From Minisyncoccota bacterium (GTDB lineage: Bacteria > Patescibacteriota > Minisyncoccia > Phycocordibacterales > XYD1-FULL-46-19): a DNA stretch of 64,000 bases. The position numbers were made by a program, and so were the translations under genes. Location of the stretch: contig JBBABX010000001.1 of the NCBI GenBank assembly GCA_041657405.1, positions 12,152-76,151 of the forward strand, written 5' to 3'. The notes under the pieces are model-generated. The model had not been told where the DNA came from. It was given only the letters and a program-made list of their open reading frames with translations, and made no database searches. This document shows positions 1-64,000 of the stretch, in pieces; the first letter of the stretch is position 1; every line of letters starts with the position of its first letter.

Positions 1-129
1 AAAAATTCTTTTGACTGCAAAAGGTATTTCTTCTTCAATCTCACCGACTACTAATAATCCCCTTTTGTCGGGAAAAGCGGAAAGTTTTACCCAGCCAGAG
101 TTTTTTACAATTATTTCTTCTTTCTCCAT
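1..129 (-). CDS. Partial (N-terminal 43 aa) WxcM/FdtA-like cupin sugar 3,4-ketoisomerase; the gene continues beyond the window edge.
   Basis: The reverse-strand translation MEKEEIIVKNSGWVKLSAFPDKRGLLVVGEIEEEIPFAVKRIF resembles the FdtA/WxcM N-terminus (IPFxxKRxY). It heads the glycan operon. Confidence 0.35.
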   Translation of the reverse strand, partial: MEKEEIIVKNSGWVKLSAFPDKRGLLVVGEIEEEIPFAVKRIF

Positions 130-138
130 AAATTTCAT

Positions 139-1653
139 TTAATGATTATTTTTTATCCAAATCAAGGAATTTTTAATTTCTTTAGTAAAACAAACATCAA
201 TAATAAACAAAAACAAACCGTAAACAAGTATCCCTAAAAGAATATAAATTAAAAGAGACCACCAAGAAAAAATCGGCCAAAATTGTTTTAAAAAATAAAG
301 ACCGTAAGCCATTGCCAAACTAGCAATAACGGGTTCAAGAGCTGTTTTAGAAATTCCCCACACTCCTAGATTTATTTCTTGACGCAAAATATAAAGCAAA
401 TATAACTGAGTAAACAATGTTCCCATTGCCACAGTTAAAGCTGTGCCTTCCCCACCAAGAAAAAAGGTTAGGGGAACAATAAAAATAATCATTGTCACTA
501 ATTGAATTGAAGAAGATCTGGTTGGAATCGACGGCCGACCAACTCCGAGAAAAAAAGAATTTGTGATTTGCTCAAAAGATTTAAGAAATCCAACCCAAAC
601 TAAAATTGTCAAAATCGGAACCATTGGCAACCAGCGAGGGCCATAAACGAAAGTTATAATTTCTCGCGCCAAAAGAAACAACCCAAAAGACGCAGGAATG
701 GTTAAGGCAAAGATTAAAGAAGTCACCCGAACATAAGTCCTACGCAAAAAGATCTTATCGTTTTGAATCTTGGCGAAAAGAGGAAATAAAATAGAACCAA
801 AAACTCTGGCAATCTCAACTGCCGGCAACATCCCAAGAGAAAAAGCCATTTGGTAAAAACCAAGAATAGTCGAGCCTAAAATTTTGCCAATTGTCAAATT
901 GTCTCCTTGCCCAATAAAAAAATTTATAATGGCAGAAATTCCTACCCAACGACCATAAAAATAAAGTTCTTTGTTTTTTTTCCAATCAACCACAAACTTA
1001 GGACGGTAGGGGTGAAAGAGATAGGATAAAATTACCGCAAAGAAACGATTGGCAATCGCACCAATAACTAAGGCCCAAACATTATGGAAAATGACAGCAG
1101 CCACAATTGTTGTCGTTATTTCTAAAATAACCACGCAAATATCAAGTTGACTTTTCTTATTAAATTGTAATTCTTTTTGCCATAAAATAACTCCTACATT
1201 TTCAAAACCAATAACAAAAACTGGTAGGGCCAAAATTCTAACCAACAACACCACCATTTCATTGTTATTAAAAAACAAGCCCACCAAAGGCGCGGTCAAA
1301 AAGAGAATGATGGCAACCAAAGTATTCCTAAGAATATTAAAAGACCAGGCGCTATCGATATATTCGTCGACATTTTCCTTTTTATGAATAATTGCCGAGT
1401 AAAAACCAGTCTGGAAAAAATTGTCAACAAGACCAAGGGCAATCGCTGCCATCCCAAACAAACCAAAATCATTTGGGAATAGCAAGCGTGCTAAAATGAT
1501 TGTTCGAACAAACTGAAGACTTTTGATAATAAAACGGCTAATTAAGATAACTAGACTGCTCTGGAAAGCTTTTTGTCCAATATTTGCATCTTTAGTTTCA
1601 AGCCATAATTTTTTAAACTTTTTAGTCAAATTTATTTTTTGAAAAAATATCAT
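139..1653 (-). CDS. Polysaccharide transporter (PST/Wzx, MOP superfamily) flippase.
   Basis: A 504 aa polytopic membrane protein with an N-terminal RLLxPxDFGL motif typical of the PST family, in glycan-cluster context. Confidence 0.65.
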   Translation of the reverse strand: MIFFQKINLTKKFKKLWLETKDANIGQKAFQSSLVILISRFIIKSLQFVRTIILARLLFPNDFGLFGMAAIALGLVDNFFQTGFYSAIIHKKENVDEYIDSAWSFNILRNTLVAIILFLTAPLVGLFFNNNEMVVLLVRILALPVFVIGFENVGVILWQKELQFNKKSQLDICVVILEITTTIVAAVIFHNVWALVIGAIANRFFAVILSYLFHPYRPKFVVDWKKNKELYFYGRWVGISAIINFFIGQGDNLTIGKILGSTILGFYQMAFSLGMLPAVEIARVFGSILFPLFAKIQNDKIFLRRTYVRVTSLIFALTIPASFGLFLLAREIITFVYGPRWLPMVPILTILVWVGFLKSFEQITNSFFLGVGRPSIPTRSSSIQLVTMIIFIVPLTFFLGGEGTALTVAMGTLFTQLYLLYILRQEINLGVWGISKTALEPVIASLAMAYGLYFLKQFWPIFSWWSLLIYILLGILVYGLFLFIIDVCFTKEIKNSLIWIKNNH

Positions 1654-1694
1654 AAAAATTGAAATAATAAAAAAACCGTCGGGTTATTTGCTGT

Positions 1695-3284
1695 TTATTT
1701 TTTTCGCGCTAAAATCAAATTATTGCCACGACCTATAGGCAACCAAATATCCAAAAAGCAAAGTAGATTATAAAAAGGCATTAAGATAATATTCAGACGA
1801 TCTCCCAACTTCTTGCCTCTAAGCAAAAATTCAAACTCCCAACCGAGAGTCCCCCAAAAAGTGAAGGTGTGGCGGGAAACAAGGATTTCAAGATTTCTTT
1901 CTTTCATTTCCTGTTTTAATTCATCTAGAACCGGTTGCTCGCCCAAGTGTTCGTCTGATTCCCAATCGTGAAATCGTTGAAACCATCTCCTTGGGAAAAT
2001 ATGTATAGACGTTTTATCGCATGGGATTGCCAAGTAGATAAGACCAGAGGGTCTCAAAGCTTCAATCAAATTAGTAATCACTTTTTTGTTATCAACAATA
2101 TGTTCAAGAGTATCAATGGAAACAATCAAATCATAGATATTTTGCTCTCTAAAATTTTTTAAATCAAAAACTTTGAAACACAGATTTTTATTTGGATAAT
2201 TTCCCCACTCCTCATCTTCTAAAATATCAATTCCCAAGACTGAAGCAGAAGGATAATAGTCAGCCAATAATTTTGAATATTTTCCATGTCCACAACCAGC
2301 ATCTAAAATATTTTTAAAATTATTATTTTTTTTATTTAGAATCAAAAAACGGTTAAAGTATTTTAATCTAAGCAATGTCCCAAAATGTATTGGGCGGAAA
2401 AATTTAGATTGTAAAATTTTTTGTTTTGACTCTCTAATCTTCGCCCACAAAAAATGAAATGTATATCTAATTTTTTTGTCTTGACGCCACGCTTTAACAA
2501 AATAATCGGCGGCTAAACTAAACTTGCCATTTTGACGATACATTAATCCCAACCAAAAATATTGTTTTGCCAATAAAATTGGATGTAAGAGATATTCCTG
2601 AAAATGTTTTTTAATTAACATTTCTCGACCTCTTATTCGACGTTCAAGATTTCCTCCAATATGTTCATCAGTAGAAAAATTATTCATAATAACTAGGGGT
2701 TCATTAAGACCGATGCCTTTATATTTTTGGGTTAAGCGAATAATCAATTCCGCCTCTTGATGGCTGGGAAAATTTTCATCAAAACCATTAATTTCTTCAA
2801 AAGCTTTTTTCTTAATAATTAAAGTTGAAGTTAAAAAACCTTTAAACCTAGTTAACGAAATTAAATGGTAATCATTTGTCCCAGCAAAAACTTCCGTGTT
2901 AAATTTCCCCTTTTCAGAACAATTTATCACGCCGGAAAAACAAAAACCAACATCACTCGAAGAGTTACTTAAAAGAGAAATTTGTTTTTCTAATTTACGG
3001 TCAATCCAAGAATCGTCATCATCCAAAAAAGCCAAGAGTTGACCCCTCGCTAGAGAAGCCCCCCTATTCCGAGAGGCCGCCGCACCAAGACTTGTCTTAT
3101 TTTGATAATAAAAAATCCGAGAATCATTAAAAGATTTGACAATCTCCTCGGCTCTGGCAATTAAACCATCATCAATAACAATAATTTCAAAGTCTTGAAA
3201 AGTTTGATTAAAAACTGACTTGATAGCTTGAGATAAAATATCCGGCCGATTATGGGTCGGGATAATAACCGAAACCTTTGGCAT
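1695..3284 (-). CDS. Bifunctional GT2 glycosyltransferase (N-terminal) and class I SAM methyltransferase (C-terminal).
   Basis: The N-terminus VSVIIPTHNRP...FEIIVIDDG...DDDDSW is GT2 (DXD). The C-terminus ILDAGCGHGKYS is methyltransferase motif I. Confidence 0.7.
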   Translation of the reverse strand: MPKVSVIIPTHNRPDILSQAIKSVFNQTFQDFEIIVIDDGLIARAEEIVKSFNDSRIFYYQNKTSLGAAASRNRGASLARGQLLAFLDDDDSWIDRKLEKQISLLSNSSSDVGFCFSGVINCSEKGKFNTEVFAGTNDYHLISLTRFKGFLTSTLIIKKKAFEEINGFDENFPSHQEAELIIRLTQKYKGIGLNEPLVIMNNFSTDEHIGGNLERRIRGREMLIKKHFQEYLLHPILLAKQYFWLGLMYRQNGKFSLAADYFVKAWRQDKKIRYTFHFLWAKIRESKQKILQSKFFRPIHFGTLLRLKYFNRFLILNKKNNNFKNILDAGCGHGKYSKLLADYYPSASVLGIDILEDEEWGNYPNKNLCFKVFDLKNFREQNIYDLIVSIDTLEHIVDNKKVITNLIEALRPSGLIYLAIPCDKTSIHIFPRRWFQRFHDWESDEHLGEQPVLDELKQEMKERNLEILVSRHTFTFWGTLGWEFEFLLRGKKLGDRLNIILMPFYNLLCFLDIWLPIGRGNNLILARKK

Positions 3285-3286
3285 AT

Positions 3287-4318
3287 TTAGCTATTTATAA
3301 CATTTTTTAGCAAATTTTCCAATTTATCCGTTTGCTCCTCGCAACTCGGAAAATTTTTAACAAAATCCAAACCATTAGCAACAATTTTCTGACGTAGTCC
3401 ATTATCACTAACTGCTTGACCTAACTTATTTATCAATCCTTCTAGGTCACGTCGCGGTGCAACCAAAGCCGTTTGTTCATCAAAGGCGTAGTCCCGATTA
3501 CCACCGTTATCATAAGTAACAACCATCGAACCACAAGCCATCGCCTCTAACGGTGGCATCCCAAATCCTTCATCCCAAGATGGACAAAGAAAAATATCAC
3601 AACTTGAATAAATTTCGGCAAGTTTTTTTTGCGGTGGATTAAAGTAGTATTCATCACAAATCTCTGGTTTTTGACCGCGAACTCCAAACATTACTAACTC
3701 CAATTTTAAACTAGAAAACTTTTCTTTCACCGCTTGATAAGCTTTCAACCCATCTTTTACCCCTTTCCAAGGATAAGAATGGTTCAACATTAAAACCCTA
3801 ATTTTGCCAGTTTCTTTCTTAACAGGAATTGGTTGAAAAAGATTTTTATCAAGTGGCTCTAGAAACAGAGCTCCTTCTTGCCCGAAGTCTTTCCGTAAAA
3901 TATTTTTTAGCCAAGTTGAAACAACCACTTTCTTAGTAGGTGCGGCGTAAACCTTGGAGACTTCTTCAGATTGACCATGATACAAGCGTTCATCATGTTG
4001 AATAAATTGAATTTTTCGACCAAATTTTTCAGGCAAAGTTAAAACAAACTGACCCACTTGCCAAGAATCACCCACTACAACATCAGCTTTTGACAAATAT
4101 TTTGGAGACCATTTCGGCAAGAATTTAACTTTTGCTTCTAAGGGGCCAAACCAACGCGGCTCTTTATACCAAATTTTTTGCCAACGCCGGAAAAATCTTC
4201 TTTCCGTAGTTGAAATTGTAACCTCGTAACCACGTTTACCCAGAATATTAGCATAAGACAAAATTATCCGAACCCCGCCAGAAATCTTCAAATGAGGCAA
4301 TAAAAAATTAATTTTCAT
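3287..4318 (-). CDS. GT1/GT4-family glycosyltransferase. The start is placed at the internal MKINFLLPHL; the ORF track extends further upstream.
   Basis: Carries the E-x7-E region FGMPPLEAMACGSMVV typical of GT4. It overlaps the upstream methyltransferase gene by 11 nt. Confidence 0.65.
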   Translation of the reverse strand: MKINFLLPHLKISGGVRIILSYANILGKRGYEVTISTTERRFFRRWQKIWYKEPRWFGPLEAKVKFLPKWSPKYLSKADVVVGDSWQVGQFVLTLPEKFGRKIQFIQHDERLYHGQSEEVSKVYAAPTKKVVVSTWLKNILRKDFGQEGALFLEPLDKNLFQPIPVKKETGKIRVLMLNHSYPWKGVKDGLKAYQAVKEKFSSLKLELVMFGVRGQKPEICDEYYFNPPQKKLAEIYSSCDIFLCPSWDEGFGMPPLEAMACGSMVVTYDNGGNRDYAFDEQTALVAPRRDLEGLINKLGQAVSDNGLRQKIVANGLDFVKNFPSCEEQTDKLENLLKNVINS

Positions 4319-4961
4319 TTTTTTTGAGTTTGACAATAAATTGATAAACAAACAAACCAGGCCAAATTTTAGCCAACAAAAAGGTTCCTCTTGTTGGGAT
4401 ATGATGGGCCGTTTCAATAATTCTAAAATTGGTCTTCTCCACTAATTGACGTAGGCTCCGCCAGGAAAAAAAATGAATATGTCCACGATCCATCAGGCCC
4501 TCTTTTTCATATTCAAAATGTCCCATCAAAATTTTTAATCGATTTCGCCAAAATAACAAATTAGGCACCGTAATAATAATATCTGTTTTTTCATCACTTA
4601 TTTTTTCCAATTTTAACAATAATTCTTCTGGCCAAAATAAATGTTCTAAAACTTCAGAAATAACAATTTTTTTGAAATGTTTTTGTCTAATTGACTCTGG
4701 CCAATTTGCAAAAGGTTCTTCTAAATTAAAACAAAAAACTTCTGACAAACGTTTCTTGGCCTCAGCGCAAAGATGAGACGAAAATTCCAAGCCGCTGACC
4801 CTCACATTCTTTTCTTTGGCAATAATCTCACCCAAATAACCAGGGCCACAACCAATATCTAAAACCTCATCAACTAAGTCATCACCCAGAAGACGCAGGA
4901 TAGCCTCTCGGCGAGAACGATTGATTTTTTTATAAGTAGCGTTTTCGTAATGATGATTCAT
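4308..4961 (-). CDS. Class I SAM-dependent methyltransferase.
   Basis: Motif I LDIGCGPGYLG and a 217 aa Rossmann-like methyltransferase fold. Confidence 0.7.
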   Translation of the reverse strand: MNHHYENATYKKINRSRREAILRLLGDDLVDEVLDIGCGPGYLGEIIAKEKNVRVSGLEFSSHLCAEAKKRLSEVFCFNLEEPFANWPESIRQKHFKKIVISEVLEHLFWPEELLLKLEKISDEKTDIIITVPNLLFWRNRLKILMGHFEYEKEGLMDRGHIHFFSWRSLRQLVEKTNFRIIETAHHIPTRGTFLLAKIWPGLFVYQFIVKLKKNEN

Positions 4962-6049
4962 TGTAGAAAATTTTTGATAATTTCAATTTGTCGTTCCCGA
5001 CTAAAATCTTTTTTTATAGCTTCTTTGGCACGCTCGCCAAGATTTCTAAATTTATCTGGATATTTGCAGACTTCCATAATTTTTTGAGCCAAATTTTCCG
5101 CATTTGCTAATTGACAAAAAACTACCTCACGACCGTCTTGAAAAAATTTATCCATCTCCTGATTTCTGCCAGTTAAAAGAATTTTTCCACAAGCCATTGC
5201 TTCAACCATTTTATTGGGGACTACTCTCCTAGCTTTATCGGTCCCACCAAAAATTCCGAGACAAATGTCGGCCAAATTAACGTAACCAAATAATTCTTCA
5301 TAATCAATAGCCGGAAGAAAAGTGACATTGGTTAATTTTAATTTTTCCGCCAATTTGAGCATTTGTTTTTTTGTTTGTCCACTTCCAATCAAAGTAAAAT
5401 GAACTCTTTCTTCATCTCGCAAATAATTTGCGGCTCCAAGAATATATTCTACACCCTGAAGCGGAATATAGTAACCCCAAAACAGAATATGATATTTGCC
5501 CTCCAAAAAATTTTCTCTGGCTTTGGTCTCTTTTTGGCAAAGATTATCTAAATCAGCCCAATCAACCGCAACTGGAATAACTAAAAATTTTTTATTTTTT
5601 ACCTTGGTTAGATGAAAGGTTTTTATAAAATAATTCTGATGACCAAGAGTGTCAAAAATTAAAATATCACTCACCCAACAACTAAGCCAATCTATAAGAT
5701 AATAATAGATCGCCTTTAAAGAATATCGGCTAGTCAATTGTCGGTCATTAACATAAGTATCAAAAATGGAAATATGAGCATCAAAAATAATTTGCCCATG
5801 ATAAAAAATCCTAAATATCAATACTGGTAACACAAAAAATTGCGCAACTTGCATTACCAAAACGTAATCCTTTCCCCAACCATAACGGAAAAGTCGCCAA
5901 GCAAAGCGCCAAACTCGCCAATGATCATTAGGAATTTCTACCAATTCAGCATGGGTGCAATTTTCCCAAGCGTCAATAAAAACTTTTTTTCGTGAATAAT
6001 CACCAAAAACCGAACCTATAATCAAAAGACTTTTTTTATTATCACTCAT
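4958..6049 (-). CDS. GT1/GT4 glycosyltransferase. The start is placed at MSDNKKSLLIIGS.
   Basis: Carries VEAMACGKILLTG. The upstream stop overlaps its start in an ATGAGTGA arrangement. Confidence 0.6.
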   Translation of the reverse strand: MSDNKKSLLIIGSVFGDYSRKKVFIDAWENCTHAELVEIPNDHWRVWRFAWRLFRYGWGKDYVLVMQVAQFFVLPVLIFRIFYHGQIIFDAHISIFDTYVNDRQLTSRYSLKAIYYYLIDWLSCWVSDILIFDTLGHQNYFIKTFHLTKVKNKKFLVIPVAVDWADLDNLCQKETKARENFLEGKYHILFWGYYIPLQGVEYILGAANYLRDEERVHFTLIGSGQTKKQMLKLAEKLKLTNVTFLPAIDYEELFGYVNLADICLGIFGGTDKARRVVPNKMVEAMACGKILLTGRNQEMDKFFQDGREVVFCQLANAENLAQKIMEVCKYPDKFRNLGERAKEAIKKDFSRERQIEIIKNFLQ

Positions 6050-7865
6050 AGAAATAATTATAAATTTTTTGAGCCCGTTTGTCCCAAGAATATTGGAGAA
6101 CATCCCCCTTGGCTTGAGATACACGTTTTTGAGATACCAGGGGCTCAAAAAAAATAAGTTTTATTTTTTCAATTAAATCTTTTTCATTTCCCGCTTCAAA
6201 AAACAGGCAACTTTGTTCAGTTAAAATTTCTTTTAGACTTGGCAAACTAGAAGCGACTATTGGTACACCACTAGCCATATATTCAAACATCTTAATTGGT
6301 GAGGTATAAAACTCAGACTCAAGAGAGACGGGTTTATTGGGTAAAACTAGACAGTCGGCAGCCTTTAAATAAAAAGGGATATTTTTTTTATCAATCCGAC
6401 CAATTAAGAAAATATTTTTTAATCCACCAATCTCAACAATTCTATGATATTTTTCAAGATCTTGGTCTGTCCCTCCAACCAAAACAAAAATCCACTCTTG
6501 GGGAGCAATTTTAGCTGCTTGAATTAAAGTATCAACTCCCTTCCAATGATAGAGATGTCCGACATACATAATTATCTTTTTATCATTTGGCAAATTTAAA
6601 TCTCGACGCAAGATCGAAACGTCTTCAACAAGGTTAGAAAAAGAGGATAAGTCCACTCCATTAGGCGCCACTAAAATTTTTTTAAAACCACGTTTGATAA
6701 ATTCCTTAGCTGTTCCCTGCGAATTACAAACTATCCCGTCTGCTTTAGAAATAAAATATTGGAAAAGATTGTTTTTACTAACAGGCCAAAAATGAGCCTC
6801 AAAAAAGGTTTTGTATCCTTTCTTCTTGAATAACCAAACAATTTCCGGTTGACGAGAAAAAATAATCGCTCCGCGTTTAGGCTTTTCTCTCCAAAGCCTA
6901 ATTAGAAAAAATAGGGATTGGAATCCAAAAGCTACACGCCCCAAAAATCGACTATATTGAATAAAATCAAAAGATTTAATTTCTCTTACAACAAAATTCT
7001 TCTCCAAATGATAATAAGAAAATAAATCCTGCTTGATTTTATTAAACCGTTTAGAATGCCACAGTTCCACAACTAGACCAAGTCGTGAAAATTCTTCACA
7101 CATCTTGGCAATTTGAAAACCATGAGCTTTTTCTGTTGGCAAACGATGATTAGCAATAAAAATTATCTCATCGCCAAAAGATTTATTTTTCTTAAGAAGA
7201 AAATGAAATGTATCCCAATAAAAAAATCGAGATCCTCGATAAATAAGAAGAAGTAACCAGCTAAGAAATTTGGGTTGGATTTTTTTTAATCGCAATTCTC
7301 TTATATCAATTAAAGAAAATCCTTCGGATTCGGCTAATTTTTGGAAATCCAGACGAGTAAAATAATGCATCTCGCTTAATTTTTGCCTATCTATGACATC
7401 TCGATATTTTTTTTGTTTGCCAATCAAATCAAGAATTTTTTCAGCCCAACAACGCGGCAACCAATTTATAAGATAAAGATGATAATGGCTATCATAAAAA
7501 CCAAAACGGTTTGGCACACTAACATATATACAACCTTGAGGTCTTAAAACTCGAAACATTTCTTGAAGGACAAGTTTTGGATTCTCGACATGTTCAATAA
7601 CTTCAGCCAAATTTATAAAATCAAATTCAAGAGAAGGAAAAGGCAATTTTTCGGCTTGCCCCTGAAAGATGTTTATCTTAATCCCCCTTTCCCCAGCAAG
7701 GACTCTCGCTTGAGAAATTTTTTGAGGGTTTAATTCTAACCCGATCGCCGAATACCCTCTCTTGACACAAGCTAAGAGAAATTTACCAAATCCCGAGCCT
7801 AAATCTAAAATTTTTTTATTAGCTAGACTTCCAATATTTTTTTCTAAATTATCAATATGATCCAT
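6042..7865 (-). CDS. Fusion protein: N-terminal class I SAM methyltransferase and C-terminal GT1/GT4 glycosyltransferase.
   Basis: The N-terminus LDLGSGFGKF is methyltransferase motif I. The C-terminus FEYMASGVPIVASSLPSLKEI is the GT4 signature. Confidence 0.7.
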   Translation of the reverse strand: MDHIDNLEKNIGSLANKKILDLGSGFGKFLLACVKRGYSAIGLELNPQKISQARVLAGERGIKINIFQGQAEKLPFPSLEFDFINLAEVIEHVENPKLVLQEMFRVLRPQGCIYVSVPNRFGFYDSHYHLYLINWLPRCWAEKILDLIGKQKKYRDVIDRQKLSEMHYFTRLDFQKLAESEGFSLIDIRELRLKKIQPKFLSWLLLLIYRGSRFFYWDTFHFLLKKNKSFGDEIIFIANHRLPTEKAHGFQIAKMCEEFSRLGLVVELWHSKRFNKIKQDLFSYYHLEKNFVVREIKSFDFIQYSRFLGRVAFGFQSLFFLIRLWREKPKRGAIIFSRQPEIVWLFKKKGYKTFFEAHFWPVSKNNLFQYFISKADGIVCNSQGTAKEFIKRGFKKILVAPNGVDLSSFSNLVEDVSILRRDLNLPNDKKIIMYVGHLYHWKGVDTLIQAAKIAPQEWIFVLVGGTDQDLEKYHRIVEIGGLKNIFLIGRIDKKNIPFYLKAADCLVLPNKPVSLESEFYTSPIKMFEYMASGVPIVASSLPSLKEILTEQSCLFFEAGNEKDLIEKIKLIFFEPLVSQKRVSQAKGDVLQYSWDKRAQKIYNYFYE

Positions 7866-8481
7866 TTTTCAATTTATTAATGATTGCTTCTACCAATTCC
7901 TTAGGTGATTTTTCCGAATTAAAAATTTCAAAATTTACCCCCGACTTGTTAAGAACACTTTTGGCTGAAAGATAATTTTTTTCGCTAGCTTCGCGCCAAA
8001 TTTCCACTTGTGATTTAGGAAAATCTTCCCTGACACCATAGCCTCTTCGGGCTAAGCGTTCTTTCCTTTTATCAAAAGATAATTCTAAAACTACTAAAAA
8101 CTCCGGATAAATAAAATTTTTTAAATAACCAATAAAAAAATCAGCAGTTTTTGGTTCGCCAAAAACTGAAAGAAGGTTCTGAAAATAGCCCTGGTCGATA
8201 ACAGCATTTGAAAATCTTTTTGCTTTTTGATATTTAGCATTATGGATGACGAAACAATTCATAAATTTGTAGTAAAAATCTTTCCAAGCCACAGAAGCAT
8301 TTATAATATAAGAAAGACCTTTTATAAATTTTAGAGGGTGTTTTAAAAAAAATAAGATATTATAAAAAAACCACTCACGCCTAGTATTAATCCTAACTAG
8401 AACAAAACCATTTTGTTCAGCCAATAATTTAGAAACTGTCGTCTTACCAGTAGCTGGTAGACCAAAAAATTCAACAATCAT
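7852..8481 (-). CDS. P-loop NTPase (kinase/sulfotransferase-like) of unknown specificity.
   Basis: Walker A FFGLPATGKTT near the N-terminus; about 200 aa. Embedded in the glycan operon. The start may be the upstream ATG at 8511. Confidence 0.4.
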   Translation of the reverse strand: MIVEFFGLPATGKTTVSKLLAEQNGFVLVRINTRREWFFYNILFFLKHPLKFIKGLSYIINASVAWKDFYYKFMNCFVIHNAKYQKAKRFSNAVIDQGYFQNLLSVFGEPKTADFFIGYLKNFIYPEFLVVLELSFDKRKERLARRGYGVREDFPKSQVEIWREASEKNYLSAKSVLNKSGVNFEIFNSEKSPKELVEAIINKLKNGSY

Positions 8482-9202
8482 CTTTGGTAAATTTAAAACA
8501 ATAAGATTCAACCAAAAAACGACTAATCAAACCAAATTTGCGCCCAACCAATAATTTTCCAAACAATTTATCAAGCATCAAATTTTTCAAAAGAGGCACG
8601 GTTACCGTCACTCCGTAAGGACCCGAAACTTTAAAACCGGCTTGAACCAACAAAGTTTTTAATTTAGTCGGTAAAATTTGCCCTTGATGAATTTGCGGCA
8701 CTTTTTGCCTTTTAAGGCGGTAAAAAAGATAGCGCGGATTTTTCGTAATAATAACACCCAAACTTCCAAATTTTAGAAGATCAAAAATTTTTTTCACAGC
8801 TAAATTTTTGTCTGGCAAATATTCCAAAGCCCGAGATGAAAAAAAGAAGTCAAACTGACACTCCGGCGCAAAACTCATAAAGTCAGAGAGAACAAAATTA
8901 AGAGAATCCGAATCGGAAAGATTTTGTTTGGCCAAAGAGAGCATTTCATTGGAAATATCCACCAAAGTAAAGTTCGCTCCCGACTTTTTGTCTAGAAAAA
9001 ACTTAGTCCAAGTCCCTGGCCCTGGACCAAATTCTAGGTAATTAGAAAAAATAAGATTCTGATTTAAAAAAACTTTTTCAAGCGCTTGCTTGGTCTGATC
9101 ATAACCAAGTTTTGCTTGGTCATCTTTAAACCAACGCCAAAATTCATAATCTGAAAAAAACTTTTCTTTGACTTGCTTGTCGTAAATCTTTTCGAAATTC
9201 AT
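8471..9202 (-). CDS. Class I SAM-dependent methyltransferase.
   Basis: Motif I LEFGPGPGTWT. Confidence 0.6.
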   Translation of the reverse strand: MNFEKIYDKQVKEKFFSDYEFWRWFKDDQAKLGYDQTKQALEKVFLNQNLIFSNYLEFGPGPGTWTKFFLDKKSGANFTLVDISNEMLSLAKQNLSDSDSLNFVLSDFMSFAPECQFDFFFSSRALEYLPDKNLAVKKIFDLLKFGSLGVIITKNPRYLFYRLKRQKVPQIHQGQILPTKLKTLLVQAGFKVSGPYGVTVTVPLLKNLMLDKLFGKLLVGRKFGLISRFLVESYCFKFTKDDC

Positions 9203-9216
9203 TAATTTAATGTAAT

Positions 9217-10251
9217 TTAATTCAAACTAGTTATTAATTTTTCGACAAGCAATTTAAGACCGTGATGTCTTGCAACATAATCTTGAAGTTCTGAAACTAA
9301 TTTTCTTTTTTCAGCCGGAGCTAAACCCAAAAGTTCTCTTAATTTTTTGGCCAAATCAACAAAATCATCTTCTTCAAAAATTAAGCGATCGTCAATTTCC
9401 CCAATTAAATTCTGGTTGCAAACCAGGACCAAACAACCACAGGCCATTGCTTCAAAAATTGTTTTGTCATACATCCCGCTTGAGCTAAGATTAACAAAAA
9501 TTTCGTGACTGCGATAGATTTTAGGCGCCTGATGGTTTGTCACACCAGCATAAAAAGTAAGATTATCGACTAAGATTGAATCTGCAACATTTTGTTTTAA
9601 GGTTTCTGCCCAAATCTGATTATCCGGCAAATAATCACCATAAAAACTAACTTTAAAATCTACCCTATCTTCAGCTAACAATTTTAGGGCTGAAATGAAA
9701 ATATCTGGTTTTTTGACAGGAGCCAAACGCGCTAAAAATAAAATTTTTCCAAGACGAAAATCATTATTTTTTTCAAGCGAATTAAAAAAACTCAAATTAA
9801 TCCCGACCGGCATAAGAATATTCTTTTTAAATTTTGCGGTGTATGAATAACGCGAGGTGCAAAAAATTTTATGACAAAGAGCAACTGCTAAATTAGTTAA
9901 ACAATTACCAGCATGATGATTTCGCCACATTGTAATTTTTTTGCCCATAAGTCGCCACCAACAACCTGCTAATAAAACATACTCCTGATTCATATGCACA
10001 AAAACTGTGTCATAGTTTTTTCGTTCCTGCCAAAGATATTTATAAAAACGCCAAATATATTTAAATTTCGATTGCCCTTCTTCTTTGCCTAGTGACAGCA
10101 CCTTAACCCCTGATAAATCATATTCGCCCTTCTCTAAACAGATAATTGTCATCTGTTTAACATGTTCAGCAAATTCTTTTAACCAACCATGGAAAAACCC
10201 TAAAATTGGGTCATTTTTATCGACTTTTTGGGTGATAATTAAAAGCTTCAC
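9217..10251 (-). CDS. GT1/GT4 glycosyltransferase.
   Basis: Carries FEAMACGCLVLV in a C-terminal GT-B domain. Confidence 0.65.
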   Translation of the reverse strand: MKLLIITQKVDKNDPILGFFHGWLKEFAEHVKQMTIICLEKGEYDLSGVKVLSLGKEEGQSKFKYIWRFYKYLWQERKNYDTVFVHMNQEYVLLAGCWWRLMGKKITMWRNHHAGNCLTNLAVALCHKIFCTSRYSYTAKFKKNILMPVGINLSFFNSLEKNNDFRLGKILFLARLAPVKKPDIFISALKLLAEDRVDFKVSFYGDYLPDNQIWAETLKQNVADSILVDNLTFYAGVTNHQAPKIYRSHEIFVNLSSSGMYDKTIFEAMACGCLVLVCNQNLIGEIDDRLIFEEDDFVDLAKKLRELLGLAPAEKRKLVSELQDYVARHHGLKLLVEKLITSLN

Positions 10252-10282
10252 AAAATTATTTTAACATAAAAATATCCAAACA

Positions 10283-10310
10283 AACGCTTCAGACGGATGA
10301 TGGAACGTTT
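10283..10310. repeat. Copy 1 of a 28-29 nt imperfect-palindromic motif, aaacgcttcagacggatgatggaacgttt. The second copy is at 58072..58100.
   Basis: Near-identical sequences (27 of 29 nt) appear at the two loci in the same plus-strand orientation. One lies downstream of a minus-strand gene and the other downstream of a plus-strand gene. Confidence 0.5.
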
Positions 10311-10411
10311 AAATCGTTATTTTTAGCCAATTTTTAGAAAATTTTTTGTTTTATTGAGACGTCTTTTCCTCGATTTTTAAATAAATTCTTAAAAATAATA
10401 ATTTCTGCCTC

Positions 10412-11527
10412 TCAAACCAAAGTTTTGGCATATTTTTCCAAATATTCTTCTTTGTCAGTGATAACTTGTTTAGAAAGTTCCTCTTTCAGCTTCTCGGCAA
10501 GTTTAACCAATTGAGTCCTATTATTAAAAGCCCAAAGAATCTTTTCACTCAAACATTCTTCATTAACAATCGGACAAATTAAACTATTGTTTTCATTTAA
10601 AATCTCCCCGACAATACCCACGTCCGTTGTCAAAATCGGACAAGAAGCTTGCGCCGCTTCTATAAATGTCCGACCGTAGCCTTCGTAGTTAGATGTAAGC
10701 AAAAAGAGATCAACCGTTTGATAATAAGCCAATAAATTATTGTTCCATTTTTCTAAGACAACATTTTCATTCAGATTCAAGCGCAAAATTTCTTTTTCAA
10801 TCTTTTTCTGTTCTGGCCCATCACCCACAATCACTAGCCCAATCCGCGGATTAGTTTTTATCACCGACGCTAAAGATCGCAAAGCCAGTGAAAAATTTTT
10901 TTCTCGCGTCAATCTTGAAGCCATCAAAATCACAAAATCAAATTGCGGATATTTTTGATGTAAATTTTCTGTTATGATCCTTGGATTAGAATATGGAGAC
11001 ACAAAAATCGGCAAGACTACTGGTTCAGTTTTGAGTAATAAAAACGCCAACGATTGTTTAATTCTTTCTGAAACCACACGCACGCTATTCGCCTGAGGCA
11101 AAAGTTTTCTGGCCAACCAAACTCTGATTTTATTTTTTAGCGACTCACGTTCAAAAAAAGAGCTAAAGGCATCCGTGTGAAGTTGAAAATTCAACTTGAT
11201 GTTGAATCTTTTTGCCAAAAACCAGCCCGCCAGACCAGTTTCAAATGGGTCTTGGCAAGTAACAACCCCAAACCTATCGTTCCCGCCTTTTAAAACTTTT
11301 CGTCCAACTCTAATCGCACTCCAAACGTAAAAAAATGATGACAAACTGTTTGTTGGATAAGCCCGACAATTTGAAGCAATTTGCGTTTCCTTAAATTTAT
11401 CTACCTTTTTGGCGAATACAACAATCTCCAGTTGTTCAAATAATCTAGCATAATCAAACATTCGTGCTCGGACCGCACTTTTTTCTTCAAAAATTTTTCG
11501 ATCGGTTGAAATCATTAAAACTTTCAT
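10412..11527 (-). CDS. GT1/GT4 glycosyltransferase.
   Basis: Carries EGYGRTFIEAAQASCPILTTDVG. Confidence 0.65.
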   Translation of the reverse strand: MKVLMISTDRKIFEEKSAVRARMFDYARLFEQLEIVVFAKKVDKFKETQIASNCRAYPTNSLSSFFYVWSAIRVGRKVLKGGNDRFGVVTCQDPFETGLAGWFLAKRFNIKLNFQLHTDAFSSFFERESLKNKIRVWLARKLLPQANSVRVVSERIKQSLAFLLLKTEPVVLPIFVSPYSNPRIITENLHQKYPQFDFVILMASRLTREKNFSLALRSLASVIKTNPRIGLVIVGDGPEQKKIEKEILRLNLNENVVLEKWNNNLLAYYQTVDLFLLTSNYEGYGRTFIEAAQASCPILTTDVGIVGEILNENNSLICPIVNEECLSEKILWAFNNRTQLVKLAEKLKEELSKQVITDKEEYLEKYAKTLV

Positions 11528-12657
11528 TTGTTTTTAAGTTCTAGTGTTAAAATTAAATTTTCCAGCATTTTGTCTTTGGTAAAAGTTGTTTCCACATATT
11601 TTTGAGACATTTGCCTTTGCAATTTTTGTTCCAATGTCATTTTTAACAAATTTTTTATCGCCTCAACTAGGCTTTCTTTGTTATTATACTTAAACAGTTG
11701 ATCTTTGCTTTGAATTAATTCTGGATTACCACCAGTATCAGTTACCAGAGCAATTGTGCCAAGACTCATTACTTCAAGTAATTGGTGAGAAAATCCTTCA
11801 TAAGCAGTATTGAGCACAAAAAGATCAGCCGCCTTCAAATATTTGGAGAGTATCTCTTTATTTAGTTGACCAAGATATTTAACAAATTCAGATAAATTAT
11901 TTTCACGAATTACTTTTTCTAAATTGTCTTTTTCTGGACCACTACCAGCAATAAATAATTTTGCCCTCGGAAACTCCATTCTAATTTCTGGCATAATTTT
12001 TATCAACAAATCAAAACCTTTCCAAGGAACGAGGCGCCCCGCGCTAATTAAAATCTGACTTTCACCTGAACCAAGCCCTAGTTCAGCACGTACTTCTTTT
12101 TTATTTAAGATAATCTCTTGAGGTTGAAAAGCATTGTAAATCACAACAATTCTCTCCGAGTTAACGCCCCAATTGGTGACAATTTTTTTTAGGTATTCGC
12201 TCGGCACAATTATTTTTTGGGCTCGACGTGCTACAGTCAACTGAATTTTTTTTAAAATTTTTACCGCCCAAGGATAGTCACCTCTAACAGAAAAGTTATC
12301 AAGTAAATCTGTTACTCCAAAACGTTGGCAGCCTTGCTCCCAAGCATAATCACCAACAATTTTTAAAAAATATGACCGACGTCGCAAAATACAAGCAAGC
12401 ATTACCGGTAAACCGACACTAACTGGATCTTGTGCGTAAATAACCTTACTCTTTGGTATTAAATAAGAAATTCGCCAAAAATAAATTAAGTGGCGAATCA
12501 ATTTTGGTAAATGTCGCACTTCTCCAAAATTTAAAATCTTGACCGAAAAACCGCGTTTTGGTAATTCATTGTTTAAAATTTTGCTATAAGTGGCCGGTCC
12601 GCCAATATCTGGTGGATAAAGACCTGTAGCGATAAGGAGGTCATTTTTGTAAGTCAT
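11524..12657 (-). CDS. GT1/GT4 glycosyltransferase.
   Basis: Carries EGFSHQLLEVMSLGTIALVTDTGG. The 4 nt ATGA overlap with the upstream gene indicates translational coupling. Confidence 0.7.
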   Translation of the reverse strand: MTYKNDLLIATGLYPPDIGGPATYSKILNNELPKRGFSVKILNFGEVRHLPKLIRHLIYFWRISYLIPKSKVIYAQDPVSVGLPVMLACILRRRSYFLKIVGDYAWEQGCQRFGVTDLLDNFSVRGDYPWAVKILKKIQLTVARRAQKIIVPSEYLKKIVTNWGVNSERIVVIYNAFQPQEIILNKKEVRAELGLGSGESQILISAGRLVPWKGFDLLIKIMPEIRMEFPRAKLFIAGSGPEKDNLEKVIRENNLSEFVKYLGQLNKEILSKYLKAADLFVLNTAYEGFSHQLLEVMSLGTIALVTDTGGNPELIQSKDQLFKYNNKESLVEAIKNLLKMTLEQKLQRQMSQKYVETTFTKDKMLENLILTLELKNK

Positions 12658-12767
12658 AAGTTATGTATGGTTTGTAGAACTTGAAACATCAAGATAAACA
12701 AAATCAGCTTACAATTTAAAGCTTACCGTATTTAGGAAAAAAGAAAAAGTCTTGTCAGCCACTAACT

Positions 12768-13904
12768 TCAAGCAGCAAGCTTCTTAAGAATCTCCTTCAT
12801 TTGGTTAGCAATTTCATCCCAATTATATTTCTCTTTTACTAATCGTTGAGCATTGTCAATTACCCGCGCCACCAATTTACGATTATTACAATCAACAATG
12901 AACTTTATTTTTTCAGCAATTGATTCTGGCTTGCGCAATTCGCAAAACCAACCAGTTACATTTTCTTTTAAGAAATCTGGAATTCCTCCAACCGGAGTGC
13001 CAATTACTGGCAAACCAACAGCCATCGCTTCTAAAAAAGAATTGCCTAATCCTTCAGACAACGACGGCCTTACAAAAATATCAGCTCCTATTAGATAATC
13101 AAAAATTTTATTCGGCGTCACTAAACCGACAAATTCTATCCTCTTCCCCAATCCCAATTCGTCAACTAAAACTTTTAGCTTTGATTCATCCGGGCCAGTG
13201 CCAACTATTTTTAATCTAAAATTATCCGGCAAAAATTGCAAGGATTTAATCAAATCATCAACCCCGTTTTTTTTTACTAATCGTGAAGTTGTAATTATTT
13301 CCACTTCTCCATCAACTTTGTTTTCTTTTTTTAATCTTCTATTTTCAATTTGACCTGTGCCATTGGGCACAACTTCAATCGGACAAGTCGCCCCCATTTT
13401 CATAGCCCAATTTTTAAGATAAGTGGAAATAGCCTGAATAAAATCAGCTTCCCTAAACATCGCCCCAAAACGTCTTCCTAAAATTCGCGCTTTTTTCTCA
13501 ACTTCAATCAAGTCATCACCTTCCTGTAAAGTGAGCAAAAAAGGTGTCTCAGTAAGCCTTCGATAAGACAAAGCCGCCAAACCACCGAAACTGGCCATAA
13601 GCCCCCAAACAACAGAGATCTTGCGTTTTTTTAGTTTCTTAGAAGCCCAAAAACCGCCAAGAAACGCCAACATTAGTTTATCCAAAGGTGAGCCAATCCC
13701 TAAACGAAAAACTTCAATTTGACCAACTTTTTCTTGTTTGGGCAAATTTCGTTGAATCCTGGCTGTTACCAGACAAAAATTATAATCTAACAAGCGGTCA
13801 GTTATTTCTTTGACCGCCAACTCGGCACCACCAATTAGCGGCAAATAAGCTGTTGAAAAAATAAGAATCGTTTTTTGGTTTTTCATTAATTCAATAAGAT
13901 GCAA
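12768..13904 (-). CDS. GT1/GT4 glycosyltransferase.
   Basis: Carries EGLGNSFLEAMAVGLPVIGTPVGG. Confidence 0.7.
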   Translation of the reverse strand: MHLIELMKNQKTILIFSTAYLPLIGGAELAVKEITDRLLDYNFCLVTARIQRNLPKQEKVGQIEVFRLGIGSPLDKLMLAFLGGFWASKKLKKRKISVVWGLMASFGGLAALSYRRLTETPFLLTLQEGDDLIEVEKKARILGRRFGAMFREADFIQAISTYLKNWAMKMGATCPIEVVPNGTGQIENRRLKKENKVDGEVEIITTSRLVKKNGVDDLIKSLQFLPDNFRLKIVGTGPDESKLKVLVDELGLGKRIEFVGLVTPNKIFDYLIGADIFVRPSLSEGLGNSFLEAMAVGLPVIGTPVGGIPDFLKENVTGWFCELRKPESIAEKIKFIVDCNNRKLVARVIDNAQRLVKEKYNWDEIANQMKEILKKLAA

Positions 13905-13906
13905 GT

Positions 13907-15658
13907 TTAATCCAAATCAACTTTGAGCATTTTTTCTAAGACTTCTCTTGGAACTTCTTTATCTTCTTTTTGTCTTATAATTAGGGTTATCGGTTTTTCT
14001 TCTTCTTGAACATTCTTTAATAAATTTTCTTTTGCTTTTGGTTCTTCTTGGGATTTTTCTTCATCTTTAGCTTCTACCGTATTTTTTTTAAATTCTGTTT
14101 TTTCTTTTTTCTTGTCAGCAAAAATTTCTTTCAATACTGATTTCAAATCTTCTTTAGATTGATTAGACTTGGGTTTACTTTTTAAAATATTTAGAGAAAA
14201 TTTTTTAGGAACTTTGTTGTAATTATTATTAACCTTAAACTCAACTTTTTTTTCTTCAAACGTTGGTTTAATCTCATTACTTGGCTTAGGTGTTTGACTG
14301 TTGTGATTTTCTTTCTTTTTAGGTTCCTCTTTCTTCCAATTGTCTTTCCTTTTGACCGTTTCAACTATTATTTCTTCGCCGTACCAATTAACAATTTCTT
14401 TTTGAACTTGTTCACGCGATTTAGCATAAGTCTGTCTAGTATAATTAATAATGGCATCGTGATTAGATTCACCCAAAGCCACGATTGGCGGAATGGTTAC
14501 TGCCGAAAAGGGTGGCGAACCAACGCCATCAATCATTAGTGTTAGATAAATTTGGGCAAAACCCAAATTGACCAAATCTTCTTTAGTAAAAGTCGGCGAA
14601 AAGATTTTTTCTAACAATTCAGCATCAAATGGTCCAACCCGAAATGAAATAATTGAGCCAACGTTGCCAAAAACTGCGTTTCGCACCGTTTCTGGCATTT
14701 GTTCAATATATTGATGTGCAATCGTCAAACTCAATTTATATTTGCGTGCTTCTGCTAAAATATCGGCAAAAGAATCATTAACAAATGATTGAAATTCATC
14801 AACAAACAAATAAAATTGTGGCAAATGAATCAAGCTCGCCGGAGACACTTCCGCACGCGACATGGCCGCTAAATAAATTTTGGTAATAAACATTCCACCC
14901 AAAAGATTAGCATTTTGTTCGCCCAAGCGACCCTTAGATAAGTTTACAATTAAAATCTTCTTTTCATCCATCACTTTTCGTAAATCAAAATTGGATTTAG
15001 GTTGACCGATAATATTCCGAATCAACGGATTAGATGTAAATTGACCAATTTTGTTTTTAATAGCATCACCAGCTTCTTGCATATAACGTTCATTATATTT
15101 GGCAAATTCATCCACCCAAAATGATTTTACCGAGGGATCGGAAATATTATCCACCACCTTTTTACGAAAACCTTTATCCGACAACATTCGATTTACTCCT
15201 AACAAAGTAGAATTCGGGTATTCTAAAAGCGCCAATAGAGTATTGTTTAAAATATATTCCATCCGCGCTGACCAAACATCCGGCCAAATTTTTTTGAACG
15301 TAGACATCAGTCCGTTGGCAACCAAGTGACGTTGGTCTTTGCCTACATCTTCCATGATATTGAAAGCAATCGGATAATCTAAATCAAATGGCGCAAAATA
15401 GATTACGTCTTTGACTCTTTCGGTTGGCACAAAATCCAGTAAGGTTTCTGCCGACTTGCCGTGTGGGTCAATAAACGCCATCCCTTCTCCATTTTTGATA
15501 TCCTGCACTGCCATATTCTCCAACAAGGTTGATTTACCCAAACCAGTTTTCCCAATAACATAAAAATGCCTCGCACGATCTTCCGACTTAATGCCAAAGG
15601 TTGTCCGTTTGCCCCGGAAGTCTGTTTGCGCGAAGTAGTTGACAGTTTGGTTGTTCAT
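13907..15658 (-). CDS. TraD/TraG/VirD4-like (DUF87, FtsK/HerA-superfamily) P-loop ATPase with a ~150 aa lysine/glutamate-rich low-complexity C-terminal tail.
   Basis: Walker A VIGKTGLGKST near the N-terminus, followed by FIDPHG and Walker-B-like LFVDEFQ. The tail is KKEEPKKKEN... It is the first gene of the glycan operon. Confidence 0.5.
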   Translation of the reverse strand: MNNQTVNYFAQTDFRGKRTTFGIKSEDRARHFYVIGKTGLGKSTLLENMAVQDIKNGEGMAFIDPHGKSAETLLDFVPTERVKDVIYFAPFDLDYPIAFNIMEDVGKDQRHLVANGLMSTFKKIWPDVWSARMEYILNNTLLALLEYPNSTLLGVNRMLSDKGFRKKVVDNISDPSVKSFWVDEFAKYNERYMQEAGDAIKNKIGQFTSNPLIRNIIGQPKSNFDLRKVMDEKKILIVNLSKGRLGEQNANLLGGMFITKIYLAAMSRAEVSPASLIHLPQFYLFVDEFQSFVNDSFADILAEARKYKLSLTIAHQYIEQMPETVRNAVFGNVGSIISFRVGPFDAELLEKIFSPTFTKEDLVNLGFAQIYLTLMIDGVGSPPFSAVTIPPIVALGESNHDAIINYTRQTYAKSREQVQKEIVNWYGEEIIVETVKRKDNWKKEEPKKKENHNSQTPKPSNEIKPTFEEKKVEFKVNNNYNKVPKKFSLNILKSKPKSNQSKEDLKSVLKEIFADKKKEKTEFKKNTVEAKDEEKSQEEPKAKENLLKNVQEEEKPITLIIRQKEDKEVPREVLEKMLKVDLD

Positions 15659-15946
15659 GAAGTGCGATAAATGCGATACTAATATACGAATGTATGCGAA
15701 TAAAACGAATAGAAAAACTGGAGGGTAAAGAATACTATCTTAATTATAAAACTTAATCGGTAATAATTCCAGTTCAACCGAAAAAATAGTATACCGTATG
15801 TTGTATATAGTATGTAGTTGATCCGCTATCTTTTTATCAAAAATCACATGACTAATCACGTAAGGGGTCACGTAAATTTTGATAAAAAAAATGACCCCCA
15901 ATCCGCCGAAGCAGACTGAGGGTCAAAGGGTCCAAGGGACAAAGGA

Positions 15947-16636
15947 TCAGGCTTGCGCCAGAGCCGAAGGTTCCGAGAACCCCAGATCTGACTTGCGAGA
16001 GAACACCTGGTCGCCAACACGCCACCCGAGCGGGCTCAGGGCGGAGTTCGCCCAGACGCACCAGCCGCCGCCGCCCCAGTCCACGTCGACCGCGCGAAGC
16101 ACACCAGCCTGGTCCCGAATGTAGAAGATGTTGGCGTAGCCGTTGTTCAAGAGAACACCGTTTTCACCATTCTTCTTCTTCTCCATCAAGAAGAACATTT
16201 CCGTCAAAGTGGTTTCGGATTTCTCCTCGCCACCCAGTTCGGTAATGATGGGACCATCAACTGAAGACTTCCGTAATTTGTGGTAGCGGAGCGTCTGTTC
16301 GCTCGTCGGGTCTTCGGTCTTGCCGTCGCCCGACAGAAACCAGCTGGTAAAGCTGTCCCAGACTGCCGAGATCTTCACCGAAGCGTTGCGCTTGGTGTTG
16401 ACCACAAACTTGTCTTTGGCGACGAACTTGCCGGTGGTTGCGGGAATCACAACCGCTCCAACTGGCTCAAAAATTGAGGGGTTGGGTTTAGCGACCCCAT
16501 TCCAGCAGGGTTCCTTGCGGAGGAACTTCTTCAATTCCCCCAACCACTCCTCCCAGTCCTTTCCAGAGAGTTTCTCAAACAGATCATTCAGCAGTCCCTG
16601 AACCTCGGAGAGTGCTACGCCGAGCATGTCTACCAT
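15947..16636 (-). CDS. GC-rich paralog A: hypothetical protein with an FGE/C-type-lectin-like C-terminus (RGGGW...GDQVFSR). Candidate DGR variable protein.
   Basis: A 229 aa ORF at about 55-60% GC in a ~35% GC window. It is homologous to 18965..19687. The conserved promoter supplies AGGAGG 6 nt before the ATG. Confidence 0.6.
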   Translation of the reverse strand: MVDMLGVALSEVQGLLNDLFEKLSGKDWEEWLGELKKFLRKEPCWNGVAKPNPSIFEPVGAVVIPATTGKFVAKDKFVVNTKRNASVKISAVWDSFTSWFLSGDGKTEDPTSEQTLRYHKLRKSSVDGPIITELGGEEKSETTLTEMFFLMEKKKNGENGVLLNNGYANIFYIRDQAGVLRAVDVDWGGGGWCVWANSALSPLGWRVGDQVFSRKSDLGFSEPSALAQA

Positions 16637-16745
16637 GGTCAGCCTCCTTTCTTCTCTTTTTTGTCAATTTGGTACGGAAACAATTCCTGCACCTTCTACC
16701 TATTATTATACACTCAAACTCATCTTTAGTCAATGGTTTAAATTA
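16637..16745 (-). promoter_or_regulatory. Conserved promoter and 5' leader of paralog A.
   Basis: On the minus strand it reads TTGACT-17 nt-TATAAT, then a ~75 nt leader ending AAAGGAGGCTGACC-ATG. It is about 90% identical to 19688..19800. Confidence 0.55.
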
Positions 16746-16828
16746 AAGATAACCAAAAATAAGTATTTTGACTCCCCCACCTTAAAAATAGTCCGGAGAC
16801 GATTTTTAAGGTGATCAAAACATCTTAA

Positions 16829-16880
16829 AATCCCCCAATCTCCCAAAAATTCGCCTGAATTTTTGGGAGATTGGGGGATT
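16829..16880. terminator. 21 bp perfect inverted repeat (aatcccccaatctcccaaaaa / tttttgggagattgggggatt) with a 10 nt loop. Probable terminator of the upstream gene and insulator.
   Basis: An exact stem read from the sequence, followed by a T-rich tract. It lies between the end of the glycoside-hydrolase-like gene and the paralog A promoter. Confidence 0.5.
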
Positions 16881-16941
16881 TGAGAATTGTTTTTTCATCT
16901 TTTTTCAAGAAAAAAGTCTAAAATTTGATAATTATTTTTAA

Positions 16942-18174
16942 TTATCTGTACGCCCCTATTGTATAAACATTGGCTGGATCCCACATCATCCAAGAAGTCA
17001 GTCCGGCATCATAGACAGCACGCTTTTGCGCTTTAATCATATCAGCAGTGTAATCGGCACCTAGATCAAAATCCTGCAACCACGGCCGGAGTTTGAGAGA
17101 CGAATAACCTTGTGCTACTACTCGTGCAACAGCCGCAGACATTGAGTGTTTTACTATCTCATACGGCACAGAAGCGGGATTTTTGTAATTCAAAAAACCA
17201 GTCGGATAATGCGACGGATAAACCATTGGCGCAACATAATCAAAATACGGAATTGTATTTTCTAAAACTTGACCGATTCCCAAATCATCAGTATTTGTCG
17301 TTACCATACCAAAAACATCAGCCGAAATTGGCACATCAAGACCTTTCAACTTAGCGTCTAAATAAACAAAAAACTTTCGCAGGGCTTCAGCCTGAGTCTC
17401 ACCATCAAGACGCGAGTAAGGATAAGAAATATTGGTCGTATCCCCATCAGACGGAAAACGAATGTAATCAAAATTTAGTTCATCGAAACCAAGACGGTAG
17501 GCTTCTTTGCCAACCGCAACGGTATAATCCCAAACTTCTGGCGCGCTGACATCAAGCCAAGCTATCCCCTTGCGATCGGTCCAAAGCATACCATTATCCA
17601 AACGCTTGAGTGCCAAATCGGGCCTGGTTCGTGATAATAAATTGTCTTGGAAAACCGAGATCCGAGCAATAGTATAAAAATTTTTCTGGTGAAGATAATC
17701 CACAAACTCTGCCAAGTCTTTTACTCGTCCACTCAATTTACCAGTTGCCTCAGTCTCTATATCCATCGAAACAGTGCCAGAATAATCTTTGACGTCAATC
17801 ACCATAGAATTGATTTCTGTTCCCGCCAAATTATTAATGAGACGTTCTCGAATATTTTTGGTCCCGGCTACCCAACTAGACATATAAATTGCCTTGACCA
17901 CAGCTGGCGTCTCTTTATGAGTGACAATTAGCTTAGGTTCTGACTTTTGACTGGAAGTAGCTTGTGCCAGCAAATCATTATTTATCAAACCCGCTATTTC
18001 ACGATTATAAGTCGGTATTTCAAAAGATCCCCAAAACCAAAAAAATAACAGGGTAAAAACGACGACAAAAACCGCCCCTACCAACCATAGAATTTTTTTA
18101 TTAATTTTAATTCTCAAGTTCCGACGCATCAAAATTTGTTTCTTCCGTCTCTGGGACCACTTCTTCCATTTCAA
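16942..18174 (-). CDS. Membrane-anchored putative TIM-barrel glycoside-hydrolase-like protein (DUF4015/GHL-like).
   Basis: An N-terminal TM segment followed by a ~350 aa domain with DYIRFP and DG acidic motifs. The family assignment is tentative. The start is probably the internal MRRNLRIK. Confidence 0.3.
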   Translation of the reverse strand: MKWKKWSQRRKKQILMRRNLRIKINKKILWLVGAVFVVVFTLLFFWFWGSFEIPTYNREIAGLINNDLLAQATSSQKSEPKLIVTHKETPAVVKAIYMSSWVAGTKNIRERLINNLAGTEINSMVIDVKDYSGTVSMDIETEATGKLSGRVKDLAEFVDYLHQKNFYTIARISVFQDNLLSRTRPDLALKRLDNGMLWTDRKGIAWLDVSAPEVWDYTVAVGKEAYRLGFDELNFDYIRFPSDGDTTNISYPYSRLDGETQAEALRKFFVYLDAKLKGLDVPISADVFGMVTTNTDDLGIGQVLENTIPYFDYVAPMVYPSHYPTGFLNYKNPASVPYEIVKHSMSAAVARVVAQGYSSLKLRPWLQDFDLGADYTADMIKAQKRAVYDAGLTSWMMWDPANVYTIGAYR

Positions 18175-18589
18175 TCTTTTTGCGACGCGGTCGTCGTTTT
18201 TTAACTTCGGTCATTTCAGAAATAAAACTAGGTGATTGATCCCTTTCTTCCATCTCGCCTACCGGCTCAGAAGTTATGACTACCGTTTCTTCTTGCACAA
18301 CAATCGGTTCAGAATCTGATTTTTCTTCTAATTCCAAATCCGAATTCGGCTTTAGTTCGGTTATTGCTTCTTGATTATAAGAGAAGCCACTAGTTGACTC
18401 CCGCACAAAACCAAAAATAACTATTAATAAACCAAATAAAAATATTAGAGCTGTCCGCAGGGATTCCGGGAGGCCGGTAAAAGGAATAATCATAACAAGC
18501 AAACCCAGAATCGCGCTGGCCCTGTTACGCCAAATTATGTGTCTCATATGAAGAAAGGATATCATATTTAAAAGTAAGTTAAAAGGCAT
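18107..18589 (-). CDS. Hypothetical small membrane protein with an acidic C-terminus. It overlaps the start of the downstream gene.
   Basis: ORF with two predicted TM helices and no recognisable motif. Confidence 0.25.
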   Translation of the reverse strand: MPFNLLLNMISFLHMRHIIWRNRASAILGLLVMIIPFTGLPESLRTALIFLFGLLIVIFGFVRESTSGFSYNQEAITELKPNSDLELEEKSDSEPIVVQEETVVITSEPVGEMEERDQSPSFISEMTEVKKRRPRRKKIEMEEVVPETEETNFDASELEN

Positions 18590-18964
18590 CTACCTGTCGG
18601 CAGACAGGAAAGTTATTTATCTGCCTTGGGCAGAGAAGCTAAAGATAGAGATAAGGTAGTTTTCAGCTATCAGGTTTCAGCTTTCAGGAGAGATCATGAT
18701 GATAAAAGCACAAATAATTAATAGAACAGACCAGGGCCGGAGACCACGCATCTTTCAGAAGTGGCGGGATTAAAGTGTAAAGATAAAAGTGTAAAATGCA
18801 AAGATAAAACAGCTGTCAGATTTCAGTTGGGGTAATTAAAAAGTCGGTAATTACAAAATCCCCTGGCGCCCCGAAGGGTCCAAGGGATTGAGAGTCGAAG
18901 TGACTGAGGGTCAAAGGGTCCCCGCCTCCGCCAAGACTATGGCGGGCAAGCAAGGGACAAAGGA

Positions 18965-19687
18965 TCAGACTTGCACCGGAGCCGAAGATTCCGAGGGCTC
19001 CAGGTCTAAATTGCGGGAGAACACCTGGAAGCCGCCACGCCACCGAACCGGGCTCCCGACTGAGTCCGCACCGACGTCCCAGCCGCCGCCGCGCCAGTGC
19101 ACGAGGACCGCGCGAAGCACACCATTCTTGTCCCGAATGTAGAATATGTTGGAGAAGCCGTTGTCCAAGAGAACACCGTCTTCACCATTCTTCTGCTTCT
19201 CCATGAGGGAGAACATCTCCGCCAAGGTGGTTTCGGCTTTCGCTTCGCCACCAAGTTCGGTGATGATCGGACCATCAACCGAAGACTTCCGCAATTTGTG
19301 GTAGCGGAGCATCTGTTCGCTCTCCGGGTCTTCGGTTTTGCCGTCGCCAGAGAGGAACCAGTTGGTGAAGTTGTCGCCGAGGCTGGAACAAATACCTCCG
19401 TCTCTCTTCAACTTAAAGTAGTCCTTGTCGACGAACGGAACCGTGGTCGCGGGAATCACAACGGTGCCGACCGGTTTGAGCAAAAGCTCGGGTTTGGCCG
19501 GTTTAACAGGGACAACGGATGCTTGAGGAAGGAGGCAACCTGCCAGTTTCTCTCTGAGACCTTTTTGGTTGCTAGTCCATCCCTCGGCCGTTACCTGATC
19601 AATCTCCCCCGGGCGAGGAGCTTGGCGCAAAAGTGCTGCTTGAAATTCAATATACCACCCCGGGATTTCAGTTAAGGCTGTACTCAT
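18965..19687 (-). CDS. GC-rich paralog B: hypothetical protein with an FGE/C-type-lectin-like C-terminus (HWRGGGW...GGFQVFSR). Candidate DGR variable protein.
   Basis: A 240 aa GC-rich ORF. The core from PVGxVVIPATT to the C-terminus aligns with paralog A; the N-terminal ~60 aa are unrelated. Confidence 0.6.
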   Translation of the reverse strand: MSTALTEIPGWYIEFQAALLRQAPRPGEIDQVTAEGWTSNQKGLREKLAGCLLPQASVVPVKPAKPELLLKPVGTVVIPATTVPFVDKDYFKLKRDGGICSSLGDNFTNWFLSGDGKTEDPESEQMLRYHKLRKSSVDGPIITELGGEAKAETTLAEMFSLMEKQKNGEDGVLLDNGFSNIFYIRDKNGVLRAVLVHWRGGGWDVGADSVGSPVRWRGGFQVFSRNLDLEPSESSAPVQV

Positions 19688-19800
19688 GATGAGCTGTTCC
19701 TTTCTCCTATTGTTTCTTTGTTAATTTGGTACGGAAACAATTCCCATACCTTCTACCTATTATTATACGCCCAAACTCATCTTTTGTCAATGGTTTAATC
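19688..19800 (-). promoter_or_regulatory. Conserved promoter and 5' leader of paralog B.
   Basis: On the minus strand it reads TTGACA-17 nt-TATAAT, then a leader with purine-rich AGGAGAAAGGAA before the ATG. Confidence 0.55.
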
Positions 19801-19851
19801 CAATAGTGTCTCAAATTAAGTCTTTTTTGCTTCAAGCCCCAAGGTCCGTTT

Positions 19852-19898
19852 GGCTAGGTCCGTCCTAGACCAAAAAATGGTCTAGGACGGACCTGGCC
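19852..19898. terminator. 20 bp inverted repeat (ggctaggtccgtcctagacc / ggtctaggacggacctggcc) with loop aaaaaat, between murC and the paralog B promoter.
   Basis: Read directly from the sequence; one T/C difference between the arms (U-G in RNA). Confidence 0.5.
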
Positions 19899-19999
19899 AG
19901 ATTTGTTCTTTTTATTTTAATTTTTAAATTTTAATCTTTACCCCGTTAGAAATCAACCACTTTTTTTCCTCTTTGGGTTCTTTAAGAGTTTGCCATGCT

Positions 20000-21379
20000 T
20001 TATTTTGTCACCTTAAGTGTATGAAAGTCTCCATTTCTAACGGGGTTAACTTTCATCTCTTCCCCCACCTTATAGATATCCCCGGCGCCGATGGTCATTA
20101 TCAAATCACCCTCCCCTGTCTCGGTCTTTAGAGCTTCCGCGATTTCAACAAAACTAGTCAGGGCGCGCACATTGGGGTTTTTGACCGCGATAGCTCCAGC
20201 CAAAATTTCAGAACTAATGGTCGGATCGGCCGGTTCACGCGCGGCATAAATCGGCGCCAAAATAATCTCGTCGGCCAAGGCCAGTTTGTCGGCAAAATCT
20301 TCTTTTAAAATTTTGGTGCGACTGTATAAATGAGGCTGAAAAACCGCAATCAGTTTCCCAGTCATTTCACGCTCCGCCATAAACTCGCGCGCACCAGACA
20401 GGGTCGCCTCAAGCTCGGTTGGATGATGTGCGTAATCGTCATAGACCAAAGCACCGGTTTCCATTTCGCCTTTAAATTCAAATCGTCGCCAGGTCCCGGC
20501 AAAGTCACGCAAGGCTTCAATGGCAACTTTCTCATCAATCTGCAAGGTTTCCCCCACCGCCAAAACCGCGCTCGCGTTTAAGAGATTGTGCCGACCCGGG
20601 ACCGTCAGTCCAAAAGCTGATATTTTTTCAAAATATTTTTTGTAATCAATAATTGTCGCTTTCGCTTGCGCCAAAACCGGCTTTAAACGCGGATCATTTT
20701 TGTCACAAATCACAAAACCGTCCGCCGGCACCTTGGACGCAAACTCCGCAAAGGCCGACTGAATATCGACCAAGTCTTTGTAGTAGTCCAAGTGATCATT
20801 ATCAATATTGGTAATGACCGCAATCTTTGGTGACAAATTAAGAAACGATCGTTGATACTCGCAAGCCTCCACCACCAGATATTCGCTATTACCAGCGATA
20901 AAATTGGTTCCCCCCGAAAAAGCATCGTCCACACTCTTGCTTTTTAGCAAACTGCCAACCACCACCGTCGGTGACAGGTCGGCCGCCAACATCATTTCCG
21001 CCACCATGGCTGTGGTAGTAGTTTTGCCATGAGTGCCAGCGATGGCAATGGTATATTTTTCGGCCGAAATTAAACCAAGCGCTTGCGGATAAGTGAGGCA
21101 CGTAATTCCCTTAGTGTGCGCGGTCACCAATTCTGGATTATCATCAGGAATGGCAATAGTATAAACAACCAAGTCAATATCCGGCGCAATATTCTCGGCT
21201 ACTTGTTGATAAAAAATCTTAACGCCTAGTTTTTCCAGTTCTTCAGTCACAAAAGACGACGCGCGGTCTGAACCGGACACTTGTTTGCCCTCACCCAAAA
21301 ACATCCGCGCCAAAGCTGACATTCCGATACCGCCAATGCCGATAAAATGAATTTTTTGGCTGGTTGTGATGATGGACAT
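20000..21379 (-). CDS. murC: UDP-N-acetylmuramate--L-alanine ligase.
   Basis: N-terminus HFIGIGGIGMSALA, Mur ligase middle domain GTHGKTTTT, 459 aa. Confidence 0.85.
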   Translation of the reverse strand: MSIITTSQKIHFIGIGGIGMSALARMFLGEGKQVSGSDRASSFVTEELEKLGVKIFYQQVAENIAPDIDLVVYTIAIPDDNPELVTAHTKGITCLTYPQALGLISAEKYTIAIAGTHGKTTTTAMVAEMMLAADLSPTVVVGSLLKSKSVDDAFSGGTNFIAGNSEYLVVEACEYQRSFLNLSPKIAVITNIDNDHLDYYKDLVDIQSAFAEFASKVPADGFVICDKNDPRLKPVLAQAKATIIDYKKYFEKISAFGLTVPGRHNLLNASAVLAVGETLQIDEKVAIEALRDFAGTWRRFEFKGEMETGALVYDDYAHHPTELEATLSGAREFMAEREMTGKLIAVFQPHLYSRTKILKEDFADKLALADEIILAPIYAAREPADPTISSEILAGAIAVKNPNVRALTSFVEIAEALKTETGEGDLIMTIGAGDIYKVGEEMKVNPVRNGDFHTLKVTK

Positions 21380-21473
21380 TACCCTATTATAAGCTAAGCT
21401 TTTAAGCTTTTATAGTTGACCAAAGTTTTTATTATGTTATGGTGTGCAAAGATTTAACCAGGAGGAAAAAGGA

Positions 21474-21644
21474 TGGGCACAAAAACCAAGCCTCGGAATA
21501 TTTTTGACGAAGTTTCTGAATACTTCGACAAAAATGGTAGTCTGCCGACACATATCCCGCCTGAACATTTGAGGGAACTGCGTGACGCTGTGAACCCCAA
21601 GACCGCCCTCGGTAAGGCCCTATATAAAAACTACCCTTACTGAA
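21474..21644 (+). CDS. Small hypothetical protein (56 aa) missing from the ORF track.
   Basis: ATG preceded by CAGGAGGAAAAAGG (strong SD, 8 nt spacing). The ORF is MGTKTKPRNIFDEVSEYFDKNGSLPTHIPPEHLRELRDAVNPKTALGKALYKNYPY and is followed immediately by a rho-independent terminator. Confidence 0.35.
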
Positions 21645-21663
21645 AACGAAATTCCCTCTCGCC

Positions 21664-21693
21664 AAACCGACCTCTGTGGTCGGTTTATTTTTT
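21664..21693 (+). terminator. Rho-independent terminator (aaaccgacc-tctgt-ggtcggttt followed by a T-run).
   Basis: A 9 bp GC-containing stem, 5 nt loop, then T7. Confidence 0.55.
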
Positions 21694-22198
21694 AATTTAG
21701 ATCAGAGTGGTTGTATATCGCCAAAATCTCTCTGTAAGACAATTGATCTTTGTCGCCATATGTATAATGGTTTTTGGCAATGATTTTTTTCTCAGTACTA
21801 TTTGAGATCGCCATTTCATTACCTAAATAAAAACCGATATGTTGATGATTATGACTGTTATCCAGTGGCTTATCCCAAACAATAACACAACCCGGTTTTA
21901 GGTCATCGGTTTTTTCCCAACCGGCCTTTTCCAACGCCGTGATTGTCCCGTTAACCGTCGCATGTAAGCGATCAATCAATCCAAAAATCGCCAAGAGGCT
22001 CGATACATAAAAAGCACAGGAAAGTTTGCCGTCTTCCAGAATATCTTTCTCCTCACCATCCACTTTGGCATAGAGATGACGGAACATCTCAGTTCCCACG
22101 CTTGCCTCAATGACGGCCAAAAAAGATTTTAAAGTCAGTGGCTTAATTATTTTGTCTTTATTCTTCTCTTCCATTTTACATTTTAATTCCCTATTCAA
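21692..22198 (-). CDS. NlpC/P60 (C40)-like cysteine peptidase-domain protein. No signal peptide is evident.
   Basis: A Cys in LSCAFYVSSLL followed by HIGFYLGNEMAISNS, matching the NlpC/P60 Cys...His-x-G-I/F-Y-x-G arrangement. It sits between murC and murD. Confidence 0.45.
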   Translation of the reverse strand: MNRELKCKMEEKNKDKIIKPLTLKSFLAVIEASVGTEMFRHLYAKVDGEEKDILEDGKLSCAFYVSSLLAIFGLIDRLHATVNGTITALEKAGWEKTDDLKPGCVIVWDKPLDNSHNHQHIGFYLGNEMAISNSTEKKIIAKNHYTYGDKDQLSYREILAIYNHSDLN

Positions 22199-22212
22199 TA
22201 TTCCATATTCTA

Positions 22213-23610
22213 CTATATTCTCTTCACTTGCTTATTAAATTGATCCCCCCGATCGTACTCATTCTTGAACACCCCAAAACTCGCTGCGCCAGGCGACAAA
22301 AGCACAACATCTCCCCGCTTGGCCTTGGATTTAGCCCAAGCAAAAGCCTCTTTCATATTATCAAAAACCCTAATCGCCTCCCTGGAGAGGGTAACCCTCT
22401 CCTCAGAGCCCTGGAGAGGGTTACCCTCTCCAGGGCCTCCTTCTGTTAAGAATTTTAGGATTTTATCAGTCGCCGTACCACGAAACAGCGCCAGGGCTTT
22501 GATATTTTGTCTGACCACTTTGATATAAGTAGTGTAGTCCAGATTTTTGTCGGCTCCGCCACCTAACAAAATAATTTTGCCTTTGTACTTTTTGAGCGCT
22601 TCTAAGGCGGCCAAGACCGCATCCGGCGTGGTGGCATTGGTGTCGTTATAATATTTGACTCCGCCTTTGTCGGCAATTAATTCCAACCGCCCCGACAAGC
22701 CCGGAAACTCGGCAATCGCTTTTTTGCTAATCTTGTCAGGTACACCCAGTTCGCGCGCGGCCGCAACGGCTAGGGCAATGTTCTCTACATTATGTTCGCC
22801 CAGCAAGTTGTGTTTCCAACTGGCTGGCAAATCACTTTTTTTGATAATTTTAAATCGCCCTTTAATACCCGCCTTGTCTTTTTCTTTAATCACCTTGGCG
22901 GCTTGCGGTCGCGCGAGCAAAATATCAGCTTTAGTTTGCCAACGATAAATATTCGCCTTGTCGGCAAAATACTTTTCCATGCTGTCCTTATAGTAATTTT
23001 GATGGTCATTCAAAAAAGTGGTAAACAAGGCAAGGTGTGGACTAATCCGGCTTTCGCCAAAACCTTGCAATTGCCAGGAATCAAGTTCCATCACGACAAA
23101 ATCGCCTGGTTTAACTTTTTTAAGCAAAGGCAAAGTTGCAATTCCCTTAACATTACCTCCTAAATAAACCCTCTTATCACCAAAATTTTCTTTTAAAATT
23201 TCACATAATAAATGAGTCACCATACTCTTGCCACGCGTGCCAGTTACACCAACAATTTTTACTCCGGCTGGTGCTAATTTTACAAAAAGCGAGGCATCCA
23301 TTTCTACTGAGATTTTGCATTTCTTGGCCTCGGCAATAAACGGCGAATCAAGTGGCACACCAGCAGCTTTAATTATCATGTCGCGGTCTTGAAAATCTTT
23401 AAGTTTATGTTCGCCAAGAATATATTTTATATTTTTGAAACTAGTTAGTTTTTTGAGCGAAGGAGCCAATTGTTCTTTTGTCTTCAAATCAGTCACAACC
23501 AGATCGGCATTATTTTCGGCCAAAAACTTAACCACCCCAATCCCCCTTCCCAAGAGACCAAGACCCATCACGGTGATTTTTCGCCCTTGAAAATAACTTT
23601 TATAGTCCAT
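22213..23610 (-). CDS. murD: UDP-N-acetylmuramoylalanine--D-glutamate ligase, carrying an in-frame REP-derived insertion near the C-terminus.
   Basis: N-terminus KITVMGLGLLGRGIG and VGVTGTRGKS. The start is set at MDYKSYF because the track ORF extends into the tRNA. Confidence 0.8.
   Translation of the reverse strand: MDYKSYFQGRKITVMGLGLLGRGIGVVKFLAENNADLVVTDLKTKEQLAPSLKKLTSFKNIKYILGEHKLKDFQDRDMIIKAAGVPLDSPFIAEAKKCKISVEMDASLFVKLAPAGVKIVGVTGTRGKSMVTHLLCEILKENFGDKRVYLGGNVKGIATLPLLKKVKPGDFVVMELDSWQLQGFGESRISPHLALFTTFLNDHQNYYKDSMEKYFADKANIYRWQTKADILLARPQAAKVIKEKDKAGIKGRFKIIKKSDLPASWKHNLLGEHNVENIALAVAAARELGVPDKISKKAIAEFPGLSGRLELIADKGGVKYYNDTNATTPDAVLAALEALKKYKGKIILLGGGADKNLDYTTYIKVVRQNIKALALFRGTATDKILKFLTEGGPGEGNPLQGSEERVTLSREAIRVFDNMKEAFAWAKSKAKRGDVVLLSPGAASFGVFKNEYDRGDQFNKQVKRI
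22381..22437. repeat. REP-like palindromic doublet (ggagagggtaaccctctcc and ctggagagggttaccctctccag) inserted inside the murD coding sequence.
   Basis: Hairpin units with a 7 bp stem (GAGAGGG/CCCTCTC) and a 3 nt loop. The same 19-21 nt unit flanks the Y1 transposase at 47.7 and 48.5 kb. murD reads through as GPGEGNPLQGSEERVTLSREAIRV. Confidence 0.6.
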
Positions 23611-23669
23611 AAAGAACATTTTAGCACAAGAAAAACTTAGGTAAAAACTCCGCCGAAGCGGGGTTCCTG

Positions 23670-23743
23670 TGCGCATGGTAGGACTCGAACCTACGACCTC
23701 GTCATTATCAGTGACGCGCTCTAACCACCTGAGCTACACGCGC
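23670..23743 (-). tRNA. tRNA-Ile (anticodon GAT).
   Basis: A cloverleaf folded by hand: acceptor GCGCGTG/CATGCGC, D-arm GCTC-AGGTGGTTA-GAGC, anticodon loop CTGATAA, T-arm GTAGG-TTCGAGT-CCTAC, discriminator A, CCA not encoded. Confidence 0.8.
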
Positions 23744-23829
23744 AAAATTTAAGCCAAAAGTTAAGAATAAAAAATCTTAACTCCGACTTTCCTTAGGAAT
23801 ATACCAAAAAAACAAGTCAAAAACAAGTC

Positions 23830-23861
23830 AAAAAAGACCCGCATCAATTGTGACACGGGTC
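23830..23861 (-). terminator. Rho-independent terminator of the 23883..24215 gene (gacccg...cgggtc followed by T6 on the minus strand).
   Basis: A 6 bp GC stem with a 14 nt loop, followed by TTTTTTG on the transcribed strand. Confidence 0.4.
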
Positions 23862-23882
23862 AAGAGGAATGTAACAAAGAAT

Positions 23883-24215
23883 TTATCTGAACCCTTTGTC
23901 ACGAAGTCGTTCGGCCTCCATTTCTTCATTAGAGGCATTGGGCCTCCAATATGGGGACACAACTAAAACCCGAAATTTCTCAGGTTCTCCAAACCTTGAA
24001 ACGTAAGATTGGTAATCATATTCCACCAATTTTCCGTCTTCCGAGATTCTTACCCCTAGACGGTTATCTAGAGAATCAATAAGAACCTCTGGTTGGTTCA
24101 GAACTTGAAAATAGATGGTGAAAAAGATCCCTGCAATAACTAACAGGCCAATTACCGAAACACCATCAAAAAGAAGCTCTCTGGTTTTCATTTTTTCTCT
24201 CCTTTTTTTACTCAA
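23883..24215 (-). CDS. Hypothetical small membrane-anchored protein.
   Basis: A 110 aa ORF with an N-terminal TM helix and no recognisable motif. Confidence 0.3.
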   Translation of the reverse strand: MSKKRREKMKTRELLFDGVSVIGLLVIAGIFFTIYFQVLNQPEVLIDSLDNRLGVRISEDGKLVEYDYQSYVSRFGEPEKFRVLVVSPYWRPNASNEEMEAERLRDKGFR

Positions 24216-24319
24216 AATCCATTCTAAGTTTAATTATATCATAATCAGTCTTAAAAGTCAACTAAAATTTAAAACCTTTGGAGACCAAAAAACCGTTTGG
24301 AACAAAGTTCCAAACGGTT

Positions 24320-24535
24320 TCAGGGTTGTTTAGACTTCAAACCTAATCTTAAATCATACAGATATTGATTTAGACCATAACCAGGTCTTCTGGCTACAAG
24401 AAAATAGTTACGACGGCGCTGAACAAATTTAGCGCACACTCCGCAAAAAATTTTATCTTCACCATCAGCCCTGATTATCGCTCCCCATTCGGACCCAAAG
24501 AGTTTCCCACACTTTGAACATCGTGCCATGCTCAT
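24320..24535 (-). CDS. Small zinc-ribbon protein (CxxC...CxxC).
   Basis: MARCSKCGK...CGVCAK, 71 aa. Preceded by AAGGAGG 6 nt upstream of the ATG. Confidence 0.4.
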   Translation of the reverse strand: MSMARCSKCGKLFGSEWGAIIRADGEDKIFCGVCAKFVQRRRNYFLVARRPGYGLNQYLYDLRLGLKSKQP

Positions 24536-24630
24536 TTCAACCTCCTTGTTTTGTAAATCTTAGGTCTGGAAGAACTTTCTATTTTTATCATAAAATTTTT
24601 TAACTCATTAAGCAACAATGTCTAACCAAT

Positions 24631-24661
24631 AAAAACACCTTTTTTTCAGGAGGTGTTTTTT
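24631..24661. terminator. Hairpin flanked by A and T runs (aaaaacacct...aggtgttttt). Probable terminator downstream of the 16S rRNA.
   Basis: An inverted repeat flanked by A5 and T5, about 220 nt beyond the 16S 3' end. Confidence 0.4.
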
Positions 24662-24877
24662 GTTTAAGCATTACAATTTTTTTAGGATATTATCTTTTCT
24701 TCTGTTCCGTTTCCCAATTTAACGATTAAGGGGTATCGAGTTCCTTGTTGTTTCGATTTCTTCGAAAAAAACCGAAAGAGTGCGGAGAACTATCACTCTC
24801 GCCATGTCAATAAATTGACATGGCGATCGACCAGTCAGGCCATTAGCCGTTAAACGGCAAGATCTGACCAGTTCAAT

Positions 24878-26372
<1,495 letters not shown>

Positions 26373-26831
26373 AAAAATATCCGCTTTTTGCTAAAGCTTA
26401 AGCAAGATATTGAAATTTGCATCACTTATAATAGTGGCAAATTTCATAAACGGAACAGAAGAAAAAATAATATTGCTTCTGAGATTTGGCTTTTTCTCGG
26501 TTACTGACACCGAGAAAAGTATTTTGCTGACTTTGCCTTGTCAGTGTTCATCCAGAACACAGATAGGCTTCAGCTTTTACTTGTTTCCAAGTTAAGCTGA
26601 TTTTGTAATGCTTTGATATTAAATTGACAATGAACCCAACAAACGACTATTTATTTATAGCCTTGTTTCTTATTATATATAGTAAAAACAGAAAGTCAAC
26701 CCTGTAAACCGAGAACGACAACGACCAAGAATTTATGGTCTTCAAACTCAAATAAATCAATCAGTAAAAAAATAAGGACTCTTCCTAAAATGACTGTTAT
26801 TAATTTAATAGGACAAACTAATCAAAATTAT

Positions 26832-27731
26832 TTAATTTTTTTTAGTTTGCCAAACTTGCCAACTAACTAAAAGATTGGAAGCAATAAAGACTGAAGAATA
26901 TGTGCCGATAATCATACCCACCAAAAGAATTAAAGCAAAGTAAAAAGTAGAAGCTGGGCCAAATATCAATAAAGCCGTCAAAACAGCAACGATAACAATT
27001 GTTGTGTTGATTGACCGAATATAAGTTTCGCGCAAACTAACCCCTACAACTTCTTCAAATTTAACATTTGGATGTCGATGAAGATTTTCCCGAATTCGAT
27101 CAAAAACCACAATTGTATCATTTACTGACAAACCTAGAATAGTCAAAAGGGCAGTCAGAAAAAGAGCATCGGCTTCTGCTCCTTGAAAATGTCCAAGCAA
27201 AGCCATCGCTCCAGCTGAAATTATTACGTCATGGGACAGAGCGACAATTGCCGTCATTCCATATTTCCAAGACTTTACAAAATGTCTGGAAACTTGACGA
27301 AAGACAAACGCAATATACAGAATAATCAACAACGCCACTAGCACAATGGCGATTAGCCCCTTATTGCGAAGCTCTTTACCTAAAGTCGGACCAATATCGC
27401 TAAATCTTTCTTGGGTAAAAGTTTCTTTACCCTCAAAAGTTAGAACATCAAACAAAACATCTTTTTCAGTTTCAGAAATATTTCGTAATTTAAAAGTATA
27501 ACTTTGTTCACCAGTAGGTTGGATTAAAACATTTCCCCAATCTAATTTTTCAACAGCAGTTGATACTTTATCAAATTCTGGTCTTTCTTCCTGGTATTTT
27601 ATTTCAATCAATGTGCCCCCGGTAAAATCTATCCCCAAATTAAGTCCATAATGGATAATCGCAAAAATTGACAGGGTCAACATTGCTAATGAGAGAACAT
27701 AAAATATTTTTCTGTGTTTAACGATCATCAT
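26832..27731 (-). CDS. secF: Protein-export membrane protein SecF.
   Basis: Immediately downstream of secD, with SecD/F-family TM topology. The start is set at the internal MMIVKHRK. Confidence 0.75.
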   Translation of the reverse strand: MMIVKHRKIFYVLSLAMLTLSIFAIIHYGLNLGIDFTGGTLIEIKYQEERPEFDKVSTAVEKLDWGNVLIQPTGEQSYTFKLRNISETEKDVLFDVLTFEGKETFTQERFSDIGPTLGKELRNKGLIAIVLVALLIILYIAFVFRQVSRHFVKSWKYGMTAIVALSHDVIISAGAMALLGHFQGAEADALFLTALLTILGLSVNDTIVVFDRIRENLHRHPNVKFEEVVGVSLRETYIRSINTTIVIVAVLTALLIFGPASTFYFALILLVGMIIGTYSSVFIASNLLVSWQVWQTKKN

Positions 27732-27735
27732 ATTT

Positions 27736-29163
27736 TTATTTAAAAAAAGCAGAATCAAACAAGAATTTGGAGAACCCGACCCGATTGCGAAAACCAAATG
27801 CTAAAAGCAAAGTTCTGGTTACGGTAATTGCCGTAAACATACTAACCACAATACCAATCATTAACGTTAAGGCAAAACCCTTAATCAAGCTGGTTCCAAA
27901 CCAGAACAAGATAGCTGCCGAAATTAAACTGGACAAATTAGAATCCCGAATAGACATCCAAGCGCGGGAAAAACCTTCTTTTATAGATTCTATCAAACCC
28001 TTACCGACAGCAATTTCTTCTTTCATTCGCTCAAAAATGAGAATGTTGGCATCAATCGCAATGCCGATTGAAAGAATAAAACCAGCCATACCAGCTGCTG
28101 TTAAGGTAACTGGCATTAATTTAAAAATCGAAAGCATCAAAACAACGTAAAAAGCCAACGCAAAAACAGAAACCAAACCAGGCAAACGATACCACAAAAT
28201 CATAAAAACAGAAACAATCAGCAACCCAATCAAACCAGCTCCAATTCCTTTCTGAATAGCTTCTTCGCCCAGGGTGGCACCAACTACTTGTGTTGACGCT
28301 AAGGTGATCGGCACCGGCAAAGCGCCGAGATTTAAATCGCGAGTTAGAGATTTTGCCTCTTCAACAGTAAACTGACCACTGATTTCTGCTTGACCATCAT
28401 TAATTTCTTCCCGCACAATAGGAGCTGAAATTAAAATCTTGTCCAAAAAGATACCTATTGGCTTACCAATATTAGCTTTGGTTAAATTAGCAAAAAGTTG
28501 GCTACCTTCACGATTAAATTCAATTAAAATAGAAGGGCTTAAAGAATTTTGATTAAATATCACCTGCGCTTTTTTTAAATAACGACCAGTCAACTTGGTT
28601 TCTTCAAAATCAGGGTCTTGTTTTAGCAAATTCAAAGTTTCTTGACCAAACTCATCAAGCAACATTGCTTCCGCCACAACCGCAGGCGTTGTAGTTGGGA
28701 TATTTGAAATATAAACTTGAACTTTTTCTTGAGCTGCTAAAATCGCTTCTCGTTCCGGACTAGTGGTTGCGCGCTCTACGCGAAATTCTAAAATTGGCGT
28801 CTCACTAATCATCTCCGTCGCTTCTTCAATGTCAGTCACCCCTGGCAATTCTACAATTAATTGATTTTGTTCTATTCCACTAATGGCTGAGTGTTCTATT
28901 TGCACAACCGGCTCAGACACCCCAAAAACATTTACCCGCCGATCAATCACTTCACGCAAAGAAGCCATCGCGTCAGAAATGTTAGATGGTTCAAGTTGAG
29001 AGACATCCGCAACGTAAGTTAAACGACTTCCTCCTGACAAATCCAAACCAAGCTTAAAGGGGTAGTAAAAAGGTCCTTCTGAATTTTCTGAATAGTAAAC
29101 AAAAAACCCCAAGGTCAAACCCGCCAAAACTAACAAAATAGCAGTTAAACGTGTTTTATTCAT
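27736..29163 (-). CDS. secD: Protein-export membrane protein SecD.
   Basis: 475 aa with an N-terminal TM, a large periplasmic domain and a C-terminal 6-TM bundle (GIAIDANILIFERMKEE-like). Confidence 0.8.
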   Translation of the reverse strand: MNKTRLTAILLVLAGLTLGFFVYYSENSEGPFYYPFKLGLDLSGGSRLTYVADVSQLEPSNISDAMASLREVIDRRVNVFGVSEPVVQIEHSAISGIEQNQLIVELPGVTDIEEATEMISETPILEFRVERATTSPEREAILAAQEKVQVYISNIPTTTPAVVAEAMLLDEFGQETLNLLKQDPDFEETKLTGRYLKKAQVIFNQNSLSPSILIEFNREGSQLFANLTKANIGKPIGIFLDKILISAPIVREEINDGQAEISGQFTVEEAKSLTRDLNLGALPVPITLASTQVVGATLGEEAIQKGIGAGLIGLLIVSVFMILWYRLPGLVSVFALAFYVVLMLSIFKLMPVTLTAAGMAGFILSIGIAIDANILIFERMKEEIAVGKGLIESIKEGFSRAWMSIRDSNLSSLISAAILFWFGTSLIKGFALTLMIGIVVSMFTAITVTRTLLLAFGFRNRVGFSKFLFDSAFFK

Positions 29164-29261
29164 ACTTGGTTTATTATAAGCATAATTTTAAATAACGCAA
29201 ACACTCTAAAACGATCAAAACGCCCAATTTCCTAAAATATTGAGCGTCTTGTCACTAGAAT

Positions 29262-29783
29262 TTAAGTTGCTTGGATATCAATTTTTAACCTGCTCAAAAC
29301 AAAAATCAACCCATACCCCACCAAACTTCCCAAGAGCCAACCGCTCAAGACATCTAAGGGATAATGAACCCCTGCCATGATTCTAGCCAAGCCAACTACC
29401 AACGCGGCTCCAAAAAAAATAATCCCTATTTTTTTGTCTTGCGACCATAGAGCAACCGCTAAGGCAGACATAAACGTCGCATGTCCAGACGGCCAGGCAT
29501 CACCAAGATTAGTTGTAATTATGGGAACAATCCCTAAAATTTCAAAAGGTCTTGGATTAAAGAGGTTATACTTAAATAAATTAGTCAAAAACCAAGCCCC
29601 TAAAGCCGCAGCTAGAGATAAAAAGATAATCCTCAAAACTCTTAGTCTATGTTTAGAGACTAAGAACCAAATAATAAGACCCAAACCCAAAAACCAAGGC
29701 AAAAGACTGGCTAAAAAATAGACCGGCCACGATCCCAGTTTTTGACCTAAATAATAAAACCAAAAAAATATTTGCTCATTCAT
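29262..29783 (-). CDS. PAP2-family phosphatase (undecaprenyl-diphosphatase or PgpB-like).
   Basis: PAP2 motifs KxxxxxxRP (KYNLFNPRP), PSGH (AWPSGHATF) and SRxxxxxHxxxD-like (ARIMAGVHYPLDV). Confidence 0.6.
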   Translation of the reverse strand: MNEQIFFWFYYLGQKLGSWPVYFLASLLPWFLGLGLIIWFLVSKHRLRVLRIIFLSLAAALGAWFLTNLFKYNLFNPRPFEILGIVPIITTNLGDAWPSGHATFMSALAVALWSQDKKIGIIFFGAALVVGLARIMAGVHYPLDVLSGWLLGSLVGYGLIFVLSRLKIDIQAT

Positions 29784-30562
29784 TAATTTAATTCAGCTAG
29801 ATTTTTGAACAGACAGGCAATTGTAAGCGGACCCACCCCACCTGGTACCGGTGTAAAAATTGAGCAACGCAAAGCACAGGCTGGTTCAGCATCGCCTAAT
29901 AATCTACCCTCAGCCTCACTAGTGGCGGCATCAATTAACACAACTCCTTCTTTTAACATTCCCACCTTAAGAAGACCGGGTTTCCCAGCTCCACTAACAA
30001 TCAAATCGGCTTGGGCAATTATTGTCGTAGAATTTTTTGTCGCCAAATCTACTATCTCTACGATAGCGCCGTTTTGCGTCAACCACAATGCGGCTGGTTT
30101 CCCCACTAAACGTCCCCTACCAACTACCACAGCTCTTTTACCCTCAATTGAAACTTGATTTCTTGTCAAAATTTCCTTTATCGCCGCCACAACAGGCGGC
30201 AAAACTCTAGCTTCCGATGTTAAAGCATCAACATCCTTTTCTGACGGAATCAAGGCTAGCAATTTTTCCGTCGCCAAATGTTTTGGTAAGGGCAATTGAA
30301 CAACAATTCCATTGATTGAGCCGTCGTTTGCCAATTTGTGTAATTGTTCAACCAATCCATCTTCAGAAACATCATCAGCAAACTTATAAACAATCGTCTC
30401 AACCCCGACTGCCTCACCAAATTTTTGTTTACGCGAAAGATACTTGGCCGACACAATATCATCGCCTACCGATACTATTGCCAACTTGAGATTTCGCCCA
30501 ATTAATTTTTCTTTTAATTCTTTTTTTATATCTTCGGCTATTTGTCGTCCATCAATAATCAT
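29783..30562 (-). CDS. folD: Bifunctional methylenetetrahydrofolate dehydrogenase/cyclohydrolase.
   Basis: MIIDGRQIAEDIK...AIVSVGDD...VVGRGRLVGKP...PVPGGVGP matches FolD over its full length. Confidence 0.85.
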   Translation of the reverse strand: MIIDGRQIAEDIKKELKEKLIGRNLKLAIVSVGDDIVSAKYLSRKQKFGEAVGVETIVYKFADDVSEDGLVEQLHKLANDGSINGIVVQLPLPKHLATEKLLALIPSEKDVDALTSEARVLPPVVAAIKEILTRNQVSIEGKRAVVVGRGRLVGKPAALWLTQNGAIVEIVDLATKNSTTIIAQADLIVSGAGKPGLLKVGMLKEGVVLIDAATSEAEGRLLGDAEPACALRCSIFTPVPGGVGPLTIACLFKNLAELN

Positions 30563-30574
30563 ATTTATTCTTAT

Positions 30575-31465
30575 TTATTTTTCGATTAATTCTTTTAGAC
30601 CTTCCTCTAATGAAACTCTTGGCTCCCAAGTCAACATTTTTTTGGCCTTATTGTTATCGGCTCGCGTATCATGTGGCTCAAAACGCGCCGGAATGTGCTC
30701 TATGGAACCACCAATCATTTTAGCAATCTCATTTATGCTATGATTACAACCAGCTCCGATATTTAGAACTTCACCACCTCCAACCGGTTTTTCCATTGCT
30801 AAAATATTCGCTCGCACTACGTCATGAACACTAGTAAAATCTCTAGTTTGAGTACCATCTCCAGTAATCGTCATCGGCAAACCTTTATCCTTTTGTTTTA
30901 AAAATTTACCAATAACCAAAGCATAAGCCCCTTCCGTATTTTGACGCGGACCATAAACATTAAAATAACGCAAACAAACTGTTGATAACTCGTAAACTTC
31001 AGAAAAAATTCGACAATACATCTCACCAATATATTTTTGCAAACCATAAGGACTTTTAGGTTGCGCCGGCATATCTTCGGTCAATGGCATAATTGGTTGG
31101 TCGCCATAAACCGCACTAGAAGCTGAATAAATTACCTTTTTAACCTTAGCTTCTTTAGCGGCCAACAACACATTTAAAGTCCCCCCAACATTTATCTGGT
31201 TAGTTTCCAAAGGATATTCAATAGAATAAGGCACGCTTGGCAAAGCTGCCAAATGAAAAACATAATCAATCCCCTCAAATATTGGCCTGATTTCCGAAAA
31301 ATTTGCCACATCTTTTTGATAAAAAATCGCCGCCGGATTGACATTTTCTCTTTTACCGCCAGACAAGTTATCGATAACGTAAATTTCATCACCTCTTTTA
31401 ACCATTTGGTCGGTCAAATTTGAACCAATAAAACCGGCACCGCCTGTGATAATAATTTTTGCCAT
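30575..31465 (-). CDS. NAD-dependent nucleotide-sugar epimerase/dehydratase (SDR family, GalE/WbpP-like).
   Basis: N-terminus IIITGGAGFIGSNL (Rossmann GxxGxxG) and the YxxxK catalytic pair (YGLQKYIGE). Confidence 0.75.
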   Translation of the reverse strand: MAKIIITGGAGFIGSNLTDQMVKRGDEIYVIDNLSGGKRENVNPAAIFYQKDVANFSEIRPIFEGIDYVFHLAALPSVPYSIEYPLETNQINVGGTLNVLLAAKEAKVKKVIYSASSAVYGDQPIMPLTEDMPAQPKSPYGLQKYIGEMYCRIFSEVYELSTVCLRYFNVYGPRQNTEGAYALVIGKFLKQKDKGLPMTITGDGTQTRDFTSVHDVVRANILAMEKPVGGGEVLNIGAGCNHSINEIAKMIGGSIEHIPARFEPHDTRADNNKAKKMLTWEPRVSLEEGLKELIEK

Positions 31466-31469
31466 ATCC

Positions 31470-32780
31470 TTAGATACCTTTTCGCATTATTAAAGTTTTA
31501 ATCGTTTTTAGAGCAATACTAACATCCAACCAAAAACTGCGATTTTTAATATAATATAAATCATAAGCAAATTTAACCTTAGTTTCGTTGACGCTAATAC
31601 CATGATGAGGTTCGCCATCTTGGTGAATTTGTGCCCACCCCGAAAGACCAGGTTTGATAATATGTCTAATATTAAAATATGGAATATCTTGACTGTATAA
31701 AGCCACTGGATCAGCAAATTCTGGACGCGGACCTACTAATGACAAGTCGCCGATCAAAACATTCCATAATTGTGGTAATTCATCTATCCTAGTTTTACGC
31801 AAAAATTTACCGACTTTAGTCACTTCATTTCTACCCTCTCCCCACTTGGCACCATCGTAAGCAATTTTCATTGTGCGAAATTTAATTAAAGTAACTAGTT
31901 TTCCATCTTTACCTACTCTTTCTTGAAGAGAAAAGATAACTCCCCCATCGTCCAATTTGATAGCAACATAAACAAAAGGATAAACCAACAAAGAAATCAG
32001 CCCCGCGACCAAGGCAAAGGTAGCATCCATTAATCTTTTTAAGGCGTCATATACTGGCTTGGGTCGATTAGAAATATTTTCTAAAAACCATTGTTCTTTA
32101 ATAACATTGACCAACTCTCGGTCAAAAAGCTCTTCGTAAAGATTGTGAACTGAAATAAAACGAATACCAGAAAAAATCATCTTATAAAAATTTTTTAAGG
32201 CTTCATGAATATTTTCATCATACAAATCCACCACTACCGCAGTAACGCCAGATGATCCAATTTTTTTAATATCATCATAGTCAGCTATTTCTATGTTATA
32301 ACGAGGATTATTTTTTATCTCTTCTACAATCTCTGTTACTTCTGCTCCGCGACAAGTAAAAAGTATTTTTTCTCTTTGAGTTAAACTAATATTAGGCGCA
32401 AAAAAGCGACGCCAGCCAAAAATAAGAATGAAAGATAAAATCAAATCAAGAAACAATATTGTTTTTGGAGTAATTCCAAAATAAGGAATAAAATAAAAAA
32501 AGACAACCGCGATAGTGCTATTGACTAATAAAGAATTAAAAATCAATCTTGGTAGACGGCGTTGAAAAATCACTGTTTGTTTGCCGTAAAGACCAGCTAT
32601 GTAAAAAACCAGAATCCAAATCAAAAAAATCACCGAAAAGGGTTGAAGGTGTCGATAAAAAACTCCCTCTTCGGGCCAAGCCAAAGTCCTTAAAAATAGG
32701 GCCAGCCATAAAGCCAAATTGAAAAGCGCTAGGTCTCCCAACAATAAAATTATTGTTTCTTTTTTTGATTGCAATTTCAT
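31470..32780 (-). CDS. Polyprenyl-phosphate glycosyl-1-phosphate transferase (bacterial sugar transferase, WbaP/WcaJ-like priming enzyme).
   Basis: The C-terminal domain carries DLSLVGPRPE and the KPGLSGWAQI hallmark of the bacterial sugar transferase family. There are N-terminal TM segments. Confidence 0.75.
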   Translation of the reverse strand: MKLQSKKETIILLLGDLALFNLALWLALFLRTLAWPEEGVFYRHLQPFSVIFLIWILVFYIAGLYGKQTVIFQRRLPRLIFNSLLVNSTIAVVFFYFIPYFGITPKTILFLDLILSFILIFGWRRFFAPNISLTQREKILFTCRGAEVTEIVEEIKNNPRYNIEIADYDDIKKIGSSGVTAVVVDLYDENIHEALKNFYKMIFSGIRFISVHNLYEELFDRELVNVIKEQWFLENISNRPKPVYDALKRLMDATFALVAGLISLLVYPFVYVAIKLDDGGVIFSLQERVGKDGKLVTLIKFRTMKIAYDGAKWGEGRNEVTKVGKFLRKTRIDELPQLWNVLIGDLSLVGPRPEFADPVALYSQDIPYFNIRHIIKPGLSGWAQIHQDGEPHHGISVNETKVKFAYDLYYIKNRSFWLDVSIALKTIKTLIMRKGI

Positions 32781-32936
32781 TTTTATCTGTGTTTATTTTG
32801 ATAATACAATAAAAAAACGTTTTTTACCAATATTGAACTGTCTTTAAACTCAAAAAATAAAAGTAGAAAATAGCAATAAAAAATGTATAATAAATGATAT
32901 CCATAACCAATTTTTGAAAAATTCTTTATCTAATCC

Positions 32937-34124
32937 GTGAATCCTAAAAAAACTAAAATTTTTTATTTGATAACCAAAGGTAATTTCGGCGGCGCACAAC
33001 GTTATGTTTTTGAATTGGCCAAACATCTCCCCTTAAACAGTTTTGAAGTTACTGTTATTATGGGCGAAGGAAAAGAATTAAAACAAAAATTGGAAAGAGC
33101 TCATATCAAAGTTAGACAATTAGAGACACTTAAACGTGATGTTGATATAAACGCGGACTGGCAGACATTCAAAACTTTATTTAAAATTCTACGACAAGAA
33201 AAGCCCGATATTATTCATCTAAACAGTTCTAAGATTGGCGGACTTGGTGCCTTGGCTGGCAGACTAGCTGGTGTATCCAAAATTATTTTCACCGCTCATG
33301 GTTGGGCTTTTAATGAGAAAAGAACTTGGATGGCTAAAAGGGTTATTCTCTTTTTTCATTGGTTAACAATTATTCTCTGTCACCAAATTATTGCTGTTTC
33401 AATTCAAACAAAAAAAGATATTGAAAAATTGCCTTTAACAAAAAATAAAATAGCTGTCATTTACAATGGTTTGGATGGCACTAAATTCTTTAATCGTTTT
33501 GTCGCCAGACGTGAATTATTTAATTATTTTCCCCAAGAAACCAAACAAATTGAAAAAACAGCCAACAGTTTGCAAACAAAATTTTGGATTGGCACTATTT
33601 CTGAACTTCACCCAAACAAAGGCTTAGATATTTTACTTGAAGCCTTTGCAAATGTCTTGAGAAAAACATTAGGCAGTTCTTTAGGTTGGTCATTAATTTT
33701 AGTAATCATTGGCGAGGGTGAAGAAAGAATGCGTCTGCAAAAATTTATCCATGACAAAAGATTAGAAGATCGAATTTTTTTGCTAGGTCAAGTGCCTGAT
33801 GCTAGGAACTATTTGAAAGCTTTTGACATCTTCACATTAACCTCGCGGACCGAGGCTCTCCCTTATGCCATCTTAGAAGCTGGTGCCGCTGGTCTACCTA
33901 TCGTAGCTTCAGAAGTTGGCGGTATCCCCGAAATTATCCCCGGACCAGAATATGGCATTCTCACCCCTCCAGAAAATATTAAAGAAATAGAAAAATCGCT
34001 TCTCTATATGCTAAAAAAACCAGATTACCGAAAATTGACCATCAACAACTTGAAGAAAAAAATCAGCAACAACTTTTCCTTAAAAAAGATGGTAATAAGA
34101 ACGATTGAACTGTATCAAGAATAA
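32937..34124 (+). CDS. GT1/GT4 glycosyltransferase (GTG start).
   Basis: Carries EALPYAILEAGAAGLPIVASEVGGIPEII. It is the only plus-strand gene in this block. Confidence 0.7.
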   Translation: MNPKKTKIFYLITKGNFGGAQRYVFELAKHLPLNSFEVTVIMGEGKELKQKLERAHIKVRQLETLKRDVDINADWQTFKTLFKILRQEKPDIIHLNSSKIGGLGALAGRLAGVSKIIFTAHGWAFNEKRTWMAKRVILFFHWLTIILCHQIIAVSIQTKKDIEKLPLTKNKIAVIYNGLDGTKFFNRFVARRELFNYFPQETKQIEKTANSLQTKFWIGTISELHPNKGLDILLEAFANVLRKTLGSSLGWSLILVIIGEGEERMRLQKFIHDKRLEDRIFLLGQVPDARNYLKAFDIFTLTSRTEALPYAILEAGAAGLPIVASEVGGIPEIIPGPEYGILTPPENIKEIEKSLLYMLKKPDYRKLTINNLKKKISNNFSLKKMVIRTIELYQE

Positions 34125-34242
34125 TCATAAATAACCAAAAATATTCATTCCACTATAACTCAGAAAAGGAAGTAGCTTTTTTGAATATTAACCTTTGTCT
34201 TTTTTGCGAGATTCCACGCCTATTCCATATGGTTTTCTGGGT

Positions 34243-35373
34243 TTATTGCGGCCCAATAAACTCATTCTTCACATCATCACGATGGTAAGCTAACGAATAA
34301 CGCTTCATTCCCATCAAAATCCCCAAGCCCATAAACTCTGCCAAAAGATGGGAGCCACCATAACTCAAAAAGGGTAAGGGCAAACCAGTCACTGGCAAAA
34401 GACCGATATTCATCCCAACATGGATCAACAAGTGGGCCATAAACATCACGGCCACACCCAAGCCAAATAATATTTCAAAATTAGTCGCTCCCTTCATCGC
34501 AATTGTTAAAATTCTCCAGATTATTAACCCAAATAAAAAGAAAAAGATAAGCACTCCCAAAAAACCCCACTCCTCAGCAAAGGCGGCAAAGATAAAGTCC
34601 GTTTGATATTCTGGTAAAAATTTTAACCTAGATTGGGTACCATAACCAACCCCCTTGCCGGTCAACTGACCAGAACCAACCGCAATAGTAGATTGAAAAG
34701 CATTATAACCAGCCCCTTGCACGTCCGCCAATGGATGCAAAAAACTCACAATACGATTTTTTTGGTAAGGCTGAAGAATAAACAACCAAGACATCACGAA
34801 AAAAATAATAGCCGCCGCCCCAAGCAAAAAGAGATGTTTTTTAGAAACACCCGAGACAAGAATCATCCCAAGCCAAATTAGGAAAATGATTAAGGCTGAA
34901 CCAAAATCTGGCTGGAGCATAATCGCTACAAATGGCAAAAAAGCATAAACACCAGAAATAATGATGTGTCTGACATTGGCAATTTCTATATGTCTCTTGG
35001 AAAAATATTTAGCTAACATCAGAACCAGAGCCAATTTCATAAAATCTGCCGGCTGCAAAGAAAGACTGCCTAAAGAAAGCCAGCTTTGAGCCCCCTTAGT
35101 TACCGTTCCAATAATAAAAAGTAACAACAAAAGACCCACCAAAGAAAGATAAATGCCAACCAAGACCCCGCTACGACGCAAAAACCGCCAATCAATCAAA
35201 CTAAAACTGAAAAAAAGCGCTAGTGAAAATAAAACCCAGGTTATTTGACGATAAAAAAAGTAACTTTCGTTAGTGAAAGAATTCATCGTTACCAAGCCAA
35301 AAATTAAAAGTGGCAAAAGACTGAAAAACAAAATCCAGTCAACTCGACTATCTTTCCGCAAAAGCCAAGTCAT
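34243..35373 (-). CDS. FtsW/RodA/SpoVE-family peptidoglycan glycosyltransferase (SEDS).
   Basis: A 10-TM protein with a conserved SEDS periplasmic loop (PADFMKLALVL, FLPEYQTDFIFA). Confidence 0.75.
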   Translation of the reverse strand: MTWLLRKDSRVDWILFFSLLPLLIFGLVTMNSFTNESYFFYRQITWVLFSLALFFSFSLIDWRFLRRSGVLVGIYLSLVGLLLLLFIIGTVTKGAQSWLSLGSLSLQPADFMKLALVLMLAKYFSKRHIEIANVRHIIISGVYAFLPFVAIMLQPDFGSALIIFLIWLGMILVSGVSKKHLFLLGAAAIIFFVMSWLFILQPYQKNRIVSFLHPLADVQGAGYNAFQSTIAVGSGQLTGKGVGYGTQSRLKFLPEYQTDFIFAAFAEEWGFLGVLIFFFLFGLIIWRILTIAMKGATNFEILFGLGVAVMFMAHLLIHVGMNIGLLPVTGLPLPFLSYGGSHLLAEFMGLGILMGMKRYSLAYHRDDVKNEFIGPQ

Positions 35374-35377
35374 AATT

Positions 35378-36184
35378 TTATTTTAAATCAAAGGCATTTA
35401 TCCGCCAATAATTATCAATATAAGAAGGCTCTATTATAAAGGAGTCCGGCCAAGTCATAAATATTTCTTGGCTTTCGCCAGCCAACAAACTATCTACAAA
35501 AGTAGAGCTAGCAGCAAAAGCATTTTGGTTTATATCTGACAAAATTGTATTTATTTTTATTTCTTTGTAATTATCAAATGAATCATTTTTTACTTTCAAG
35601 CGCAAAATTGGATAAGGTTCATTTAAAAAACTTATTCGTTCAATAGAAATAATTCTCGGCACTGAAGAAATTTTTTCCCAGATTGGATATTCTTCTATTT
35701 CAAGAAAAGCCTTCACTGCTGAATAAGCTAAGTCAGATTTTATATTACTTTCAAAAATTATAAATTTCTCTCCAGGATTAACAAAAGTTTCTCCTTCACG
35801 TTTGACTAATTCTACATTGTCAACATCAAAAAGTCTAAAGGTATAAGTAATCTTTTTTACACCTAAACTTTGGTTCTCATTCTCTACCAAAGCAGCTACA
35901 TCATATTGTCCATCAGCAAGTTTAAAAGTTCTTGTCCAATAAATTTTAAGTGGTAAAGCGGTATGATGACAAACCCTAGCACAAGGACCACCACAATCAA
36001 TTCCCTCCTCACCTTGATTTTTTAGACCGTCAAAACAAGTCGGTGTCGGCTTATAAATAAAATAAAAAACGCCAGCCACTAAGGCCATAAAAAGAACGAC
36101 GCACGAAAAATAAGTTAGCTGACGTCTGCTGGACCATTTCATACCAAAATGATAACATTGCTTATCAAGTTTTTCCAGCATCAA
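35378..36184 (-). CDS. Hypothetical membrane-anchored extracytoplasmic protein.
   Basis: An N-terminal TM segment and a Cys cluster (CFDGLKNQGEEGIDCGGPCARVC). Confidence 0.3.
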   Translation of the reverse strand: MMLEKLDKQCYHFGMKWSSRRQLTYFSCVVLFMALVAGVFYFIYKPTPTCFDGLKNQGEEGIDCGGPCARVCHHTALPLKIYWTRTFKLADGQYDVAALVENENQSLGVKKITYTFRLFDVDNVELVKREGETFVNPGEKFIIFESNIKSDLAYSAVKAFLEIEEYPIWEKISSVPRIISIERISFLNEPYPILRLKVKNDSFDNYKEIKINTILSDINQNAFAASSTFVDSLLAGESQEIFMTWPDSFIIEPSYIDNYWRINAFDLK

Positions 36185-36270
36185 AATTTTAAATAAAATC
36201 TAAATCAATTTTTCAACCTAAAACCCAACAACTTAATTATCTTCTTAAGCTTTATTTTGAAAATTTTAAA

Positions 36271-36300
36271 AACAAAAAATCACCCTTGGTGGTGATTAAT
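36271..36300 (-). terminator. Rho-independent terminator downstream of the 5S rRNA.
   Basis: The minus strand carries an aatcacc/ggtgatt stem with a 6 nt loop, followed by TTTTTTGTTTTT. Confidence 0.45.
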
Positions 36301-36349
36301 TATTTTTCTTTTTTGTCCAAATTTTAAAATAAAATCTTGTCAGATTTCG

Positions 36350-36466
36350 AATACTTTGTTCCGGCGGTTAGCTACTCTCCCCTTGCGAGTACCATCGCTA
36401 CGACCGAGCTTAACTTCTCTGTTCGGGATGGTAAGAGGTGTGACCTCGGCGTCAAACCACCAGAAC
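36350..36466 (-). rRNA. rrf: 5S ribosomal RNA.
   Basis: The reverse complement begins GTTCTGGTGGTTTGACGCCGAGGTCACACC and contains CCGAACAGAGAAGTTAAGC and GATGGTACT, with a terminal helix pairing the 5' and 3' ends. Confidence 0.8.
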
Positions 36467-36504
36467 AAAATATTCGAAATCAAACAAATGGTTTTCAAAT
36501 TTCC

Positions 36505-39668
<3,164 letters not shown>

Positions 39669-39867
39669 ATTAGGAAATTTAAAAACCATTATATTTATTT
39701 TTATACTTACATTTTTATTTTAGTGTTCTATGTTTTAAAAACATAGTTCTACCTTTTTCCATCTCTCAAACCACAAGACCCCTTGCATGTCTGATGATGG
39801 CATTCAATTTTCAAAGTTCAGTCATTCAGAGAAACCTTATTCAAGACGGATATTCCAGCAAAGCTGA

Positions 39868-39894
39868 AATAAAAAACCGCTTGTTTCAAGCGGT
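39868..39894 (-). terminator. Rho-independent terminator (accgcttg-ttt-caagcggt followed by T-rich sequence on the minus strand), upstream of the 23S promoter region.
   Basis: An 8 bp stem followed by TTTTTTATTT on the minus strand. Confidence 0.4.
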
Positions 39895-40039
39895 CCAGAG
39901 CCAGGCCAAAACAATCGGGGCTACAGTTTCCGCTTAATTTTGGGTTTTTCTTTAATATTCATACTGACATTTATTAGTATATACGAAAATAAAAACGTGT
40001 CAATACATAAACTTCAAACAACAAGATTTACCCCTATAT

Positions 40040-40070
40040 AAAAATACCCATAAAATTATGGGTATTTTTA
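40040..40070. terminator. AT-rich palindromic terminator (aaaatacccataa-aat-tatgggtatttt) immediately downstream of the 40115..40801 gene.
   Basis: A 12 bp inverted repeat flanked by A and T runs. Confidence 0.45.
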
Positions 40071-40114
40071 TGAAATTCTTTTTTGATTTCAGATTTTGAT
40101 TTCAGAAGTAATAA

Positions 40115-40801
40115 TTAATCTCTTCGCGAAATTTCACCCCGCAACTTGTTAATAAAACTGGTTGCAGCTTCTCTACCACCCAAGCCAAAAGATAAACCAA
40201 GAGCGATAGAAACAGTGGCTACAATACCAGTCATAAAAATTTGCAAGAATGGCCCCATCATTCCCAATTGCTCAAGAGCCATCACAATCGCAAAAATCCA
40301 AATAAGCCATTTAGTGATGCCTCCAAAAAGCTCTGCGGAGCTAACACGAGCCGCACGAGCAGAAGCGACAACGACTTTCTGCAAAACATCAGCTACCACA
40401 GTCGCGATAATCAAAATAATCGTCGCGATAATAACGCTTGGAATGTAAGCCAAAATTTCACGCAAGAAATCACCAACTTCATTTAACTGGAGCACGTTCA
40501 AAGCTGCCACCAAAAAACCAAGAATAATAAACCATTTGACCAAGAAACCAAGAAACTTGCCTGTATCCAAACGATAACCAGCTTGTTCTATTAAACGATG
40601 CACATCAAGTTTTTCTAAGACGCGATCAATTTTTAGAGCACGGATAAGTTTGGCTACCCACAAACCAACAGCATCGCCAAACACCCAACCGATAACAAAC
40701 AGGATGATGGCAATTACGATGTTAGGAACATAAGTGACAATGCCAGAAACCAATTCTTGAAATGAACCGGCCAAGGCATTACCCCAACTTTGTAAATACA
40801 T
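40115..40801 (-). CDS. Polytopic membrane protein with repeated MscS-type conserved TM-helix segments (mechanosensitive-channel-like N-terminal repeats).
   Basis: Two internally similar TM hairpin repeats (IVIAIILFVIGWVFGD and IIATIILIIATVVADV) and a basic C-terminus. Confidence 0.35.
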   Translation of the reverse strand: MYLQSWGNALAGSFQELVSGIVTYVPNIVIAIILFVIGWVFGDAVGLWVAKLIRALKIDRVLEKLDVHRLIEQAGYRLDTGKFLGFLVKWFIILGFLVAALNVLQLNEVGDFLREILAYIPSVIIATIILIIATVVADVLQKVVVASARAARVSSAELFGGITKWLIWIFAIVMALEQLGMMGPFLQIFMTGIVATVSIALGLSFGLGGREAATSFINKLRGEISRRD

Positions 40802-40964
40802 ATCTAAAATGTTATTAATAAATTTACTTATAATTTCCAGTTTATTGACCTCATAATGAGGCTGGTTCGACCAATAAACCAGTAAAACCTTTATCTAATT
40901 CTAGCACAAAAATAATGAAATCTTTAACAATTTTGTGGATATCAAAAAAGACTCCAAAGAACCT

Positions 40965-41624
40965 CTAAATATTCATCTTATCAATAATTTTCTTATGAGG
41001 ATAATCCAATACGTCACGCAAAAATTTGTCACTAGAATAAAAACGATACGCAAAATCAGCCAAATTCATAATGGCATAGACCAGCTCACGTCCAATTTCA
41101 GATTCTATATCAACTACTGTTTTTTCAATTAATTTCTTTTTTAGATTGTCGCCAACCACAAGAATATCTACTCTTCTTCCCCCCTCTTGGACAAAAACCC
41201 CAGATAAAATTAGTAATTTAATTTTGCCGCAATTTTTAAATTTTTTCGCTAATTCATCGCGACTGACAAAAAAATCCGCGCTAAACAATGACTGAAGATG
41301 ATCTGTAAAAAAGAAATCTTGATTTAAGCCCCAAAGTCGATTGTGAATTGATTCACGGGGTGATTGTTTTTTCTTACCCTTTTTTGTCTTTTTACTTTTC
41401 TTAGTCGGCGTTGAATTAACAATTTTTTTAGTCTTAACCAAACCAATTGACTCCAAGAGCAAAAGTTCTTTTCGCAATTGTCCTGGCTTAATTTTTGTTT
41501 TTTGATGAAGTTCTTTCAAGAGATAAATATTATCTGGGTTAAACAAAAAAAGCCTAATCAACTTTACCCGATTGGGACCACCAAATAATTTTGGCAATAT
41601 TTCCATAACTAAAATATACCGCAA
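40965..41624 (-). CDS. Hypothetical protein with a probable N-terminal winged-helix domain and a lysine-rich linker.
   Basis: GGPNRVKLIRLFLFNP...LKELHQKT resembles wHTH proteins. No catalytic motifs were seen. Confidence 0.3.
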   Translation of the reverse strand: MRYILVMEILPKLFGGPNRVKLIRLFLFNPDNIYLLKELHQKTKIKPGQLRKELLLLESIGLVKTKKIVNSTPTKKSKKTKKGKKKQSPRESIHNRLWGLNQDFFFTDHLQSLFSADFFVSRDELAKKFKNCGKIKLLILSGVFVQEGGRRVDILVVGDNLKKKLIEKTVVDIESEIGRELVYAIMNLADFAYRFYSSDKFLRDVLDYPHKKIIDKMNI

Positions 41625-41720
41625 AGATTAGCTCTAAGCAATAACAAAACTAAGTTCTAAATTTTAAACGACTCAACCTGAACAGGTTGAGTCGTTTAAA
41701 AAAAGAGTCTAAAACAAGCT

Positions 41721-42218
41721 CTATTTTACTTCAACTTTACCACCAGCTTCTTCAATCGCTTTCTTGATGTCATCAGCTTCGTCTTTCTTAGCGCCATCTT
41801 TCAAGACAGAAGGAGCAGCATCAACCAAATCTTTGGCTTCTTTCAAACCAAGACCTAATTTTTCTTTTACTGCTTTAATAACTTGAACTTTTTGGTCGCC
41901 AGCAGCTGTCAAGGTAACGGTAAAACTGTCTTTAGCTTCAGCCGCTTCGCCGCCAGCGGTTGCGCCACCGACCGCCATTACTGCTTGAGCCGATACTCCA
42001 AATTTTTCCTCCAAAAGTTTGACTAATTCATGAAGCTCTAAAACAGTCATTGATTCAACTTGTTCCACCAAGGCTTTGAATTTGTCTGGGATGACAACTT
42101 CGGTTTTGGTTTCTTCTTGTTTTACTTCTTTTTTAGATTCTTCAACCGGAGCTTCCGGCACTTTGATTTCTTTTTGCGACTCAACTTCAACAGTCGCGTC
42201 TTTCTTTTCTTCGTCCAT
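41721..42218 (-). CDS. rplL: 50S ribosomal protein L7/L12 with a ~35 aa acidic N-terminal extension.
   Basis: [17 protein letters not shown]...[21 protein letters not shown]...EAGGKVEVK, immediately downstream of rplJ. Confidence 0.85.
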
Positions 42219-42252
42219 AATATTTTGAATTAAATTTTATAATTTTAATTTA

Positions 42253-42759
42253 TTAAGCTGTTTCCTTTTTTTGAGCAATCTGGTCAAGCGCCATCACCAA
42301 ACCTTGGATTGGCGAATTGATAAGATTCACAAATTGCGCGTACAAGGTCTCTCGATTTGGAATTTTAGCCATTTGTATTACAAAATCTGCATCTACAAAT
42401 GAACCGTTATAAATACCTCCAACAATTTTTATGACTTCAGCATTTTTTTTCTGAAAATCATAAATCTCTTTAATAGGCAAAAGAGTATCTCCTTCTTCGT
42501 TAGTAAGATAAGACAATGCAATTTCACCTTCTAACTCTGGCATCTCGCCATCAAAGTTAGCCTCGCCCAGAGTGCGCTTGATCAAGGTCTTCTTGGCGAC
42601 ATAATAGCCAACTTCTTTAAGACGTAAATTTTTCCGCAAATCATTAACCCCTTCAACCGACAGGCCGTGGAAATTAACAAAAACAATCGTCTTGCCTTTG
42701 TCGGCGATGAATTTAAGTTTCTCAACAATAGCAGATTTTTTTTCTTTAGTTATTGCCAT
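42253..42759 (-). CDS. rplJ: 50S ribosomal protein L10.
   Basis: A 168 aa protein matching L10 (AITKEKKSAIVEKL...TIVFVNFHGLSVEG), with gene order rplJ-rplL. Confidence 0.85.
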   Translation of the reverse strand: MAITKEKKSAIVEKLKFIADKGKTIVFVNFHGLSVEGVNDLRKNLRLKEVGYYVAKKTLIKRTLGEANFDGEMPELEGEIALSYLTNEEGDTLLPIKEIYDFQKKNAEVIKIVGGIYNGSFVDADFVIQMAKIPNRETLYAQFVNLINSPIQGLVMALDQIAQKKETA

Positions 42760-43099
42760 ATAATAAATAAACTTTAGCGAACAAAGCTAGTTTTCCATTG
42801 TTTGTAAATGACCAAACAATGGAAAAATTTTAGTCATTTTTTTCTTTCTCTTGGTTCACCCTTGACTCTTGAGAGAAACAAAATTATTGAAAATTATGAA
42901 GACTTCATTTCTTTAATTCTCAATAAAAAAAACGGCTAAAAACCGCTTGGATCGACACGTCGCCCGAGTATTCTCGGCGACCCTCGGTAGGATTTAATCT
43001 TGCGATACCTACTGTCTACGGTTGATTTTATTATTAACTATTTTAAATCGAAAGTCAACAAAAAAATATTGAGAAAACATTGAGATTGATCGTTAAAAT
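42760..43099 (-). promoter_or_regulatory. Long (~340 nt) structured untranslated leader upstream of rplJ. Candidate L10 autoregulatory leader.
   Basis: A GC-rich hairpin (gtcgcccgagta/ttctcggcgac) sits in otherwise AT-rich non-coding sequence directly 5' of rplJ. Confidence 0.3.
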
Positions 43100-43258
43100 T
43101 CTATTCTGCCTCACCAGTACCTGCAAAATTTGTCTCACTAGATGGTTCTTTTAAATTACCAATGGAACCAAAGTAAAACAATAGGCCGACCGCCATCGCC
43201 AAAATCGCCAAGAATCCCGTCAACATCCGCCAAAAATTACAATTTAAATACTTAAACA
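43100..43258 (-). CDS. Small single-TM membrane protein (52 aa), not in the ORF track.
   Basis: MFKYLNCNFWRMLTGFLAILAMAVGLLFYFGSIGNLKEPSSETNFAGTGEAE. Its start abuts the stop of the upstream PKD gene. Confidence 0.25.
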
Positions 43259-44611
43259 TCAAAAAATTTTCTTAACTGCTTTTAAAATTTTTGTTATCAT
43301 CCCCGCCTTTTTCTCTATAATTATTATATCAGAAGTAGTGGAATTTGAAGATATACCATCAGTCTCCGACTCAAGATCTTGTTCATTGCCAGAATTTAAT
43401 TGGGACAAATCAGCCGAACCAACAGCCGCCAGAGTCAAGGCTTGTTCTTTCTTGATTTGTATCAACATATTTTGCGCTTCGGCCAACTTTTGCCGCAACT
43501 CTATGACTTTAGCAGTTGTAGAAGCGAATAAGACTAATTGGTCTTGATTAGCTATTTTTGTTCCAGCCCCAGCAACAGTAAAATCATCCGGGCAATTAAG
43601 ACTCCAGGATCCGGTCTTAGTCTCTTTTGGCAACGATATTTTTAGTTCACCCCCAGCGCTGACTATTGTGTCTTTGACGAAAGTAATTATCGTAGAACTA
43701 CCATTTTTTATATTCCAATCATTAATATTTTCTTCCCATTCACCCAAATTTTTAATAGACAAATAATTTTTATCAGGAAATACCTCTAAGACAAAATTTG
43801 GTTCAGTCACCGTCACGACAGTCCGCGAAACTGCTTCTTCCAAGCCTGAGGTGTAATTTAAAACTACATTATACTGCCCAGGAAAATCGTATTGATGACT
43901 GACCTTAACTCCCCGTTTAGATGTCCCGTCGCCAAACGACCACTCAAAAGTTCCAGAGAGTGGTTTTTGGGATTCTACCTTAAATTCAACTGGCGTTCGA
44001 GTATTTGCCAATCGAGCTCGTCCAGCGCTTATTTCAATATCATCAGGATCATAACTACTTATTTCTACTTGACCAGAATGCGCTGATAAGTTTGAGTCGT
44101 TACCTAAATCGAAATCAGAATTATTGTCATCATCAGCGTCATTGTCATCATTTCCAAGATTAGATAAGGCAGAAGCCGACGAATTAATAACAATCTTTGC
44201 AGTAATAAATTCCTCTACTGAAAAACCCTCTCCATCTTTCATTGTTACTTTTACCCTATAAATTCCATTTGGAGCATTTTCATCTTTGCTGTTTTTACCA
44301 TTCCATTCTTTTTCTGCTGTTAAAGAAAAAGTGCTACTGGAAAAATATTTAAAAGCTGAGGTTCTGTTGCAAATACTATCATCTTCTTTACAAATAGAAA
44401 TAGTTGTAAATTTTACTTCCCTATCAGCGGTAACCCTAATCAACAATCTCGAATCATCACCAGTAAGCGGATTGAAGGTTATATCATCTGTTTGTTCATG
44501 CAATTGAAAACTTTCAATTTTAGGACCATCTGCCCAAGTAACTAATGGAAAAAATAAAAGAATAAAAACAAAGGTAATAAAAACCTTCCGTTTTAAAAAC
44601 ATTAAAAACAT
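43259..44611 (-). CDS. Secreted or surface protein with a PKD domain.
   Basis: An N-terminal signal/TM and the PKD signature FEWSFGDGTSKRGVKVSHQYDFPGQYNVVLNYTSG. Confidence 0.55.
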   Translation of the reverse strand: MFLMFLKRKVFITFVFILLFFPLVTWADGPKIESFQLHEQTDDITFNPLTGDDSRLLIRVTADREVKFTTISICKEDDSICNRTSAFKYFSSSTFSLTAEKEWNGKNSKDENAPNGIYRVKVTMKDGEGFSVEEFITAKIVINSSASALSNLGNDDNDADDDNNSDFDLGNDSNLSAHSGQVEISSYDPDDIEISAGRARLANTRTPVEFKVESQKPLSGTFEWSFGDGTSKRGVKVSHQYDFPGQYNVVLNYTSGLEEAVSRTVVTVTEPNFVLEVFPDKNYLSIKNLGEWEENINDWNIKNGSSTIITFVKDTIVSAGGELKISLPKETKTGSWSLNCPDDFTVAGAGTKIANQDQLVLFASTTAKVIELRQKLAEAQNMLIQIKKEQALTLAAVGSADLSQLNSGNEQDLESETDGISSNSTTSDIIIIEKKAGMITKILKAVKKIF

Positions 44612-44632
44612 GTTAAAAAATTAAGTTTGTAA

Positions 44633-47158
44633 TTACATCGGCGCTACTCTTAAAATACTGTTCTCCATCAATGGTGTCCCAGCAACCAATTCATTATTAC
44701 GATCACGACCATTTTGCCGCCAGCCAGTATTAACCACTTCCCAGCTTGATTGCAAGTTGCCATCTCGATCCCAACGTCGCTCAATTGAACAGTCGAGACC
44801 ATAATAATCTGGATTAAACAAGATCGTTTGATCCCAAACCATTTCAATTTCATCCTCTTTTTTAACTAATCTCAACTGCAAATTATCATCTGGCAAGCCC
44901 TCCATTTCTGAATTTTCCACAAAGTTGGCTACAAGATTGGCTGGCAAATCAGAAATAACCTCATCGTCTATTCTTTCAATCAAATAAAAATCCTGACCGC
45001 TAATAGTCCCCGACAATTCAATCAACGGCTTATTGTCAGAACCAACAAGCCAAAAATTATCCAAAGACAACTCAAACGGCAAAGAATTATAAAGCTCCAA
45101 CCATTCATCAGCAGAAGAAGCGGCCGTGCCAGTCCAGCCGATTTCATTAATAACCAGAGACCGAACACTAAACCAGATTTCAAATGGTTCGGACTGTATC
45201 TCTTCGCCATTATTATCGCGTGCAGATAAAACCAGCCTCCAACCAATCGGCCCGTCAGACAAGTCTGTTTCATAAATTATTGAACTGTTGGTCGTATCGG
45301 CCATCAAAATTTCCAGGTCCTCTCCCCAATCTCCCCAAAACTCATAAGTGTTAAAAAGTTTATATGAGTATTCCCCCGGCTTAGAGATTGTCCACGAAAT
45401 GTGGATTTTTTCTGTTGGGTCAATCGAACAATGATCCGATAGACGACTCTTGGCGCACTCTTCAACTGATAGACTAATAGTTGGCGGTAAAGAATCTATA
45501 AAAATTTCAATGGCAACAGCTTCTGAAATGTGATCTCCAATATCGCGCGCAAAAAAATTAAGAGTCGTTGTGCCTTGTGGTAAATCATTTATTACAAGCT
45601 CCCATTCCCCACTTTCTTGGTCGCTAAGAATTATATTATCATGATCAAAATCACAAAAAACAAAGTTCCCTGGAGTGCTTGAACCAGAAAAAATTATAGT
45701 CGTAGTAGAAAACGGAACAGAAAAATCTAGGGGCGAAAGAATAACTGGACTCTCAATCATTATTTTTTCAACAACTTCAGGTATTAAATTTTCATCTGCC
45801 GCCAGAGAAACACTTTCAACAGATGAAATATGGTGATGAACGTGTTGACTAATTTCCGCTAATTCAATTGAAGATTCTATGTTTTGGTTATTTTCAGTTT
45901 CCAACTTGGCGCGAAAATCATCTAATTGTTGTTGAAGAGCTAAGACTTCTGTCATTAATTGATCAATTTGCGCCTGACTTATAGTCGATTCAGTAATTGG
46001 AATATTGTCTAAAATTGGCGATATTTCCTCCTTTTGAGAAGAAGCAATGTTAGCTTCAATATTAGAATTATTATCTAAATCATGATTATTAGAAGATAGG
46101 CTTAGAGACCAAAGAGTGCCCAAAGCTGAAAGAGCATTATTCGCGCCAATTGATAAGCGATCTATAAAACGCTTGATATAACTTTTATTTAAATCAAATA
46201 GACGATGAGATTTTCTTTCCACAGCTACTTCTTTAAAAAATAATTCAATGACTCCCGCACTCCCAAGAACCGCTTTTTCAGAAAGGTGTTGCCAATAGTC
46301 AGAAACGACAAGGTTGTCAATGTCGTCTAACTGATAGGTTTTTTCAATTTGGCCAGAGAACAAATTTCTTTTGCTATCAATTCTCGTCAAAGCCTGAGTT
46401 AACATACCAAGGCCAAAATTATAACTTATTCCATTTCGTAACCTAAAATATTTTTCTTCTTTTATTGTTGGTTTATTAAAATACTCATCCAAAATAGTAT
46501 CATCGCTAAAAAAATTTCCGTTAGAAAAAACCGCCAAACTATCAAAGTATTCACCCAAGGTATCCAACCTAACTGGTTTTTGGCCGGTAAAGGTCAGATC
46601 GTCTGCAAAACGAAAACTACCAACCGTAAAACGTTCAGCATAATTTTCATAAGTTTTTTTGAAGGCGTGAGCATCGTCACGCGTATGGTCCGGCACAGTC
46701 GCGTCTTGGACCAAGTGCAAGACATGCCCCAAAGAAAGCAAGGCTCTTTCTTTATCACCCCAGGCATACTCATAAACCGCCCGTGGCCAAGAAAAATCAT
46801 TCGGGTCAGAAAAATAACTTCTCACCAAACCGTTGCCCGGCCGAGAGGCTTGAGCATCCGGACTCTCGGCCCAAACTTTTGACGACCGCCCGCCCTTAAA
46901 GCCACGGTTATGGACCGGATCATAAAAGTGATTAAGCCAGCGCGGTGCAGCATCCTCATCTTCACTGCCTTGAATAATTAAATCCTTTTCAAAATCAAGA
47001 AAACTTTGACTCGGATTATAGAACTCAAATAATTTTATCGCTTCTTGGGTAACAGCCCGGTGAGTAGTGCTATCATCATAAGCAAAAACCGGCACAGCCC
47101 TGAATAATCCAAGGTTAGCCAGAAACAAGCCTAGAATTACAAGCTTTCTATTAGCCAT
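44633..47158 (-). CDS. Large secreted protein with an N-terminal zinc-dependent phospholipase C-like domain, a coiled-coil middle and a C-terminal lamin-tail domain (LTD).
   Basis: A signal peptide. NHFYDPVHN and LSLGHVLHLVQDATVPDHT correspond to Bacillus cereus PC-PLC SHFYDPD and LGLSLHYLGDVNQPMHAAN. The C-terminus VINEIGWTGTAASSADEWLELYN is the LTD signature. Confidence 0.5.
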   Translation of the reverse strand: MANRKLVILGLFLANLGLFRAVPVFAYDDSTTHRAVTQEAIKLFEFYNPSQSFLDFEKDLIIQGSEDEDAAPRWLNHFYDPVHNRGFKGGRSSKVWAESPDAQASRPGNGLVRSYFSDPNDFSWPRAVYEYAWGDKERALLSLGHVLHLVQDATVPDHTRDDAHAFKKTYENYAERFTVGSFRFADDLTFTGQKPVRLDTLGEYFDSLAVFSNGNFFSDDTILDEYFNKPTIKEEKYFRLRNGISYNFGLGMLTQALTRIDSKRNLFSGQIEKTYQLDDIDNLVVSDYWQHLSEKAVLGSAGVIELFFKEVAVERKSHRLFDLNKSYIKRFIDRLSIGANNALSALGTLWSLSLSSNNHDLDNNSNIEANIASSQKEEISPILDNIPITESTISQAQIDQLMTEVLALQQQLDDFRAKLETENNQNIESSIELAEISQHVHHHISSVESVSLAADENLIPEVVEKIMIESPVILSPLDFSVPFSTTTIIFSGSSTPGNFVFCDFDHDNIILSDQESGEWELVINDLPQGTTTLNFFARDIGDHISEAVAIEIFIDSLPPTISLSVEECAKSRLSDHCSIDPTEKIHISWTISKPGEYSYKLFNTYEFWGDWGEDLEILMADTTNSSIIYETDLSDGPIGWRLVLSARDNNGEEIQSEPFEIWFSVRSLVINEIGWTGTAASSADEWLELYNSLPFELSLDNFWLVGSDNKPLIELSGTISGQDFYLIERIDDEVISDLPANLVANFVENSEMEGLPDDNLQLRLVKKEDEIEMVWDQTILFNPDYYGLDCSIERRWDRDGNLQSSWEVVNTGWRQNGRDRNNELVAGTPLMENSILRVAPM

Positions 47159-47611
47159 TTCTGTGAGTTCGGGTTTTTAATTAAAGAATACGAAAATAAA
47201 ACCTGATTATTATCCAAAACAACAAACTCAAATCTATCATCTCCGACCAAGGTCCCGGTTTCAACTTTTTTTAAATCACTCAGAAGCAAGCCAACTCCTC
47301 CACTTTTAAAACCAGCCTTAAACCCCCCCCCCACCCCCCCCCCTCTTCTCCGGCACAAAATAACTGGCCGCCAAGCCGGCATCACCAGCTTCCAGCGCTG
47401 CCACAAACAAATCCAAGGTTTCTTCCGGTGTCTCCCCGCCGTTAGTATCCGTCCGATAAGTTTCTTCTATCGCCTCAAATTCCGCCAAATGCTTGCGATT
47501 CAGATATTCATACCAATAAAACGAAAGGGTCTGTGGACCCCAAATCACACCCCAAATTATCAACGCGACCAAAACAACCAGGCCACCAATAAGCCAAATT
47601 TTCTTTTTCAT
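47137..47611 (-). pseudogene. Small membrane-anchored protein gene split into two overlapping frames by a homopolymeric G10-T-G9 tract. Either a frameshift or a phase-variable switch.
   Basis: The 47318..47611 frame ends ...EKRGGGGGGV*, and the 47137..47406 frame continues GGGFKAGFKSGGVGLLLSDLKK... A 1 nt length change in the tract would fuse them. Confidence 0.4.
47324..47343. repeat. Homopolymeric tract C9-A-C10 on the plus strand (poly-G on the coding strand).
   Basis: Read directly from the sequence; it lies inside the split gene. Confidence 0.7.
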
Positions 47612-47691
47612 ATTTTTAAATTTATGAATTCAAATTATTTATAATGTTACCACTTAAAAATCTTCATGAAACCCTCTCTTCCCCCAAACCT

Positions 47692-47750
47692 GTGGATAAC
47701 TAGCCAATCTAGGAGAGGGTAACCCTCTCCTAGATTGGCTAGTTATCCAC
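47692..47750. repeat. 28 bp-stem extended palindrome containing the REP core (gtggataactagccaatctaggagagggtaaccctctcctagattggctagttatccac) at the 3' end of the Y1 transposase.
   Basis: A perfect inverted repeat around GAGAGGG-TAA-CCCTCTC that overlaps the transposase stop codon. Confidence 0.55.
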
Positions 47751-48428
47751 TCTTTCTTTTTCTAACTCTTCTCTCCTCTTTTTATAGTCCATAACTAACA
47801 AATCAATATCTGATTCTTCAAAATCAGGGAATTCTTTTCTATCCAACAAGTTTGATTCTGGTCTTTCCCCAACAAAAAAATCATAATAGCTGGAAAAAGA
47901 ATGGGCATCCAAACTCTTTTTTATTTCGTCAATATTAGAATTCTCTTCACTTTCCCACTCGGGAAACCTTACTTTTACAGGGTTTAGATGGATGTAAGAA
48001 ATTAGATATTGATAGTAACTTTCGGAATCAATATGTTGAGCTTTAAAAGTACCTTCAAATAATCTACCCCTTCTTTTATATTTTAAATTAAAAAACATAG
48101 AGTGGCTCGTTTGTATTTTATTTAAAAACTTTGATATGCCACCTTCTTCAACTTCCTTAAGTAGCAAGTGAAAGTGGTTTGGCATCAGACAATAAGCACC
48201 AATATTAACAAGTGGATCACCTTTTCTTTTTGTTAAAAAGATATTTTTACCTCTATTTTCTTTAAAAATCTTTTCCATAGTAATTGGTTCCTTGTTGTTT
48301 AAAGCATAAAGAATCTTTACAAATCTAGAATGGTCATTTTTATCCTTAAAAATAACACGTTTTTCAACACCACGATTATAAATGTGGTAATATTCATCCA
48401 TTGCAAATTTAAATTTCCTTTCCACCAT
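47739..48428 (-). mobile_element. tnpA: IS200/IS605-family Y1 (HuH) transposase (REP-associated tyrosine transposase-like) with an acidic C-terminal extension.
   Basis: YHIYNRGVEKRVIF...CLMPNHFHLLL (HuH motif)...YQYLISYIHLNPVK (catalytic Tyr region). It is flanked on both sides by palindromes carrying the same core. Confidence 0.7.
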
Positions 48429-48456
48429 TATATTATAATATTATATACCAAATCGG

Positions 48457-48517
48457 AAGAGAGGGTTACCCTCCAAGGAGGAAAAGAGGAGAGGGTAACC
48501 CTCTCCTCTTTTCCTCC
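48457..48517. repeat. REP-like palindromes at the 5' flank of the transposase (gaagagagggttaccctcc, plus an extended 19 bp-stem palindrome ggaggaaaagaggagagggtaaccctctcctcttttcctcc).
   Basis: The same GAGAGGGT(A/T)ACCCTCTC core as at 22381..22437 and 47692..47750. Confidence 0.55.
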
Positions 48518-48607
48518 TTAAGAAAACTCCCAAGCATTGTGTAAAAGCTGCCATAGGGCGGACCTGGTCGAAGTTAGGAAGGCAGGGAAAACAATATATG
48601 CGCCTCT

Positions 48608-49528
48608 CTAGTACTCAATTCTATCCACAAGAAGACCTTGATTGTCGTAAAGAGCTAAATAACCGTTGCTTTTTCTAAAGATGTTGCTTGAATAACCTAA
48701 ATAAACGCGCCAGGTGTCACCCAAGAAGTACTCTTGATTTTTTCGTTTATTGAAGCAGTTTTCGTAACCAAAAATTTCTTTTACCAATCGTCGACAAGAA
48801 GAAGGTATTTCACAATAATTGTTTACACAATCACCGTCAATCTTGGGTTCAACACAACGCGGCAAGCGACGAACTAAATAATAGCACTCGTCTCTAATCT
48901 CATCCCGATCCACAAATTCTAATTCCGAAGGACAACGAACGCTTAGTTTAGGCTTAAAATTCAAACCAGACAAATTCTCTAAATAGCCCATACAAACATT
49001 TTCTTTGAAACTGGACTCTAGGGGGAGTTTCCGCCCTGCAGGATTATCACCCACTGAGATAATTGCTGAGTCGCCAGGATAAAGAACTAACGGCACTCTA
49101 GTATTGCCAGTTGTTTGGTAAGGATTATAATATTCAATCGCCCCAACTGGCAGAACAATTTTTTTATTATTTTTCTTACTAGAAGAAGTGCTGCCACTTT
49201 GAACAGTCCAACCACCAATATAGACTGGGCCAGCTTTCCAACTACGATTAGTAATATAAAAATATTGATCATCTGGATAACTAGCCGAACGAATGTTCCC
49301 CAATTTTATTTTGATATTTTTACTATAAGGACTGACGTTTTCTATTTCTCCAGATACCTTTTTTTCGTCATCTTGATTTTGAGTGTTACCCATTGACAAT
49401 AACCCTCTTTCGCCAACTAAGACATTAGGGATTGAACCAGCTTCTTTTCTAACAATTCCGCCAGACAACCACAGGGCAAACATTATCACAATAACCATCA
49501 AAAACCATAGACCATCTGATTTAGGCAT
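48608..49528 (-). CDS. Secreted protein with a lamin-tail-like (LTD) beta domain and a Cys-rich C-terminal half.
   Basis: An N-terminal TM/signal. IGGWTVQSGS...IVLPVGAIEY...LYPGDSAIISVGDNP resembles LTD, and the protein ends LALYDNQGLLVDRIEY. There are 12 Cys in the C-terminal 150 aa. Confidence 0.35.
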   Translation of the reverse strand: MPKSDGLWFLMVIVIMFALWLSGGIVRKEAGSIPNVLVGERGLLSMGNTQNQDDEKKVSGEIENVSPYSKNIKIKLGNIRSASYPDDQYFYITNRSWKAGPVYIGGWTVQSGSTSSSKKNNKKIVLPVGAIEYYNPYQTTGNTRVPLVLYPGDSAIISVGDNPAGRKLPLESSFKENVCMGYLENLSGLNFKPKLSVRCPSELEFVDRDEIRDECYYLVRRLPRCVEPKIDGDCVNNYCEIPSSCRRLVKEIFGYENCFNKRKNQEYFLGDTWRVYLGYSSNIFRKSNGYLALYDNQGLLVDRIEY

Positions 49529-49817
49529 AATATTTAAATTATAAAATATCCAAACAAGTCTGACAACAAATAACCCGACTATAATTTAACTTTTGAAATA
49601 AGAACAATCTCTCCCAAGCCACTTTTTCATAAAATACTACACTTATTAATCTCACGAACTTTAAAAAAGTATCCCCAAAAAACTTCCCTCTTGATATTAA
49701 ATTTTCCCGAAGCCATTTTTGCTTGTCTTTTTTATTCTTTGTCTCATTTTTGTTTATTTTCGGCAACATAAGCAAGTTGAAATAAAATAGGCTTGGTCCA
49801 ACTTGCAACATCGGGAA

Positions 49818-49849
49818 ATAAAAAAACCACCCGAAAGGGTGGTTTTTTT
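49818..49849. terminator. Bidirectional rho-independent terminator (A9-ccaccc-gaaa-gggtgg-T7) downstream of 49867..51825.
   Basis: A perfect 6 bp GC stem with a GAAA tetraloop, flanked by A and T runs. Confidence 0.6.
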
Positions 49850-49866
49850 ATTTCAACTAACTAAGA

Positions 49867-51825
49867 CTAAACATCAATGTAAAGATGGTCAGTCTCAAAG
49901 TCGGTAGCTGGGGAAGTAATTTGCATTGTGTCTGCATTATCAGCCGCACCAACATTGTAGTTTACCCCATAGAGCTGTACTCGGTAATAACCGTCAGCAG
50001 CCGGAGTAAGGGTAACTTGCAAAGTAAAGGTTTCAGTTTCACCTTGGTCAACTACGTAGTAATCGCCACTCTTGCTAGCAGTAGCAGAGTAGATAGCCGA
50101 AGTGGAAGCCAAACCAGCATCATTCAACATCATCGCAACACCAGTGGAATCTTCAACAGTGTAGATAACACCAGCATTTGTTGTAATTGTAGCAGTAGCG
50201 GCAGTCGGTCCAGTTGGAATGTAAATAGCATTCTCAAAAGCCGTCACGTCAAACTTGACGGTGTAAAGACCAATTTTACCACCAGCTGTATCACCATTAG
50301 TATCTTCAATCGTTGGAGTGGAGATAGTGTTAGCAGCAATAACAATACCAGTTGAGTGGAAAGCGTGGTATTTAGAGGAAGCGGCACCAGTCTTATCGGT
50401 ATTACCGACAAGATTACCTTTTTCGTCTTCAACATCCCAAGCATCCCAAGCATCATCGTTGTCAGGGTTAACACTAGCCATCAAGTTATCACCTTCGGTG
50501 AAGTATCCGTCTCCAATTTCATTGATGTCAACTTCAACAACAACCTCAACCGTGTCGCCAGCATCAATAACCAAATCAATATTGTCAAAGACAACAGTGG
50601 TGGTCGCAATAGTTGAAGAAGCAAGAGTTTCGGAGCCCATCACATCACCATCAACAACTAATTTAGCAGTATTGATGATATTGCTGACACCGGCACCGAC
50701 CGCGGTAAAGTCAACAGAAATATCGTTGACATAAAGGTCGGAATCACCTCGAGCTTCAAGTTTGAACGACAAAATTTCTTCATCGTCAGTCTCATCGGTT
50801 GTGCTAACCATGATAATGCGGGAATCATTGATAGCCGCGCTACCCTTGGTCAAACGGAGCTCCAAGTCAGAGGCAGAAGCAAAACCTTCAAAAGAGAAGG
50901 TGCGACCAGTGGCATCATTGATATCACCAGTATTGCTGTCATCAATAACTGCACCTAGACCATCACGATAACGAACAGACTCAAACTCAACAGTCCAAGT
51001 CTTGCCTTCGTCGGTAGAATCAAGATTAGAAACACCAGACAAGGCAACAACCAATTCACCGGTCTCGCCAGCACGAATAATCGCGCCACGATCCAAGGAA
51101 ACGGTTTTGTCATAATTGTTACGACGGGTAAATTCATCGGCGTCCAAGCGAGCAACTTCTTCGTCTTCAAACCAAATAGAAACCTCTTCCGCATAGCGGT
51201 CAAGATCTCTGGTTGCGGTTCCCTTGGAGAAGTTTAGGTTAACGGCGAGTAGTTCAAGGTCAGAATTGTCGTCAGCCTCAATAACAAGGCCAGCAACCTC
51301 AACATCATCTTTTCCTTCACCAACTTCTTCATTGCTCAATTTAGAAACATAATCAACGTCGTAAATTGAACCAGCGCCACCTTCCAAACCGGTGGAAACA
51401 TCGTCATCATCGTCATCATCACCAGCAGTAGAACCAGCGGTCAAGGTCGCATACATAGAGCGACTTTTAGGACCGAAGTAACCGGCAGCTGGGGCAACGC
51501 CATTGGCGGCTTGCCATTTGGCGACAGCGGCTTTGGTCAAGTTACCAAAATAACCGTAAGCAACGCCGACTGGCATCACGAGATAACCTTCATCTTCTAA
51601 ATATTTCTGCAGGATTTCAACTTGATCACCTTGGCTACCAATAGTTAGGTCCTTGGTGATAGTTCCAGTTGTAGATGAACCGCCAGACAAAGCAGAGATT
51701 TGCGCCTGCAATTGCGCAATCAAAGCTTGCAATTCTTCAACTGTCGCGGCTTTGGCGGTAGAAACACCAACCAAGGCGAAGATGAAGGCAGCAGCTACAA
51801 CTAGAGTAAGAATTCTTTTACTCAT
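49867..51825 (-). CDS. Large secreted surface protein with an N-terminal peptidoglycan-binding domain, a poly-Asp linker and a large beta-rich C-terminal region.
   Basis: A signal peptide, then a PG_binding_1-like segment (GSQGDQVEILQKYLEDEGYL...GYFGNLTKAAVAKWQAANGV), a D9 tract, and about 500 aa that are Thr/Val/Asp-rich. Confidence 0.5.
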   Translation of the reverse strand: MSKRILTLVVAAAFIFALVGVSTAKAATVEELQALIAQLQAQISALSGGSSTTGTITKDLTIGSQGDQVEILQKYLEDEGYLVMPVGVAYGYFGNLTKAAVAKWQAANGVAPAAGYFGPKSRSMYATLTAGSTAGDDDDDDDVSTGLEGGAGSIYDVDYVSKLSNEEVGEGKDDVEVAGLVIEADDNSDLELLAVNLNFSKGTATRDLDRYAEEVSIWFEDEEVARLDADEFTRRNNYDKTVSLDRGAIIRAGETGELVVALSGVSNLDSTDEGKTWTVEFESVRYRDGLGAVIDDSNTGDINDATGRTFSFEGFASASDLELRLTKGSAAINDSRIIMVSTTDETDDEEILSFKLEARGDSDLYVNDISVDFTAVGAGVSNIINTAKLVVDGDVMGSETLASSTIATTTVVFDNIDLVIDAGDTVEVVVEVDINEIGDGYFTEGDNLMASVNPDNDDAWDAWDVEDEKGNLVGNTDKTGAASSKYHAFHSTGIVIAANTISTPTIEDTNGDTAGGKIGLYTVKFDVTAFENAIYIPTGPTAATATITTNAGVIYTVEDSTGVAMMLNDAGLASTSAIYSATASKSGDYYVVDQGETETFTLQVTLTPAADGYYRVQLYGVNYNVGAADNADTMQITSPATDFETDHLYIDV

Positions 51826-52445
51826 AATATATAATGTAACTAATAAACTTACTTATAATAACTAATAATAATAATTTTGTGTTGGTTGTTCGTACACCTC
51901 GACACCAACCAGCGAGATAACAATTTAATTTAATTGATATTTCGCTGGTTAGTGTCAAAGCAAATAAAAACAACCACGAGAAGATTGTTCGACCAAACCT
52001 TCTCAATGTCTTGACTAAATTTTGGAAAGACAAAAATTAAAACAGAAAACTTTCGGATATTCAATTTTCAAAGGGCAATTATCCAAATTATAGCAACTTT
52101 GTCGTATCTTTCGCAAAACAATCAATGTGGATAACTAAACAAGAGTTTTTTGAAAAAACACTTGTTTTACCCCATTTAAAACGTCTTGCAACATCAATTG
52201 TGACAAACCAACTATCGCTGATATTATACTAAAAATAGAACAGTAGTCAAACAAAAATTATCTATCAGGAATAAGATTTGTTAAATTAATAAAACTCAAC
52301 AAACAACAAATACGAATCAATGGAGTAATAATGAATCCATTGTTTAAATTTTAGGAGAAAATTAAAACCCATTTGTAAAAGACAAAACTTCAATTTCATT
52401 TTTTTGACCTTTACAGACTTTTGGGGTTAAATTCAAAATTTAAAT

Positions 52446-53288
52446 TTAAGCCAAGAGATATCGGCTCCATCGTCGGTCTCCTTTTTTCTTTAGAATTCCT
52501 TTCTGTACCAAGTCAGCTAATTCACGTTGAATTGTTTTAGTGCTACAATCTGAAATCGCATCAGAAATGTCTTTTATAGAAGTCCAACTCTTTCCGCGAA
52601 GGAAAGTGATAATTTCATTGCGTCGAGTATTTTTGCTTACTAAACGACGCCCCTTTTTAACCCCTTCTTGATTAGAAATGTCCTTTTCATCCAAATTTGG
52701 TGTCCTTTTTATTTTCTCGGACATAAAATTATTAAGCCGGGTATTATCTATAGCGGTCGGAAAATGCCCCAAGCTCCTGGTTTGACCATCAACTGGATAT
52801 TTCTCTTTAGCTTCCAAAAGCAATTGCAAAGCTTCCTCTGGTCCAACGATTTCCTTTAAACCGCAACCTAGCCGAGTAGAGATATTTTTACTTAACTGAC
52901 TAAACTCATTTCGTAAAATTGTTAAATTCATTTCTGAAGAAAAACTTGCCGCCAACGCGACTTCCAACAAATTGATGATTTGATCTAGACGATTAAGGAC
53001 AGCTTCCAAAACAGAAATTTTAAATAATGGGGAGATCTGTCCTTCAGCTGATAAGCCATTGGCTAAACCGGTTGTCGGAACCAAAAGACTGGTCTCCGAA
53101 AGAAACTCAAGGACAGATTCTCTAAGACGCCATTTTAAGGGTTCACTTTCAGGGATGAGTGAGGTTATCAAATAAGTAGCCTGGACAAGCTTTTTTGATT
53201 TGAGATAAACAAACTTCAAAAAACGCTGGTCTATCCCCTGACCCATATTATTGTCTTTTATATTATTGTCTTTTTCTTTATCAGTCAT
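52446..53288 (-). CDS. Hypothetical protein with a C-terminal winged-helix DNA-binding domain.
   Basis: The C-terminus WTSIKDISDAISDCSTKTIQRELADLVQKGILKKKGDRRWSRY is wHTH-like. The N-terminal 200 aa are uncharacterised. Confidence 0.3.
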   Translation of the reverse strand: MTDKEKDNNIKDNNMGQGIDQRFLKFVYLKSKKLVQATYLITSLIPESEPLKWRLRESVLEFLSETSLLVPTTGLANGLSAEGQISPLFKISVLEAVLNRLDQIINLLEVALAASFSSEMNLTILRNEFSQLSKNISTRLGCGLKEIVGPEEALQLLLEAKEKYPVDGQTRSLGHFPTAIDNTRLNNFMSEKIKRTPNLDEKDISNQEGVKKGRRLVSKNTRRNEIITFLRGKSWTSIKDISDAISDCSTKTIQRELADLVQKGILKKKGDRRWSRYLLA

Positions 53289-53618
53289 AACAATATTATA
53301 GTCTTTTAAAAATAGTCCTTTTAAATTTTAAGGTCATTTTAACTCTACCTCAAAAGACATAAAATGTCCATTAAAGCTCTCTCTAAATCAAGTTTCATAA
53401 ATCTCAAGATTGCTCTGGTGAAACTAAACAAAATCCAGACAACTGCAACAATATCTGCTCCTCCTAGAATTTCTCTAATCACAAAAAACATAGGAAGAGT
53501 TGAAAGATTTAGAGATTGAACAAAATTAAATGATTTTTATAAATAAATAGTTATCCACAGGCAACTTAATCTTTTAGACCAACCTGAAATTTTTATCCGC
53601 CTCTGTTATAATTGAGAA

Positions 53619-55871
53619 ATGAGAAAACGAAAAAAAAATCAAACTAAAAGAGAAGCCAGGAGTTCCGCCAGAGAAAGAGAATATGATGACCAATCAAGAG
53701 CCAACCTAAAAGACGAGACTAAAAAAGCAATCCTTGCAGTGATATTTTTTGCTAGCTCCATATTTTTTATTCTTTCTTGCTTTGATATTGCCGGACCAGC
53801 CGGACAAATAATTTACAATCTTTTCTATAAATTATTTGGCAATGGTGCTCTCTTGTTGCCAATCCTTTTGATTCTTTTGGGAGTCTATCTGCTTCGTTCA
53901 TTAAAGTTCAGTTTGTCATTTAGTCGTATTGTTGGCGGTTTAATATTTTTTTTGGCCAGCTTGGGAATAATCCAGACCATTGTCGGCGAGACCAGCGGAG
54001 GTGTTATTGGCAAGCTTCTGGCTTCTCCGCTTTTACGTTATTTTGATTTTTATGCTAGTTTAATATTTTTGGCAGCCCTGATTCTTATTTCTCTGATTAT
54101 CACTTTTGATTCCCATCAAATTCTTGGATTTGGTTTATGGCAAAAATTCTTCAAGAAAAAGATTGGCGAAGAAGATGAGGACGAAATGGAAACGACCAAA
54201 TTAGATTATTCGGAACAAGAAATGTTGACCGAAAAAGACAAAAAAGAAACAGAACCCGAAAAAGAAAAACAAGAAAAAGAGGAACCAAAAGAAATCAAAA
54301 TAAAAGATAGTGGTTTATTAAGCGGAGTTTCTTTTTTCAACAAAAAAACAAAAACCGGAGCCTTTACTCCTCCACCAATATCTTTGCTTGAGCAAGACAG
54401 TGGCAAACCGAATGCCGGCGATATCAAGGCTAATGCCAACATCATCAAGCGCACTCTTTCTAACTTTGGAATTAGTGTCGAGATGGATGAAGTTTCAATT
54501 GGTCCAACAGTTACTCGTTATGCCCTCAAGCCAGCCGAAGGAATGAAACTCTCACGAATAGTCGCCTTACAAAACGATTTGGCTCTTTCTTTGGCCGCCC
54601 ACCCACTTCGGATAGAAGCACCTATTCCTGGTAAATCCTTAGTCGGAATTGAAATCCCAAACAAAATTAAAGCAACTATCCGCCTAGCTTCCTTGCTCTC
54701 TTCCAATGACTTTACAGAATCACATCACCCACTCTATGTGGCGTTGGGTCGCGACATCTCCGGTCAACCACGCTTTACCAATATCGCCAAAGCGCCTCAT
54801 TTATTGATTGCTGGCGCAACTGGTTCAGGTAAATCAGTCACCATTCACACAATTATCACCTCTCTTCTTTACCGTAATCAACCAGAAAAAATGCGTTTTA
54901 TTATGATTGACCCCAAGCGCGTTGAACTTACTCTCTACAATAAAATCCCTCATCTTTTAACACCAGTCATTACTGACTCCAAAAAGGCCATCGCGGCTCT
55001 TCGGTGGTTAGCCAAAGAAATGGATCGCCGTTACGATATCTTGGAAGCTGAGGCTGTCCGCGATATCCAGTCTTACCACAAAAACGTAGTCAATCCGGCC
55101 TTGGCAAAAGCTGAGAAAGAAACAACAACTGCCGATAAAGAGACCCCAGAAGCTGAGGAAATTGAACAAATGCCTTATATTGTGGTTATTATTGACGAAT
55201 TGGCTGATATTATGACTGCTTACCCGCGTGAATTAGAAGCTGCCATCGTGCGTTTGGCTCAAATGTCTCGAGCTGTCGGAATTCATTTGGTTTTGTCCAC
55301 CCAGCGACCATCAGTAGAAGTTATTACCGGTTTGATTAAAGCCAATATTCCCTCTCGAATTGCACTTCAAGTTGCTTCACAAATTGACTCGCGAACTATC
55401 TTGGATATGGCAGGAGCTGAAAAACTCCTAGGGGCTGGTGATATGCTTTATATCTCTGGCGAAATGTCCAAACCTGTTCGTATTCAATCGGCTTTTATTT
55501 CTGAAGACGAAGTAAAGAGAGTCTCAACCTACTTAGCTAAACACTACGCTGACAATCCCCCATTAGATTTAAATTTGGGAACCGAAGGAACTAACGGTGG
55601 CTCACCTTTGTTCAATGCTTCTTTTGGCGAAAGTGACACTGATGATGAATTATATGAAGACGCCAGAGAAGCTGTTATCCAAGCTGGTAAAGCTTCTGCC
55701 TCTTACCTTCAACGTAAATTAAAAGTCGGTTATGCTCGTGCCGCCCGTCTATTGGATATGCTGGAAGAACGTGGAGTAATTGGTCCAGGGGAAGGAGCTA
55801 AGCCGCGAGAAGTTTATAATAGCCAAGAAGCAATGTTAACAGACGAAACCACCAGCGATGATATGCTATAA
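53619..55871 (+). CDS. ftsK: DNA translocase FtsK/SpoIIIE.
   Basis: N-terminal TM segments, a linker, the ATPase Walker A LIAGATGSGKSV, a DEL Walker B, and the C-terminal gamma wHTH (YLQRKLKVGYARAARLLDMLEERGVIGP). Confidence 0.85.
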   Translation: MRKRKKNQTKREARSSAREREYDDQSRANLKDETKKAILAVIFFASSIFFILSCFDIAGPAGQIIYNLFYKLFGNGALLLPILLILLGVYLLRSLKFSLSFSRIVGGLIFFLASLGIIQTIVGETSGGVIGKLLASPLLRYFDFYASLIFLAALILISLIITFDSHQILGFGLWQKFFKKKIGEEDEDEMETTKLDYSEQEMLTEKDKKETEPEKEKQEKEEPKEIKIKDSGLLSGVSFFNKKTKTGAFTPPPISLLEQDSGKPNAGDIKANANIIKRTLSNFGISVEMDEVSIGPTVTRYALKPAEGMKLSRIVALQNDLALSLAAHPLRIEAPIPGKSLVGIEIPNKIKATIRLASLLSSNDFTESHHPLYVALGRDISGQPRFTNIAKAPHLLIAGATGSGKSVTIHTIITSLLYRNQPEKMRFIMIDPKRVELTLYNKIPHLLTPVITDSKKAIAALRWLAKEMDRRYDILEAEAVRDIQSYHKNVVNPALAKAEKETTTADKETPEAEEIEQMPYIVVIIDELADIMTAYPRELEAAIVRLAQMSRAVGIHLVLSTQRPSVEVITGLIKANIPSRIALQVASQIDSRTILDMAGAEKLLGAGDMLYISGEMSKPVRIQSAFISEDEVKRVSTYLAKHYADNPPLDLNLGTEGTNGGSPLFNASFGESDTDDELYEDAREAVIQAGKASASYLQRKLKVGYARAARLLDMLEERGVIGPGEGAKPREVYNSQEAMLTDETTSDDML

Positions 55872-55882
55872 TTAAAAAGAAA

Positions 55883-56242
55883 ATGACTCCAAAATTAAAA
55901 GAAAAAATATCCGCTAAAACTATTGTCGTTTTTTTAATTGTAGCGATTATTTTGATTTATTCCAGTCTAAAGTTTAAAGACTTGATTTCCGGACCAGAGA
56001 TTGTTCTCTACTCCCCTAATGACGGTTCTAGTTTGGAAGATGAGTTGATAAATATCAAGGGTCGCGCTGACCGCATCACTAAGATATATCTAAATGGTCG
56101 CAAAATTTTTACTGACCAAAATGGCAATTTTGAAGAATCTTTGCTTCTTTCTAATGGTTATAATTTTTTTGAGCTAAAAGCAGAAGACAAGTTTGGTCGC
56201 GAGATAGTAAAAAAGTTGCAGTTGGTATATGACAAGAGTTAA
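55883..56242 (+). CDS. Hypothetical small membrane-anchored protein.
   Basis: 119 aa with an N-terminal TM and no motif. Confidence 0.3.
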   Translation: MTPKLKEKISAKTIVVFLIVAIILIYSSLKFKDLISGPEIVLYSPNDGSSLEDELINIKGRADRITKIYLNGRKIFTDQNGNFEESLLLSNGYNFFELKAEDKFGREIVKKLQLVYDKS

Positions 56243-56346
56243 ACAGACCCCCTAAAAAAGAGATTACAAACAAATTAAGTTTAAAAACTGATAATTAAAA
56301 AATTGTTTTTAAACTTAAATAATTCACAAATTGACATTTTACAATT

Positions 56347-57420
56347 ATGGCAAAGAAAATAAGAGAGAAGAAAACAACAGGTAGCGATATTATTGACACC
56401 ATAAAAGCCATCCAAAGCAAATTTGGCGATGAAGCGATTATGAAACTTGGCGATAAACCCAAGGTCGGCATCGACGCTGTGCCAACTGGCTCCCTTGCCC
56501 TTGACGCTGCTTTGGGAGTCGGCGGAGTCCCCCGTGGTAGAATTGTGGAAATATTTGGACCAGAATCTTCTGGTAAAACCACTTTGGCCTTGCATATTGT
56601 AGCTCAAGCTCAGAAAAATGGCGGAATTTGTGCTTTTATTGATGCTGAACACGCCCTTGACCCAGAATACTCCAAGCGAATAGGCGTTCAAGTAGAAGAC
56701 TTGCTTATCTCTCAACCAGATTACGGAGAACAAGCCTTAGAAATCGCCGAGAGTTTGGTTCGTTCTGGCAAACTTGATGTAGTTGTTATAGATTCTGTCG
56801 CCGCCCTCACCCCTAAAGATGAGATTGAAGGCGATGTTGGTGAATATCACGTCGGCAAACAAGCACGTTTAATGTCACAAGCCCTGCGTAAGATGACTTC
56901 TATTGTTGGTCGCAGTAAAACGGTGGTAATTTTTATCAACCAGATTCGTATGCAAATCGGCGTAATGTTTGGAAACCCAGAGACCACTCCAGGCGGAAAG
57001 GCTTTAAAATTTTATTCTTCAGTTCGTTTAGACGTTCGCCGAATTGCTCAAATAAAAAAAGGTGATGAAGTAATCGGCGGACGAATCAGAGTCAAGGTAG
57101 TAAAAAATAAAGTGGCGGCGCCATTTCGTCAAGCCGAATTTGACCTTCTTTATCGAGAAGGAATCTCTCCCGAAGGAGAGCTTTTGGCCATTGGGGAAAA
57201 ATACGGTTTAATCAAAAAATCAGGCGCTTCTTATTCTTATACCCCGGACAACAAAACTGCTCACGAAATAAAGTTGGGTCGCGGTTATGACGCCGCCAGA
57301 CAATATTTAAGGGGAAACCAAGATTTGAAACAAGAAATAATGGAAAAAGTAAAAGAGGAACTCTTAAATACCGAGGACGATTCCAACGAAGAACCGATCG
57401 GCCCGAGTAAGGAAGAATAA
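56347..57420 (+). CDS. recA: Recombinase RecA.
   Basis: [19 protein letters not shown], the L2 loop and the full-length RecA fold. Confidence 0.95.
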
Positions 57421-57487
57421 AAAAATTAATTAATTATTATTCCTAAAACTGGACAATTTAAATTATTTTAGTTAGTATCTGAAAATT

Positions 57488-58051
57488 ATGTTGGAATATA
57501 ATGAAATAAAACCAAGAAAATTTATCGTGTTTGAAGGAGAGCCTTTTGAGATTTTGACTTCTCATGTTTTTCGCAAACAACAACGGAAACCAATCAATGC
57601 CGTCAAAATGCGCAATTTGGTCACCGGTAAAGTCATTGAAAACTCTTTCCACCAAAGCGAAAAAGTTGAGGAAGCAGAGTTGGAACGTCGACCTATTAAA
57701 TATCTTTATGAAAATCGCGGACAATATTGGTTTTCCGAAGCAGACAACCCAAGCAAACGTTTTGAAATCCCCGCCGAAACAGTGACAGATAAAATAAAAT
57801 TTATCCGACAAAATGAAGTGATTGAAATATTATCCTTTGACGGCAAAGCCTTGGGAATAGAAGTGCCAATCAAGGTAGAATTAAAGGTGACAGATGCTCC
57901 CCCGACCATTAAAGGCAACACCGCTCAAGGAGGTCTAAAGCAAATCACCTTAGAAACTGGTCTTGTCATCAACGCGCCAATGTTTATCAACGAAGGCGAC
58001 ATCGTAAGAGTAAACACTGAAACCAAAGAATACGTAGAAAGAGTTAATTGA
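57488..58051 (+). CDS. efp: Translation elongation factor P.
   Basis: 187 aa. The KPGKG-equivalent region and the three OB domains match EF-P (VFRKQQRKPINAVKMRNLVTGKV). Confidence 0.85.
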   Translation: MLEYNEIKPRKFIVFEGEPFEILTSHVFRKQQRKPINAVKMRNLVTGKVIENSFHQSEKVEEAELERRPIKYLYENRGQYWFSEADNPSKRFEIPAETVTDKIKFIRQNEVIEILSFDGKALGIEVPIKVELKVTDAPPTIKGNTAQGGLKQITLETGLVINAPMFINEGDIVRVNTETKEYVERVN

Positions 58052-58071
58052 TTCTTTTTAAGCTATTTTTT

Positions 58072-58100
58072 AAACGCTCCAGACGGATGATGAAGCGTTT
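58072..58100. repeat. Copy 2 of the 28-29 nt motif, aaacgctccagacggatgatgaagcgttt. Copy 1 is at 10283..10310.
   Basis: 27 of 29 nt identical to copy 1. It lies between the efp stop and the strong terminator. Confidence 0.5.
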
Positions 58101-58122
58101 ATTTTATAAAAAATGAAAAATC

Positions 58123-58150
58123 AAAAAAAAACGCTTAGAAGCGTTTTTTT
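58123..58150. terminator. Bidirectional rho-independent terminator (A-run-aaacgctt-ag-aagcgttt-T-run) between efp (+) and rpsR (-).
   Basis: An inverted repeat flanked by A9 and T7. Confidence 0.55.
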
Positions 58151-58176
58151 ATCTTTCTTATTTTTTAAAAACAAGA

Positions 58177-58386
58177 CTAACCTTCAATAAAAGGCAAGAG
58201 AGCCAAAAAACGAGCTTGTTTTATTGCCGCGGCTAATTGTCGCTGATGTTTGGCGCAAACACCAGTCCGTCGATGTTTATTGATGCGTCCATGCGTATCC
58301 AAAAAACCTTTTAGGGTTTCTATATCTTTGTAGTTAACACTCTTAGCCTTACCGGTGCAGAAATGACATTGTTTGTTTATAATCAT
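58177..58386 (-). CDS. rpsR: 30S ribosomal protein S18.
   Basis: CHFCTGKAKSVNYKDIETLKGFL...GRINKHRRTGVCAKHQRQLAAAIKQARFLALLP. Confidence 0.85.
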   Translation of the reverse strand: MIINKQCHFCTGKAKSVNYKDIETLKGFLDTHGRINKHRRTGVCAKHQRQLAAAIKQARFLALLPFIEG

Positions 58387-58417
58387 AAAATAAATAGGTA
58401 TTTTCTAAATTCTAATT

Positions 58418-58888
58418 TTAAAATGGAATATCGTCTGGATTAATTTCTTCTTCTGGATATTGAATCGTCTCTAATTCAGAAGAAGATGGCGTTGGCACAT
58501 TTCCAGTTCCAGCCTTTTCAGTTGGGGTAGATTGTCCAAATTCAGACGAAGAACTACCTTCGCGTTTGGGGCCAAATTGGAAATTGTCAATAATTACTTC
58601 CGTGCGATATTTTTTACTGCCATCTGATGCATCCCAGCTTCTAGTTTGCATCCGACCTTCAACCATAATATTACTCCCCTTTCTCATATATTGAGCAATT
58701 GTTTCAGCTTGAGGACCAAAAGCCACACAATTGTGAAATTGAGTATCTTCTTGTCTAACACCATTTTTGTCTTTCCAATAACGAGTGGTGGCAACCGCAA
58801 AATTAACGACTGTTGCTCCCGATGGCAAAGCCCTTCTTTCGGGGTCACGGGTCAAATTTCCAATAATGAAAGCTTTATTTAAATACAT
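58418..58888 (-). CDS. ssb: Single-stranded DNA-binding protein.
   Basis: An OB fold (LNKAFIIGNLTRDPE...WKDKNG...HNCVAFG) and an acidic tail ending DDIPF, sitting between rpsF and rpsR. Confidence 0.85.
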   Translation of the reverse strand: MYLNKAFIIGNLTRDPERRALPSGATVVNFAVATTRYWKDKNGVRQEDTQFHNCVAFGPQAETIAQYMRKGSNIMVEGRMQTRSWDASDGSKKYRTEVIIDNFQFGPKREGSSSSEFGQSTPTEKAGTGNVPTPSSSELETIQYPEEEINPDDIPF

Positions 58889-58898
58889 ATATTAATGA

Positions 58899-59426
58899 TT
58901 AATTAGCAGGCTCTTCAAGTAACTCATTAATTTCTTTGTCTATATCTTCTTTAGACATTTCCTGATTTTTTTCTGGTTCCTCTTCTTTTTCCCGTCTTTC
59001 AATTTCAAAAGGCTGAGCTTGAGTTTCTCGGCGTTGATAAGTTCTCTTGGGAATAATGATTGTTTCTTCGTCTTTGGGCATATTGATAATAAGATAACGA
59101 ATTATTTTATTATCTTTATCTAAATTTCCTTTCAACGTTACTAATTTGTCAGGCATAAGTTTAAAGCGCAGAGCCCCAAAATAAGCATCATTGAAACGTT
59201 CCTTTTTGTTAGAAATATTCTTTTTAATGGTATAAGCTAAACGAATCATTGAAGGATTCATTTCGCTAGTAATCAAACCACCAAGTTCGTCAATTAAAAC
59301 TTTTAAAATTTGAGTAATATTTTCAGCCAAGGCATCTTGAGGAATAATCGGGGTCAAAAGATACCCAATTTCATAAATCCTTGGTTCTTGTTGGTCTAAA
59401 TTTTCATCTTTTACTGTTTCATCCAT
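58899..59426 (-). CDS. rpsF: 30S ribosomal protein S6 with N- and C-terminal extensions.
   Basis: YEIGYLLTP...GGLITSEMNPSMIRLAYTI matches the S6 core, in the conserved rpsF-ssb-rpsR order. Confidence 0.65.
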   Translation of the reverse strand: MDETVKDENLDQQEPRIYEIGYLLTPIIPQDALAENITQILKVLIDELGGLITSEMNPSMIRLAYTIKKNISNKKERFNDAYFGALRFKLMPDKLVTLKGNLDKDNKIIRYLIINMPKDEETIIIPKRTYQRRETQAQPFEIERREKEEEPEKNQEMSKEDIDKEINELLEEPAN

Positions 59427-59508
59427 ACAGGGGTCATATTATCAACTTGTAAGCCAAAAGTCAAACAATTAAACGCTAAAAGGGGTTTTGCCCCTTTACC
59501 GTAAAATT

Positions 59509-60315
59509 TTATATCTTATAAAAATTCTTAGCGTTCTTAACCAAAGTAGAAAGAACTTCTTCTTTTAGTTCAGATCTTAAATCAGCTATTTTTTCAGCCA
59601 CATATTTAACATAAGCAGGCTCGTTCCGTTTGCCCCTAAAAGGAATTGGAGAAGCAAAAGGAGCGTCGGTTTCAGATAAAAGACGCTGAAGCGGAATTTT
59701 TTGAATAATTTCATTATATTGTTCAGAAAAAGTTATCACTCCTGAAAAAGATAAATACCCTCCTAAAGTTAAAAATTTTTGCGCGATTGACCAATCGCCG
59801 GCAAAAAAATGTATGTTAAAAATCGGCAATTTTTTTACCTGAGAGTATTCCTCCAAAATATCAAACAAATCTTCGTAGGCATCCATAGTATTTATTGACG
59901 GCCGACAATGAATCATCAAGGGTTTTTGGACAGTTTGGGCCAAATTAATATGTTTTTTAAATAATTCTTTTTGGATTGCATTATTTTTTATTTCATTTTG
60001 GTGAAAATAGTCAAGACCGCATTCACCGATCGCGACAACTTTTGAGTTATCAGCCAAAAGTTCAATTTGGTTAAAATCATCCGCGTTGCCATCTGTTGGA
60101 TGTAAACCCACCGAACAAAAACCGACAACACCAAAATAATCAGTCTGCGCAATGGCTTCTTGGGATGATTTTAAGTCGGTTGCAATATTAACGAAACCAA
60201 CACCTGCTTTTAAAGCCCTATCCCCCGCTTCGCGCCAATCTTTTTCAAATTGGAAACTTAAGTGGGTGTGAACATCAAAATAAGAAAAGGAGTTATGATT
60301 GTGAAATTTGAGCAT
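59509..60315 (-). CDS. tatD: TatD-family metal-dependent hydrolase (DNase).
   Basis: FDVHTHL at the N-terminus, a TIM-barrel with His/Glu/Asp ligands (ETDAPF), and a position downstream of metG as in many bacteria. Confidence 0.75.
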   Translation of the reverse strand: MLKFHNHNSFSYFDVHTHLSFQFEKDWREAGDRALKAGVGFVNIATDLKSSQEAIAQTDYFGVVGFCSVGLHPTDGNADDFNQIELLADNSKVVAIGECGLDYFHQNEIKNNAIQKELFKKHINLAQTVQKPLMIHCRPSINTMDAYEDLFDILEEYSQVKKLPIFNIHFFAGDWSIAQKFLTLGGYLSFSGVITFSEQYNEIIQKIPLQRLLSETDAPFASPIPFRGKRNEPAYVKYVAEKIADLRSELKEEVLSTLVKNAKNFYKI

Positions 60316-60333
60316 AAAAACCTAAAAGAATTT

Positions 60334-61803
60334 TTATTTCCGAACAAATAAGGACTCTGGCATTTGATTAAGTAGAATTGATTGTTTAATTTTTGCAGCA
60401 GTCGCTGGTAAAAATGGCGATAACATCACCGACAAACGTGCCAATCGAAAAATTAAAGTTCTAACTATTTTACGCGCTGCTTCTGGCTCTTTCTTGAAAA
60501 GTTTAAAGGGTTCGCGTTCTTGAATTTCTCGATCCATCTCGCCAATTTCACGCCACAAGACATTAGCGGCTCGATTTAAATCATAAGCCGTCAAAGCATC
60601 GTTGTATTGCTCCCAAACACTTGAAATATTGCCTACCAACGAGATAACCGATGCAAAAGTATCTTCAGTCGCTATTGGTTCAACAAAATAATTTTGAGAC
60701 ATTTTCATAATTCGAGCCGTCAAATTGCCTAAACCATTGGCTAAATTGGCATTATAAGTTTCTCGGAACTTGTCCCAAGTAAAATCACTGTCTTCAAAAT
60801 TAGAAAACTCACGCGCCACATAGTAACGAAAGGCATCTATTCCATATTCTTTGACAACCTCAAGAGGACTAATAACATTACCAAGACTTTTACTCATTTT
60901 TTGCCCTTCGCTAGTAATAAAACCTTCAACAATAACTGCCTTAGAAAGAGGCAAGTCGGCAGACATAAGCATTGCTTGCCACATCGCCGCCTGTTGCCGC
61001 AAATTATCCTTGCCACAATATTGGACAGGTCCACCAGATTCTAACCACCAACGTCGAAATTGTTCTTCGTCATCAGGCCAACCAACCGCGGTCAAGTAAT
61101 TAACTAAGGCATCAAACCACACATACATCACATGATCAGGATCATCTGGCACTGGAATACCCCAAGGCATTTTACTGGCTAACCGCGAGATACTAAAATC
61201 ATTTAAACCAGAAGAGACAAAAGTTCTTATTTCGTTCAAGCGACTTTGGGGCAAAACAAAATTGGGGTTCTTGTCATACAAGTCAAGTAAAGCTTTTTGA
61301 TATTTTGAAAATCTAAAAAAATAATTTTCTTCCTCGGTAATTTGCAAATCTAAATTAGGATGAAATGGACATCTGCCATTTTCTAATTCAGAATCCTGTT
61401 TTTCCAATTCGCAACCAACGCAATATTTTATTTTGTAAAATTTTTTGTAGATATCGCCATTATTCTGACAACGACGCCAAAATTCCTGTGCCGCCCGAAG
61501 ATGGCGTTGATCAGTTGTTCTGATAAAGTTTAAGTCCGGCAATAAATTAAGTAGGTCTTTTAAATTTTTGAACTTTTCCGCCCAATCATCAACATAGGCT
61601 TGAGGAGTTTTACCTTCAGCGACAGCTTTTTGATAAATTTTTTGCCCGTGTTCATCAGTGCCAGTATTAAAAAAAACTTCGTCCCCCAAAAGACGACGCC
61701 AACGGGCAAAAATATCCGCCCGCACTATCTCCATCGCAAAACCGATATGAGGCGCCGAGTTTACGTATGGCAAGGTGGTAGTAATGTAAAATTTAGGAGG
61801 CAT
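60334..61803 (-). CDS. metG: Methionyl-tRNA synthetase (short form).
   Basis: HIGH-type motif PHIGFA, zinc knuckle CxxC...C, and KMSKS. The start is set at MPPKFYITTT. Confidence 0.85.
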   Translation of the reverse strand: MPPKFYITTTLPYVNSAPHIGFAMEIVRADIFARWRRLLGDEVFFNTGTDEHGQKIYQKAVAEGKTPQAYVDDWAEKFKNLKDLLNLLPDLNFIRTTDQRHLRAAQEFWRRCQNNGDIYKKFYKIKYCVGCELEKQDSELENGRCPFHPNLDLQITEEENYFFRFSKYQKALLDLYDKNPNFVLPQSRLNEIRTFVSSGLNDFSISRLASKMPWGIPVPDDPDHVMYVWFDALVNYLTAVGWPDDEEQFRRWWLESGGPVQYCGKDNLRQQAAMWQAMLMSADLPLSKAVIVEGFITSEGQKMSKSLGNVISPLEVVKEYGIDAFRYYVAREFSNFEDSDFTWDKFRETYNANLANGLGNLTARIMKMSQNYFVEPIATEDTFASVISLVGNISSVWEQYNDALTAYDLNRAANVLWREIGEMDREIQEREPFKLFKKEPEAARKIVRTLIFRLARLSVMLSPFLPATAAKIKQSILLNQMPESLFVRK

Positions 61804-62869
61804 TACCAACGTGTTTTTTACGTTTTTCAATATCGTTGACATACTCCATCAACAAGGTGGTCGCCGGCACTGCCAAAATCATTCCCAAAAAACCAGCCAG
61901 CTCATAACCAACTATCAAAGAAATAATAACAATAATCGGATTTAAACCAATAACTTTTTTCATAACCAAAGGATACAGTAGATGATTTTCAAATTGCTGA
62001 ACTATAATATAAAAACCAATAACCATTAAACCAAGAGTAAAGTTGTCCGAGAAACCCAAAACCACCGCTGGCACCGCTGAGAGCACTGGTCCAAAAACCG
62101 GAATCAATTCTAACAATCCGGCGACGATAGCCAAGAGCAAAGCATATCTTATGCCAAAAAGCATCAGGCCAATGTAGACCATTGGTCCAACGATGAGTCC
62201 TAGCAATAATTGACCTTGAATCCAGCGCCCAATTTTTACTTCTGTTCGTTGCCATAAATTAATCATATATTCCTCTTGTTTGACAGGAGTGATAACTCGC
62301 AGAAAATTTTCCACCCCATTTTTTTGAACAGCTAGATAGAATGAAATAACTATAACCAAGACAAAACTAACAATGCCGTTAAATAAAGCTTTGAATAAAT
62401 CATAAATATTGCCAGGGATTGGTGAATCCAAAAGACCATGAGAAATTACTTCCTGAATAGAAAATTCTGTCGTCAAACCATCAGAAAAAGAAACGATAGA
62501 ATTCCAGGCTGAATTTTCACTAATAAAAGTATTTATTTGTTTGGGCAAAGTGTGAGTCAAGCTGGTAACATCTTGGAAAATTGGTGGCACAAAGAAATAG
62601 AAAACAAAAAATAAGAGCAAGAAAGATAAGACATAAACCACCAATACTCCGATTACACGTGGCAAACGAAAACGCGATAGCCAAGTCGCCGCCGGGTCAA
62701 CCGCTGAAGCGATAACAACAGCTGTTAATAACGCCAAAAAAATATCACGCAAAAAATAAATAAGAGCAAAAATCATCACGGCAATTGAAATCTTTAAAAT
62801 TACCGCCAAACTGATATTAAGATTGAATTCTTTAGCTTCCATAAATTTAATTATATCACGAATTCTCAA
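61793..62869 (-). CDS. AI-2E-family (UPF0118/PerM-like) transporter.
   Basis: A 358 aa protein with 8 TM helices and characteristic N-terminal basic residues (FLRDIF) and family topology. Confidence 0.65.
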   Translation of the reverse strand: MRIRDIIKFMEAKEFNLNISLAVILKISIAVMIFALIYFLRDIFLALLTAVVIASAVDPAATWLSRFRLPRVIGVLVVYVLSFLLLFFVFYFFVPPIFQDVTSLTHTLPKQINTFISENSAWNSIVSFSDGLTTEFSIQEVISHGLLDSPIPGNIYDLFKALFNGIVSFVLVIVISFYLAVQKNGVENFLRVITPVKQEEYMINLWQRTEVKIGRWIQGQLLLGLIVGPMVYIGLMLFGIRYALLLAIVAGLLELIPVFGPVLSAVPAVVLGFSDNFTLGLMVIGFYIIVQQFENHLLYPLVMKKVIGLNPIIVIISLIVGYELAGFLGMILAVPATTLLMEYVNDIEKRKKHVGNAS

Positions 62870-63063
62870 GAATAGTCACTTTCAGTTTTAGTGACAAATT
62901 TTCCAGGCAATAACTCTTTATCACAATTTATTTTTTGAATGTCTCAAAATAATTTTTAAACCCTTAACCAGAGTTACTGTTTGAGAAATCACAAATTAAA
63001 ACTAACATTCAAAACCAACTCTGTCAAAACTAAAATCAACTAAGTTTAACATCAACCAGTATC

Positions 63064-64000
63064 TTAAAAATTCTTACTAGAGAAAAAAGAAAACAATTCC
63101 GATTCTCCAATTCTTTCTTGATTTCCAGTATCGCGGTCCCGAATCGTAACTGAACCATTAATTAAGGTATCAAAGTCTACCGTTAGACAGTAAGGGGTTC
63201 CAATTTCATCTTGTCGACGATAACGTTTGCCGATATTACCATTATCATCAAAAACAATCGGCTGAATTTTTTCGTTTAATTTTTGAAAAATTTCCCTTGC
63301 CTTGGCAACCAGTTCCGGTTTATTTCTCAAGAGTGGGAAAACCGCTACTTTGATCGGCGCAAGATTAGCCTTAAGTCGGAGAAAAACTCTTGACTCCCCC
63401 CCCATCTCATCTTCTGTATAAGCATCACTTAAGACTGCCAAAACCAAACGACCAACTCCACCCGATGATTCTATAATATGTGGAACAAATTTTTCACCAC
63501 TCTCTGGATCTTGGTAAGACAAGTCTTTACCGGAGCCTTTAGAATGCTGAGTTAAGTCATAATTACCACGCGCATGAATTCCTTCCATCTCATCAAAACC
63601 CCAGGGATAATTATACTCAATGTCATAAGCCTCTTTGGCATAAAAAACTAAATTATCATGCTTTTTCCAACGCAAATTTTCTTTTTTTAAACCAAGATCA
63701 ATAATCGCTTGCCAACGATATTCACGAAGTTTTTCATACTCTAACATTTCTTGATCAGGATGAATAAAATATTGCATTTCCATTTGTTCAAATTCACGCG
63801 CCCTAAATAAAAATTGCCTAGGGGCTATTTCGTTTCGAAAAGCCTTGCCAATTTGCGCAATACCAAAAGGCAATTTCTTGTGGGTTGAATCTAAAACATT
63901 TTTAAAATTAACGTAAATACCCTGACAAGTTTCGCCTCTCAAATAAGAGGGGTTGTCAGCCCCCGACTCGGTAAAATCGCCTAAATTTGATTTTACTAAC
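63064..64000 (-). CDS. glyQS: Glycyl-tRNA synthetase (class II, dimeric GlyQS type). The C-terminal ~310 aa are present; the N-terminus lies beyond the window.
   Basis: FGIAQIGKAFRNEI (motif 2), GMGGESRV, and an anticodon-binding domain. Confidence 0.8.
   Translation of the reverse strand, partial: LVKSNLGDFTESGADNPSYLRGETCQGIYVNFKNVLDSTHKKLPFGIAQIGKAFRNEIAPRQFLFRAREFEQMEMQYFIHPDQEMLEYEKLREYRWQAIIDLGLKKENLRWKKHDNLVFYAKEAYDIEYNYPWGFDEMEGIHARGNYDLTQHSKGSGKDLSYQDPESGEKFVPHIIESSGGVGRLVLAVLSDAYTEDEMGGESRVFLRLKANLAPIKVAVFPLLRNKPELVAKAREIFQKLNEKIQPIVFDDNGNIGKRYRRQDEIGTPYCLTVDFDTLINGSVTIRDRDTGNQERIGESELFSFFSSKNF

Follow-up and report, generated by a model that had tools for sequence, protein, structure and literature searches.

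We find that positions 1 to 15,658 of the window (the whole stretch of 64,000 nucleotides that was analysed) form the larger part of a real, densely packed gene cluster for a methylated surface glycan in an ultrasmall CPR bacterium (Candidatus Paceibacterota; Patescibacteria/CPR). The product of the locus is probably an O-methylated heteroglycan, assembled on a polyprenyl-phosphate carrier and destined for the cell surface. As a type the cluster is ordinary; what goes beyond routine is the ATPase at its head and the CPR context, both overlooked in a preliminary description that had read 15,658 down to 1 as a glycan operon. The assignment to glycan synthesis stands for the remaining genes, but the head gene (13907..15658) encodes an ATPase and not a glycan enzyme. 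Every ORF in 1-15658 lies on the minus strand, and the full co-directional locus spans ~20.7 kb from the ATPase ATG to the stop codon of a Wzy_C gene. Listed from the upstream boundary down, its features in and around this part are (GT4 calls are Pfam Glycos_transf_1 matches):

15892..15925 (-), intrinsic-terminator-like hairpin of 15 pairs (8 G-C), then a T-run
15739..15774 (-), promoter-like block, conserved, containing an exact TATAAT at 15743-15748
13907..15658 (-), soluble 583 aa ATPase resembling HerA and type IV secretion coupling proteins (T4CPs); the locus starts here
12768..13904 (-), GT4f, first glycosyltransferase (Pfam; canonical EX7E, EGLGNSFLE)
12658-12767 (-), 110 nt gap upstream of GT4e
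11524..12657 (-), GT4e, second conserved core position (Pfam)
11524-11527 (-), ATGA overlap of GT4e and GT4d
10412..11527 (-), GT4d, third conserved core position (Pfam)
10252-10411 (-), 160 nt gap, the GT4d/GT4c spacer
9217..10251 (-), GT4c, fourth conserved core position (Pfam)
8471..9202 (-), MT4, class-I SAM methyltransferase (Pfam; YLEFGPGPG)
8471-8481 (-), 11 nt overlap
7852..8481 (-), P-loop protein with a nucleotide/deoxynucleoside-kinase fold (Pfam AAA_18/AAA_33; Walker A GLPATGKTT, Arg-rich lid)
7852-7865 (-), 14 nt overlap, absent from the preliminary description
6042..7865 (-), fusion of a class-I methyltransferase (residues 14-186) to a GT4 (residues ~230-607) (Pfam)
6042-6049 (-), 8 nt ATGAGTGA overlap
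4958..6049 (-), GT4b, variable region (Pfam)
4958-4961 (-), ATGA overlap
4308..4961 (-), MT2, class-I SAM methyltransferase, Methyltransf_23/MetW-like (Pfam; VLDIGCGPG)
4308-4318 (-), 11 nt overlap
3287..4318 (-), GT4a, variable region (Pfam; canonical EX7E, EGFGMPPLE)
1695..3284 (-), fusion of an N-terminal GT2 (DXD motifs) to a class-I methyltransferase (residues 317-468) (Pfam; ILDAGCGHG)
139..1653 (-), MOP-family (Wzx-type) flippase (Polysacc_synt_3, E = 1.7e-72)
1..138 (-), start of an FdtA-type dTDP-4-keto-6-deoxyhexose 3,4-isomerase gene, of which the first 46 codons fall inside the window

Domain searches reproduced the gene content given earlier: seven GT4 and one GT2 glycosyltransferases, four class-I SAM methyltransferase domains (two of them fused to glycosyltransferases), a kinase-like P-loop gene with a nucleotide-kinase fold, the Wzx flippase and, at the window edge, the start of a WxcM-like gene, here assigned as FdtA/WxcM-like. 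The canonical EX7E motif is present in 4 of the 7 GT4s, and the GTG start of GT4c is backed by homology from residue 1 on. No glycosyltransferase or methyltransferase had an equivalog-level match in NCBIfam, and all are soluble apart from a weak C-terminal hydrophobic segment of the GT2-methyltransferase fusion. The cassette has a GC content of 34.5%, compared with 39.3% for the other coding sequences (p = 7.5e-4); glycan clusters are typically low in GC.

The possibility that the methyltransferase-like domains are inactive Rossmann folds is disfavoured, as all four retain SAM motif I (ILDAGCGHG, VLDIGCGPG, ILDLGSGFG and YLEFGPGPG) and the acidic residue after strand 2. Judged by sequence, fusions between glycosyltransferases and methyltransferases recur in other genomes, where the same Patescibacteria GT2 module is joined to three unrelated methyltransferase families. 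The GT4 half of 6042..7865 is a member of the conserved core whose ortholog in the closest relative (L085) is a GT4 alone (380 aa), and in many relatives a methyltransferase gene lies immediately upstream of the orthologous GT4. From the fusions and their context, the four domains would act in sugar O-methylation; the intact motifs and recurring fusions thus support the methylated glycan that had been predicted. The kinase-like protein belongs to a small, Patescibacteria-only family with Foldseek matches to deoxynucleoside, thymidylate and adenylate kinases. Its pairing with MT4 is conserved in five other loci (L001, L021, L036, L085 and L086), and in a further one (L043) homologs of both are present but non-adjacent.

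Since nearly the whole window is minus-strand (~44 of 48 genes), co-directionality is expected here by chance, and the evidence for coupling is the gene overlaps rather than the common strand. At 9 of the 13 junctions, neighbouring genes overlap or lie no more than 14 nt apart. The tiny or overlapping junctions described previously were found in part: the overlaps of 4, 8 and 11 nt are present, but two junctions are gaps of 110 and 160 nt. That the locus comprises at least two transcription units (ATPase to GT4d, then GT4c onward, perhaps with a further break at the 110 nt gap) is a serious possibility that we place a little below even. Beyond the gaps themselves, a TGnTAnAAT element 7-8 nt ahead of the GT4c GTG start is common to the window and L085 although the remainder of the 10252-10411 spacer is unalignable between them, and the closest relatives hold an unrelated S49 peptidase gene at this position. 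The element may be an internal promoter, perhaps giving a near-leaderless transcript. Yet neither gap contains a terminator-like site, and across the region neither promoter-like matches (59, versus 52.1 +/- 6.7 in shuffled sequence) nor terminator-like matches (13, versus 12.6) exceed expectation; read-through would be possible even with an internal promoter.

The upstream boundary is clean. The hairpin at 15892..15925 closes the upstream gene and marks the edge of the locus, and the promoter-like block lies ~85 nt upstream of the ATPase ATG. L085 and L086, the closest relatives, have this block in near-identical form, whereas the non-coding DNA around it has diverged. Downstream, by contrast, coordinate 1 is not the boundary. 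We read the extension from a contig (L081) that is 100% identical to the window across a 2696 nt overlap. Its ~5.1 kb of additional locus yielded the nucleotide-sugar genes for which a search past the edge had been suggested (a full FdtA and a DegT aminotransferase), followed by a GT4 present as 324 + 91 aa, a 761 aa Wzy_C+TPR membrane protein and then SecA. The split GT4 reflects a frameshift, a pseudogene or an assembly error. These genes strengthen the earlier case for a Wzx-dependent pathway. The flippase has at least 9 hydrophobic segments (simple scan), and the Wzy_C protein has ~12-13, then a soluble TPR domain, and weakly matches a WaaL-type ligase of solved structure (7tpg). In neither the window nor L081 did we find a Wzz/PCP chain-length regulator, an LCP ligase or a gene for an acceptor, and we did not see the N-acyltransferase and RmlA/RmlB that a 3-acylamido-3,6-dideoxyhexose would require.

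The priming genes lie 15 kb away, at 30.5-32.8 kb, as had been noted:

29262..29783, PAP2 phosphatase adjoining the priming genes
30575..31465 (-), NAD-dependent sugar epimerase/dehydratase
31470..32780 (-), polyprenyl-phosphate phosphoglycosyl transferase (Bac_transf)
32937..34124 (+), divergent GT4 adjoining the priming genes

The epimerase and phosphoglycosyl transferase are probable in-trans members of the pathway. In relatives both sit within the cassette, in the order '<Wzx <Epim <BacTransf >WzyC' (L016, L033 and L038; partial in L040 and L047), which supports a functional link to the locus.

We compared 80 metagenome loci picked by ATPase homology only. Glycosyltransferases followed the ATPase within three ORFs, on the same strand in every case, in 41 of the 47 loci with enough sequence, and glycosyltransferase ORFs numbered 204 in 444 kb downstream of the ATPase versus 1 in 414 kb upstream. 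In 41 of 46 related loci, the first GT4 to follow the ATPase is the positional ortholog of GT4f (~40-50% identity). Six genome loci (L006, L008, L012, L019, L026 and L037) as well as metagenome loci have the order ATPase, GT4f, e, d, c, (methyltransferase), GT4, and reciprocal best hits confirmed the positional orthogroups of this core. Loci lacking a cassette read ATPase>WzyC>MurB>SecA. The genes thus occupy a phylum-wide slot (MurD, MurC, DUF4015, [ATPase, GT4f-e-d-c, methyltransferase/GT4, variable genes], Wzy_C, MurB, SecA), of which the window is one variant, with a conserved core and a variable outer part.

In the pathway that we favour, the phosphoglycosyl transferase (31470..32780) and adjacent epimerase would prime the lipid carrier, and the chain would be extended by the eight cytoplasmic glycosyltransferases in the window, identified by their domains, and possibly by the ninth, split one past the edge. 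The four SAM methyltransferase domains would methylate specific residues, the two fused ones presumably modifying the product of their own glycosyltransferase partner, while FdtA and DegT, from their family assignments, would supply a dTDP-3-amino-3,6-dideoxyhexose. Further modification by the MT4/kinase-like pair, possibly involving phosphate, is speculative. Wzx would flip the finished unit across the membrane, and the 12-13-TM Wzy_C protein with its C-terminal TPR domain would transfer the glycan to an acceptor, most likely a secreted surface protein; alternatively, this protein may polymerise the glycan or ligate it to the wall.

It is possible, if less probable, that the product is not a protein O-glycan but a polysaccharide, free or attached to the wall (e.g., a secondary cell-wall polymer, a teichuronic-acid-like polymer or EPS), that comes from a classical Wzx/Wzy pathway with Wzy_C as polymerase or ligase. 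In NCBIfam, the flippase and several glycosyltransferases come closest to TuaB, TuaC, TuaG and TuaH (teichuronic acid) and to EPS enzymes, all far below cutoff; the Wzy_C domain is common to polymerases, ligases and O-oligosaccharyltransferases; and peptidoglycan genes (MurC/MurD, plus MurB in relatives) surround the locus. However, the window and L081 showed no Wzz/PCP co-polymerase, LCP transferase or export apparatus, nine glycosyltransferases are many for one repeat unit, and in many relatives a secreted protein with a Ser/Thr-rich linker heads the cassette. The C-terminal TPR architecture is moreover that reported for the O-oligosaccharyltransferases WsfB and PglL (PMC2943079).

A cytoplasmic product, either a polymethylated storage or chaperone polysaccharide or a protein glycosylated before export as in accessory-Sec GtfA/GtfB, is improbable. 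The soluble glycosyltransferases and methyltransferases (bar the one weak segment) would suit it, as would SecA just downstream of the frame, and pairs of GT4 and methyltransferase underlie mycobacterial polymethylated polysaccharide synthesis. Against this, the cassette includes Wzx, the Wzy_C protein and the phosphoglycosyl transferase both here and in relatives, and all three imply a lipid-linked, membrane-crossing intermediate, and the GT-C (PMT_2) and GtrA-fused enzymes carried by many relatives act with lipid-linked sugars.

The favoured model of glycan assembly does not account for the ATPase. Across the phylum, a secretion-type ATPase lies directly upstream of such glycan clusters. The ATPase gene is the most conserved in the locus (54-81% identity across Patescibacteria), with Walker A (GKTGLGKST) and Walker B (LFVDEF) motifs, no predicted transmembrane segment, a disordered, K/E-rich tail from ~residue 430 and best structural matches to 6sz9, 1gki and 8dol. 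A division translocase was ruled out, since a genuine FtsK is encoded elsewhere in the window. We tentatively raise, short of favouring it, the idea that the ATPase is a working part of the pathway, an exapted coupling-protein hexamer that recruits, energises or exports a glycan or glycoprotein substrate, for instance the secreted LTD-PKD protein whose gene comes next in many relatives; such a role is compatible with the favoured model and adds to it. The gene has its own conserved promoter-like block, runs straight into GT4f (a gap of 2 nt with the GT4f TTG start, 20 nt with ATG) and shows a median gap of 8 nt to the next same-strand ORF (67 loci). In 59 loci, the first downstream ORFs included GT4 (28), an ORF of 440-560 aa (20; LTD-PKD type where tested) and Wzy_C (3). 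Adjacency to GT4f persists without the upstream DUF4015 (L117, L129, L136, L161 and L163), and the neighbourhood lacks a T4SS. On the other hand, adjacency by itself is no proof of function, synteny extends over the entire MurD...SecA frame so that a low rearrangement rate may explain the conservation, the glycan genes are convergent with the ATPase in two loci (L082 and L138), and three (L121, L147 and L151) have an ATPase without an adjacent glycosyltransferase cassette. We also know of no glycan pathway with an FtsK/HerA-type ATPase. In published work, only 148 of 5,713 Patescibacteria T4CP homologues lie near virB4 and exaptation is raised as a possibility, but the ATPase is reported as non-essential in a cultivated Saccharibacterium (PMC12102498).

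We find it scarcely credible that the locus head serves instead in phage defence or conflict, whether as a MADS-like system or as one of the 'GT4 in conflict systems' kind. Weak PADLOC matches (ATPase to mad8, 9.5e-14; MT4 to mad2, 9.7e-12) span generic ATPase and methyltransferase cores only, with the remaining MADS components absent, and secondary Pfam GT4-conflict matches score far under Glycos_transf_1 over the same regions. The flippase, Wzy_C and sugar-nucleotide enzymes within a mur/sec frame point to housekeeping envelope synthesis, and, in contrast to defence islands, the ATPase family is highly conserved and nearly universal.

Among known systems, the heavily methylated mycobacterial methylmannose and methylglucose polysaccharides arise, as proposed here, from GT4-type enzymes acting together with dedicated sugar O-methyltransferases, but they are cytoplasmic products made without a flippase, phosphoglycosyl transferase or Wzy_C protein; we detected no orthology to their pathways. 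Wzx/Wzy clusters for O-antigen, EPS and tua share the Bac_transf initiator, MOP flippase, Wzy_C-family protein, GT2/GT4 enzymes and sugar-nucleotide genes; like our locus, they form a variable cassette whose place in the chromosome is conserved (compare galF-gnd). Here, however, Wzz/PCP and outer-membrane export genes are absent, the host, a monoderm CPR bacterium, lacks LPS, the initiating enzyme is 15 kb away, methyltransferase density is unusually high, and the cassette is not variable throughout, its inner core having the same gene order in different classes. In E. coli O9a, chain termination is the task of WbdD, a bifunctional kinase-methyltransferase (PMC3482155). WbdD resembles the recurring MT4/kinase-like pair (11 nt overlap) in bringing a kinase-type and a SAM methyltransferase activity to a glycan locus; our pair differs in having a P-loop nucleotide-kinase fold and not a protein-kinase-like domain, two separate polypeptides, no coiled-coil ruler, and Wzx in place of an ABC transporter.

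The ATPase shares with T4CPs (TrwB/VirD4/DotL/Cag-beta) a RecA-like nucleotide-binding domain into which an all-alpha domain is inserted, as well as Walker A and B motifs, and with the 'orphan' T4CP homologues of Patescibacteria its location away from virB4 (PMC12102498). Unlike T4CPs, it lacks an N-terminal membrane anchor, bears a long disordered K/E-rich tail, has neither a T4SS nor a relaxase nearby and lies consistently between DUF4015 and the glycosyltransferase cassette, a placement of which we found no mention in the literature searched. The locus as a whole can be set beside the slg clusters for S-layer glycoprotein glycans of the Gram-positive Geobacillus stearothermophilus NRS 2004/3a, Paenibacillus alvei and Aneurinibacillus thermoaerophilus (reviewed in PMC2943079). 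Both have an initiating polyprenyl-phosphate phosphoglycosyl transferase, extension by soluble glycosyltransferases, a methyltransferase domain fused to a glycosyltransferase (WsaE in slg), an FdtA-type pathway for 3-amino-3,6-dideoxyhexose, a Wzy_C-domain transferase with a C-terminal TPR (WsfB in slg), GC below the genome average and overlapping stop and start codons. Our locus differs in having no adjacent S-layer or acceptor gene in the window, a Wzx flippase where G. stearothermophilus has a Wzm/Wzt ABC transporter, four methyltransferase domains rather than one terminal cap methylase, no sequence-level orthology to Wsa/Wsf enzymes (all NCBIfam matches being generic), and, at its head, a T4CP-like ATPase followed by a phylum-specific conserved GT4 core.

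The minus strand from 15658 down to 1 contains fourteen consecutive open reading frames (ORFs), and Pfam assigned to them the same GT4, GT2, methyltransferase, P-loop and Wzx content that a preliminary description had read from the sequence. That description counted the whole stretch as glycan genes, but the head gene encodes no glycan enzyme. Its product is an ATPase resembling type IV coupling proteins (T4CPs; VirD4/TrwB). The cassette that follows it carries seven GT4 domains (Glycos_transf_1), one GT2 domain and four class-I SAM methyltransferase domains:

13907..15658 (-), T4CP-like ATPase
12768..13904 (-), GT4 glycosyltransferase (GT4f)
11524..12657 (-), GT4 glycosyltransferase (GT4e)
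10412..11527 (-), GT4 glycosyltransferase (GT4d)
9217..10251 (-), GT4 glycosyltransferase (GT4c)
8471..9202 (-), methyltransferase (MT4)
7852..8481 (-), P-loop AAA_18/AAA_33 protein (kinase-like)
6042..7865 (-), N-terminal methyltransferase fused to C-terminal GT4 (MT-GT4)
4958..6049 (-), GT4 glycosyltransferase (GT4b)
4308..4961 (-), methyltransferase (MT2)
3287..4318 (-), GT4 glycosyltransferase (GT4a)
1695..3284 (-), N-terminal GT2 fused to C-terminal methyltransferase (GT2-MT)
139..1653 (-), Polysacc_synt_3 flippase
1..138 (-), FdtA/WxcM-like gene, first 46 codons

All of these genes had been described as co-directional with tiny or overlapping junctions. The single strand and the overlaps hold: two ATGA overlaps, ATGAGTGA and two overlaps of 11 nt were found, together with an additional overlap of 14 nt at one junction, but two other junctions are gaps of 110 and 160 nt. 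Since nearly all genes of the 64 kb window lie on the minus strand, a shared strand is weak evidence, and the case for coupling comes from the overlaps. Cassette genes have a GC content of 34.5%, versus 39.3% for other coding sequences of the window (p = 7.5e-4). Ahead of the ATPase, a block of about 36 nt (15739..15774) with a perfect TATAAT is almost unchanged in L085 and L086, the two closest relatives, where the flanking spacer has diverged, and a search of more distant loci found it nowhere else. This block is plausibly the promoter of a transcript, by inference a single one, that begins with the ATPase. A strong hairpin followed by a T-run (15925..15892) terminates the preceding gene; it was the only convincing element in consensus scans of this AT-rich DNA for promoters and terminators, where counts did not rise above those for shuffled sequence.

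The ORF ending at this terminator, 15947..16636 (-), has an AAGGAGG ribosome-binding site, which the cluster genes lack, and a paralog at 18965..19687 (-). The two products (229 and 240 aa) are 68% identical and without a Pfam match, and the ORFs have 56% GC against roughly 38% for the genome. At the DNA level the two copies match at 75-84% identity, upstream stretches of about 110 nt included, and a DUF4015 gene lies between them.

Within the cassette, a TGnTAnAAT motif ends 7-8 nt before the GTG of GT4c (10251), at 10252..10262 in the window (TGTTAAAAT) and at about 9150..9171 in L085 (TGCTAGAAT), and is kept between the two while the remaining spacer is not conserved. The motif is possibly an internal promoter for an mRNA with no leader or almost none. 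At the place of the 160 nt gap, between GT4d and GT4c, L085 (8258..9085) and L086 carry an S49-family peptidase gene, of which no remnant was detectable in the window or on L081, a contig overlapping the window edge.

The locus runs past coordinate 1, where a look for nucleotide-sugar genes had been advised. An exact-protein look-up with the flippase retrieved L081, a 14.9 kb JGI contig that overlaps the window by 2696 nt at 100% identity and does carry such genes, a full FdtA and a DegT aminotransferase:

L081, FdtA, full, 148 aa (score 1.1e-40)
L081, DegT/FdtB-type aminotransferase, 371 aa (score 1.2e-110)
L081 4197..5458, GT4 after the DegT gene, split into 324 and 91 aa (Glycos_transf_1 profile positions 13-101 and 109-171)
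L081, Wzy_C protein with C-terminal TPR, 761 aa (Wzy_C 4.5e-23)
L081, SecA, after the Wzy_C protein

The split GT4 is a frameshift, a pseudogene or an assembly error. From the start of the ATPase to the stop of the Wzy_C gene, the locus measures about 20.7 kb. The 761 aa protein has about 12-13 hydrophobic or transmembrane segments, TPR at about 550-660 and Wzy_C at residues 202-358, a domain that cannot tell a polymerase from a ligase or an O-oligosaccharyltransferase. Neither RmlA/RmlB nor the N-acyltransferase of the FdtA/FdtB pathway was found in the window or on L081.

A priming transferase (31470..32780; Bac_transf 3.3e-53) and an epimerase (30575..31465) lie at the positions earlier claimed for them, adjoined by a PAP2 phosphatase and a divergent GT4. 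Against the NCBIfam EPS_sugtrans subfamily the transferase scored 283.8 bits, just below the cutoff of 295.55. It is 15 kb from the locus in the window genome and inside the cassette in four related loci (L016, L033, L038 and L040). Several related cassettes terminate in '<Wzx <Epim <BacTransf >WzyC', which makes the displaced priming genes of the window normal cassette members. The same region holds unlinked rRNA genes, 16S at 24877..26375 and 23S-5S at 36359..39672, and the roughly 10 kb between them encode proteins (SecDF, PAP2, FolD, epimerase, phosphoglycosyl transferase, GT4 and FtsW). The 16S gene is followed by a tRNA-Ile 1.1 kb downstream. Insertions in the 23S gene are suggested by its match, which is 3170 nt long for a model of 2925 positions.

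The flippase matched Polysacc_synt_3 across the full profile (1.7e-72) and has multiple hydrophobic segments; no Wzz/PCP chain-length regulator domain was found among the Pfam-scanned window genes or on L081, and one could be encoded elsewhere in the genome. All seven GT4s have the C-terminal Glycos_transf_1 domain. The canonical E-G-x-G-x4-E (EX7E) motif is present in GT4a, GT4d, GT4e and GT4f, and GT4b, GT4c and MT-GT4 have variants of it, which are no evidence of inactivity; the GT2 domain retains DXD motifs. NCBIfam scans of all cluster proteins returned no equivalog-level match, so that no sugar or linkage can be named. Orthology to characterised Wsa, Wsf or Pgl enzymes was likewise not found, with PglH, PglI, PglJ and every other equivalog model far below cutoff, and a PDB sequence search with MT-GT4 gave only generic methyltransferases and GT4s.

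The possibility that the methyltransferase domains are inactive folds is countered by their motifs: all four have motif I (D/E-x-G-x-G-x-G) and the acidic residue after strand 2, and they scored 1e-12 to 1e-20 with Pfam Methyltransf_11/23/25. Relatives commonly have a methyltransferase gene just before the conserved (methyltransferase-)GT4. The GT2 module occurs widely across the phylum. It may stand alone, or be joined to a methyltransferase (class-I, Methyltransf_24 or CmcI-type), to an LPG-synthase-type membrane domain or to GT4. That the module was joined to unrelated methyltransferases several times independently speaks for methylation of the transferred sugar as the function under selection. 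MT4 and the kinase-like gene also occur as a pair in L001, L021, L036, L085 and L086, and as non-adjacent homologs in L043. The kinase-like family is small and confined to Patescibacteria. A PDB sequence search matched only its P-loop; more informative was a fold search with a confident predicted model (pLDDT 92), which points to a P-loop NMP/dN-kinase fold with deoxynucleoside, thymidylate and adenylate kinases as best matches (TM-scores 0.55-0.65).

The ATPase (583 aa) carries both Walker motifs (A and B) and a disordered tail rich in K and E, and it lacks any hydrophobic segment. A PDB sequence search matched only its P-loop, to TrwB, and Pfam returned TrwB_AAD_bind at 1.1e-5. A fold search was more informative: the predicted model combines the RecA-like nucleotide-binding and all-alpha folds of T4CPs, matching DotL (6sz9; Foldseek E = 9e-9), TrwB (1gki; E = 2e-7, target TM-score 0.57) and Cag-beta (8dol), and HerA less well. 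A hydropathy scan found no N-terminal transmembrane anchor, and an alignment of 33 homologues begins at the ATPase core; neither the annotated genes of the window nor the gene tables for related contigs L082-L084 include a VirB4/T4SS or relaxase gene. With two defining features missing, the membrane anchor and the T4SS linkage, the protein should be called T4CP-like, not T4CP. As for other roles, the protein is not the cell's division translocase, since a complete FtsK (4TM, alpha, motor, gamma) is encoded at 53619..55871, and PADLOC gave only generic ATPase and methyltransferase matches to the defence-system components mad8 and mad2, without further components.

The family is very large and strongly conserved in Patescibacteria (at least 8000 database matches, 54-81% identity, many invariant columns), and a 100% identical database copy is labelled Candidatus Paceibacterota. 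Such orphan VirD4-like coupling ATPases occur in thousands of Patescibacteria genomes with no role assigned. A 2025 survey counted 5,713 VirD4-like homologues in 2,918 genomes, only 148 of them near virB4, and stated that exaptation "cannot be ruled out"; glycosyltransferases go unmentioned (PMC12102498). In the literature searched, no paper was found that connects glycosyltransferase clusters of Patescibacteria with VirD4-like genes. It records that CPR genomes encode many glycosyltransferases, with nothing further on such clusters, and that EPS genes are important in one Saccharibacterium.

We scanned species-representative genomes with the MT-GT4 protein, which returned 80 loci, the 51 best matches being almost all Patescibacteria assemblies; the best relatives of the window proteins were in Patescibacteria metagenome-assembled genomes. 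By tblastn, the order ATPase, GT4f, GT4e, GT4d, GT4c, variable genes, (methyltransferase-)GT4 was found in six loci (L006, L008, L012, L019, L026 and L037), and several others had the GT4 core with no ATPase in range. L085 and L086 keep the window order through MT2 at 52-79% identity, with a GT4 that lacks the N-terminal methyltransferase domain. Recurrent ORFs of about 600 aa (about 586-638 aa) occupy the variable part in L003, L004, L013, L026, L031 and others; of two tested, one had no Pfam match and one only weak P-loop matches, and no counterpart was found in the window.

A second scan used the ATPase as sole query against metagenome contigs and also returned 80 loci. Where at least 3.5 kb lay downstream, one or more of the three ORFs after the ATPase encoded a glycosyltransferase in 41 of 47 loci, in every case on the ATPase strand, and in three more Wzy_C directly followed the ATPase. 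The median spacing from the ATPase to the next same-strand ORF was 8 nt. Glycosyltransferase-type ORFs numbered 204 in 444 kb downstream of the ATPase versus 1 in 414 kb upstream. In 41 of 46 loci the first GT4 was a member of the GT4f orthogroup, and later positions were likewise reciprocal-best orthogroups. ORF-level labelling with a second flippase probe located MOP flippases in many related cassettes. Loci with no cassette read ATPase, Wzy_C, MurB, SecA; MurB was not found in the window or on L081. Distant homologues of the ATPase, looked up independently in three cases (one annotated Microgenomates), each stood in the frame MurD, MurC, DUF4015, ATPase and then glycan genes, which in one were on the opposite strand.

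The window's DUF4015 gene, at 16942..18174 (-), encodes a putative glycoside hydrolase with an N-terminal membrane anchor. In 42 of 53 related loci a DUF4015 gene precedes the ATPase, and its product may be functionally part of the same envelope module. Between MurC and DUF4015, the contig annotated Microgenomates (L083 6652..8446) has an RVT_1 reverse transcriptase together with a bAvd accessory gene, as diversity-generating retroelements typically do.

No acceptor glycoprotein gene adjoins the locus within the window. Among related loci, 20 of 59 have a secreted ORF of 440-560 aa directly after the ATPase, and all four scanned contain a Lamin-tail domain (LTD) and PKD:

L102 12276..13763, LTD and PKD protein between ATPase and first glycosyltransferase
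L116 9266..10771, the same
L134 11807..13267, the same
L159 2045..3574, the same

These proteins are candidate acceptors. Reading one of them in full showed a signal peptide, a linker rich in Ser and Thr, and a membrane anchor at the C-terminus. Secreted PKD and LTD-like proteins of the window (43259..44611 and 44633..47158) are only distant domain relatives of them. An IS200-like Y1 transposase-domain protein (47739..48428, (-); 229 aa, 30% GC) is encoded between surface-protein genes.

The finding of a methylated-glycan locus is real and its interpretation stands. Domain content, gene packing, synteny and motifs were observed directly; substrates, acceptor and the order of steps we infer as follows. 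A glycan would be primed on polyprenyl phosphate, extended by eight to nine glycosyltransferases, methylated at up to four positions and given a 3-amino-3,6-dideoxyhexose; Wzx would flip the product and the Wzy_C-TPR protein would transfer it. The acceptor could be a surface protein or the product a wall-linked polymer, and we favor surface-protein O-glycosylation only slightly, because of the WsfB/PglL-like Wzy_C-TPR architecture and the secreted LTD-PKD ORFs after the ATPase in relatives. We know of no precedent for a glycan system driven by an FtsK/HerA-class ATPase. Tentatively, and as a proposal that we consider somewhat unlikely as a whole, the orphan VirD4-like ATPase may by exaptation have become the first, dedicated component of a system, shared across the phylum, for envelope glycan or surface-glycoprotein assembly and export, co-transcribed with a core of four to five GT4s and with a lineage-variable outer part.

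Patescibacteria genomes are generally about 1 Mb, and the window genome devotes about 21 kb to one predicted methylated glycan. Since these bacteria spend their lives on the host cells to which they attach, much in their way of life turns on surface chemistry; to our knowledge, almost nothing is known of their glycans. Relatives annotated Paceibacteria/Parcubacteria, and one annotated Microgenomates, have this core gene order too, which suggests an envelope component that is conserved but decorated differently from lineage to lineage. The locus could fill the role that LPS core plus O-antigen, or an S-layer glycan, has elsewhere, and is a candidate determinant of host recognition. Its added interest lies in the phylum-wide core and in the tight link to an orphan coupling-protein-like ATPase, absent from the literature searched; this widespread linkage gives a concrete, testable context to a family that the 2025 survey called possibly exapted.

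The closest known systems are Gram-positive S-layer glycan clusters and Wzx/Wzy-dependent O-antigen, EPS and teichuronic-acid clusters. With the Wzx/Wzy-dependent pathway the window shares an initiating phosphoglycosyl transferase and a MOP (Wzx) flippase, whereas Wzz/PCP was not found. For an FdtA/FdtB pathway to dTDP-3-amino-3,6-dideoxyhexose, L081 encodes a candidate ketoisomerase (FdtA) and a candidate PLP aminotransferase (DegT), and neither RmlA/RmlB nor the acyltransferase was found in the window or on L081. The O-oligosaccharyltransferases WsfB and PglL have a Wzy_C plus C-terminal TPR architecture (PMC2943079), which the L081 protein matches, making it a putative transferase of slg-type protein O-glycosylation. 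Likeness to WbdD (PMC3482155) in pairing a kinase with a methyltransferase is only superficial, because fold and pathway type differ: WbdD is a protein-kinase-like domain fused to a methyltransferase in an ABC-transporter pathway, whereas the window has a P-loop NMP/dN-kinase fold on a separate polypeptide and Wzx instead of Wzm/Wzt. The glycan cluster type is itself well known, and the window locus, with its four methyltransferase domains, is a variant of it.

Follow-up and report, generated by a model that had tools for sequence, protein, structure and literature searches.

Two paralogous genes in a Patescibacteria genome as probable targets of a diversity-generating retroelement encoded on another contig

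Can genes be recognized as targets of a diversity-generating retroelement (DGR) when neither a reverse transcriptase (RT) nor a template repeat (TR) lies nearby? This question is raised by two paralogs on the minus strand of a 64,000-nucleotide stretch of a Minisyncoccota genome (hereafter, the window): gene A (WC893_00115, 15947..16636, 229 amino acids) and gene B (18965..19687, 240 amino acids). The original prediction, made from the letters of the window, had noticed that their C-terminal ends differ mostly at the first two codon positions and proposed that both are remote or orphan DGR targets. Our analysis leaves little doubt that both genes bear variable regions (VRs) made by a DGR, and we assign a probability of roughly 0.85 to the fuller reading, namely that A and B are DGR variable-protein genes of a clade restricted to Patescibacteria (CPR) whose machinery resides on another contig.

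The paralogy of the two genes is confirmed, with 68% identity across the C-terminal 180 residues. In the segment originally singled out (A codons 164–214), about 22 of about 27 differences had been placed at codon positions 1 or 2, and the recount gives 22 at these positions plus 6 at position 3. In contrast, the third-position dominance claimed for the core upstream of the VR did not survive counting, as 12 differences lie at positions 1 and 2 and 14 at position 3. The variable segment itself is real but shorter than the ~47 codons proposed: homology to the TR described below covers 113 nt, or 38 codons (A codons 177–214), with 18 differences at positions 1 and 2 and 5 at position 3. The N/D, Y/F and A/S replacements in LLNNGYAN, previously taken for variable sites, fall outside the TR and represent ordinary divergence. 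Compared with the upstream core, the codon-position contrast is modest on its own (Fisher's exact test, p = 0.02 for the original segment and p = 0.05 for the VR), and the A/B signal becomes decisive only once the TR is known, with differences at 13 of 26 TR-adenine sites versus 8 of 85 other sites (p = 2e-5). Both genes are GC-rich, as had been noted (0.56–0.58, with GC3 of 0.65–0.71), while the window measures 0.38 rather than the ~35% first estimated.

In agreement with the prediction, blastn (word size 7) and tblastn searches of the 64-kb window found no RT, no TR and no third copy of the VR or TR. The usual cis position of a TR, some 475 nt past the beginning of the VR, falls inside a VirD4-like gene (13907-15658) and gave no TR-like match. 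The RT and TR that the prediction had called for exist elsewhere, and both were found on a 56,820-bp (56.8-kb) contig of the same metagenome-assembled genome (MAG) as gene A. This contig carries a third paralog (WC893_02470, or P0018; hereafter, the cis target), followed by the TR, a bAvd gene on the opposite strand and the RT. The RT (P0248) matches RVT_1 with E = 7e-25, and the motifs LGNLTSQ and YADD can be read from its sequence. A locus recovered by scanning JGI metagenomes (L061) encodes the C-terminal 75 residues of P0018 with 100% identity, together with the TR, bAvd and RT; its bAvd gene (L061:683-1024, minus strand) matches PF22296 with E = 2e-13, and the same gene is found in L071-L074. 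The cis target departs from the same-genome TR by 17 mismatches at adenine sites and a single one elsewhere.

The VR of gene A, defined by its homology to the TR (15996..16108, minus strand; 113 nt, codons 177–214 of 229), differs from the same-genome TR (L061:547-663) at 18–19 adenine sites and at one other position (p = 1e-14), the latter being the third position of an AAT>TGG change. The expected confinement of mismatches to TR adenines was thus found for A with this lone exception, and its proposed status as a remote target is supported. VR_A and the TR also have in common a rare GCC CTG variant; a TR-pattern scan of the GTDB representative genomes retrieved seven TRs that all lack the GCC CTG variant, which means that the DGR contig of this species is absent from these representatives. 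Close comparison of A with the cis target reveals 3 differences in 360 nt upstream of the VR, 16 within it and 2 in 113 nt downstream; 14 of the 16 lie at TR adenines, against only 5 differences in the 473 nt of flanks. VR flanks, 3'UTR and terminator are common to the two genes, and the shared module ends at about 15874-15882, just beyond the terminator of A. Protein A begins with a helical 'KEPCW'-type region, and its C-terminus is a CLec-like domain that ends in the VR; a promoter-like site (TTGACT-17-TATAAT, 16705..16733, minus strand) is, together with the 5'UTR, common to A and B.

These observations make it likely that A is a current or recent trans target of the same-genome TR. Since A is nearly identical to the cis target, it is conceivable that every adenine-site difference originated on the cis side; A would then derive from the C-terminal module of the cis target by recent duplication (or gene conversion) and would never have been rewritten in place. 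The 99% identity of the module outside the VR, the invariance of VR_A in every assembly that contains it and chimeric contigs suggestive of recombination among paralogs all fit such an origin. However, A retains every flank of the cis VR and nothing visible bars homing, trans or non-adjacent DGR targets are known (Wu et al. 2018, PMC5758913), and the cis VR is just as invariant between assemblies (among consensus sequences no VR variation was seen, VR_A being identical in four assemblies, VR_B in four and the cis VR in at least two). We therefore regard simple duplication as unlikely, and favour A as a trans target.

Gene B, a DGR variable-protein paralog, joins an N-terminal region of the 'PGWYIEFQAALLRQAPRPGEID' type to a CLec-like domain at the C-terminus, whose VR spans 19014..19124 (minus strand), and is preceded by a promoter-like site with 12/12 matches (TTGACA-17-TATAAT, 19762..19790, minus strand). 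An ORF antisense to B (19097-19675, plus strand) was taken as a by-product of high GC. VR_B bears the scar of adenine-site change yet fits the genome's present TR poorly, with 20–21 adenine-site and 7 non-adenine mismatches to the TR of L061, so that B shows the proposed adenine pattern only in part. The fit improves with the common 'SVE'-type TR, to which VR_B shows 22 adenine-site and 4 non-adenine mismatches, and with the best sampled TR (L029), to which 3 of its mismatches are non-adenine; every sampled TR leaves at least 3. Given the 7 non-adenine mismatches to the genome's own TR, B is probably an older or orphaned VR, and we think it fairly probable, if slightly less so than the assignment of A, that the same-genome TR does not serve B. 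A different explanation would make B the active target of a second, unsampled 'SVE'-type DGR or TR in the same genome. B is indeed closer to SVE-type TRs (3–4 non-adenine mismatches) than to the genome's SAL-type TR (7), and it is intact and conserved, with a perfect promoter match. On the other hand, at least 3 non-adenine mismatches to every sampled TR exceed the 0–1 of most cis pairs, the ancestral terminator and tail of B are rearranged, and the assemblies with B yielded one RT/TR contig only. A second active element is accordingly doubtful, and an old or orphaned VR is the reading that we retain.

The same-genome link between the window and the RT/TR contig rests on MAG binning, on which two independent bins agree. 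Were that contig mis-binned from another organism of the community, A and B would be orphans in a genome without a DGR, and it is true that the contig is tied to them by MAG membership alone and that close DGR cassettes occur in many co-occurring Patescibacteria. Nevertheless, GCA_964388635.1 and ERZ27247350 both hold the exact TR, bAvd and RT as well as the B locus, and the two loci occur together in two independent MAGs and one further sample. Moreover, the core of the cis target is 99% identical to that of A, both genes carry the rare GCC CTG variant found in this TR, and contigs join the cis-target N-terminus to the A flank. We consider mis-binning improbable, and placement of the machinery in the genome of A and B stands.

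Beyond this genome, genes A and B have 733 homologs, in Patescibacteria, without a Pfam domain. The VR of the family occupies the C-terminal 38 codons, of which 16 have an adenine at position 1 or 2 in the TR. At 24 related loci the VR adjoins a TR and usually an RT as well, with RVT_1 and bAvd genes adjacent; each of the 24 resulting cis VR-TR pairs has 12–23 adenine-site mismatches, and 15 pairs have no non-adenine mismatch and 4 have one (in L004, 15 of 15 mismatches lie at TR adenines). Many other members have no TR or RT inside 10 kb. Where the TR has an adenine in the first or second codon position, VR columns show an entropy of 2.67 bits, versus 0.47 elsewhere (p = 2e-7), and at TR AAC/AAT codons at least 98% of residues across 121 homologs are ones that an NNC codon can encode. 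An ordinary divergence of paralogs driven by diversifying selection, without a retroelement, could accommodate the modest A/B codon-position contrast (p = 0.02–0.05), but it is effectively refuted by differences that follow TR adenines (p = 1e-12 to 1e-14), by the NNC restriction in 121 homologs and by the cis pairs of many relatives, in which TR, RT and bAvd lie side by side.

The FGE/CLec fold suggested by the prediction is matched by the predicted structure, which superposes on CLec/FGE domains and places the VR in the C-terminal strands and loops, whereas the anticipated Pfam match is absent: A, B and 121 family members gave nothing at E <= 1, including FGE-sulfatase (PF03781) and DUF1566. 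A profile search of PDB sequences likewise found no relevant match, and neither a signal peptide nor a membrane segment is visible in proteins A and B. The predicted family fold is a divergent CLec-like one, and the N-termini are modular.

We also considered the GC-rich 3' sequences, which the prediction likened to IMH or cruciform elements. The conserved 3' sequence and the additional GC hairpin of B are both real. In A, a 3'UTR with short TCCTTTG/TCCCTTG/GACCCTT(TG) repeats (15926..15946, minus strand), kept in most family 3' flanks, leads into an intrinsic terminator identified by a terminator scan (15883..15925, minus strand; 15-bp stem, UUCG loop and T8 run; -30.2 kcal/mol, z = -4.4). In B, the GC-rich hairpin (18918..18958, minus strand; the cccgcc...ggcggg first noted) contains a 30-nt insertion (18919-18948) that recurs elsewhere in the family, in L022 and in the cis TR-bearing L017; a replacement terminator-like hairpin (18857..18889, minus strand) followed by a weak T tract fails the hairpin-plus-T5 test. 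The reading as a DGR cruciform was set aside: the hairpin lies 70 nt past the VR end, a hairpin followed by a T-run is present in 47 of 50 distinct family flanks, and stem sequences differ among relatives, all of which is terminator-like. Because VR-TR homology stops at TCTCG, with patchy similarity beyond, no IMH/IMH* pair could be defined in the VR/TR comparison. Taken apart, the GC-rich 3' element consists of a coding tail, followed by short repeats in the 3'UTR and then an intrinsic terminator; the TR does not share it, so that it would not be an IMH/IMH* pair of the usual sort. More speculatively, and with the odds well against it, the CLec-like domain, VR, 3'UTR repeats and terminator could form a portable GC-rich target cassette that recombines onto unrelated N-termini, spreading inside a Patescibacteria genome as well as from one to another. 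The GAYCCTTTG-type repeats would then replace a canonical IMH and mark copies for rewriting in trans by one DGR, and tiny genomes would gain a modest set of binding proteins, each diversified on its own.

In DGRs generally, the RT and an accessory protein copy TR RNA into cDNA with misincorporation opposite template adenines, and in the target gene the 3'-terminal VR is then exchanged for this cDNA. By analogy, the RT with bAvd would here convert TR RNA into mutagenized cDNA that replaces the VR. Rewriting would hit ~16 codons (mostly AAC, AAT and GAC in the TR) on the putative ligand-binding face of the CLec-like domain and spare scaffold codons. Gene A would serve as a non-adjacent target, carrying private non-adenine variants of the same-genome TR, while B may have been diversified by the commoner 'SVE'-type TR, with no rewriting by the present one.

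The system is of a known kind, and the understanding of how DGRs work is unchanged. Like the phage-borne DGR of Bordetella phage BPP-1 (Mtd, Avd, TR, Brt), it combines an RT with LGxxxSQ and YADD motifs, an Avd-family protein, an AAC-rich TR and a VR in a C-terminal CLec-type domain. Unlike that element, it is chromosomal and has no recognisable IMH/IMH* past the end of homology, and its hairpin is terminator-like and 70 nt downstream of the VR, whereas the BPP-1 cruciform is IMH-adjacent. A further comparison is with the Treponema denticola DGR (TvpA) and other DGRs whose targets are remote or not adjacent (Wu et al. 2018, PMC5758913). The proteins described here have no sequence similarity to TvpA, are much smaller (229–240 residues) and show no lipoprotein or secretion signal; the RT also differs in lineage, belonging to the CPR clade and not to Wu's 'Lineage 4'.

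The closest counterparts are the CPR DGRs, described as 'DGR clade 2' (Roux et al. 2021, PMC8144416) and, by Wu et al. 2018 (PMC5758913), as a 'CPR set' characterised by architecture B3 and by VR classes left unclassified (UVR1-6). The present system resembles them in being cellular and found in Patescibacteria, in its small targets without transmembrane or Pfam domains, in its C-terminal VR and adenine-specific mismatches, and in an avd/TR order and orientation unlike those of Bordetella, avd here lying between TR and RT on the opposite strand. It differs in that one DGR has, besides its cis target, one or more targets on a different contig, and in that a distance of 10 kb around many family members contains neither TR nor RT. 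A reading of codon-position asymmetry correctly picked out VRs that standard RT-anchored DGR finders would miss, as no RT or TR lies within the 64 kb, and the analysis marks out a family of over 700 target proteins that no Pfam model describes, with a divergent CLec-like fold, modular N-termini and, in many members, no RT nearby. Non-adjacent targets of CPR DGRs were not detectable in one survey (Roux et al. 2021, PMC8144416) and were uncommon in another (Wu et al. 2018, PMC5758913); gene A is a concrete, if probable, example of such a target for a DGR of the CPR (Paceibacteria).

The original prediction held that two GC-rich paralogs in the window are probable remote or orphan targets of a diversity-generating retroelement (DGR), with no local reverse transcriptase (RT) or template repeat (TR). 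Both minus-strand ORFs are present as described, gene A at 15947-16636 (229 aa; WC893_00115 at NCBI, on a 201-kb contig of a 'Candidatus Paceibacterota' MAG) and gene B at 18965-19687 (240 aa), with a DUF4015 gene between them, and neither an RT gene nor a third copy of the variable segment was found across the 64 kb. The C-terminal 180 residues of A and B are 68% identical and the N-terminal 55-70 residues unrelated; GC is 56-58% (GC3 0.65-0.71) in the two genes and 38% in the window. The unrelated first 55-70 codons follow a common near-consensus sigma-70-type promoter and ~60-nt 5'UTR (16645-16733; 19698-19790), which looks like an N-terminal domain swap within a conserved expression frame. 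A 192-aa ORF antisense to B (19097-19675, plus strand) is most likely a by-product of high GC and no real gene.

The window carries chromosomal Patescibacteria DNA. Besides rRNA genes for 16S and 23S, it encodes Mur ligases, a glycosyltransferase cluster and a VirD4-like ATPase, a 583-aa coupling protein of the VirD4/TraG type (13907-15658; weak Pfam matches to both TrwB_AAD_bind and TraG-D_C) directly downstream of A on the same strand, near which no further conjugation genes were seen. The rRNA matches (36503-39672 and 24877-26375) are unlinked, the 16S lying ~10 kb from the 23S with protein genes between, and the length of the 23S match (3170 nt vs a 2925-nt model) suggests an insertion of ~250 nt.

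When the differences between A and B were tallied codon by codon, positions 1 and 2 accounted for 22 and position 3 for 6 in the segment originally singled out (A codons 164-214), and for 18 and 5, respectively, in the TR-homologous variable region (VR; A codons 177-214). In the upstream conserved core (A codons 94-163) the counts were 12 and 14, so that the dominance of third-position changes originally described there was not borne out. The inversion at the C-terminus is real, but by itself modestly significant (Fisher p = 0.02-0.05 for the excess at positions 1 and 2 relative to the core).

The genes belong to a DGR target family. A database search returned 733 homologs, every one annotated as hypothetical and lacking a Pfam domain, whose alignments show a C-terminal pattern, AVxVxWxxGGWxVxAxSVExPxxWxxGxQVFSR, in which x is hypervariable while the rest of the protein is highly conserved. 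Several homologs adjoin a VR repeat of 113-117 nt along with genes for RVT_1 and bAvd. All 15 VR/TR mismatches at one such locus (L004) fall at TR adenines. Each of 24 cis VR-TR pairs shows 12-23 adenine-site mismatches; 15 of the pairs have no non-adenine mismatch, 4 have one and 5 have 2-4. Among 121 homologs, the mean entropy of VR columns was 2.67 bits where the TR codon has an A at position 1 or 2 and 0.47 elsewhere (p = 2e-7), and the residues observed are those that the mutable TR codon can encode: NNC-type residues for AAC, G/D/V/A for GAC and Q/R/L for CAG. Such a pattern is the signature of adenine mutagenesis.

For many members (L005, L026, L030/L031, L042, L058, L067), neither a TR nor an RT lies within ~10 kb to either side; one of these members adjoins rpsL-rpsG-fusA. 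Targets that are remote or orphaned therefore appear to be common in the family. High GC is confined to the target genes (0.51-0.57; A, B, L004, L005, L006 and L061), adjacent RT genes (0.34-0.39) and host flanks (0.34-0.44) being AT-rich, and TR and target DNA from MAGs labelled Paceibacteria shares ~90% identity with that from MAGs labelled Saccharibacteria; the GC contrast and cross-label identity hint at horizontal spread or nucleotide-level constraint.

Both an RT and a TR were found in the same MAG as A, outside the window. A third paralog, P0018 (WC893_02470, the same tag prefix as A), lies on a 56,820-bp contig on which the RT protein P0248 is also recorded. The 75 C-terminal residues of P0018 are encoded with 100% identity on the JGI contig L061, which also carries the VR of this cis target (L061:69-184), the TR (L061:547-663), bAvd in opposite orientation (L061:683-1024; PF22296, E = 2e-13) and the RT gene (L061:1014/1068-2096; RVT_1, with LGNLTSQ and YADD motifs). 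The exact TR, bAvd and RT recur in GCA_964388635.1 (CAYMBF010000047.1), an assembly in which the B locus is present as well (CAYMBF010000026.1), and in sample ERZ27247350, likewise with the B locus, so that two independent bins place the DGR and the window locus in one genome. The opposite-strand bAvd between TR and RT is seen elsewhere in this DGR lineage (L006:11926-12117; L071-L074), and a TR-to-RT transcript would consequently be antisense across avd.

As predicted, the VR of A (15996-16108) differs from this same-genome TR almost entirely at adenines (18-19 mismatches plus one other, AAT>TGG, at the third position), a fit equal in quality to that of the cis VR (17 plus one other). A also shares with this TR the rare GCC CTG variant ('SAL'), most TRs reading GTC GAG, and has all the flanks present at the cis VR. 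Between A and the cis target there are 3 differences in the 360 nt upstream of the VR, 16 in its 113 nt (14 at TR adenines) and 2 in the 113 nt downstream, terminator included; this concentration at TR adenines indicates that the DGR rewrote at least one copy since their last common sequence. We thus infer, with a probability of roughly three in four, that A is a non-adjacent target of this DGR. Otherwise, all of the change would have taken place in the cis copy. Short contigs from three sources (L015, Ga0172382_10165769; P0245-P0247) join the P0018 N-terminus to the VR and downstream flank of A, and are either paralog recombinants or assembly chimeras over the ~360-nt, 99% identical core. Several assemblies also have contigs that break off within A (L001, L002) or within the cis target (L034, L061).

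The fit is poorer for B. Changes in its VR (19014-19124) are concentrated at adenine sites (20-22), as anticipated, but there are 7 non-adenine mismatches to the TR of this genome, 4 to the common GTC GAG ('SVE') TR and 3 to the best of the sampled TRs (L029), too many for a clean match. Its coding tail has diverged, another hairpin has taken the place of the ancestral terminator's 3' arm, and the 3'UTR contains the additional GC hairpin noted originally, a 30-nt insertion found in two other family members, one with a cis TR. The mismatches and altered 3' end point to a last rewriting by a different TR variant, with drift since. B is probably an orphaned VR, and less probably served by a second DGR outside the sampled set.

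The GC-rich sequence conserved 3' of A and B comprises a coding tail, SR(N/K)S.L.SSEPSAPAQA, 3-5 short GAYCCTTTG-like repeats, and a 15-bp hairpin with a UUCG loop and a T8 run. The repeats, between stop codon and terminator (15926-15946; 18949-18964), occur in most family members, even those with a diverged coding tail. The conservation of the GC-rich sequence was correctly noted originally, together with a likeness to IMH or cruciform elements. In 47 of 50 distinct family flanks a hairpin is followed by a T-run, the stems having 41 different sequences, which marks it as an intrinsic terminator, and a canonical IMH/IMH* pair is not evident, since VR-TR homology ends at TCTCG and the TR has no counterpart of the 3' region.

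In AlphaFold models of A and B (pLDDT 82 and 83), two or three helices at the N-terminus precede an alpha/beta C-terminal domain that is modelled with confidence, the VR supplying its last strands. The top Foldseek match in the PDB, a C-type lectin, is not significant (E = 0.28), consistent, if weakly, with a divergent CLec-type fold. Four assemblies share an identical VR of A, four an identical VR of B and at least two an identical cis VR; since these assemblies are almost clonal, with 1-2 SNPs in 6.6 kb, this identity speaks neither for nor against DGR activity.

Overall, the original observation is confirmed and its interpretation as DGR targets supported, with limited novelty. Clade 2 DGRs are cellular and Patescibacteria-restricted, with targets that lack recognizable domains and are probably new CLec variants, in a survey that by its own statement was unable to detect targets of the remote kind (Roux et al. 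2021, PMC8144416). Non-adjacent targets have been documented through A-to-N-only differences, and several CPR VR classes were left without a fold assignment (Wu et al. 2018, PMC5758913). The present case modestly extends known DGRs: a CPR DGR probably has a non-adjacent target, and members without a nearby RT are common in its target family.

Follow-up and report, generated by a model that had tools for sequence, protein, structure and literature searches.

A probable REPIN-like hairpin pair within the murD gene of a Candidate Phyla Radiation bacterium and its kin beside a putative RAYT-class Y1 HUH gene

How does the gene for an essential peptidoglycan enzyme come to carry, inside its reading frame, a pair of strong hairpins whose core recurs beside a transposase-like gene 25 kb away? 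In the 64-kb window (the whole stretch of DNA analyzed here), murD (22213..23619, minus strand) encodes a UDP-N-acetylmuramoyl-L-alanine--D-glutamate ligase of 468 aa, which scores 320 bits against TIGR01087 (cutoff 212) and is identical to the database protein P0001. A longer murD ORF of 487 aa overlaps the tRNA at 23670-23743, and the 468-aa form is taken as the real MurD. The reading frame is uninterrupted, and every residue that is invariant in the 120 aligned homologues is there. An earlier note had held that the frame is kept through the palindromes, with the translation ...TEGGPGEGNPLQGSEERVTLSREAIRVFDNM..., and both statements are correct when checked on the sequence.

The element at issue is a 19-nt palindrome, GGAGAGGGTWACCCTCTCC, which is found exactly at 22384-22402 (centre A) and 22413-22431 (centre T), both inside murD; the window holds four exact copies in all, as against none in 100 dinucleotide-preserving shuffles. 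The stem of this core comprises 9 bp around a single central base (alternatively, 8 bp with a 3-nt loop), and not the 7 bp first claimed for it; as such, it is the short (about 20-40 nt), GC-rich, hairpin-forming kind of unit that characterizes REPs and REPINs. The unit with centre A on the plus strand (22384..22402, core GGAGAGGGTAACCCTCTCC) is the second in coding orientation, and the unit with centre T on the plus strand, the first in coding orientation, extends to a 29-nt perfect palindrome (22408..22436, GCCCTGGAGAGGGTTACCCTCTCCAGGGC). Together they constitute a doublet (22380..22435) encoding most of the extra loop, PGEGNPLQGSEERVTLS, the two 23-nt arms of which (22380-22402 and 22413-22435) are exact, 100% complementary, reverse complements of each other across a 10-nt spacer. 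Folded as single-stranded DNA, the doublet reaches -29.4 kcal/mol (z = -7.7). An Rfam search of 19000-25000 matched no RNA family; its hits, hairpin look-alikes such as mir-3158, all fell below threshold.

The earlier description of this pair as tandem units at 22384..22402 and 22411..22433 holds for the first unit; the second is at 22413-22431 (22408-22436 as the 29-nt palindrome), and tandem describes the arrangement no better than inverted. The units show the inverted pairing of REPINs, with their orientation set by the centre base alone, and this base is flipped in strain L036. There, both doublet centres are T, which weakens strict inverted orientation as a defining trait. With its arms exact reverse complements over 23 nt, the murD pair can be called inverted (REPIN-like) with the same right as tandem, the centre base alone separating the two readings. 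Canonical REPs have an unpaired GT[AG]G or CGTC foot, which these units lack: no GTAG, GTGG, or CGTC tag was found beside the right-hand palindrome of the Y1 gene described below or beside the units in murD. The left-hand Y1 palindrome starts with GTGG and ends with CCAC, but those bases are paired.

Between DKIL and FDN, the window MurD has 30 residues versus 12 in the ancestral segment, a net gain of 18 and not the approximately 22 previously estimated. The insertion did more than add sequence, as some of the ancestral codons were replaced. Of the 120 MurD proteins nearest to it, 81 have the 12-residue segment at this position, and only the window protein, P0002, and P0003 carry this insert; it is likewise absent from every solved MurD structure aligned, and uninserted murD DNA for comparison was provided by L037. 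Given the lack of a counterpart in most orthologues (81/120) and in all aligned structures, the segment is a derived, in-frame, lineage-specific insertion. The lineage specificity proposed at the outset thus withstood the orthologue alignment, and the MurD alignments rule out that the insert is an ancestral segment. An assembly artefact is ruled out too, the insert being in-frame in three independent assemblies, L001 and L036 among those carrying it.

In an AlphaFold2 model of MurD (mean pLDDT 87.9), residues about 394-412 form a coil with pLDDT 46-58, placing the insert between the helix 384-393 and the strand 416-419 of the C-terminal domain. The guess that it falls in a surface loop agrees with this prediction of a disordered, low-confidence loop, and the helix-to-strand loop of the C-terminal domain would appear, on this model, to be permissive for insertion.

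Elsewhere in the window, GGAGAGGGTWACCCTCTCC is also exact at 47712-47730 and 48488-48506, which, with a degenerate copy at 48459-48475, bracket a Y1 HUH transposase-like gene (47739..48428, minus strand), as the cognate hairpins of a RAYT gene do. It encodes a 229-aa protein with the motifs NHFH and YIHLNP and an SS tail, and no second Y1 gene was identified in the window. The left palindrome (47692..47750) is a perfect one of 59 nt with a 29-bp stem and the 19-nt core at its tip, and overlaps the Y1 stop codon and last residues (VDN-stop). On the other side, the degenerate unit GAGAGGGTTACCCTCCA (48456..48475, centre T) adjoins the Y1 start and forms a doublet with the right palindrome (48475..48519; 45 nt, perfect, 22-bp stem, the 19-nt core at its tip), the pair lying at 48456-48508; the outer arms of the right palindrome are unlike those of the left. 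The unit spacing of the doublets is 29 nt in murD versus 30 nt beside Y1, and the murD copy of strain L001, AATCTTGGAGAGGGTAACCCTCTCCAAGATT, equals the window Y1-flank copy, AATCTAGGAGAGGGTAACCCTCTCCTAGATT, at 29/31 positions. In total, the 64-kb window has five units, distributed over two loci.

These observations bear out the claim that the core occurs elsewhere in the genome, since it recurs as hairpins bracketing the Y1 gene, as well as the claim that extended palindromes sharing the core flank this gene on both sides; of the positions given for the latter, 47692..47750 was exact, and the right one is 48475-48519 rather than 48457..48517. Looser patterns searched in the window (GGGTWACCC, GAGGG..CCCTC, and half-sites) yielded no extra copies, and the single half-sites at 31833 and 44225 form no hairpin. 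Exact-core scans of genome, metagenome, and viral collections returned 4, 22, and 1 matching stretches, respectively; only two of these, L010 and L019, both of the Y1 locus, come from the same organism, and the remainder are unrelated, mostly terminator-like, hairpins from diverse organisms. Copy number is thus low in the window and the scanned collections, and the high copy number typical of REPs was not found there. The suggested dissemination from the Y1 element accordingly holds as regards the core shared by murD and Y1, but it extends to only two loci in 64 kb, and the collection scans added nothing to it.

As for the enzyme, it passes the Pfam model Y1_Tnp ('Transposase IS200 like') with 32.1 bits (cutoff 23), and falls below the NCBIfam RAYT model NF047646 with 43.9 bits (cutoff 80). 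H85, H87, Y145, N149, and P150 are invariant across 28 aligned homologues, as are S179 and S180. The Y---NP signature defines class 2 TnpA_REP, versus Y---Q in IS200 (Quentin et al., 2018; PMC6006769), and the Y1 protein has both the HuH (NHFH) and the Y---NP tyrosine (YIHLNP) motifs of RAYTs. Table 1 of the same study gives NH[YF]H, Y[IV]HLNP, an SS tail motif, and a median of 238 aa for subclass 2.1 or 'TIRYT', and in a comparison purely of motifs the Y1 protein matches this set (NHFH, YIHLNP, SS, 229 aa). This subclass (group 1) is reported to be without REPs (PMC6006769). A Pfam scan of the Y1 protein gives no counterpart of the helix-turn-helix-like C-terminal domain of subclass 2.1, and its flanks are self-complementary palindromes with a common core, neither the plain TIRs that are a trait of that subclass nor canonical REPs. 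The best solved relative is the E. coli TnpA_REP (4ER8), a weak match (E = 0.29). Taken together, the motifs indicate a RAYT-class, subclass 2.1-like, rather than IS200-type enzyme; of the earlier suggestion of a REP/RAYT or IS200 origin, the former is supported by NHFH and YIHLNP and the latter is contradicted by the absence of Y---Q.

The genomic setting of the Y1 gene is consistent with the low copy number and vertical inheritance of RAYTs, the gene being single and syntenic in position: a single copy was identified in 64 kb, its closest homologue apart from itself shares about 50% identity, and the gene order EF-P, RecA, FtsK, PG_binding_1, Y1 is common to the window and two further loci (L032 and L033), with Y1 proteins 46-54% identical. 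In both L032 and L034, the Y1 orthologue has hairpins of its own on either side, set in inverted orientation, and L033 has one hairpin upstream of Y1 and another in-frame within the Y1 gene itself. The Patescibacteria Y1 family is very large, with >7,800 database hits, and many homologues lie on contigs about 1 kb long. A Pfam scan of the 306-aa neighbour (48608-49528) gave no hit, and no tnpB-like neighbour was found there; a 97-aa ORF lies on the opposite side of Y1. The locus does not show the hallmarks of IS200/IS605 elements, namely, a short TnpA of about 150 aa with Y---Q and several near-identical copies, often with tnpB.

Strain comparisons illuminate how the palindromes persist. Between the window and L001, three outer stem pairs of the murD unit at 22408..22436 are changed on both sides, that is, in a compensated fashion, with the encoded residues altered; between the window and L036, there are two differences in 700 nt, one of which is the unit centre base (22422 flipped). 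At the Y1 locus, L039 has the centre base of the 45-nt palindrome (48475..48519) flipped; in the same strain the flank AAAGA has turned into AACCT, which is the opposite flank read as its reverse complement, and the stem would thereby grow from 29 to 34 bp. Comparison between strains thus shows palindromes whose perfection, and in places lengthening, appears to come from templated changes (fold-back or strand-switch) and not from conservation of the encoded peptide. Quasipalindrome template-switch mutagenesis is established in E. coli, where clustered changes perfect or extend imperfect palindromes. The L039 extension relative to the window is of this type, and the compensated stems in L001 suggest the same. 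As a mutational process rather than an element, it explains why palindromes stay intact and lengthen, but leaves unexplained the core shared by two loci. Further, murD is mosaic between strains, and the insert may therefore have come via homologous recombination, not transposition in the window lineage.

The murD site has a wider history. A palindrome family unrelated to the murD doublet core, famB (AGGTCCGTCCTAGACC / GGTCTAGGACGGACCT), is represented in the window by an intergenic copy downstream of murC (19851..19899), and sits at the murD site in sister lineages; it is dispersed, with the outer arms TTTGG...CCAAA common to the intergenic and murD sites. Altogether, sister lineages with 79-92% identity between their MurD proteins show three different hairpin families at one murD position: famA, the family of the window doublet, famB in L002 and L004, and famC in L035. 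Both junctions (left AATCTTG; right AGGGAGG / AAGGAGG) are common to the famA and famC copies, whose cores differ. The murD loop is thus a recurrent landing or exchange site. The common famA/famC junctions around differing cores, and the occupation of this position by the dispersed famB in a third lineage, lead to a further possibility that we regard as doubtful: the loop might be a fixed 'cassette' in which the active RAYT-like enzyme of a lineage, acting on hairpins already in murD, would swap the resident hairpin pair for its own family. The Patescibacteria Y1 family would then quite generally supply core proteins with short in-frame insertions, which template-switch repair would keep in perfect palindromy.

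We consider it probable that the 56-nt murD segment is a REPIN-like pair of REP-like units, belonging to a small family whose other copies bracket the RAYT-class Y1 HUH gene. The Y1 enzyme would recognize the hairpins on single-stranded DNA in trans, cutting and rejoining them, and one hairpin pair would have landed in murD. The surviving copy keeps the frame and lengthens the C-terminal helix-to-strand loop by 18 residues. Such loops should, given the Rossmann-like fold, lie away from the substrate-binding edge, leaving MurD functional, and selection would merely have filtered for tolerated copies. Once in place, the palindromes appear to be maintained or lengthened by templated changes, and the loop harbors different families in sister lineages. 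This reading has to be set against a view of the hairpins as host-selected rather than selfish, be it as mRNA or DNA structure tuning murD expression, as a replication or transcription pausing site, or as a processing site of a domesticated Y1. The compensated changes that preserve palindromy while the peptide varies, and the retention by all three sister lineages of a strong hairpin pair at this position of murD, would fit such a function, and RAYTs have been argued to be domesticated (PMC5581495). Yet 81/120 MurD homologues manage without the insert, no Rfam family matches, and templated mutation can maintain palindromy without selection, the L039 change being such an event; we thus hold a host function to be unlikely.

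Quite unlikely, too, is that the Y1 gene and its two hairpin ends make up an autonomous IS200/IS605-type element, of which the murD doublet is a miniature derivative (PATE or MITE) with fused left- and right-end hairpins. The Y1_Tnp match to an IS200-like model, the hairpins at both gene ends, the fit of the doublet to a minimal left-end plus right-end element, and the many homologues on about 1-kb contigs, as is frequent for repeats in assemblies, would all suit it; nevertheless, we reject an IS200 identity on motif (class 2 YIHLNP, not Y---Q), length (229 aa versus about 150 for IS200 TnpA), copy number (a single one in the window, the closest homologue besides itself being about 50% identical), and synteny, since a shared position at 46-54% Y1 identity fits vertical inheritance, not hopping. 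The 306-aa neighbour, without a Pfam hit, also provides no tnpB-like partner. Finally, the murD palindromes might have arisen locally, by a template switch in the loop-coding segment or by convergence, with their likeness to the Y1 flanks being coincidental. The same 19-mer tips unrelated terminator-like hairpins in diverse organisms, suggesting an easily reached hairpin, and templated palindrome extension is seen here; but four exact 19-mers in 64 kb versus none in shuffles, the 29/31 agreement of the L001 murD copy with the Y1-flank copy, and the clear dispersal of famB, with equal outer arms at intergenic and murD sites, render this very improbable.

The favored reading, a REPIN-like pair, finds its closest precedent in the GTAG- and CGTC-tagged intragenic REP dimers, where dimers with a coding capacity of 20-30 residues make up more than half of the in-frame inserts (Di Nocera et al., 2013; PMC3733652). 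Such dimers are documented in several phyla, and REPs occur in-frame within tnpA_REP genes (PMC3733652; PMC6006769), for which reason an in-frame REP dimer in a gene is less unusual than the earlier note suggested. As in murD, these are short palindromic units, often in opposite orientation, in-frame in genes of known proteins, with a cognate tyrosine transposase gene that is bracketed by units and whose 3' end a hairpin can overlap (PMC3733652). Unlike them, the murD units are perfect palindromes without the unpaired GTAG/CGTC tag and were not found in high copy number; the host is an uncultured member of Paceibacterota (CPR), the gene hit codes for a Mur ligase instead of a protein of DNA repair or replication, and three families occur at one site. 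With the REPIN/RAYT systems (Bertels and Rainey; E. coli TnpA_REP, 4ER8), our case shares an enzyme of the Y1 HUH type that bears the HuH and Y---NP motifs, a single syntenic copy, cognate hairpin flanks, an inverted-unit doublet, and hairpin sequences that vary together with the enzyme between lineages; it differs in the weak match to 4ER8, the score below the NCBIfam RAYT cutoff, the subclass 2.1 / group 1 motifs, and a seemingly small family. The IS200/IS605 elements and PATEs parallel it in Y1 HUH chemistry, recognition of hairpin ends on single strands, and short non-autonomous two-hairpin derivatives, but here the enzyme is longer and without Y---Q, no tnpB-like gene was found in the scanned neighbour, the gene is a syntenic single copy, and the ends are perfect palindromes with one core. 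In behavior, the insert also resembles the Rickettsia palindromic elements, which are likewise selfish palindromic DNA lying in-frame in coding genes, including essential ones, where non-critical positions tolerate them. The RPE-1 elements are about 100-150 bp long and are not known to have an associated transposase; the 56-nt murD insert is shorter and in a different host.

In conclusion, intragenic REP dimers of comparable size are already known from other phyla; what is new is the Candidate Phyla Radiation host, the three hairpin families at one murD site, and the signs of templated upkeep of palindromes, namely, stem changes matched on both sides, centre bases that have flipped, and arms that have grown outward. 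In the searchable literature, we found no description of RAYT-class-linked selfish hairpin repeats in CPR bacteria. The strain comparison of palindrome correction and extension offers a clean example of templated mutation inside coding sequence, and the single loop with three unrelated families across MurD proteins 79-92% identical provides a natural series on which site choice, replacement, and selective filtering can be set against each other. For annotation, GC-rich low-confidence loops in the proteins of AT-rich CPR genomes may be repeat-derived, not functional. More generally, the locus points to selfish hairpin repeats, tied to RAYT-class enzymes, that would be active in small, streamlined CPR genomes and able to reshape even an essential peptidoglycan enzyme.

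The hairpin doublet lies in an open reading frame whose product scores 320 bits against the MurD model TIGR01087 (cutoff 212), displays all three Mur-ligase domains in profile searches and has its closest named homologues in Candidatus Paceibacterota (Candidate Phyla Radiation). The actual protein is the 468-aa product of 22213-23619 (minus strand), identical to the database protein P0001, and a longer ORF is overlapped by a tRNA gene (23670-23743). This tRNA gene shares the strand of murD and lies directly upstream of it; from 24877 (24877-25000) comes the 3' end of a minus-strand 16S rRNA gene. The window has a G+C content of 38%, against which the GC-rich insert is therefore conspicuous. 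When the 120 closest MurD homologues (59-92% identical) were aligned, the interval between the DKIL and FDN motifs spanned 12 residues in 81 of them and 30 in the window protein, whose segment is common to P0002 and P0003 only. The aligned solved MurD structures have a gap here, and the uninserted relative L037 reads TTA GGC AAA ACA AAA TTT CCG GTG GAA ATT TTT GAT at the site. The alignment thus establishes the lineage-specific insertion proposed in the earlier note, and its placement in a loop agrees with an AlphaFold2 model (mean pLDDT 87.9), in which residues ~394-412 form a low-confidence coil (pLDDT 46-58) between a helix (384-393) and a strand (416-419) of the C-terminal domain. Loops leading from a helix to a strand face away from the ligand-binding edge in Rossmann-like folds, and the insert is likewise predicted to lie on that side. 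An assembly artefact was ruled out, since the insert is also in-frame in the relatives L036 and L001, whose assemblies are independent and stem from other samples. Between the window and L036, murD is a mosaic, with 99-100% identity in the C-terminal 600 bases versus 77-84% in the first 600, a pattern that indicates recent homologous recombination between strains, by which the insert can travel from one to another.

The doublet (22380-22435) consists of two 23-nt arms, at 22380-22402 and 22413-22435, each the exact reverse complement of the other, with a 10-nt spacer between them, and the unit at 22408-22436 alone is a perfect 29-nt palindrome. Folded as single-stranded DNA, it reaches -29.4 kcal/mol (z = -7.7); the 59-nt (47692-47750) and 45-nt (48475-48519) palindromes flanking a Y1 HUH transposase-like gene reach -33.2 and -28.1 kcal/mol. 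The 19-nt core of this family (famA), GGAGAGGGTWACCCTCTCC, matches exactly in murD at 22384-22402 (centre A) and 22413-22431 (centre T), and again in the Y1 flanks at 47712-47730 and 48488-48506, upholding the shared core on which the earlier note had based its link. It had the coordinates and translation of the doublet right in substance but made the stem too short; its tandem pair is equally an inverted one, because the two orientations differ by the centre base only. Allowing mismatches added solely a degenerate unit at 48459-48475, looser patterns recovered no further famA copies across the 64-kb window, and 100 dinucleotide-preserving shuffles yielded no match to the core. No unpaired GTAG, GTGG or CGTC foot was found at the famA units of murD or the Y1 flanks. 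The longest inverted repeat of the window is a separate, imperfect one at 16808-16901 (45 nt, 82% complementary, 4-nt spacer).

The murD palindromes are unlikely to have arisen purely locally, given that the L001 murD unit AATCTTGGAGAGGGTAACCCTCTCCAAGATT is identical to the window's Y1-flank copy AATCTAGGAGAGGGTAACCCTCTCCTAGATT at 29 of 31 positions and that the units of the doublets are similarly spaced (29 nt in murD, 30 nt beside the Y1 gene). Elsewhere, the exact core was recovered in 4 stretches among 185,579 species genomes, 22 in a metagenome collection and 1 among viral contigs; only L010 and L019 are from the source organism, both being the Y1 locus, and the remainder are unrelated hairpins, mostly terminator-like. 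No high copy number of famA is evident in the window or in these genome, metagenome and viral scans. No Rfam family was matched in 19000-25000.

The 229-aa product of the Y1 gene (47739-48428, minus strand) clears the Pfam Y1_Tnp threshold. Among NCBIfam models it best matches that of the REP-associated tyrosine transposases, with a score of 43.9 bits, below the 80-bit cutoff, and E. coli TnpA_REP (4ER8) is its sole relative of solved structure, weakly matched at E = 0.29. Homologues of ~220 aa number more than 7,800, those with a named source all being Patescibacteria, and the nearest outside the same strain is ~50% identical. Across 28 aligned members, neither the HuH histidines nor the tyrosine motif varies. 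The earlier note had called the enzyme IS200/RAYT; the second half of that label holds, for its YIHLNP motif is the class 2 (TnpA_REP) Y---NP rather than the IS200 Y---Q (motif table, PMC6006769). Together with NHFH, the SS tail and the length of 229 aa, it fits subclass 2.1 by motif comparison, which corresponds to Bertels' group 1 and Di Nocera's 'TIRYT' (PMC6006769). The gene order EF-P, RecA, FtsK, PG_binding_1 protein and Y1 is common to the window and the related loci L032 and L033, despite Y1 proteins that are only 46-54% identical, which speaks for long-standing vertical descent and against a hopping insertion sequence. Close by, a long poly-C tract (47318-47340; poly-G and a glycine run on the minus strand) at the end of the ORF 47318-47611 contains the only four differences by which contig L010 departs from the window; either the homopolymer is hypervariable or the sequencing or assembly is weak at this spot.

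Orthologous Y1 loci have hairpins of their own. In L034, CCGCTAGG-N5-CCTAGCGG occurs in four copies within 2.2 kb, two of which bracket the Y1 gene in inverted orientation; in L032, ACGGAGGG(CTA/TAG)CCCTCCG flanks it on both sides, also inverted; and in L033, a GAAGGAC.GTCCTTC family is found upstream of the gene, 6 kb off and in-frame within the gene itself, where TTCGGGAAGGACAGTCCTTCCCGAA (10164-10188) encodes REGQSFPN in the region where the protein family varies in length. As judged from these loci, this is the REPtron pattern, with the hairpin changing along with the enzyme. L034 also has a perfect 50-nt palindrome (3751-3800, 22-bp stem) within a thioredoxin-reductase-like gene, encoding VAEALLLQTSKSKASAT, possibly a further case of a palindrome inserted in-frame into a Patescibacteria core gene. 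An extended -10-like motif (TGGTATAAT or close) directly follows the hairpins upstream of Y1 genes (L032 9976-10000 and 10698-10725; L033 9970-9995; window 48429-48456), so that the hairpin may be at or just before the promoter. In the AT-rich stretch between hairpin and Y1 start codon, the strain locus L039 differs from window 48429-48450 by an 8-nt indel (TATAATAT), the Y1 proteins being 98% identical.

The murD site is a hot spot: inserts of at least five residues occur there in 28 of the 120 homologues, and at every other internal site in at most eight. One codon position is occupied by different hairpin families in three groups of sister lineages, namely two GGAGAGGGTWACCCTCTCC units of famA in the window, L036 and L001 (P0001, P0002, P0003); famC, with two palindromic units that together form a 20-bp stem (CTTGAGGAGGACGGTCCTCC CTTAA GGAGGACCGTCCTCCTCAAG), in L035 (P0020); and famB, a perfect 48-nt palindrome (TTTGGTCTAGGTCCGTCCTAGATC followed by GATCTAGGACGGACCTAGACCAAA) inserted in-frame, in L002, L003 and L004 (P0021, P0008). 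A famB element (TTTGGCTAGGTCCGTCCTAGACC AAAAAA TGGTCTAGGACGGACCTAGCCAAA) is also kept downstream of murC in three strains (window 19851-19899, L001 6205-6257, L035 5855-5907), with the same outer arms TTTGG...CCAAA as the murD-site copy, indicating that famB is a genuine dispersed repeat; the CGTC motif in its units recalls the CGTC-tagged REPs, a possible link. The families may have come by replacement at a resident hairpin or by three independent insertions; the former is conceivable because the famA and famC copies have both junction sequences alike and differ in their cores. A second in-frame MurD hot spot follows residue 147 (window numbering), with a different hairpin pair, CCGTTCGACCAAGGGTCGAACGG plus GAAACGGTTT...AAACCGTTTC, encoding RSTKGRTVGRNGLLG, in relatives (L001 2474-2492, L035 2149-2171 and the equivalent position of L036 and L002); the window murD retains the ancestral, uninserted state.

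The palindromes diverge without losing their pairing. Compared with the window, the 29-nt palindrome of L001 shows substitutions in both partners of three stem pairs (C-G to T-A in two, G-C to A-T in one) and the gain of an additional pair, and the encoded residues read NL..D instead of GP..G. The window and L036 differ at only two of 700 aligned bases, one of them the unit centre base at 22422; L039 likewise shows a flipped centre base, in its 45-nt palindrome. There, the five bases bordering the 59-nt palindrome on the outside read AACCT instead of AAAGA, and AACCT is what the opposite window flank, AGGTT, gives in reverse complement. If L039 keeps that flank, the stem would grow from 29 to 34 bp and the Y1 C-terminus would change from R to P, the contig ending inside the palindrome with the far arm unseen. 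Such compensated, flipped and extended palindromes are the marks of templated change, by fold-back or strand switching, as is established for quasipalindrome mutagenesis in E. coli. Such change explains the perfectly paired outer arms peculiar to each copy and needs no selection on the hairpin.

Precedents exist for much of this. REPs lie within genes in several species, and RAYT genes are flanked by REPs or inverted repeats, some of them self-complementary (Di Nocera et al., 2013, PMC3733652); the classic example of palindromes inserted in-frame is that of the Rickettsia palindromic elements (cited in PMC3733652). REPs also occur in-frame inside tnpA_REP genes, and in-gene inserts are viewed as occupying flexible loops (Quentin et al., 2018, PMC6006769, the latter as cited therein). 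For group 1 RAYTs, flanking 16-mers are only modestly repeated (Bertels et al., 2017, PMC5581495), which fits the low famA copy number. Full-text searches combining REP or RAYT with Patescibacteria or Candidate Phyla Radiation turned up no account of such a system in these bacteria. In its behaviour the murD element resembles a REP/REPIN associated with a RAYT-class enzyme, and it is probably of that nature; however, it lacks the tag and demonstrated abundance of the classical elements, and its enzyme falls below the curated RAYT cutoff, and we therefore regard it as a variant within the known kind. The REP/RAYT reading of the earlier note is thus largely right and its in-frame doublet real. 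Of more interest are that an essential gene has a hot spot occupied by three hairpin families and that the templated upkeep of palindromes has left direct traces.

Follow-up and report, generated by a model that had tools for sequence, protein, structure and literature searches.

The window analysed here, a stretch of 64,000 nucleotides from a Minisyncoccota bacterium, carries at 47739..48428 on the minus strand an open reading frame of 229 amino acids that was identified as a Y1 (HUH) gene by Pfam, NCBIfam and an alignment of homologues. The preliminary description of this DNA had called the protein a HUH enzyme with a catalytic tyrosine from its motifs NHFHLLL and YLISYIHLNPVK, and our analysis confirms it: the HUH motif is formed by N84-H85-F86-H87 and the catalytic-tyrosine motif by Y145-I-H-L-N149-P150. 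The protein scored 32.1 bits against Pfam Y1_Tnp (cutoff 23), and its sole NCBIfam match was NF047646, REP_Tyr_transpos (E = 2e-11), of which it did not reach the equivalog cutoff (43.9 bits vs 80). In the alignment, H85, H87, Y145, N149 and P150 were invariant across 40 homologues; the homologue consensus comprises NHFH, LF[EQ]G, YIHLNP and YSSY, with lengths of 216-262 aa. The C-terminal extension, described earlier as acidic, is present (~75 aa) but is conserved family-wide and not an idiosyncratic tail: W158, S179, S180 and R189 are invariant in the alignment, F200 and P201 are nearly so, and variation is confined to the last ~20 residues. No HTH domain (Bac_DnaA_C, HTH_23 or HTH_28) was detected in the protein by Pfam at E <= 1. 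Another ORF of 229 aa in the window (15947-16636) was considered as a paralogue and discarded, having no Pfam match, 56% GC and no tblastn match to the Y1 query.

The identity of the Y1 protein to solved Y1 enzymes is 13-16%. When its sequence profile was compared with the PDB, TnpAREP (E = 0.21) and ISDra2 TnpA (E = 0.12) could not be separated, hence a comparison of folds was needed. The best structural match of the AF2 model (pLDDT 87) was 4er8, TnpAREP, and the modelled fold is nearer to TnpAREP than to the IS200-type TnpA. F124-E125 of the Y1 protein aligns with W94-Q95 of TnpAREP, and the helices in the tail of the model are short except for a long one at its end.

All palindromes around the gene have a common core, GGAGAGGGT-W-ACCCTCTCC, which we named REP-A. 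The downstream palindrome (47692..47750) has a REP-A core at 47712-47730, to which 20 nt of perfect, locus-specific arm sequence are added; its 29-nt arms are 100% complementary around one central base. As described before, it overlaps the stop codon: the last three Y1 codons and the stop (GTG GAT AAC TAG) are inside the gene-proximal arm. Folded as single-stranded DNA, the palindrome forms a stem of 28 bp and a loop of 3 nt (-33.2 kcal/mol, z = -15). Farther out, at 47670..47682, a REP-A half-site, AACCCTCTCTTCC, is the exact reverse complement of 48455-48467 and constitutes the outermost 3' piece of the unit, one that the preliminary description had not listed. Two hairpins with a shared core had been reported on the 5' side. 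That at 48475..48519 is perfect (REP-A core 48488-48506, 22-nt arms), whereas the second, GGAAGAGAGGGTTACCCTCCA (48455..48475), is only partial, with two mismatches to the core. Since its centre base is opposite to that of the neighbouring copy, the pair forms an inverted doublet, 30 nt apart. The gene is flanked by self-complementary hairpins, with the same palindrome at both ends. Allowing up to two mismatches, GAGAGGGTWACCCTCTC was found at five sites in the window (22385, 22414, 47713, 48459 and 48489), and none would be expected by chance (100 shuffles).

The preliminary description had proposed to look for 4-nt guide sequences 5' of the hairpins. A GT[AG]G tetranucleotide is not conserved at the hairpin foot, the bases beside the five REP-A copies differ, and the tag is absent from all homologue hairpins examined. 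Only the 47692 palindrome starts with GTGG, by happenstance. The GGGGWSAS motif is absent from the hairpin flanks of the Y1 gene.

A promoter-like extended -10 element (TGGTATATAAT, then TATAAT; 48431..48450, minus strand) can be read from the sequence between the upstream hairpin and the ATG, for which a sigma-70 scan gave no call. A TG-N-TATAAT box directly after the upstream hairpin is also present in the homologous loci L006, L007 and L011, and only a weak TAGAAT occupies the corresponding position in L009. As the hairpin abuts the -10 box in the genomes examined, the Y1 protein may repress its own promoter. Long perfect hairpins are common 3' of genes in the window, and part of the structure flanking the Y1 gene could thus be terminators.

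The same hairpins had been noted 25 kb away in murD, and this proved correct: an inverted REP-A doublet was found there at 22376..22442, its cores (22384-22402, centre A; 22413-22431, centre T) spanning 22384-22431. The host gene, murD (22213..23610, minus strand, in ORF 22213..23676), is context and lies outside the Y1 unit. These hairpins in murD had been taken to support a REP-associated role; REP-A does occur in murD, but in frame inside the gene and not extragenically. The copies are read in frame as GPGEGNPLQGSEERVTLSRE, the insert encodes ~21 extra residues, and the doublet is predicted to fold either into two hairpins or into one 23-bp hairpin. The insert is missing from MurD orthologues at 60-66% identity. 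In the murD of L071, at 83% nucleotide identity, both 19-nt REP-A cores are unchanged and three pairs of the outer stem of hairpin 1 differ from those in the window, all of them fully compensated. A second in-frame palindrome is present in the murD of L069, L070 and L071, the site being empty in the window and L068, and the same murD loop carries different palindrome families in sister lineages. In a strain variant (L005), a 3-nt cluster AGA is replaced by CCT, the exact complement of AGG on the opposite side of the 29-nt palindrome. The REP-A doublet entered murD in frame in one lineage, and palindromic symmetry is maintained via compensated changes. L070 was rejected as a second independent witness of the murD insert: its murD has 100% identity with the window over ~660 nt surrounding the insert but only about 80-85% elsewhere, a patchwork indicating recombination or chimeric assembly.

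Using tblastn, one copy of the Y1 gene and no fragments were detected in 74 kb, i.e. in the window and L072, a 9.9-kb extension reached through the protein at the window edge. Beyond the gene's own flanks, the same 74 kb contain one REP-A doublet, that of murD, and none in L072; as far as visible in the 74 kb examined, the copy number of REP-A appears low. A search of genome contigs with the 17-nt core returned 33 singletons from unrelated taxa, several of them terminator-like. Among the 22 stretches of metagenome contigs matching the 19-nt core, only L046 and L055 belong to this organism, and both represent the same Y1 locus. The peptides encoded by REP-A had no match in the protein database at E <= 10, not even MurD, which makes this test uninformative.

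The Y1 gene belongs to a very large Patescibacteria clade, with at least 1,291 50%-identity clusters at E <= 1e-30. Relatives occur in only 12 of 72,556 plasmid records, all below 37% identity. The position of the gene is syntenic in four of the five genomes examined: in the window organism, L006, L009 and L011 it is situated between a PG_binding_1 gene and rplJ/rplL, with ftsK, recA and efp further upstream, and the Y1 proteins at this conserved position are just 49-54% identical. The L007 homologue has a different neighbourhood. Each gene is accompanied by its own hairpins. In L007, CCGCTAGG-TCTTT-CCTAGCGG lies upstream and its inverse downstream, with two further exact copies no more than 2.2 kb away; L009 has an inverted doublet of TTCAAGGCCGGACCTTG on either side of the gene; in L011, ACGGAGGG-CTA-CCCTCCGT is upstream and its inverse downstream. 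Cognate palindromes are thus found in inverted orientation on both sides of the gene in the window, L007, L009 and L011; in L006 there is a doublet upstream only, one copy within the gene and two copies 6 kb off. Over the 20 kb of locus examined in each of L007, L009 and L011, copies are grouped close to the Y1 gene, no more than ~2 kb away. The closest homologue, that of L011 (54% identity), also has the most similar core (GAGGGCTACCCTC vs GAGGGTAACCCTC). In L011, a second Y1 gene adjoins the first; being only 23% identical, it is assigned to a different subfamily and is no duplicate. Several assemblies end at the hairpins.

From these results, the ORF probably encodes a domesticated, chromosomally fixed and vertically inherited HUH/Y1 ssDNA endonuclease of the RAYT/TIRYT type (TnpAY1 class 2), which together with the flanking REP-A palindromes forms a REPtron-like unit. 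By analogy with E. coli TnpAREP and the TnpA of IS608 and ISDra2, we infer that the protein cleaves and mobilises DNA. It would bind the REP-A hairpin on ssDNA, for example on the lagging-strand template, and tell the two strands apart solely by the loop base, A or T. Tyr145 would cut beside the hairpin, with a metal ion held by His85 and His87, and the cut end would be rejoined to ssDNA at a different site, by which REP-A doublets may occasionally be copied elsewhere. Once inserted, the palindromes might evolve via arm-to-arm templated correction and loop flipping, by which locus-specific perfect arms would be added to the constant core.

A compact unit bounded by hairpins and encoding a Pfam Y1_Tnp match might also be described as an autonomous minimal IS200/IS605-type insertion sequence of 830 bp, the hairpins being its ends and those in murD leftovers or miniature derivatives. 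The L007 homologue located elsewhere, the second Y1 gene adjacent to the first in L011 and the assemblies ending at the hairpins would agree with such an element; however, we regard it as very improbable. The motif is Y---NP, the class-2 TnpAREP signature in Table 1 of Quentin et al., and not the Y---Q of IS200; the protein has 229 aa with a conserved tail instead of an IS200 core of ~150 aa, and its fold is nearer to TnpAREP. A single copy without fragments is present in 74 kb, its position is syntenic in four genomes whose proteins are only ~50% identical, and the two ends have the identical palindrome, inverted, where an IS would have a left end differing from the right. The neighbouring genes do not include a tnpB, the L011 pair did not arise by duplication, and since a palindrome by itself can be enough to interrupt a de Bruijn assembly, the contig breaks are no proof of an IS. 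The preference for RAYT/REP over IS200 voiced in the preliminary description is upheld by the motif, the TnpAREP-like fold, the one copy in 74 kb, the synteny and the inverted flanking hairpins. Less plausible still, and in our opinion scarcely credible, is that an unrelated (DDE-type) transposase moves REP-A as a miniature inverted-repeat element, its place beside the Y1 gene being coincidental. In the window, the murD doublet has on its two sides what may be a direct repeat of 6 nt (GGAGGC), but this is missing from the orthologous insert of L071 and was therefore rejected as evidence of a target-site duplication. Moreover, no other transposase was recognised near the REP-A copies, and five independent genomes have their own hairpin family beside this gene.

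The palindromes could also be host regulatory structures (terminators, operators or RNA stabilisers), with the Y1 protein a domesticated hairpin binder or processor that no longer moves DNA, and with the murD copy and the arm changes produced by template switching during replication. We find this unlikely, albeit with more in its favour: many long perfect hairpins lie 3' of other genes in the window, the upstream hairpin abuts a -10 box, similar cores in unrelated contigs are terminator-like hairpins, and the copy number of REP-A appears low. The compensated changes, the substitution of a 3-nt cluster and the flips of centre bases are likewise signatures of templated mutation that need no transposase. 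On the other hand, for murD, 25 kb off, to have received a doublet of 63 nt in which two 19-nt cores are exact, copying from a REP-A donor is needed. The catalytic His-x-His and Tyr are invariant over at least 1,291 50%-identity clusters, which argues for catalysis having been retained. Finally, unrelated hairpins of different genomes always accompany this one gene, a hallmark of RAYTs.

A more far-reaching version of the RAYT-type explanation would make the gene, throughout its Patescibacteria clade, a near-housekeeping 'palindrome writer': a nick at the short REP core on ssDNA would seed snap-back or template-switch synthesis, by which long perfect palindromes would be built up from local sequence. 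This is speculative, and we would not expect it to hold. If it were true, the products would be terminators, an operator at the Y1 promoter and peptides inserted in frame into essential enzymes; loops that are prone to hairpins and tolerate insertions, the C-terminal loop of murD among them, would be struck repeatedly by successive families, and these families would track drift in enzyme specificity.

Work on RAYT/REP systems has dealt almost exclusively with Proteobacteria, and our search of the literature for RAYT/REP in the Candidate Phyla Radiation found nothing. The Y1 family described here is large, keeps its synteny across Paceibacteria and goes together with hairpins particular to each genome, and the small genomes of Paceibacteria make the gain, loss and turnover of hairpins easier to trace. 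It also joins a motif class reported to be REP-less (subclass 2.1) to hairpin repeats. In murD, palindromes are seen to have settled in loops where this essential cell-wall enzyme tolerates them, their symmetry being kept at the expense of the protein sequence. For annotation, the Y1 genes of this kind that are labelled 'transposase' in Patescibacteria MAGs are no evidence of IS activity, and palindromes of this kind also break assemblies.

Among known systems, E. coli TnpAREP (Bertels Group 2, Quentin subclass 2.2) resembles the Y1 protein in having HUH and a single Tyr in Y---NP. In the E. coli REPtron, too, a chromosomal gene, in single copy there and in the 74 kb examined here, has its own palindrome on both sides, as doublets or in inverted copies, and the palindrome family is genome-specific in both. 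In contrast to E. coli TnpAREP, to which it is 13-16% identical, the Y1 protein falls below the NCBIfam equivalog cutoff, has F124 in place of the conserved W94 and possesses a conserved 75-aa tail with an SS motif; the REP-A palindromes, unlike E. coli REPs, are perfect, without a bulge and without the GTAG foot, and only one dispersed doublet is present in 74 kb. By its motifs, the Y1 protein fits TnpAY1 subclass 2.1 (Quentin et al. 2018; Bertels Group 1, the 'TIRYT/TIRtron' of Di Nocera et al. 2013) and not the E. coli-type subclass 2.2: NH[YF]H, F[EQ] for WQ, Y[IV]HLNP and SS in the proximal tail all match, the length (~238 aa) is similar, and the flanking repeat of subclass 2.1 is of low to moderate copy number in the genome, as that of the Y1 gene appears to be. 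For subclass 2.1, however, terminal inverted repeats containing GGGGWSAS are reported together with a distal HTH domain, neither of which was detected for the Y1 gene, and REP-like hairpins are not reported (Quentin et al. found no REPs beside subclass 2.1 genes), whereas the flanks of the Y1 gene are self-complementary hairpins.

The REPs of Group 3 RAYTs (the REPtrons of S. maltophilia and Marinomonas; Corneloup et al. 2021) are also perfect palindromes, and their loop bases carry strand-specific information; the asymmetry of REP-A consists of the centre base, A or T, only. Unlike REP-A, these REPs retain GTAG; they are also short and number in the hundreds, and Group 3 proteins are without the long tail of the Y1 protein. 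The TnpA of the IS200/IS605 family (IS608, ISDra2) shares the Y1 HUH fold and the logic of hairpin recognition on ssDNA, but has Y---Q and ~150 aa, is multicopy and acts on distinct left and right ends. Intragenic REPs and the Rickettsia palindromic elements are palindromes, often dimers, lying in frame in known genes and adding 20-30 residues, as REP-A does in murD, and REP ends can provide a TAG stop codon, just as the Y1 stop lies within a palindrome; family, host phylum and core sequence differ. In lacking a conserved GT[AG]G foot, the present system is atypical of canonical RAYT/REP systems. The gene and its palindromes are best read as a RAYT/REPtron-type system, a new lineage of a known system and not a new kind of element.

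The 229-aa product of the Y1 gene (ORF 47739..48428, minus strand) contains NHFHLLL and YLISYIHLNPVK. It was matched by Pfam Y1_Tnp at 32.1 bits (cutoff 23), over residues 73-147 only, and its sole NCBIfam match was REP_Tyr_transpos, at 43.9 bits, under the equivalog cutoff of 80. More than 7,890 homologues were found and, among the matches listed, one was 98% identical and the next best 54%; when 1.84 billion cluster representatives were searched with a profile, 1,291 matched at E ≤ 1e-30 and 14,952 at E ≤ 1e-10. Across 40 aligned homologues, H85, H87, Y145, N149 and P150 were invariant, as were W158, S179, S180 and R189 of the C-terminal part, with F200 and P201 nearly so, and only the last ~20 residues were variable. 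Therefore, what had been regarded as an acidic C-terminal extension is a conserved domain.

Directly after the gene lies a perfect palindrome of 59 nt with 29-nt arms (47692-47750), the gene-proximal arm of which includes the last three Y1 codons and the TAG stop. On the 5' side of the gene there is a perfect palindrome of 45 nt with 22-nt arms (48475-48519), adjoined by a partial hairpin (48455-48475), and 48455-48467 recurs in exact inverse as a half-site at 47670-47682. All palindromes of the unit have the core GGAGAGGGT-W-ACCCTCTCC (REP-A) in common, and their outer arms bear no relation to one another. With up to two mismatches allowed, the 17-nt core occurred five times in the window versus none in 100 shuffles, and single-stranded folding of the REP-A structures gave -33, -28 and -29 kcal/mol (z = -15, -6.8 and -8). 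The preliminary description of the unit was thereby confirmed, save that the second 5' hairpin is only partial and the C-terminal tail had to be recast. Independent assemblies break exactly at REP-A palindromes: two contigs (L002, L004) both begin 53 nt before the Y1 ATG, and that of a strain variant (L005) ends within the 3' palindrome, which is consistent with repeats or palindromes that confuse de Bruijn assemblers. Unique long perfect hairpins with 12-25-nt arms, probably terminators, were also found 3' of other window genes (16828-16881, 40038-40071, 41662-41701, 49815-49854 and 58125-58150), and show long perfect palindromes to be a general trait of the genome. The palindrome at 16828-16881 (25-nt arms) is some 190 nt 5' of a 229-aa ORF (15947-16636, minus strand; 56% GC vs 38% GC in the window; no Pfam match) situated between a DUF4015 gene and a TrwB-like gene; since those two are adjacent in the related loci L068 and L069, this ORF is probably a recent foreign insertion.

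Sequence profiles run against the PDB (ISDra2 TnpA, E = 0.12; TnpAREP, E = 0.21) cannot decide between an IS200-like enzyme and one resembling a REP-associated tyrosine transposase (RAYT, or TnpAREP). A confident AlphaFold model built on the homologue alignment (pLDDT 87, pTM 0.86) had E. coli TnpAREP with its REP hairpin as the best Foldseek match (E = 4e-4), IS608 and ISDra2 being found at E of about 1e-2. According to Quentin et al. (PMC6006769), Y---Q is the IS200 signature, and Y---NP is found in all class-2 (TnpAREP-like) proteins; the tyrosine motif of the window family is YIHLNP.

Bacterial 16S (24877-26375), 23S (36503-39672) and 5S (36359-36464) rRNA genes are present in the window, and the nearest relatives of its proteins are assigned by their sources to Paceibacterota, Parcubacteria, Vogelbacteria or Lloydbacteria. 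About 10 kb containing protein-coding genes separates the 16S gene from the 23S gene, and the 23S match of 3,170 nt against a model of 2,925 nt suggests an insert of about 245 nt. Four contigs, NCBI MAG GCA_964388635.1 among them, encode an identical Y1 protein, and its neighbours are the same in each. In the window organism's locus and in the homologous L006, L009 and L011, the Y1 gene lies directly 3' of a ~650-aa PG_binding_1 gene; ftsK, recA and efp are found further upstream, and rplJ-rplL follow the Y1 gene. The Y1 proteins of these loci are only 49-54% identical. In the window, rplJ is preceded by a ribosomal L10 leader (42917-43039). The Y1 gene of L007 has other neighbours, a class II aminoacyl-tRNA synthetase gene on one side and mraZ on the other. 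A tblastn search of the window and a 9.9-kb extension with the Y1 query returned one copy and no fragments, and only 12 of 72,556 plasmid records held even a remote relative. Such properties (synteny, single copy, few plasmid relatives) separated domesticated RAYTs from insertion sequences in the study of Bertels et al.

Hairpins accompany the Y1 gene in all five loci, yet differ from genome to genome. In L007, the exact 21-mer CCGCTAGGTCTTTCCTAGCGG precedes the ATG by 20 nt, its reverse complement follows the stop at 5 nt, and two further exact copies lie within 2.2 kb. The L009 gene is flanked on both sides by an inverted doublet of TTCAAGGCCGGACCTTG, the upstream one being a perfect palindrome with 28-nt arms. 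The upstream doublet of L006 has 16-nt arms and two further copies 6 kb away; inside the gene itself, a related perfect palindrome (10164-10188, TTCGGGAAGGAC-A-GTCCTTCCCGAA) encodes FREGQSFP in frame, recalling the REP insertions reported inside tnpAREP genes of subclass 2.4. In L011, the closest homologue, ACGGAGGG-CTA-CCCTCCGT precedes the gene and its inverse comes after it; the core of L011 is also the most similar (GAGGGCTACCCTC vs GAGGGTAACCCTC, 11/13 positions). A second Y1 gene of L011 (8058-8732), 1.3 kb upstream of the orthologue and with YVERNA and WSS motifs, is followed by a palindrome (8767-8790, GGAAGCCCCCGTACGGGGGCTTCC) that differs from the orthologue's hairpin; because the second gene is only 23% identical, L011 has a tandem of Y1 genes from different subfamilies, and their hairpins are distinct. 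In 5/5 loci, the upstream hairpin ends 19-29 nt from the ATG, and, read by eye, TG-N-TATAAT directly abuts it in the window, L006, L007 and L011, with a weak TAGAAT in L009; a generic promoter scan made no call on this box. The arrangement is that of a REPtron (a RAYT gene and its REPs), and suggests that the upstream hairpin may also act as a putative operator.

REP-A occurs away from the unit in murD, with cores at 22384-22402 and 22413-22431, 29 nt apart. Because their centre bases are opposite (A and T), the doublet is an inverted, REPIN-like pair; it is translated in frame as GPGEGNPLQGSEERVTLSRE. MurD orthologues at 60-66% identity lack the insert at this position; it is carried by the window MurD, its 100% match on a 201-kb contig, and the MurD proteins P0122 (L070) and P0123 (L071). 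The murD of L071 is 83% identical at the nucleotide level and both 19-nt cores are unaltered, but the outer stem of hairpin 1 has three fully compensated pairs (GCCCT..AGGGC vs AATCTT..AAGATT), which turn GPGEGNPLQGS into NLGEGNPLQDS; thus, the DNA symmetry is kept at the cost of the protein sequence. L070 was rejected as an independent witness, as ~660 nt around the insert (murD alignment columns 721-1380) are 100% identical to the window, save for the hairpin 1 centre base, and the rest of the gene 80-85%; such a pattern points to inter-strain recombination or a chimeric metagenome assembly. A tRNA-Ile(GAT) gene (23669-23743) adjoins the 5' end of murD and is overlapped by the longest ORF, so translation probably begins at the MDYKS or MFFMDYKS codon.

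In the sister lineage (L068, L069; 77% identity), a different palindrome, TTGGTCTAGGTCCGTCCTAGATC/GATCTAGGACGGACCTAGACCAA, occupies the same murD loop within one or two codons, in frame (1430-1480 and 3040-3090, respectively); in the window, this second family (GGTCCGTCCTAGACC ... GGTCTAGGACGGACC) is intergenic, downstream of murC (19856-19894). At another murD site, a third palindrome, ACCGTTCGAC-CAAGA-GTCGAACGGT, is present in frame after ENY(E/Q)A in L070 (~540-600) and L071 (~2490-2560), and has decayed in L069; the window (~23140-23180) and L068 have the site empty, an empty/filled polymorphism at odds with the murD tree. From such filled and empty sites it follows that palindromes enter and persist in tolerated loops of the essential murD, and possibly leave them too. 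Intragenic REP dimers encoding 20-30 residues, and TAG stops from REP ends, were described in other phyla by Di Nocera et al.

DNA hairpins are known to undergo template-switch mutation and loop inversion. In L005, whose Y1 protein (P0001) has 98% amino acid identity, a 3-nt cluster immediately 5' of the 29-nt palindrome is changed from AGA to CCT, complementary to AGG on the palindrome's far side, and the centre base of the upstream hairpin is flipped. The arms would extend to 32 nt, with an Arg to Pro substitution, if the far-side flank, beyond the L005 contig, is the AGG of the window. Considered with the compensated murD changes, these L005 differences would be the signature of arm-to-arm templated mutation and loop inversion. 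The two processes may explain a constant core with locus-specific perfect arms, and need no Y1 enzyme. The main rival explanation accepts the same parts, but in it the hairpins are not moved by the Y1 enzyme; mobilisation by that enzyme would proceed by analogy with E. coli TnpAREP and IS608. The unit is best read as a system of the RAYT/REPtron type and not as an IS200 copy: a Y1 endonuclease, probably fixed in the chromosome and predicted to be catalytically intact, flanked by its cognate palindrome and with at least one dispersed in-frame doublet. The element class itself is already well known; worth pursuing are the synteny across the phylum, the way in which one palindrome family after another has colonised murD in frame, and the apparent growth of stems by templating.

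Among known systems, subclass 2.1 (PMC6006769), the counterpart of Bertels Group 1 and most 'TIRYTs', shares the full motif set of the Y1 family: the HUH motif NHFH, F[EQ], YIHLNP, the SS motif of the tail and a length of about 230 aa. By motif, the family is a candidate member. E. coli TnpAREP differs in having W94-Q95 in place of F[EQ], and GT[AG]G is not conserved at the foot of the window and homologue hairpins. No REP-A copies were found in the 9.9-kb extension, exact-match scans of species-representative genomes and JGI metagenome contigs returned this locus only and unrelated terminator-like hairpins in other taxa, and REP-encoded peptides gave no matches as protein-search queries. From these data, REP-A appears to be a low-copy family, in line with the about 12 occurrences reported by Bertels for the flanking 16-mer of Group 1. 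TIRYTs were reported with a distal HTH domain and a GGGGWSAS repeat, whereas Pfam found no such domain in the Y1 protein and the repeat is absent from the flanks in the window and homologue loci. The unit is a new lineage of a known system, in Patescibacteria, with subclass 2.1-like motifs and with hairpins replacing the terminal inverted repeats.
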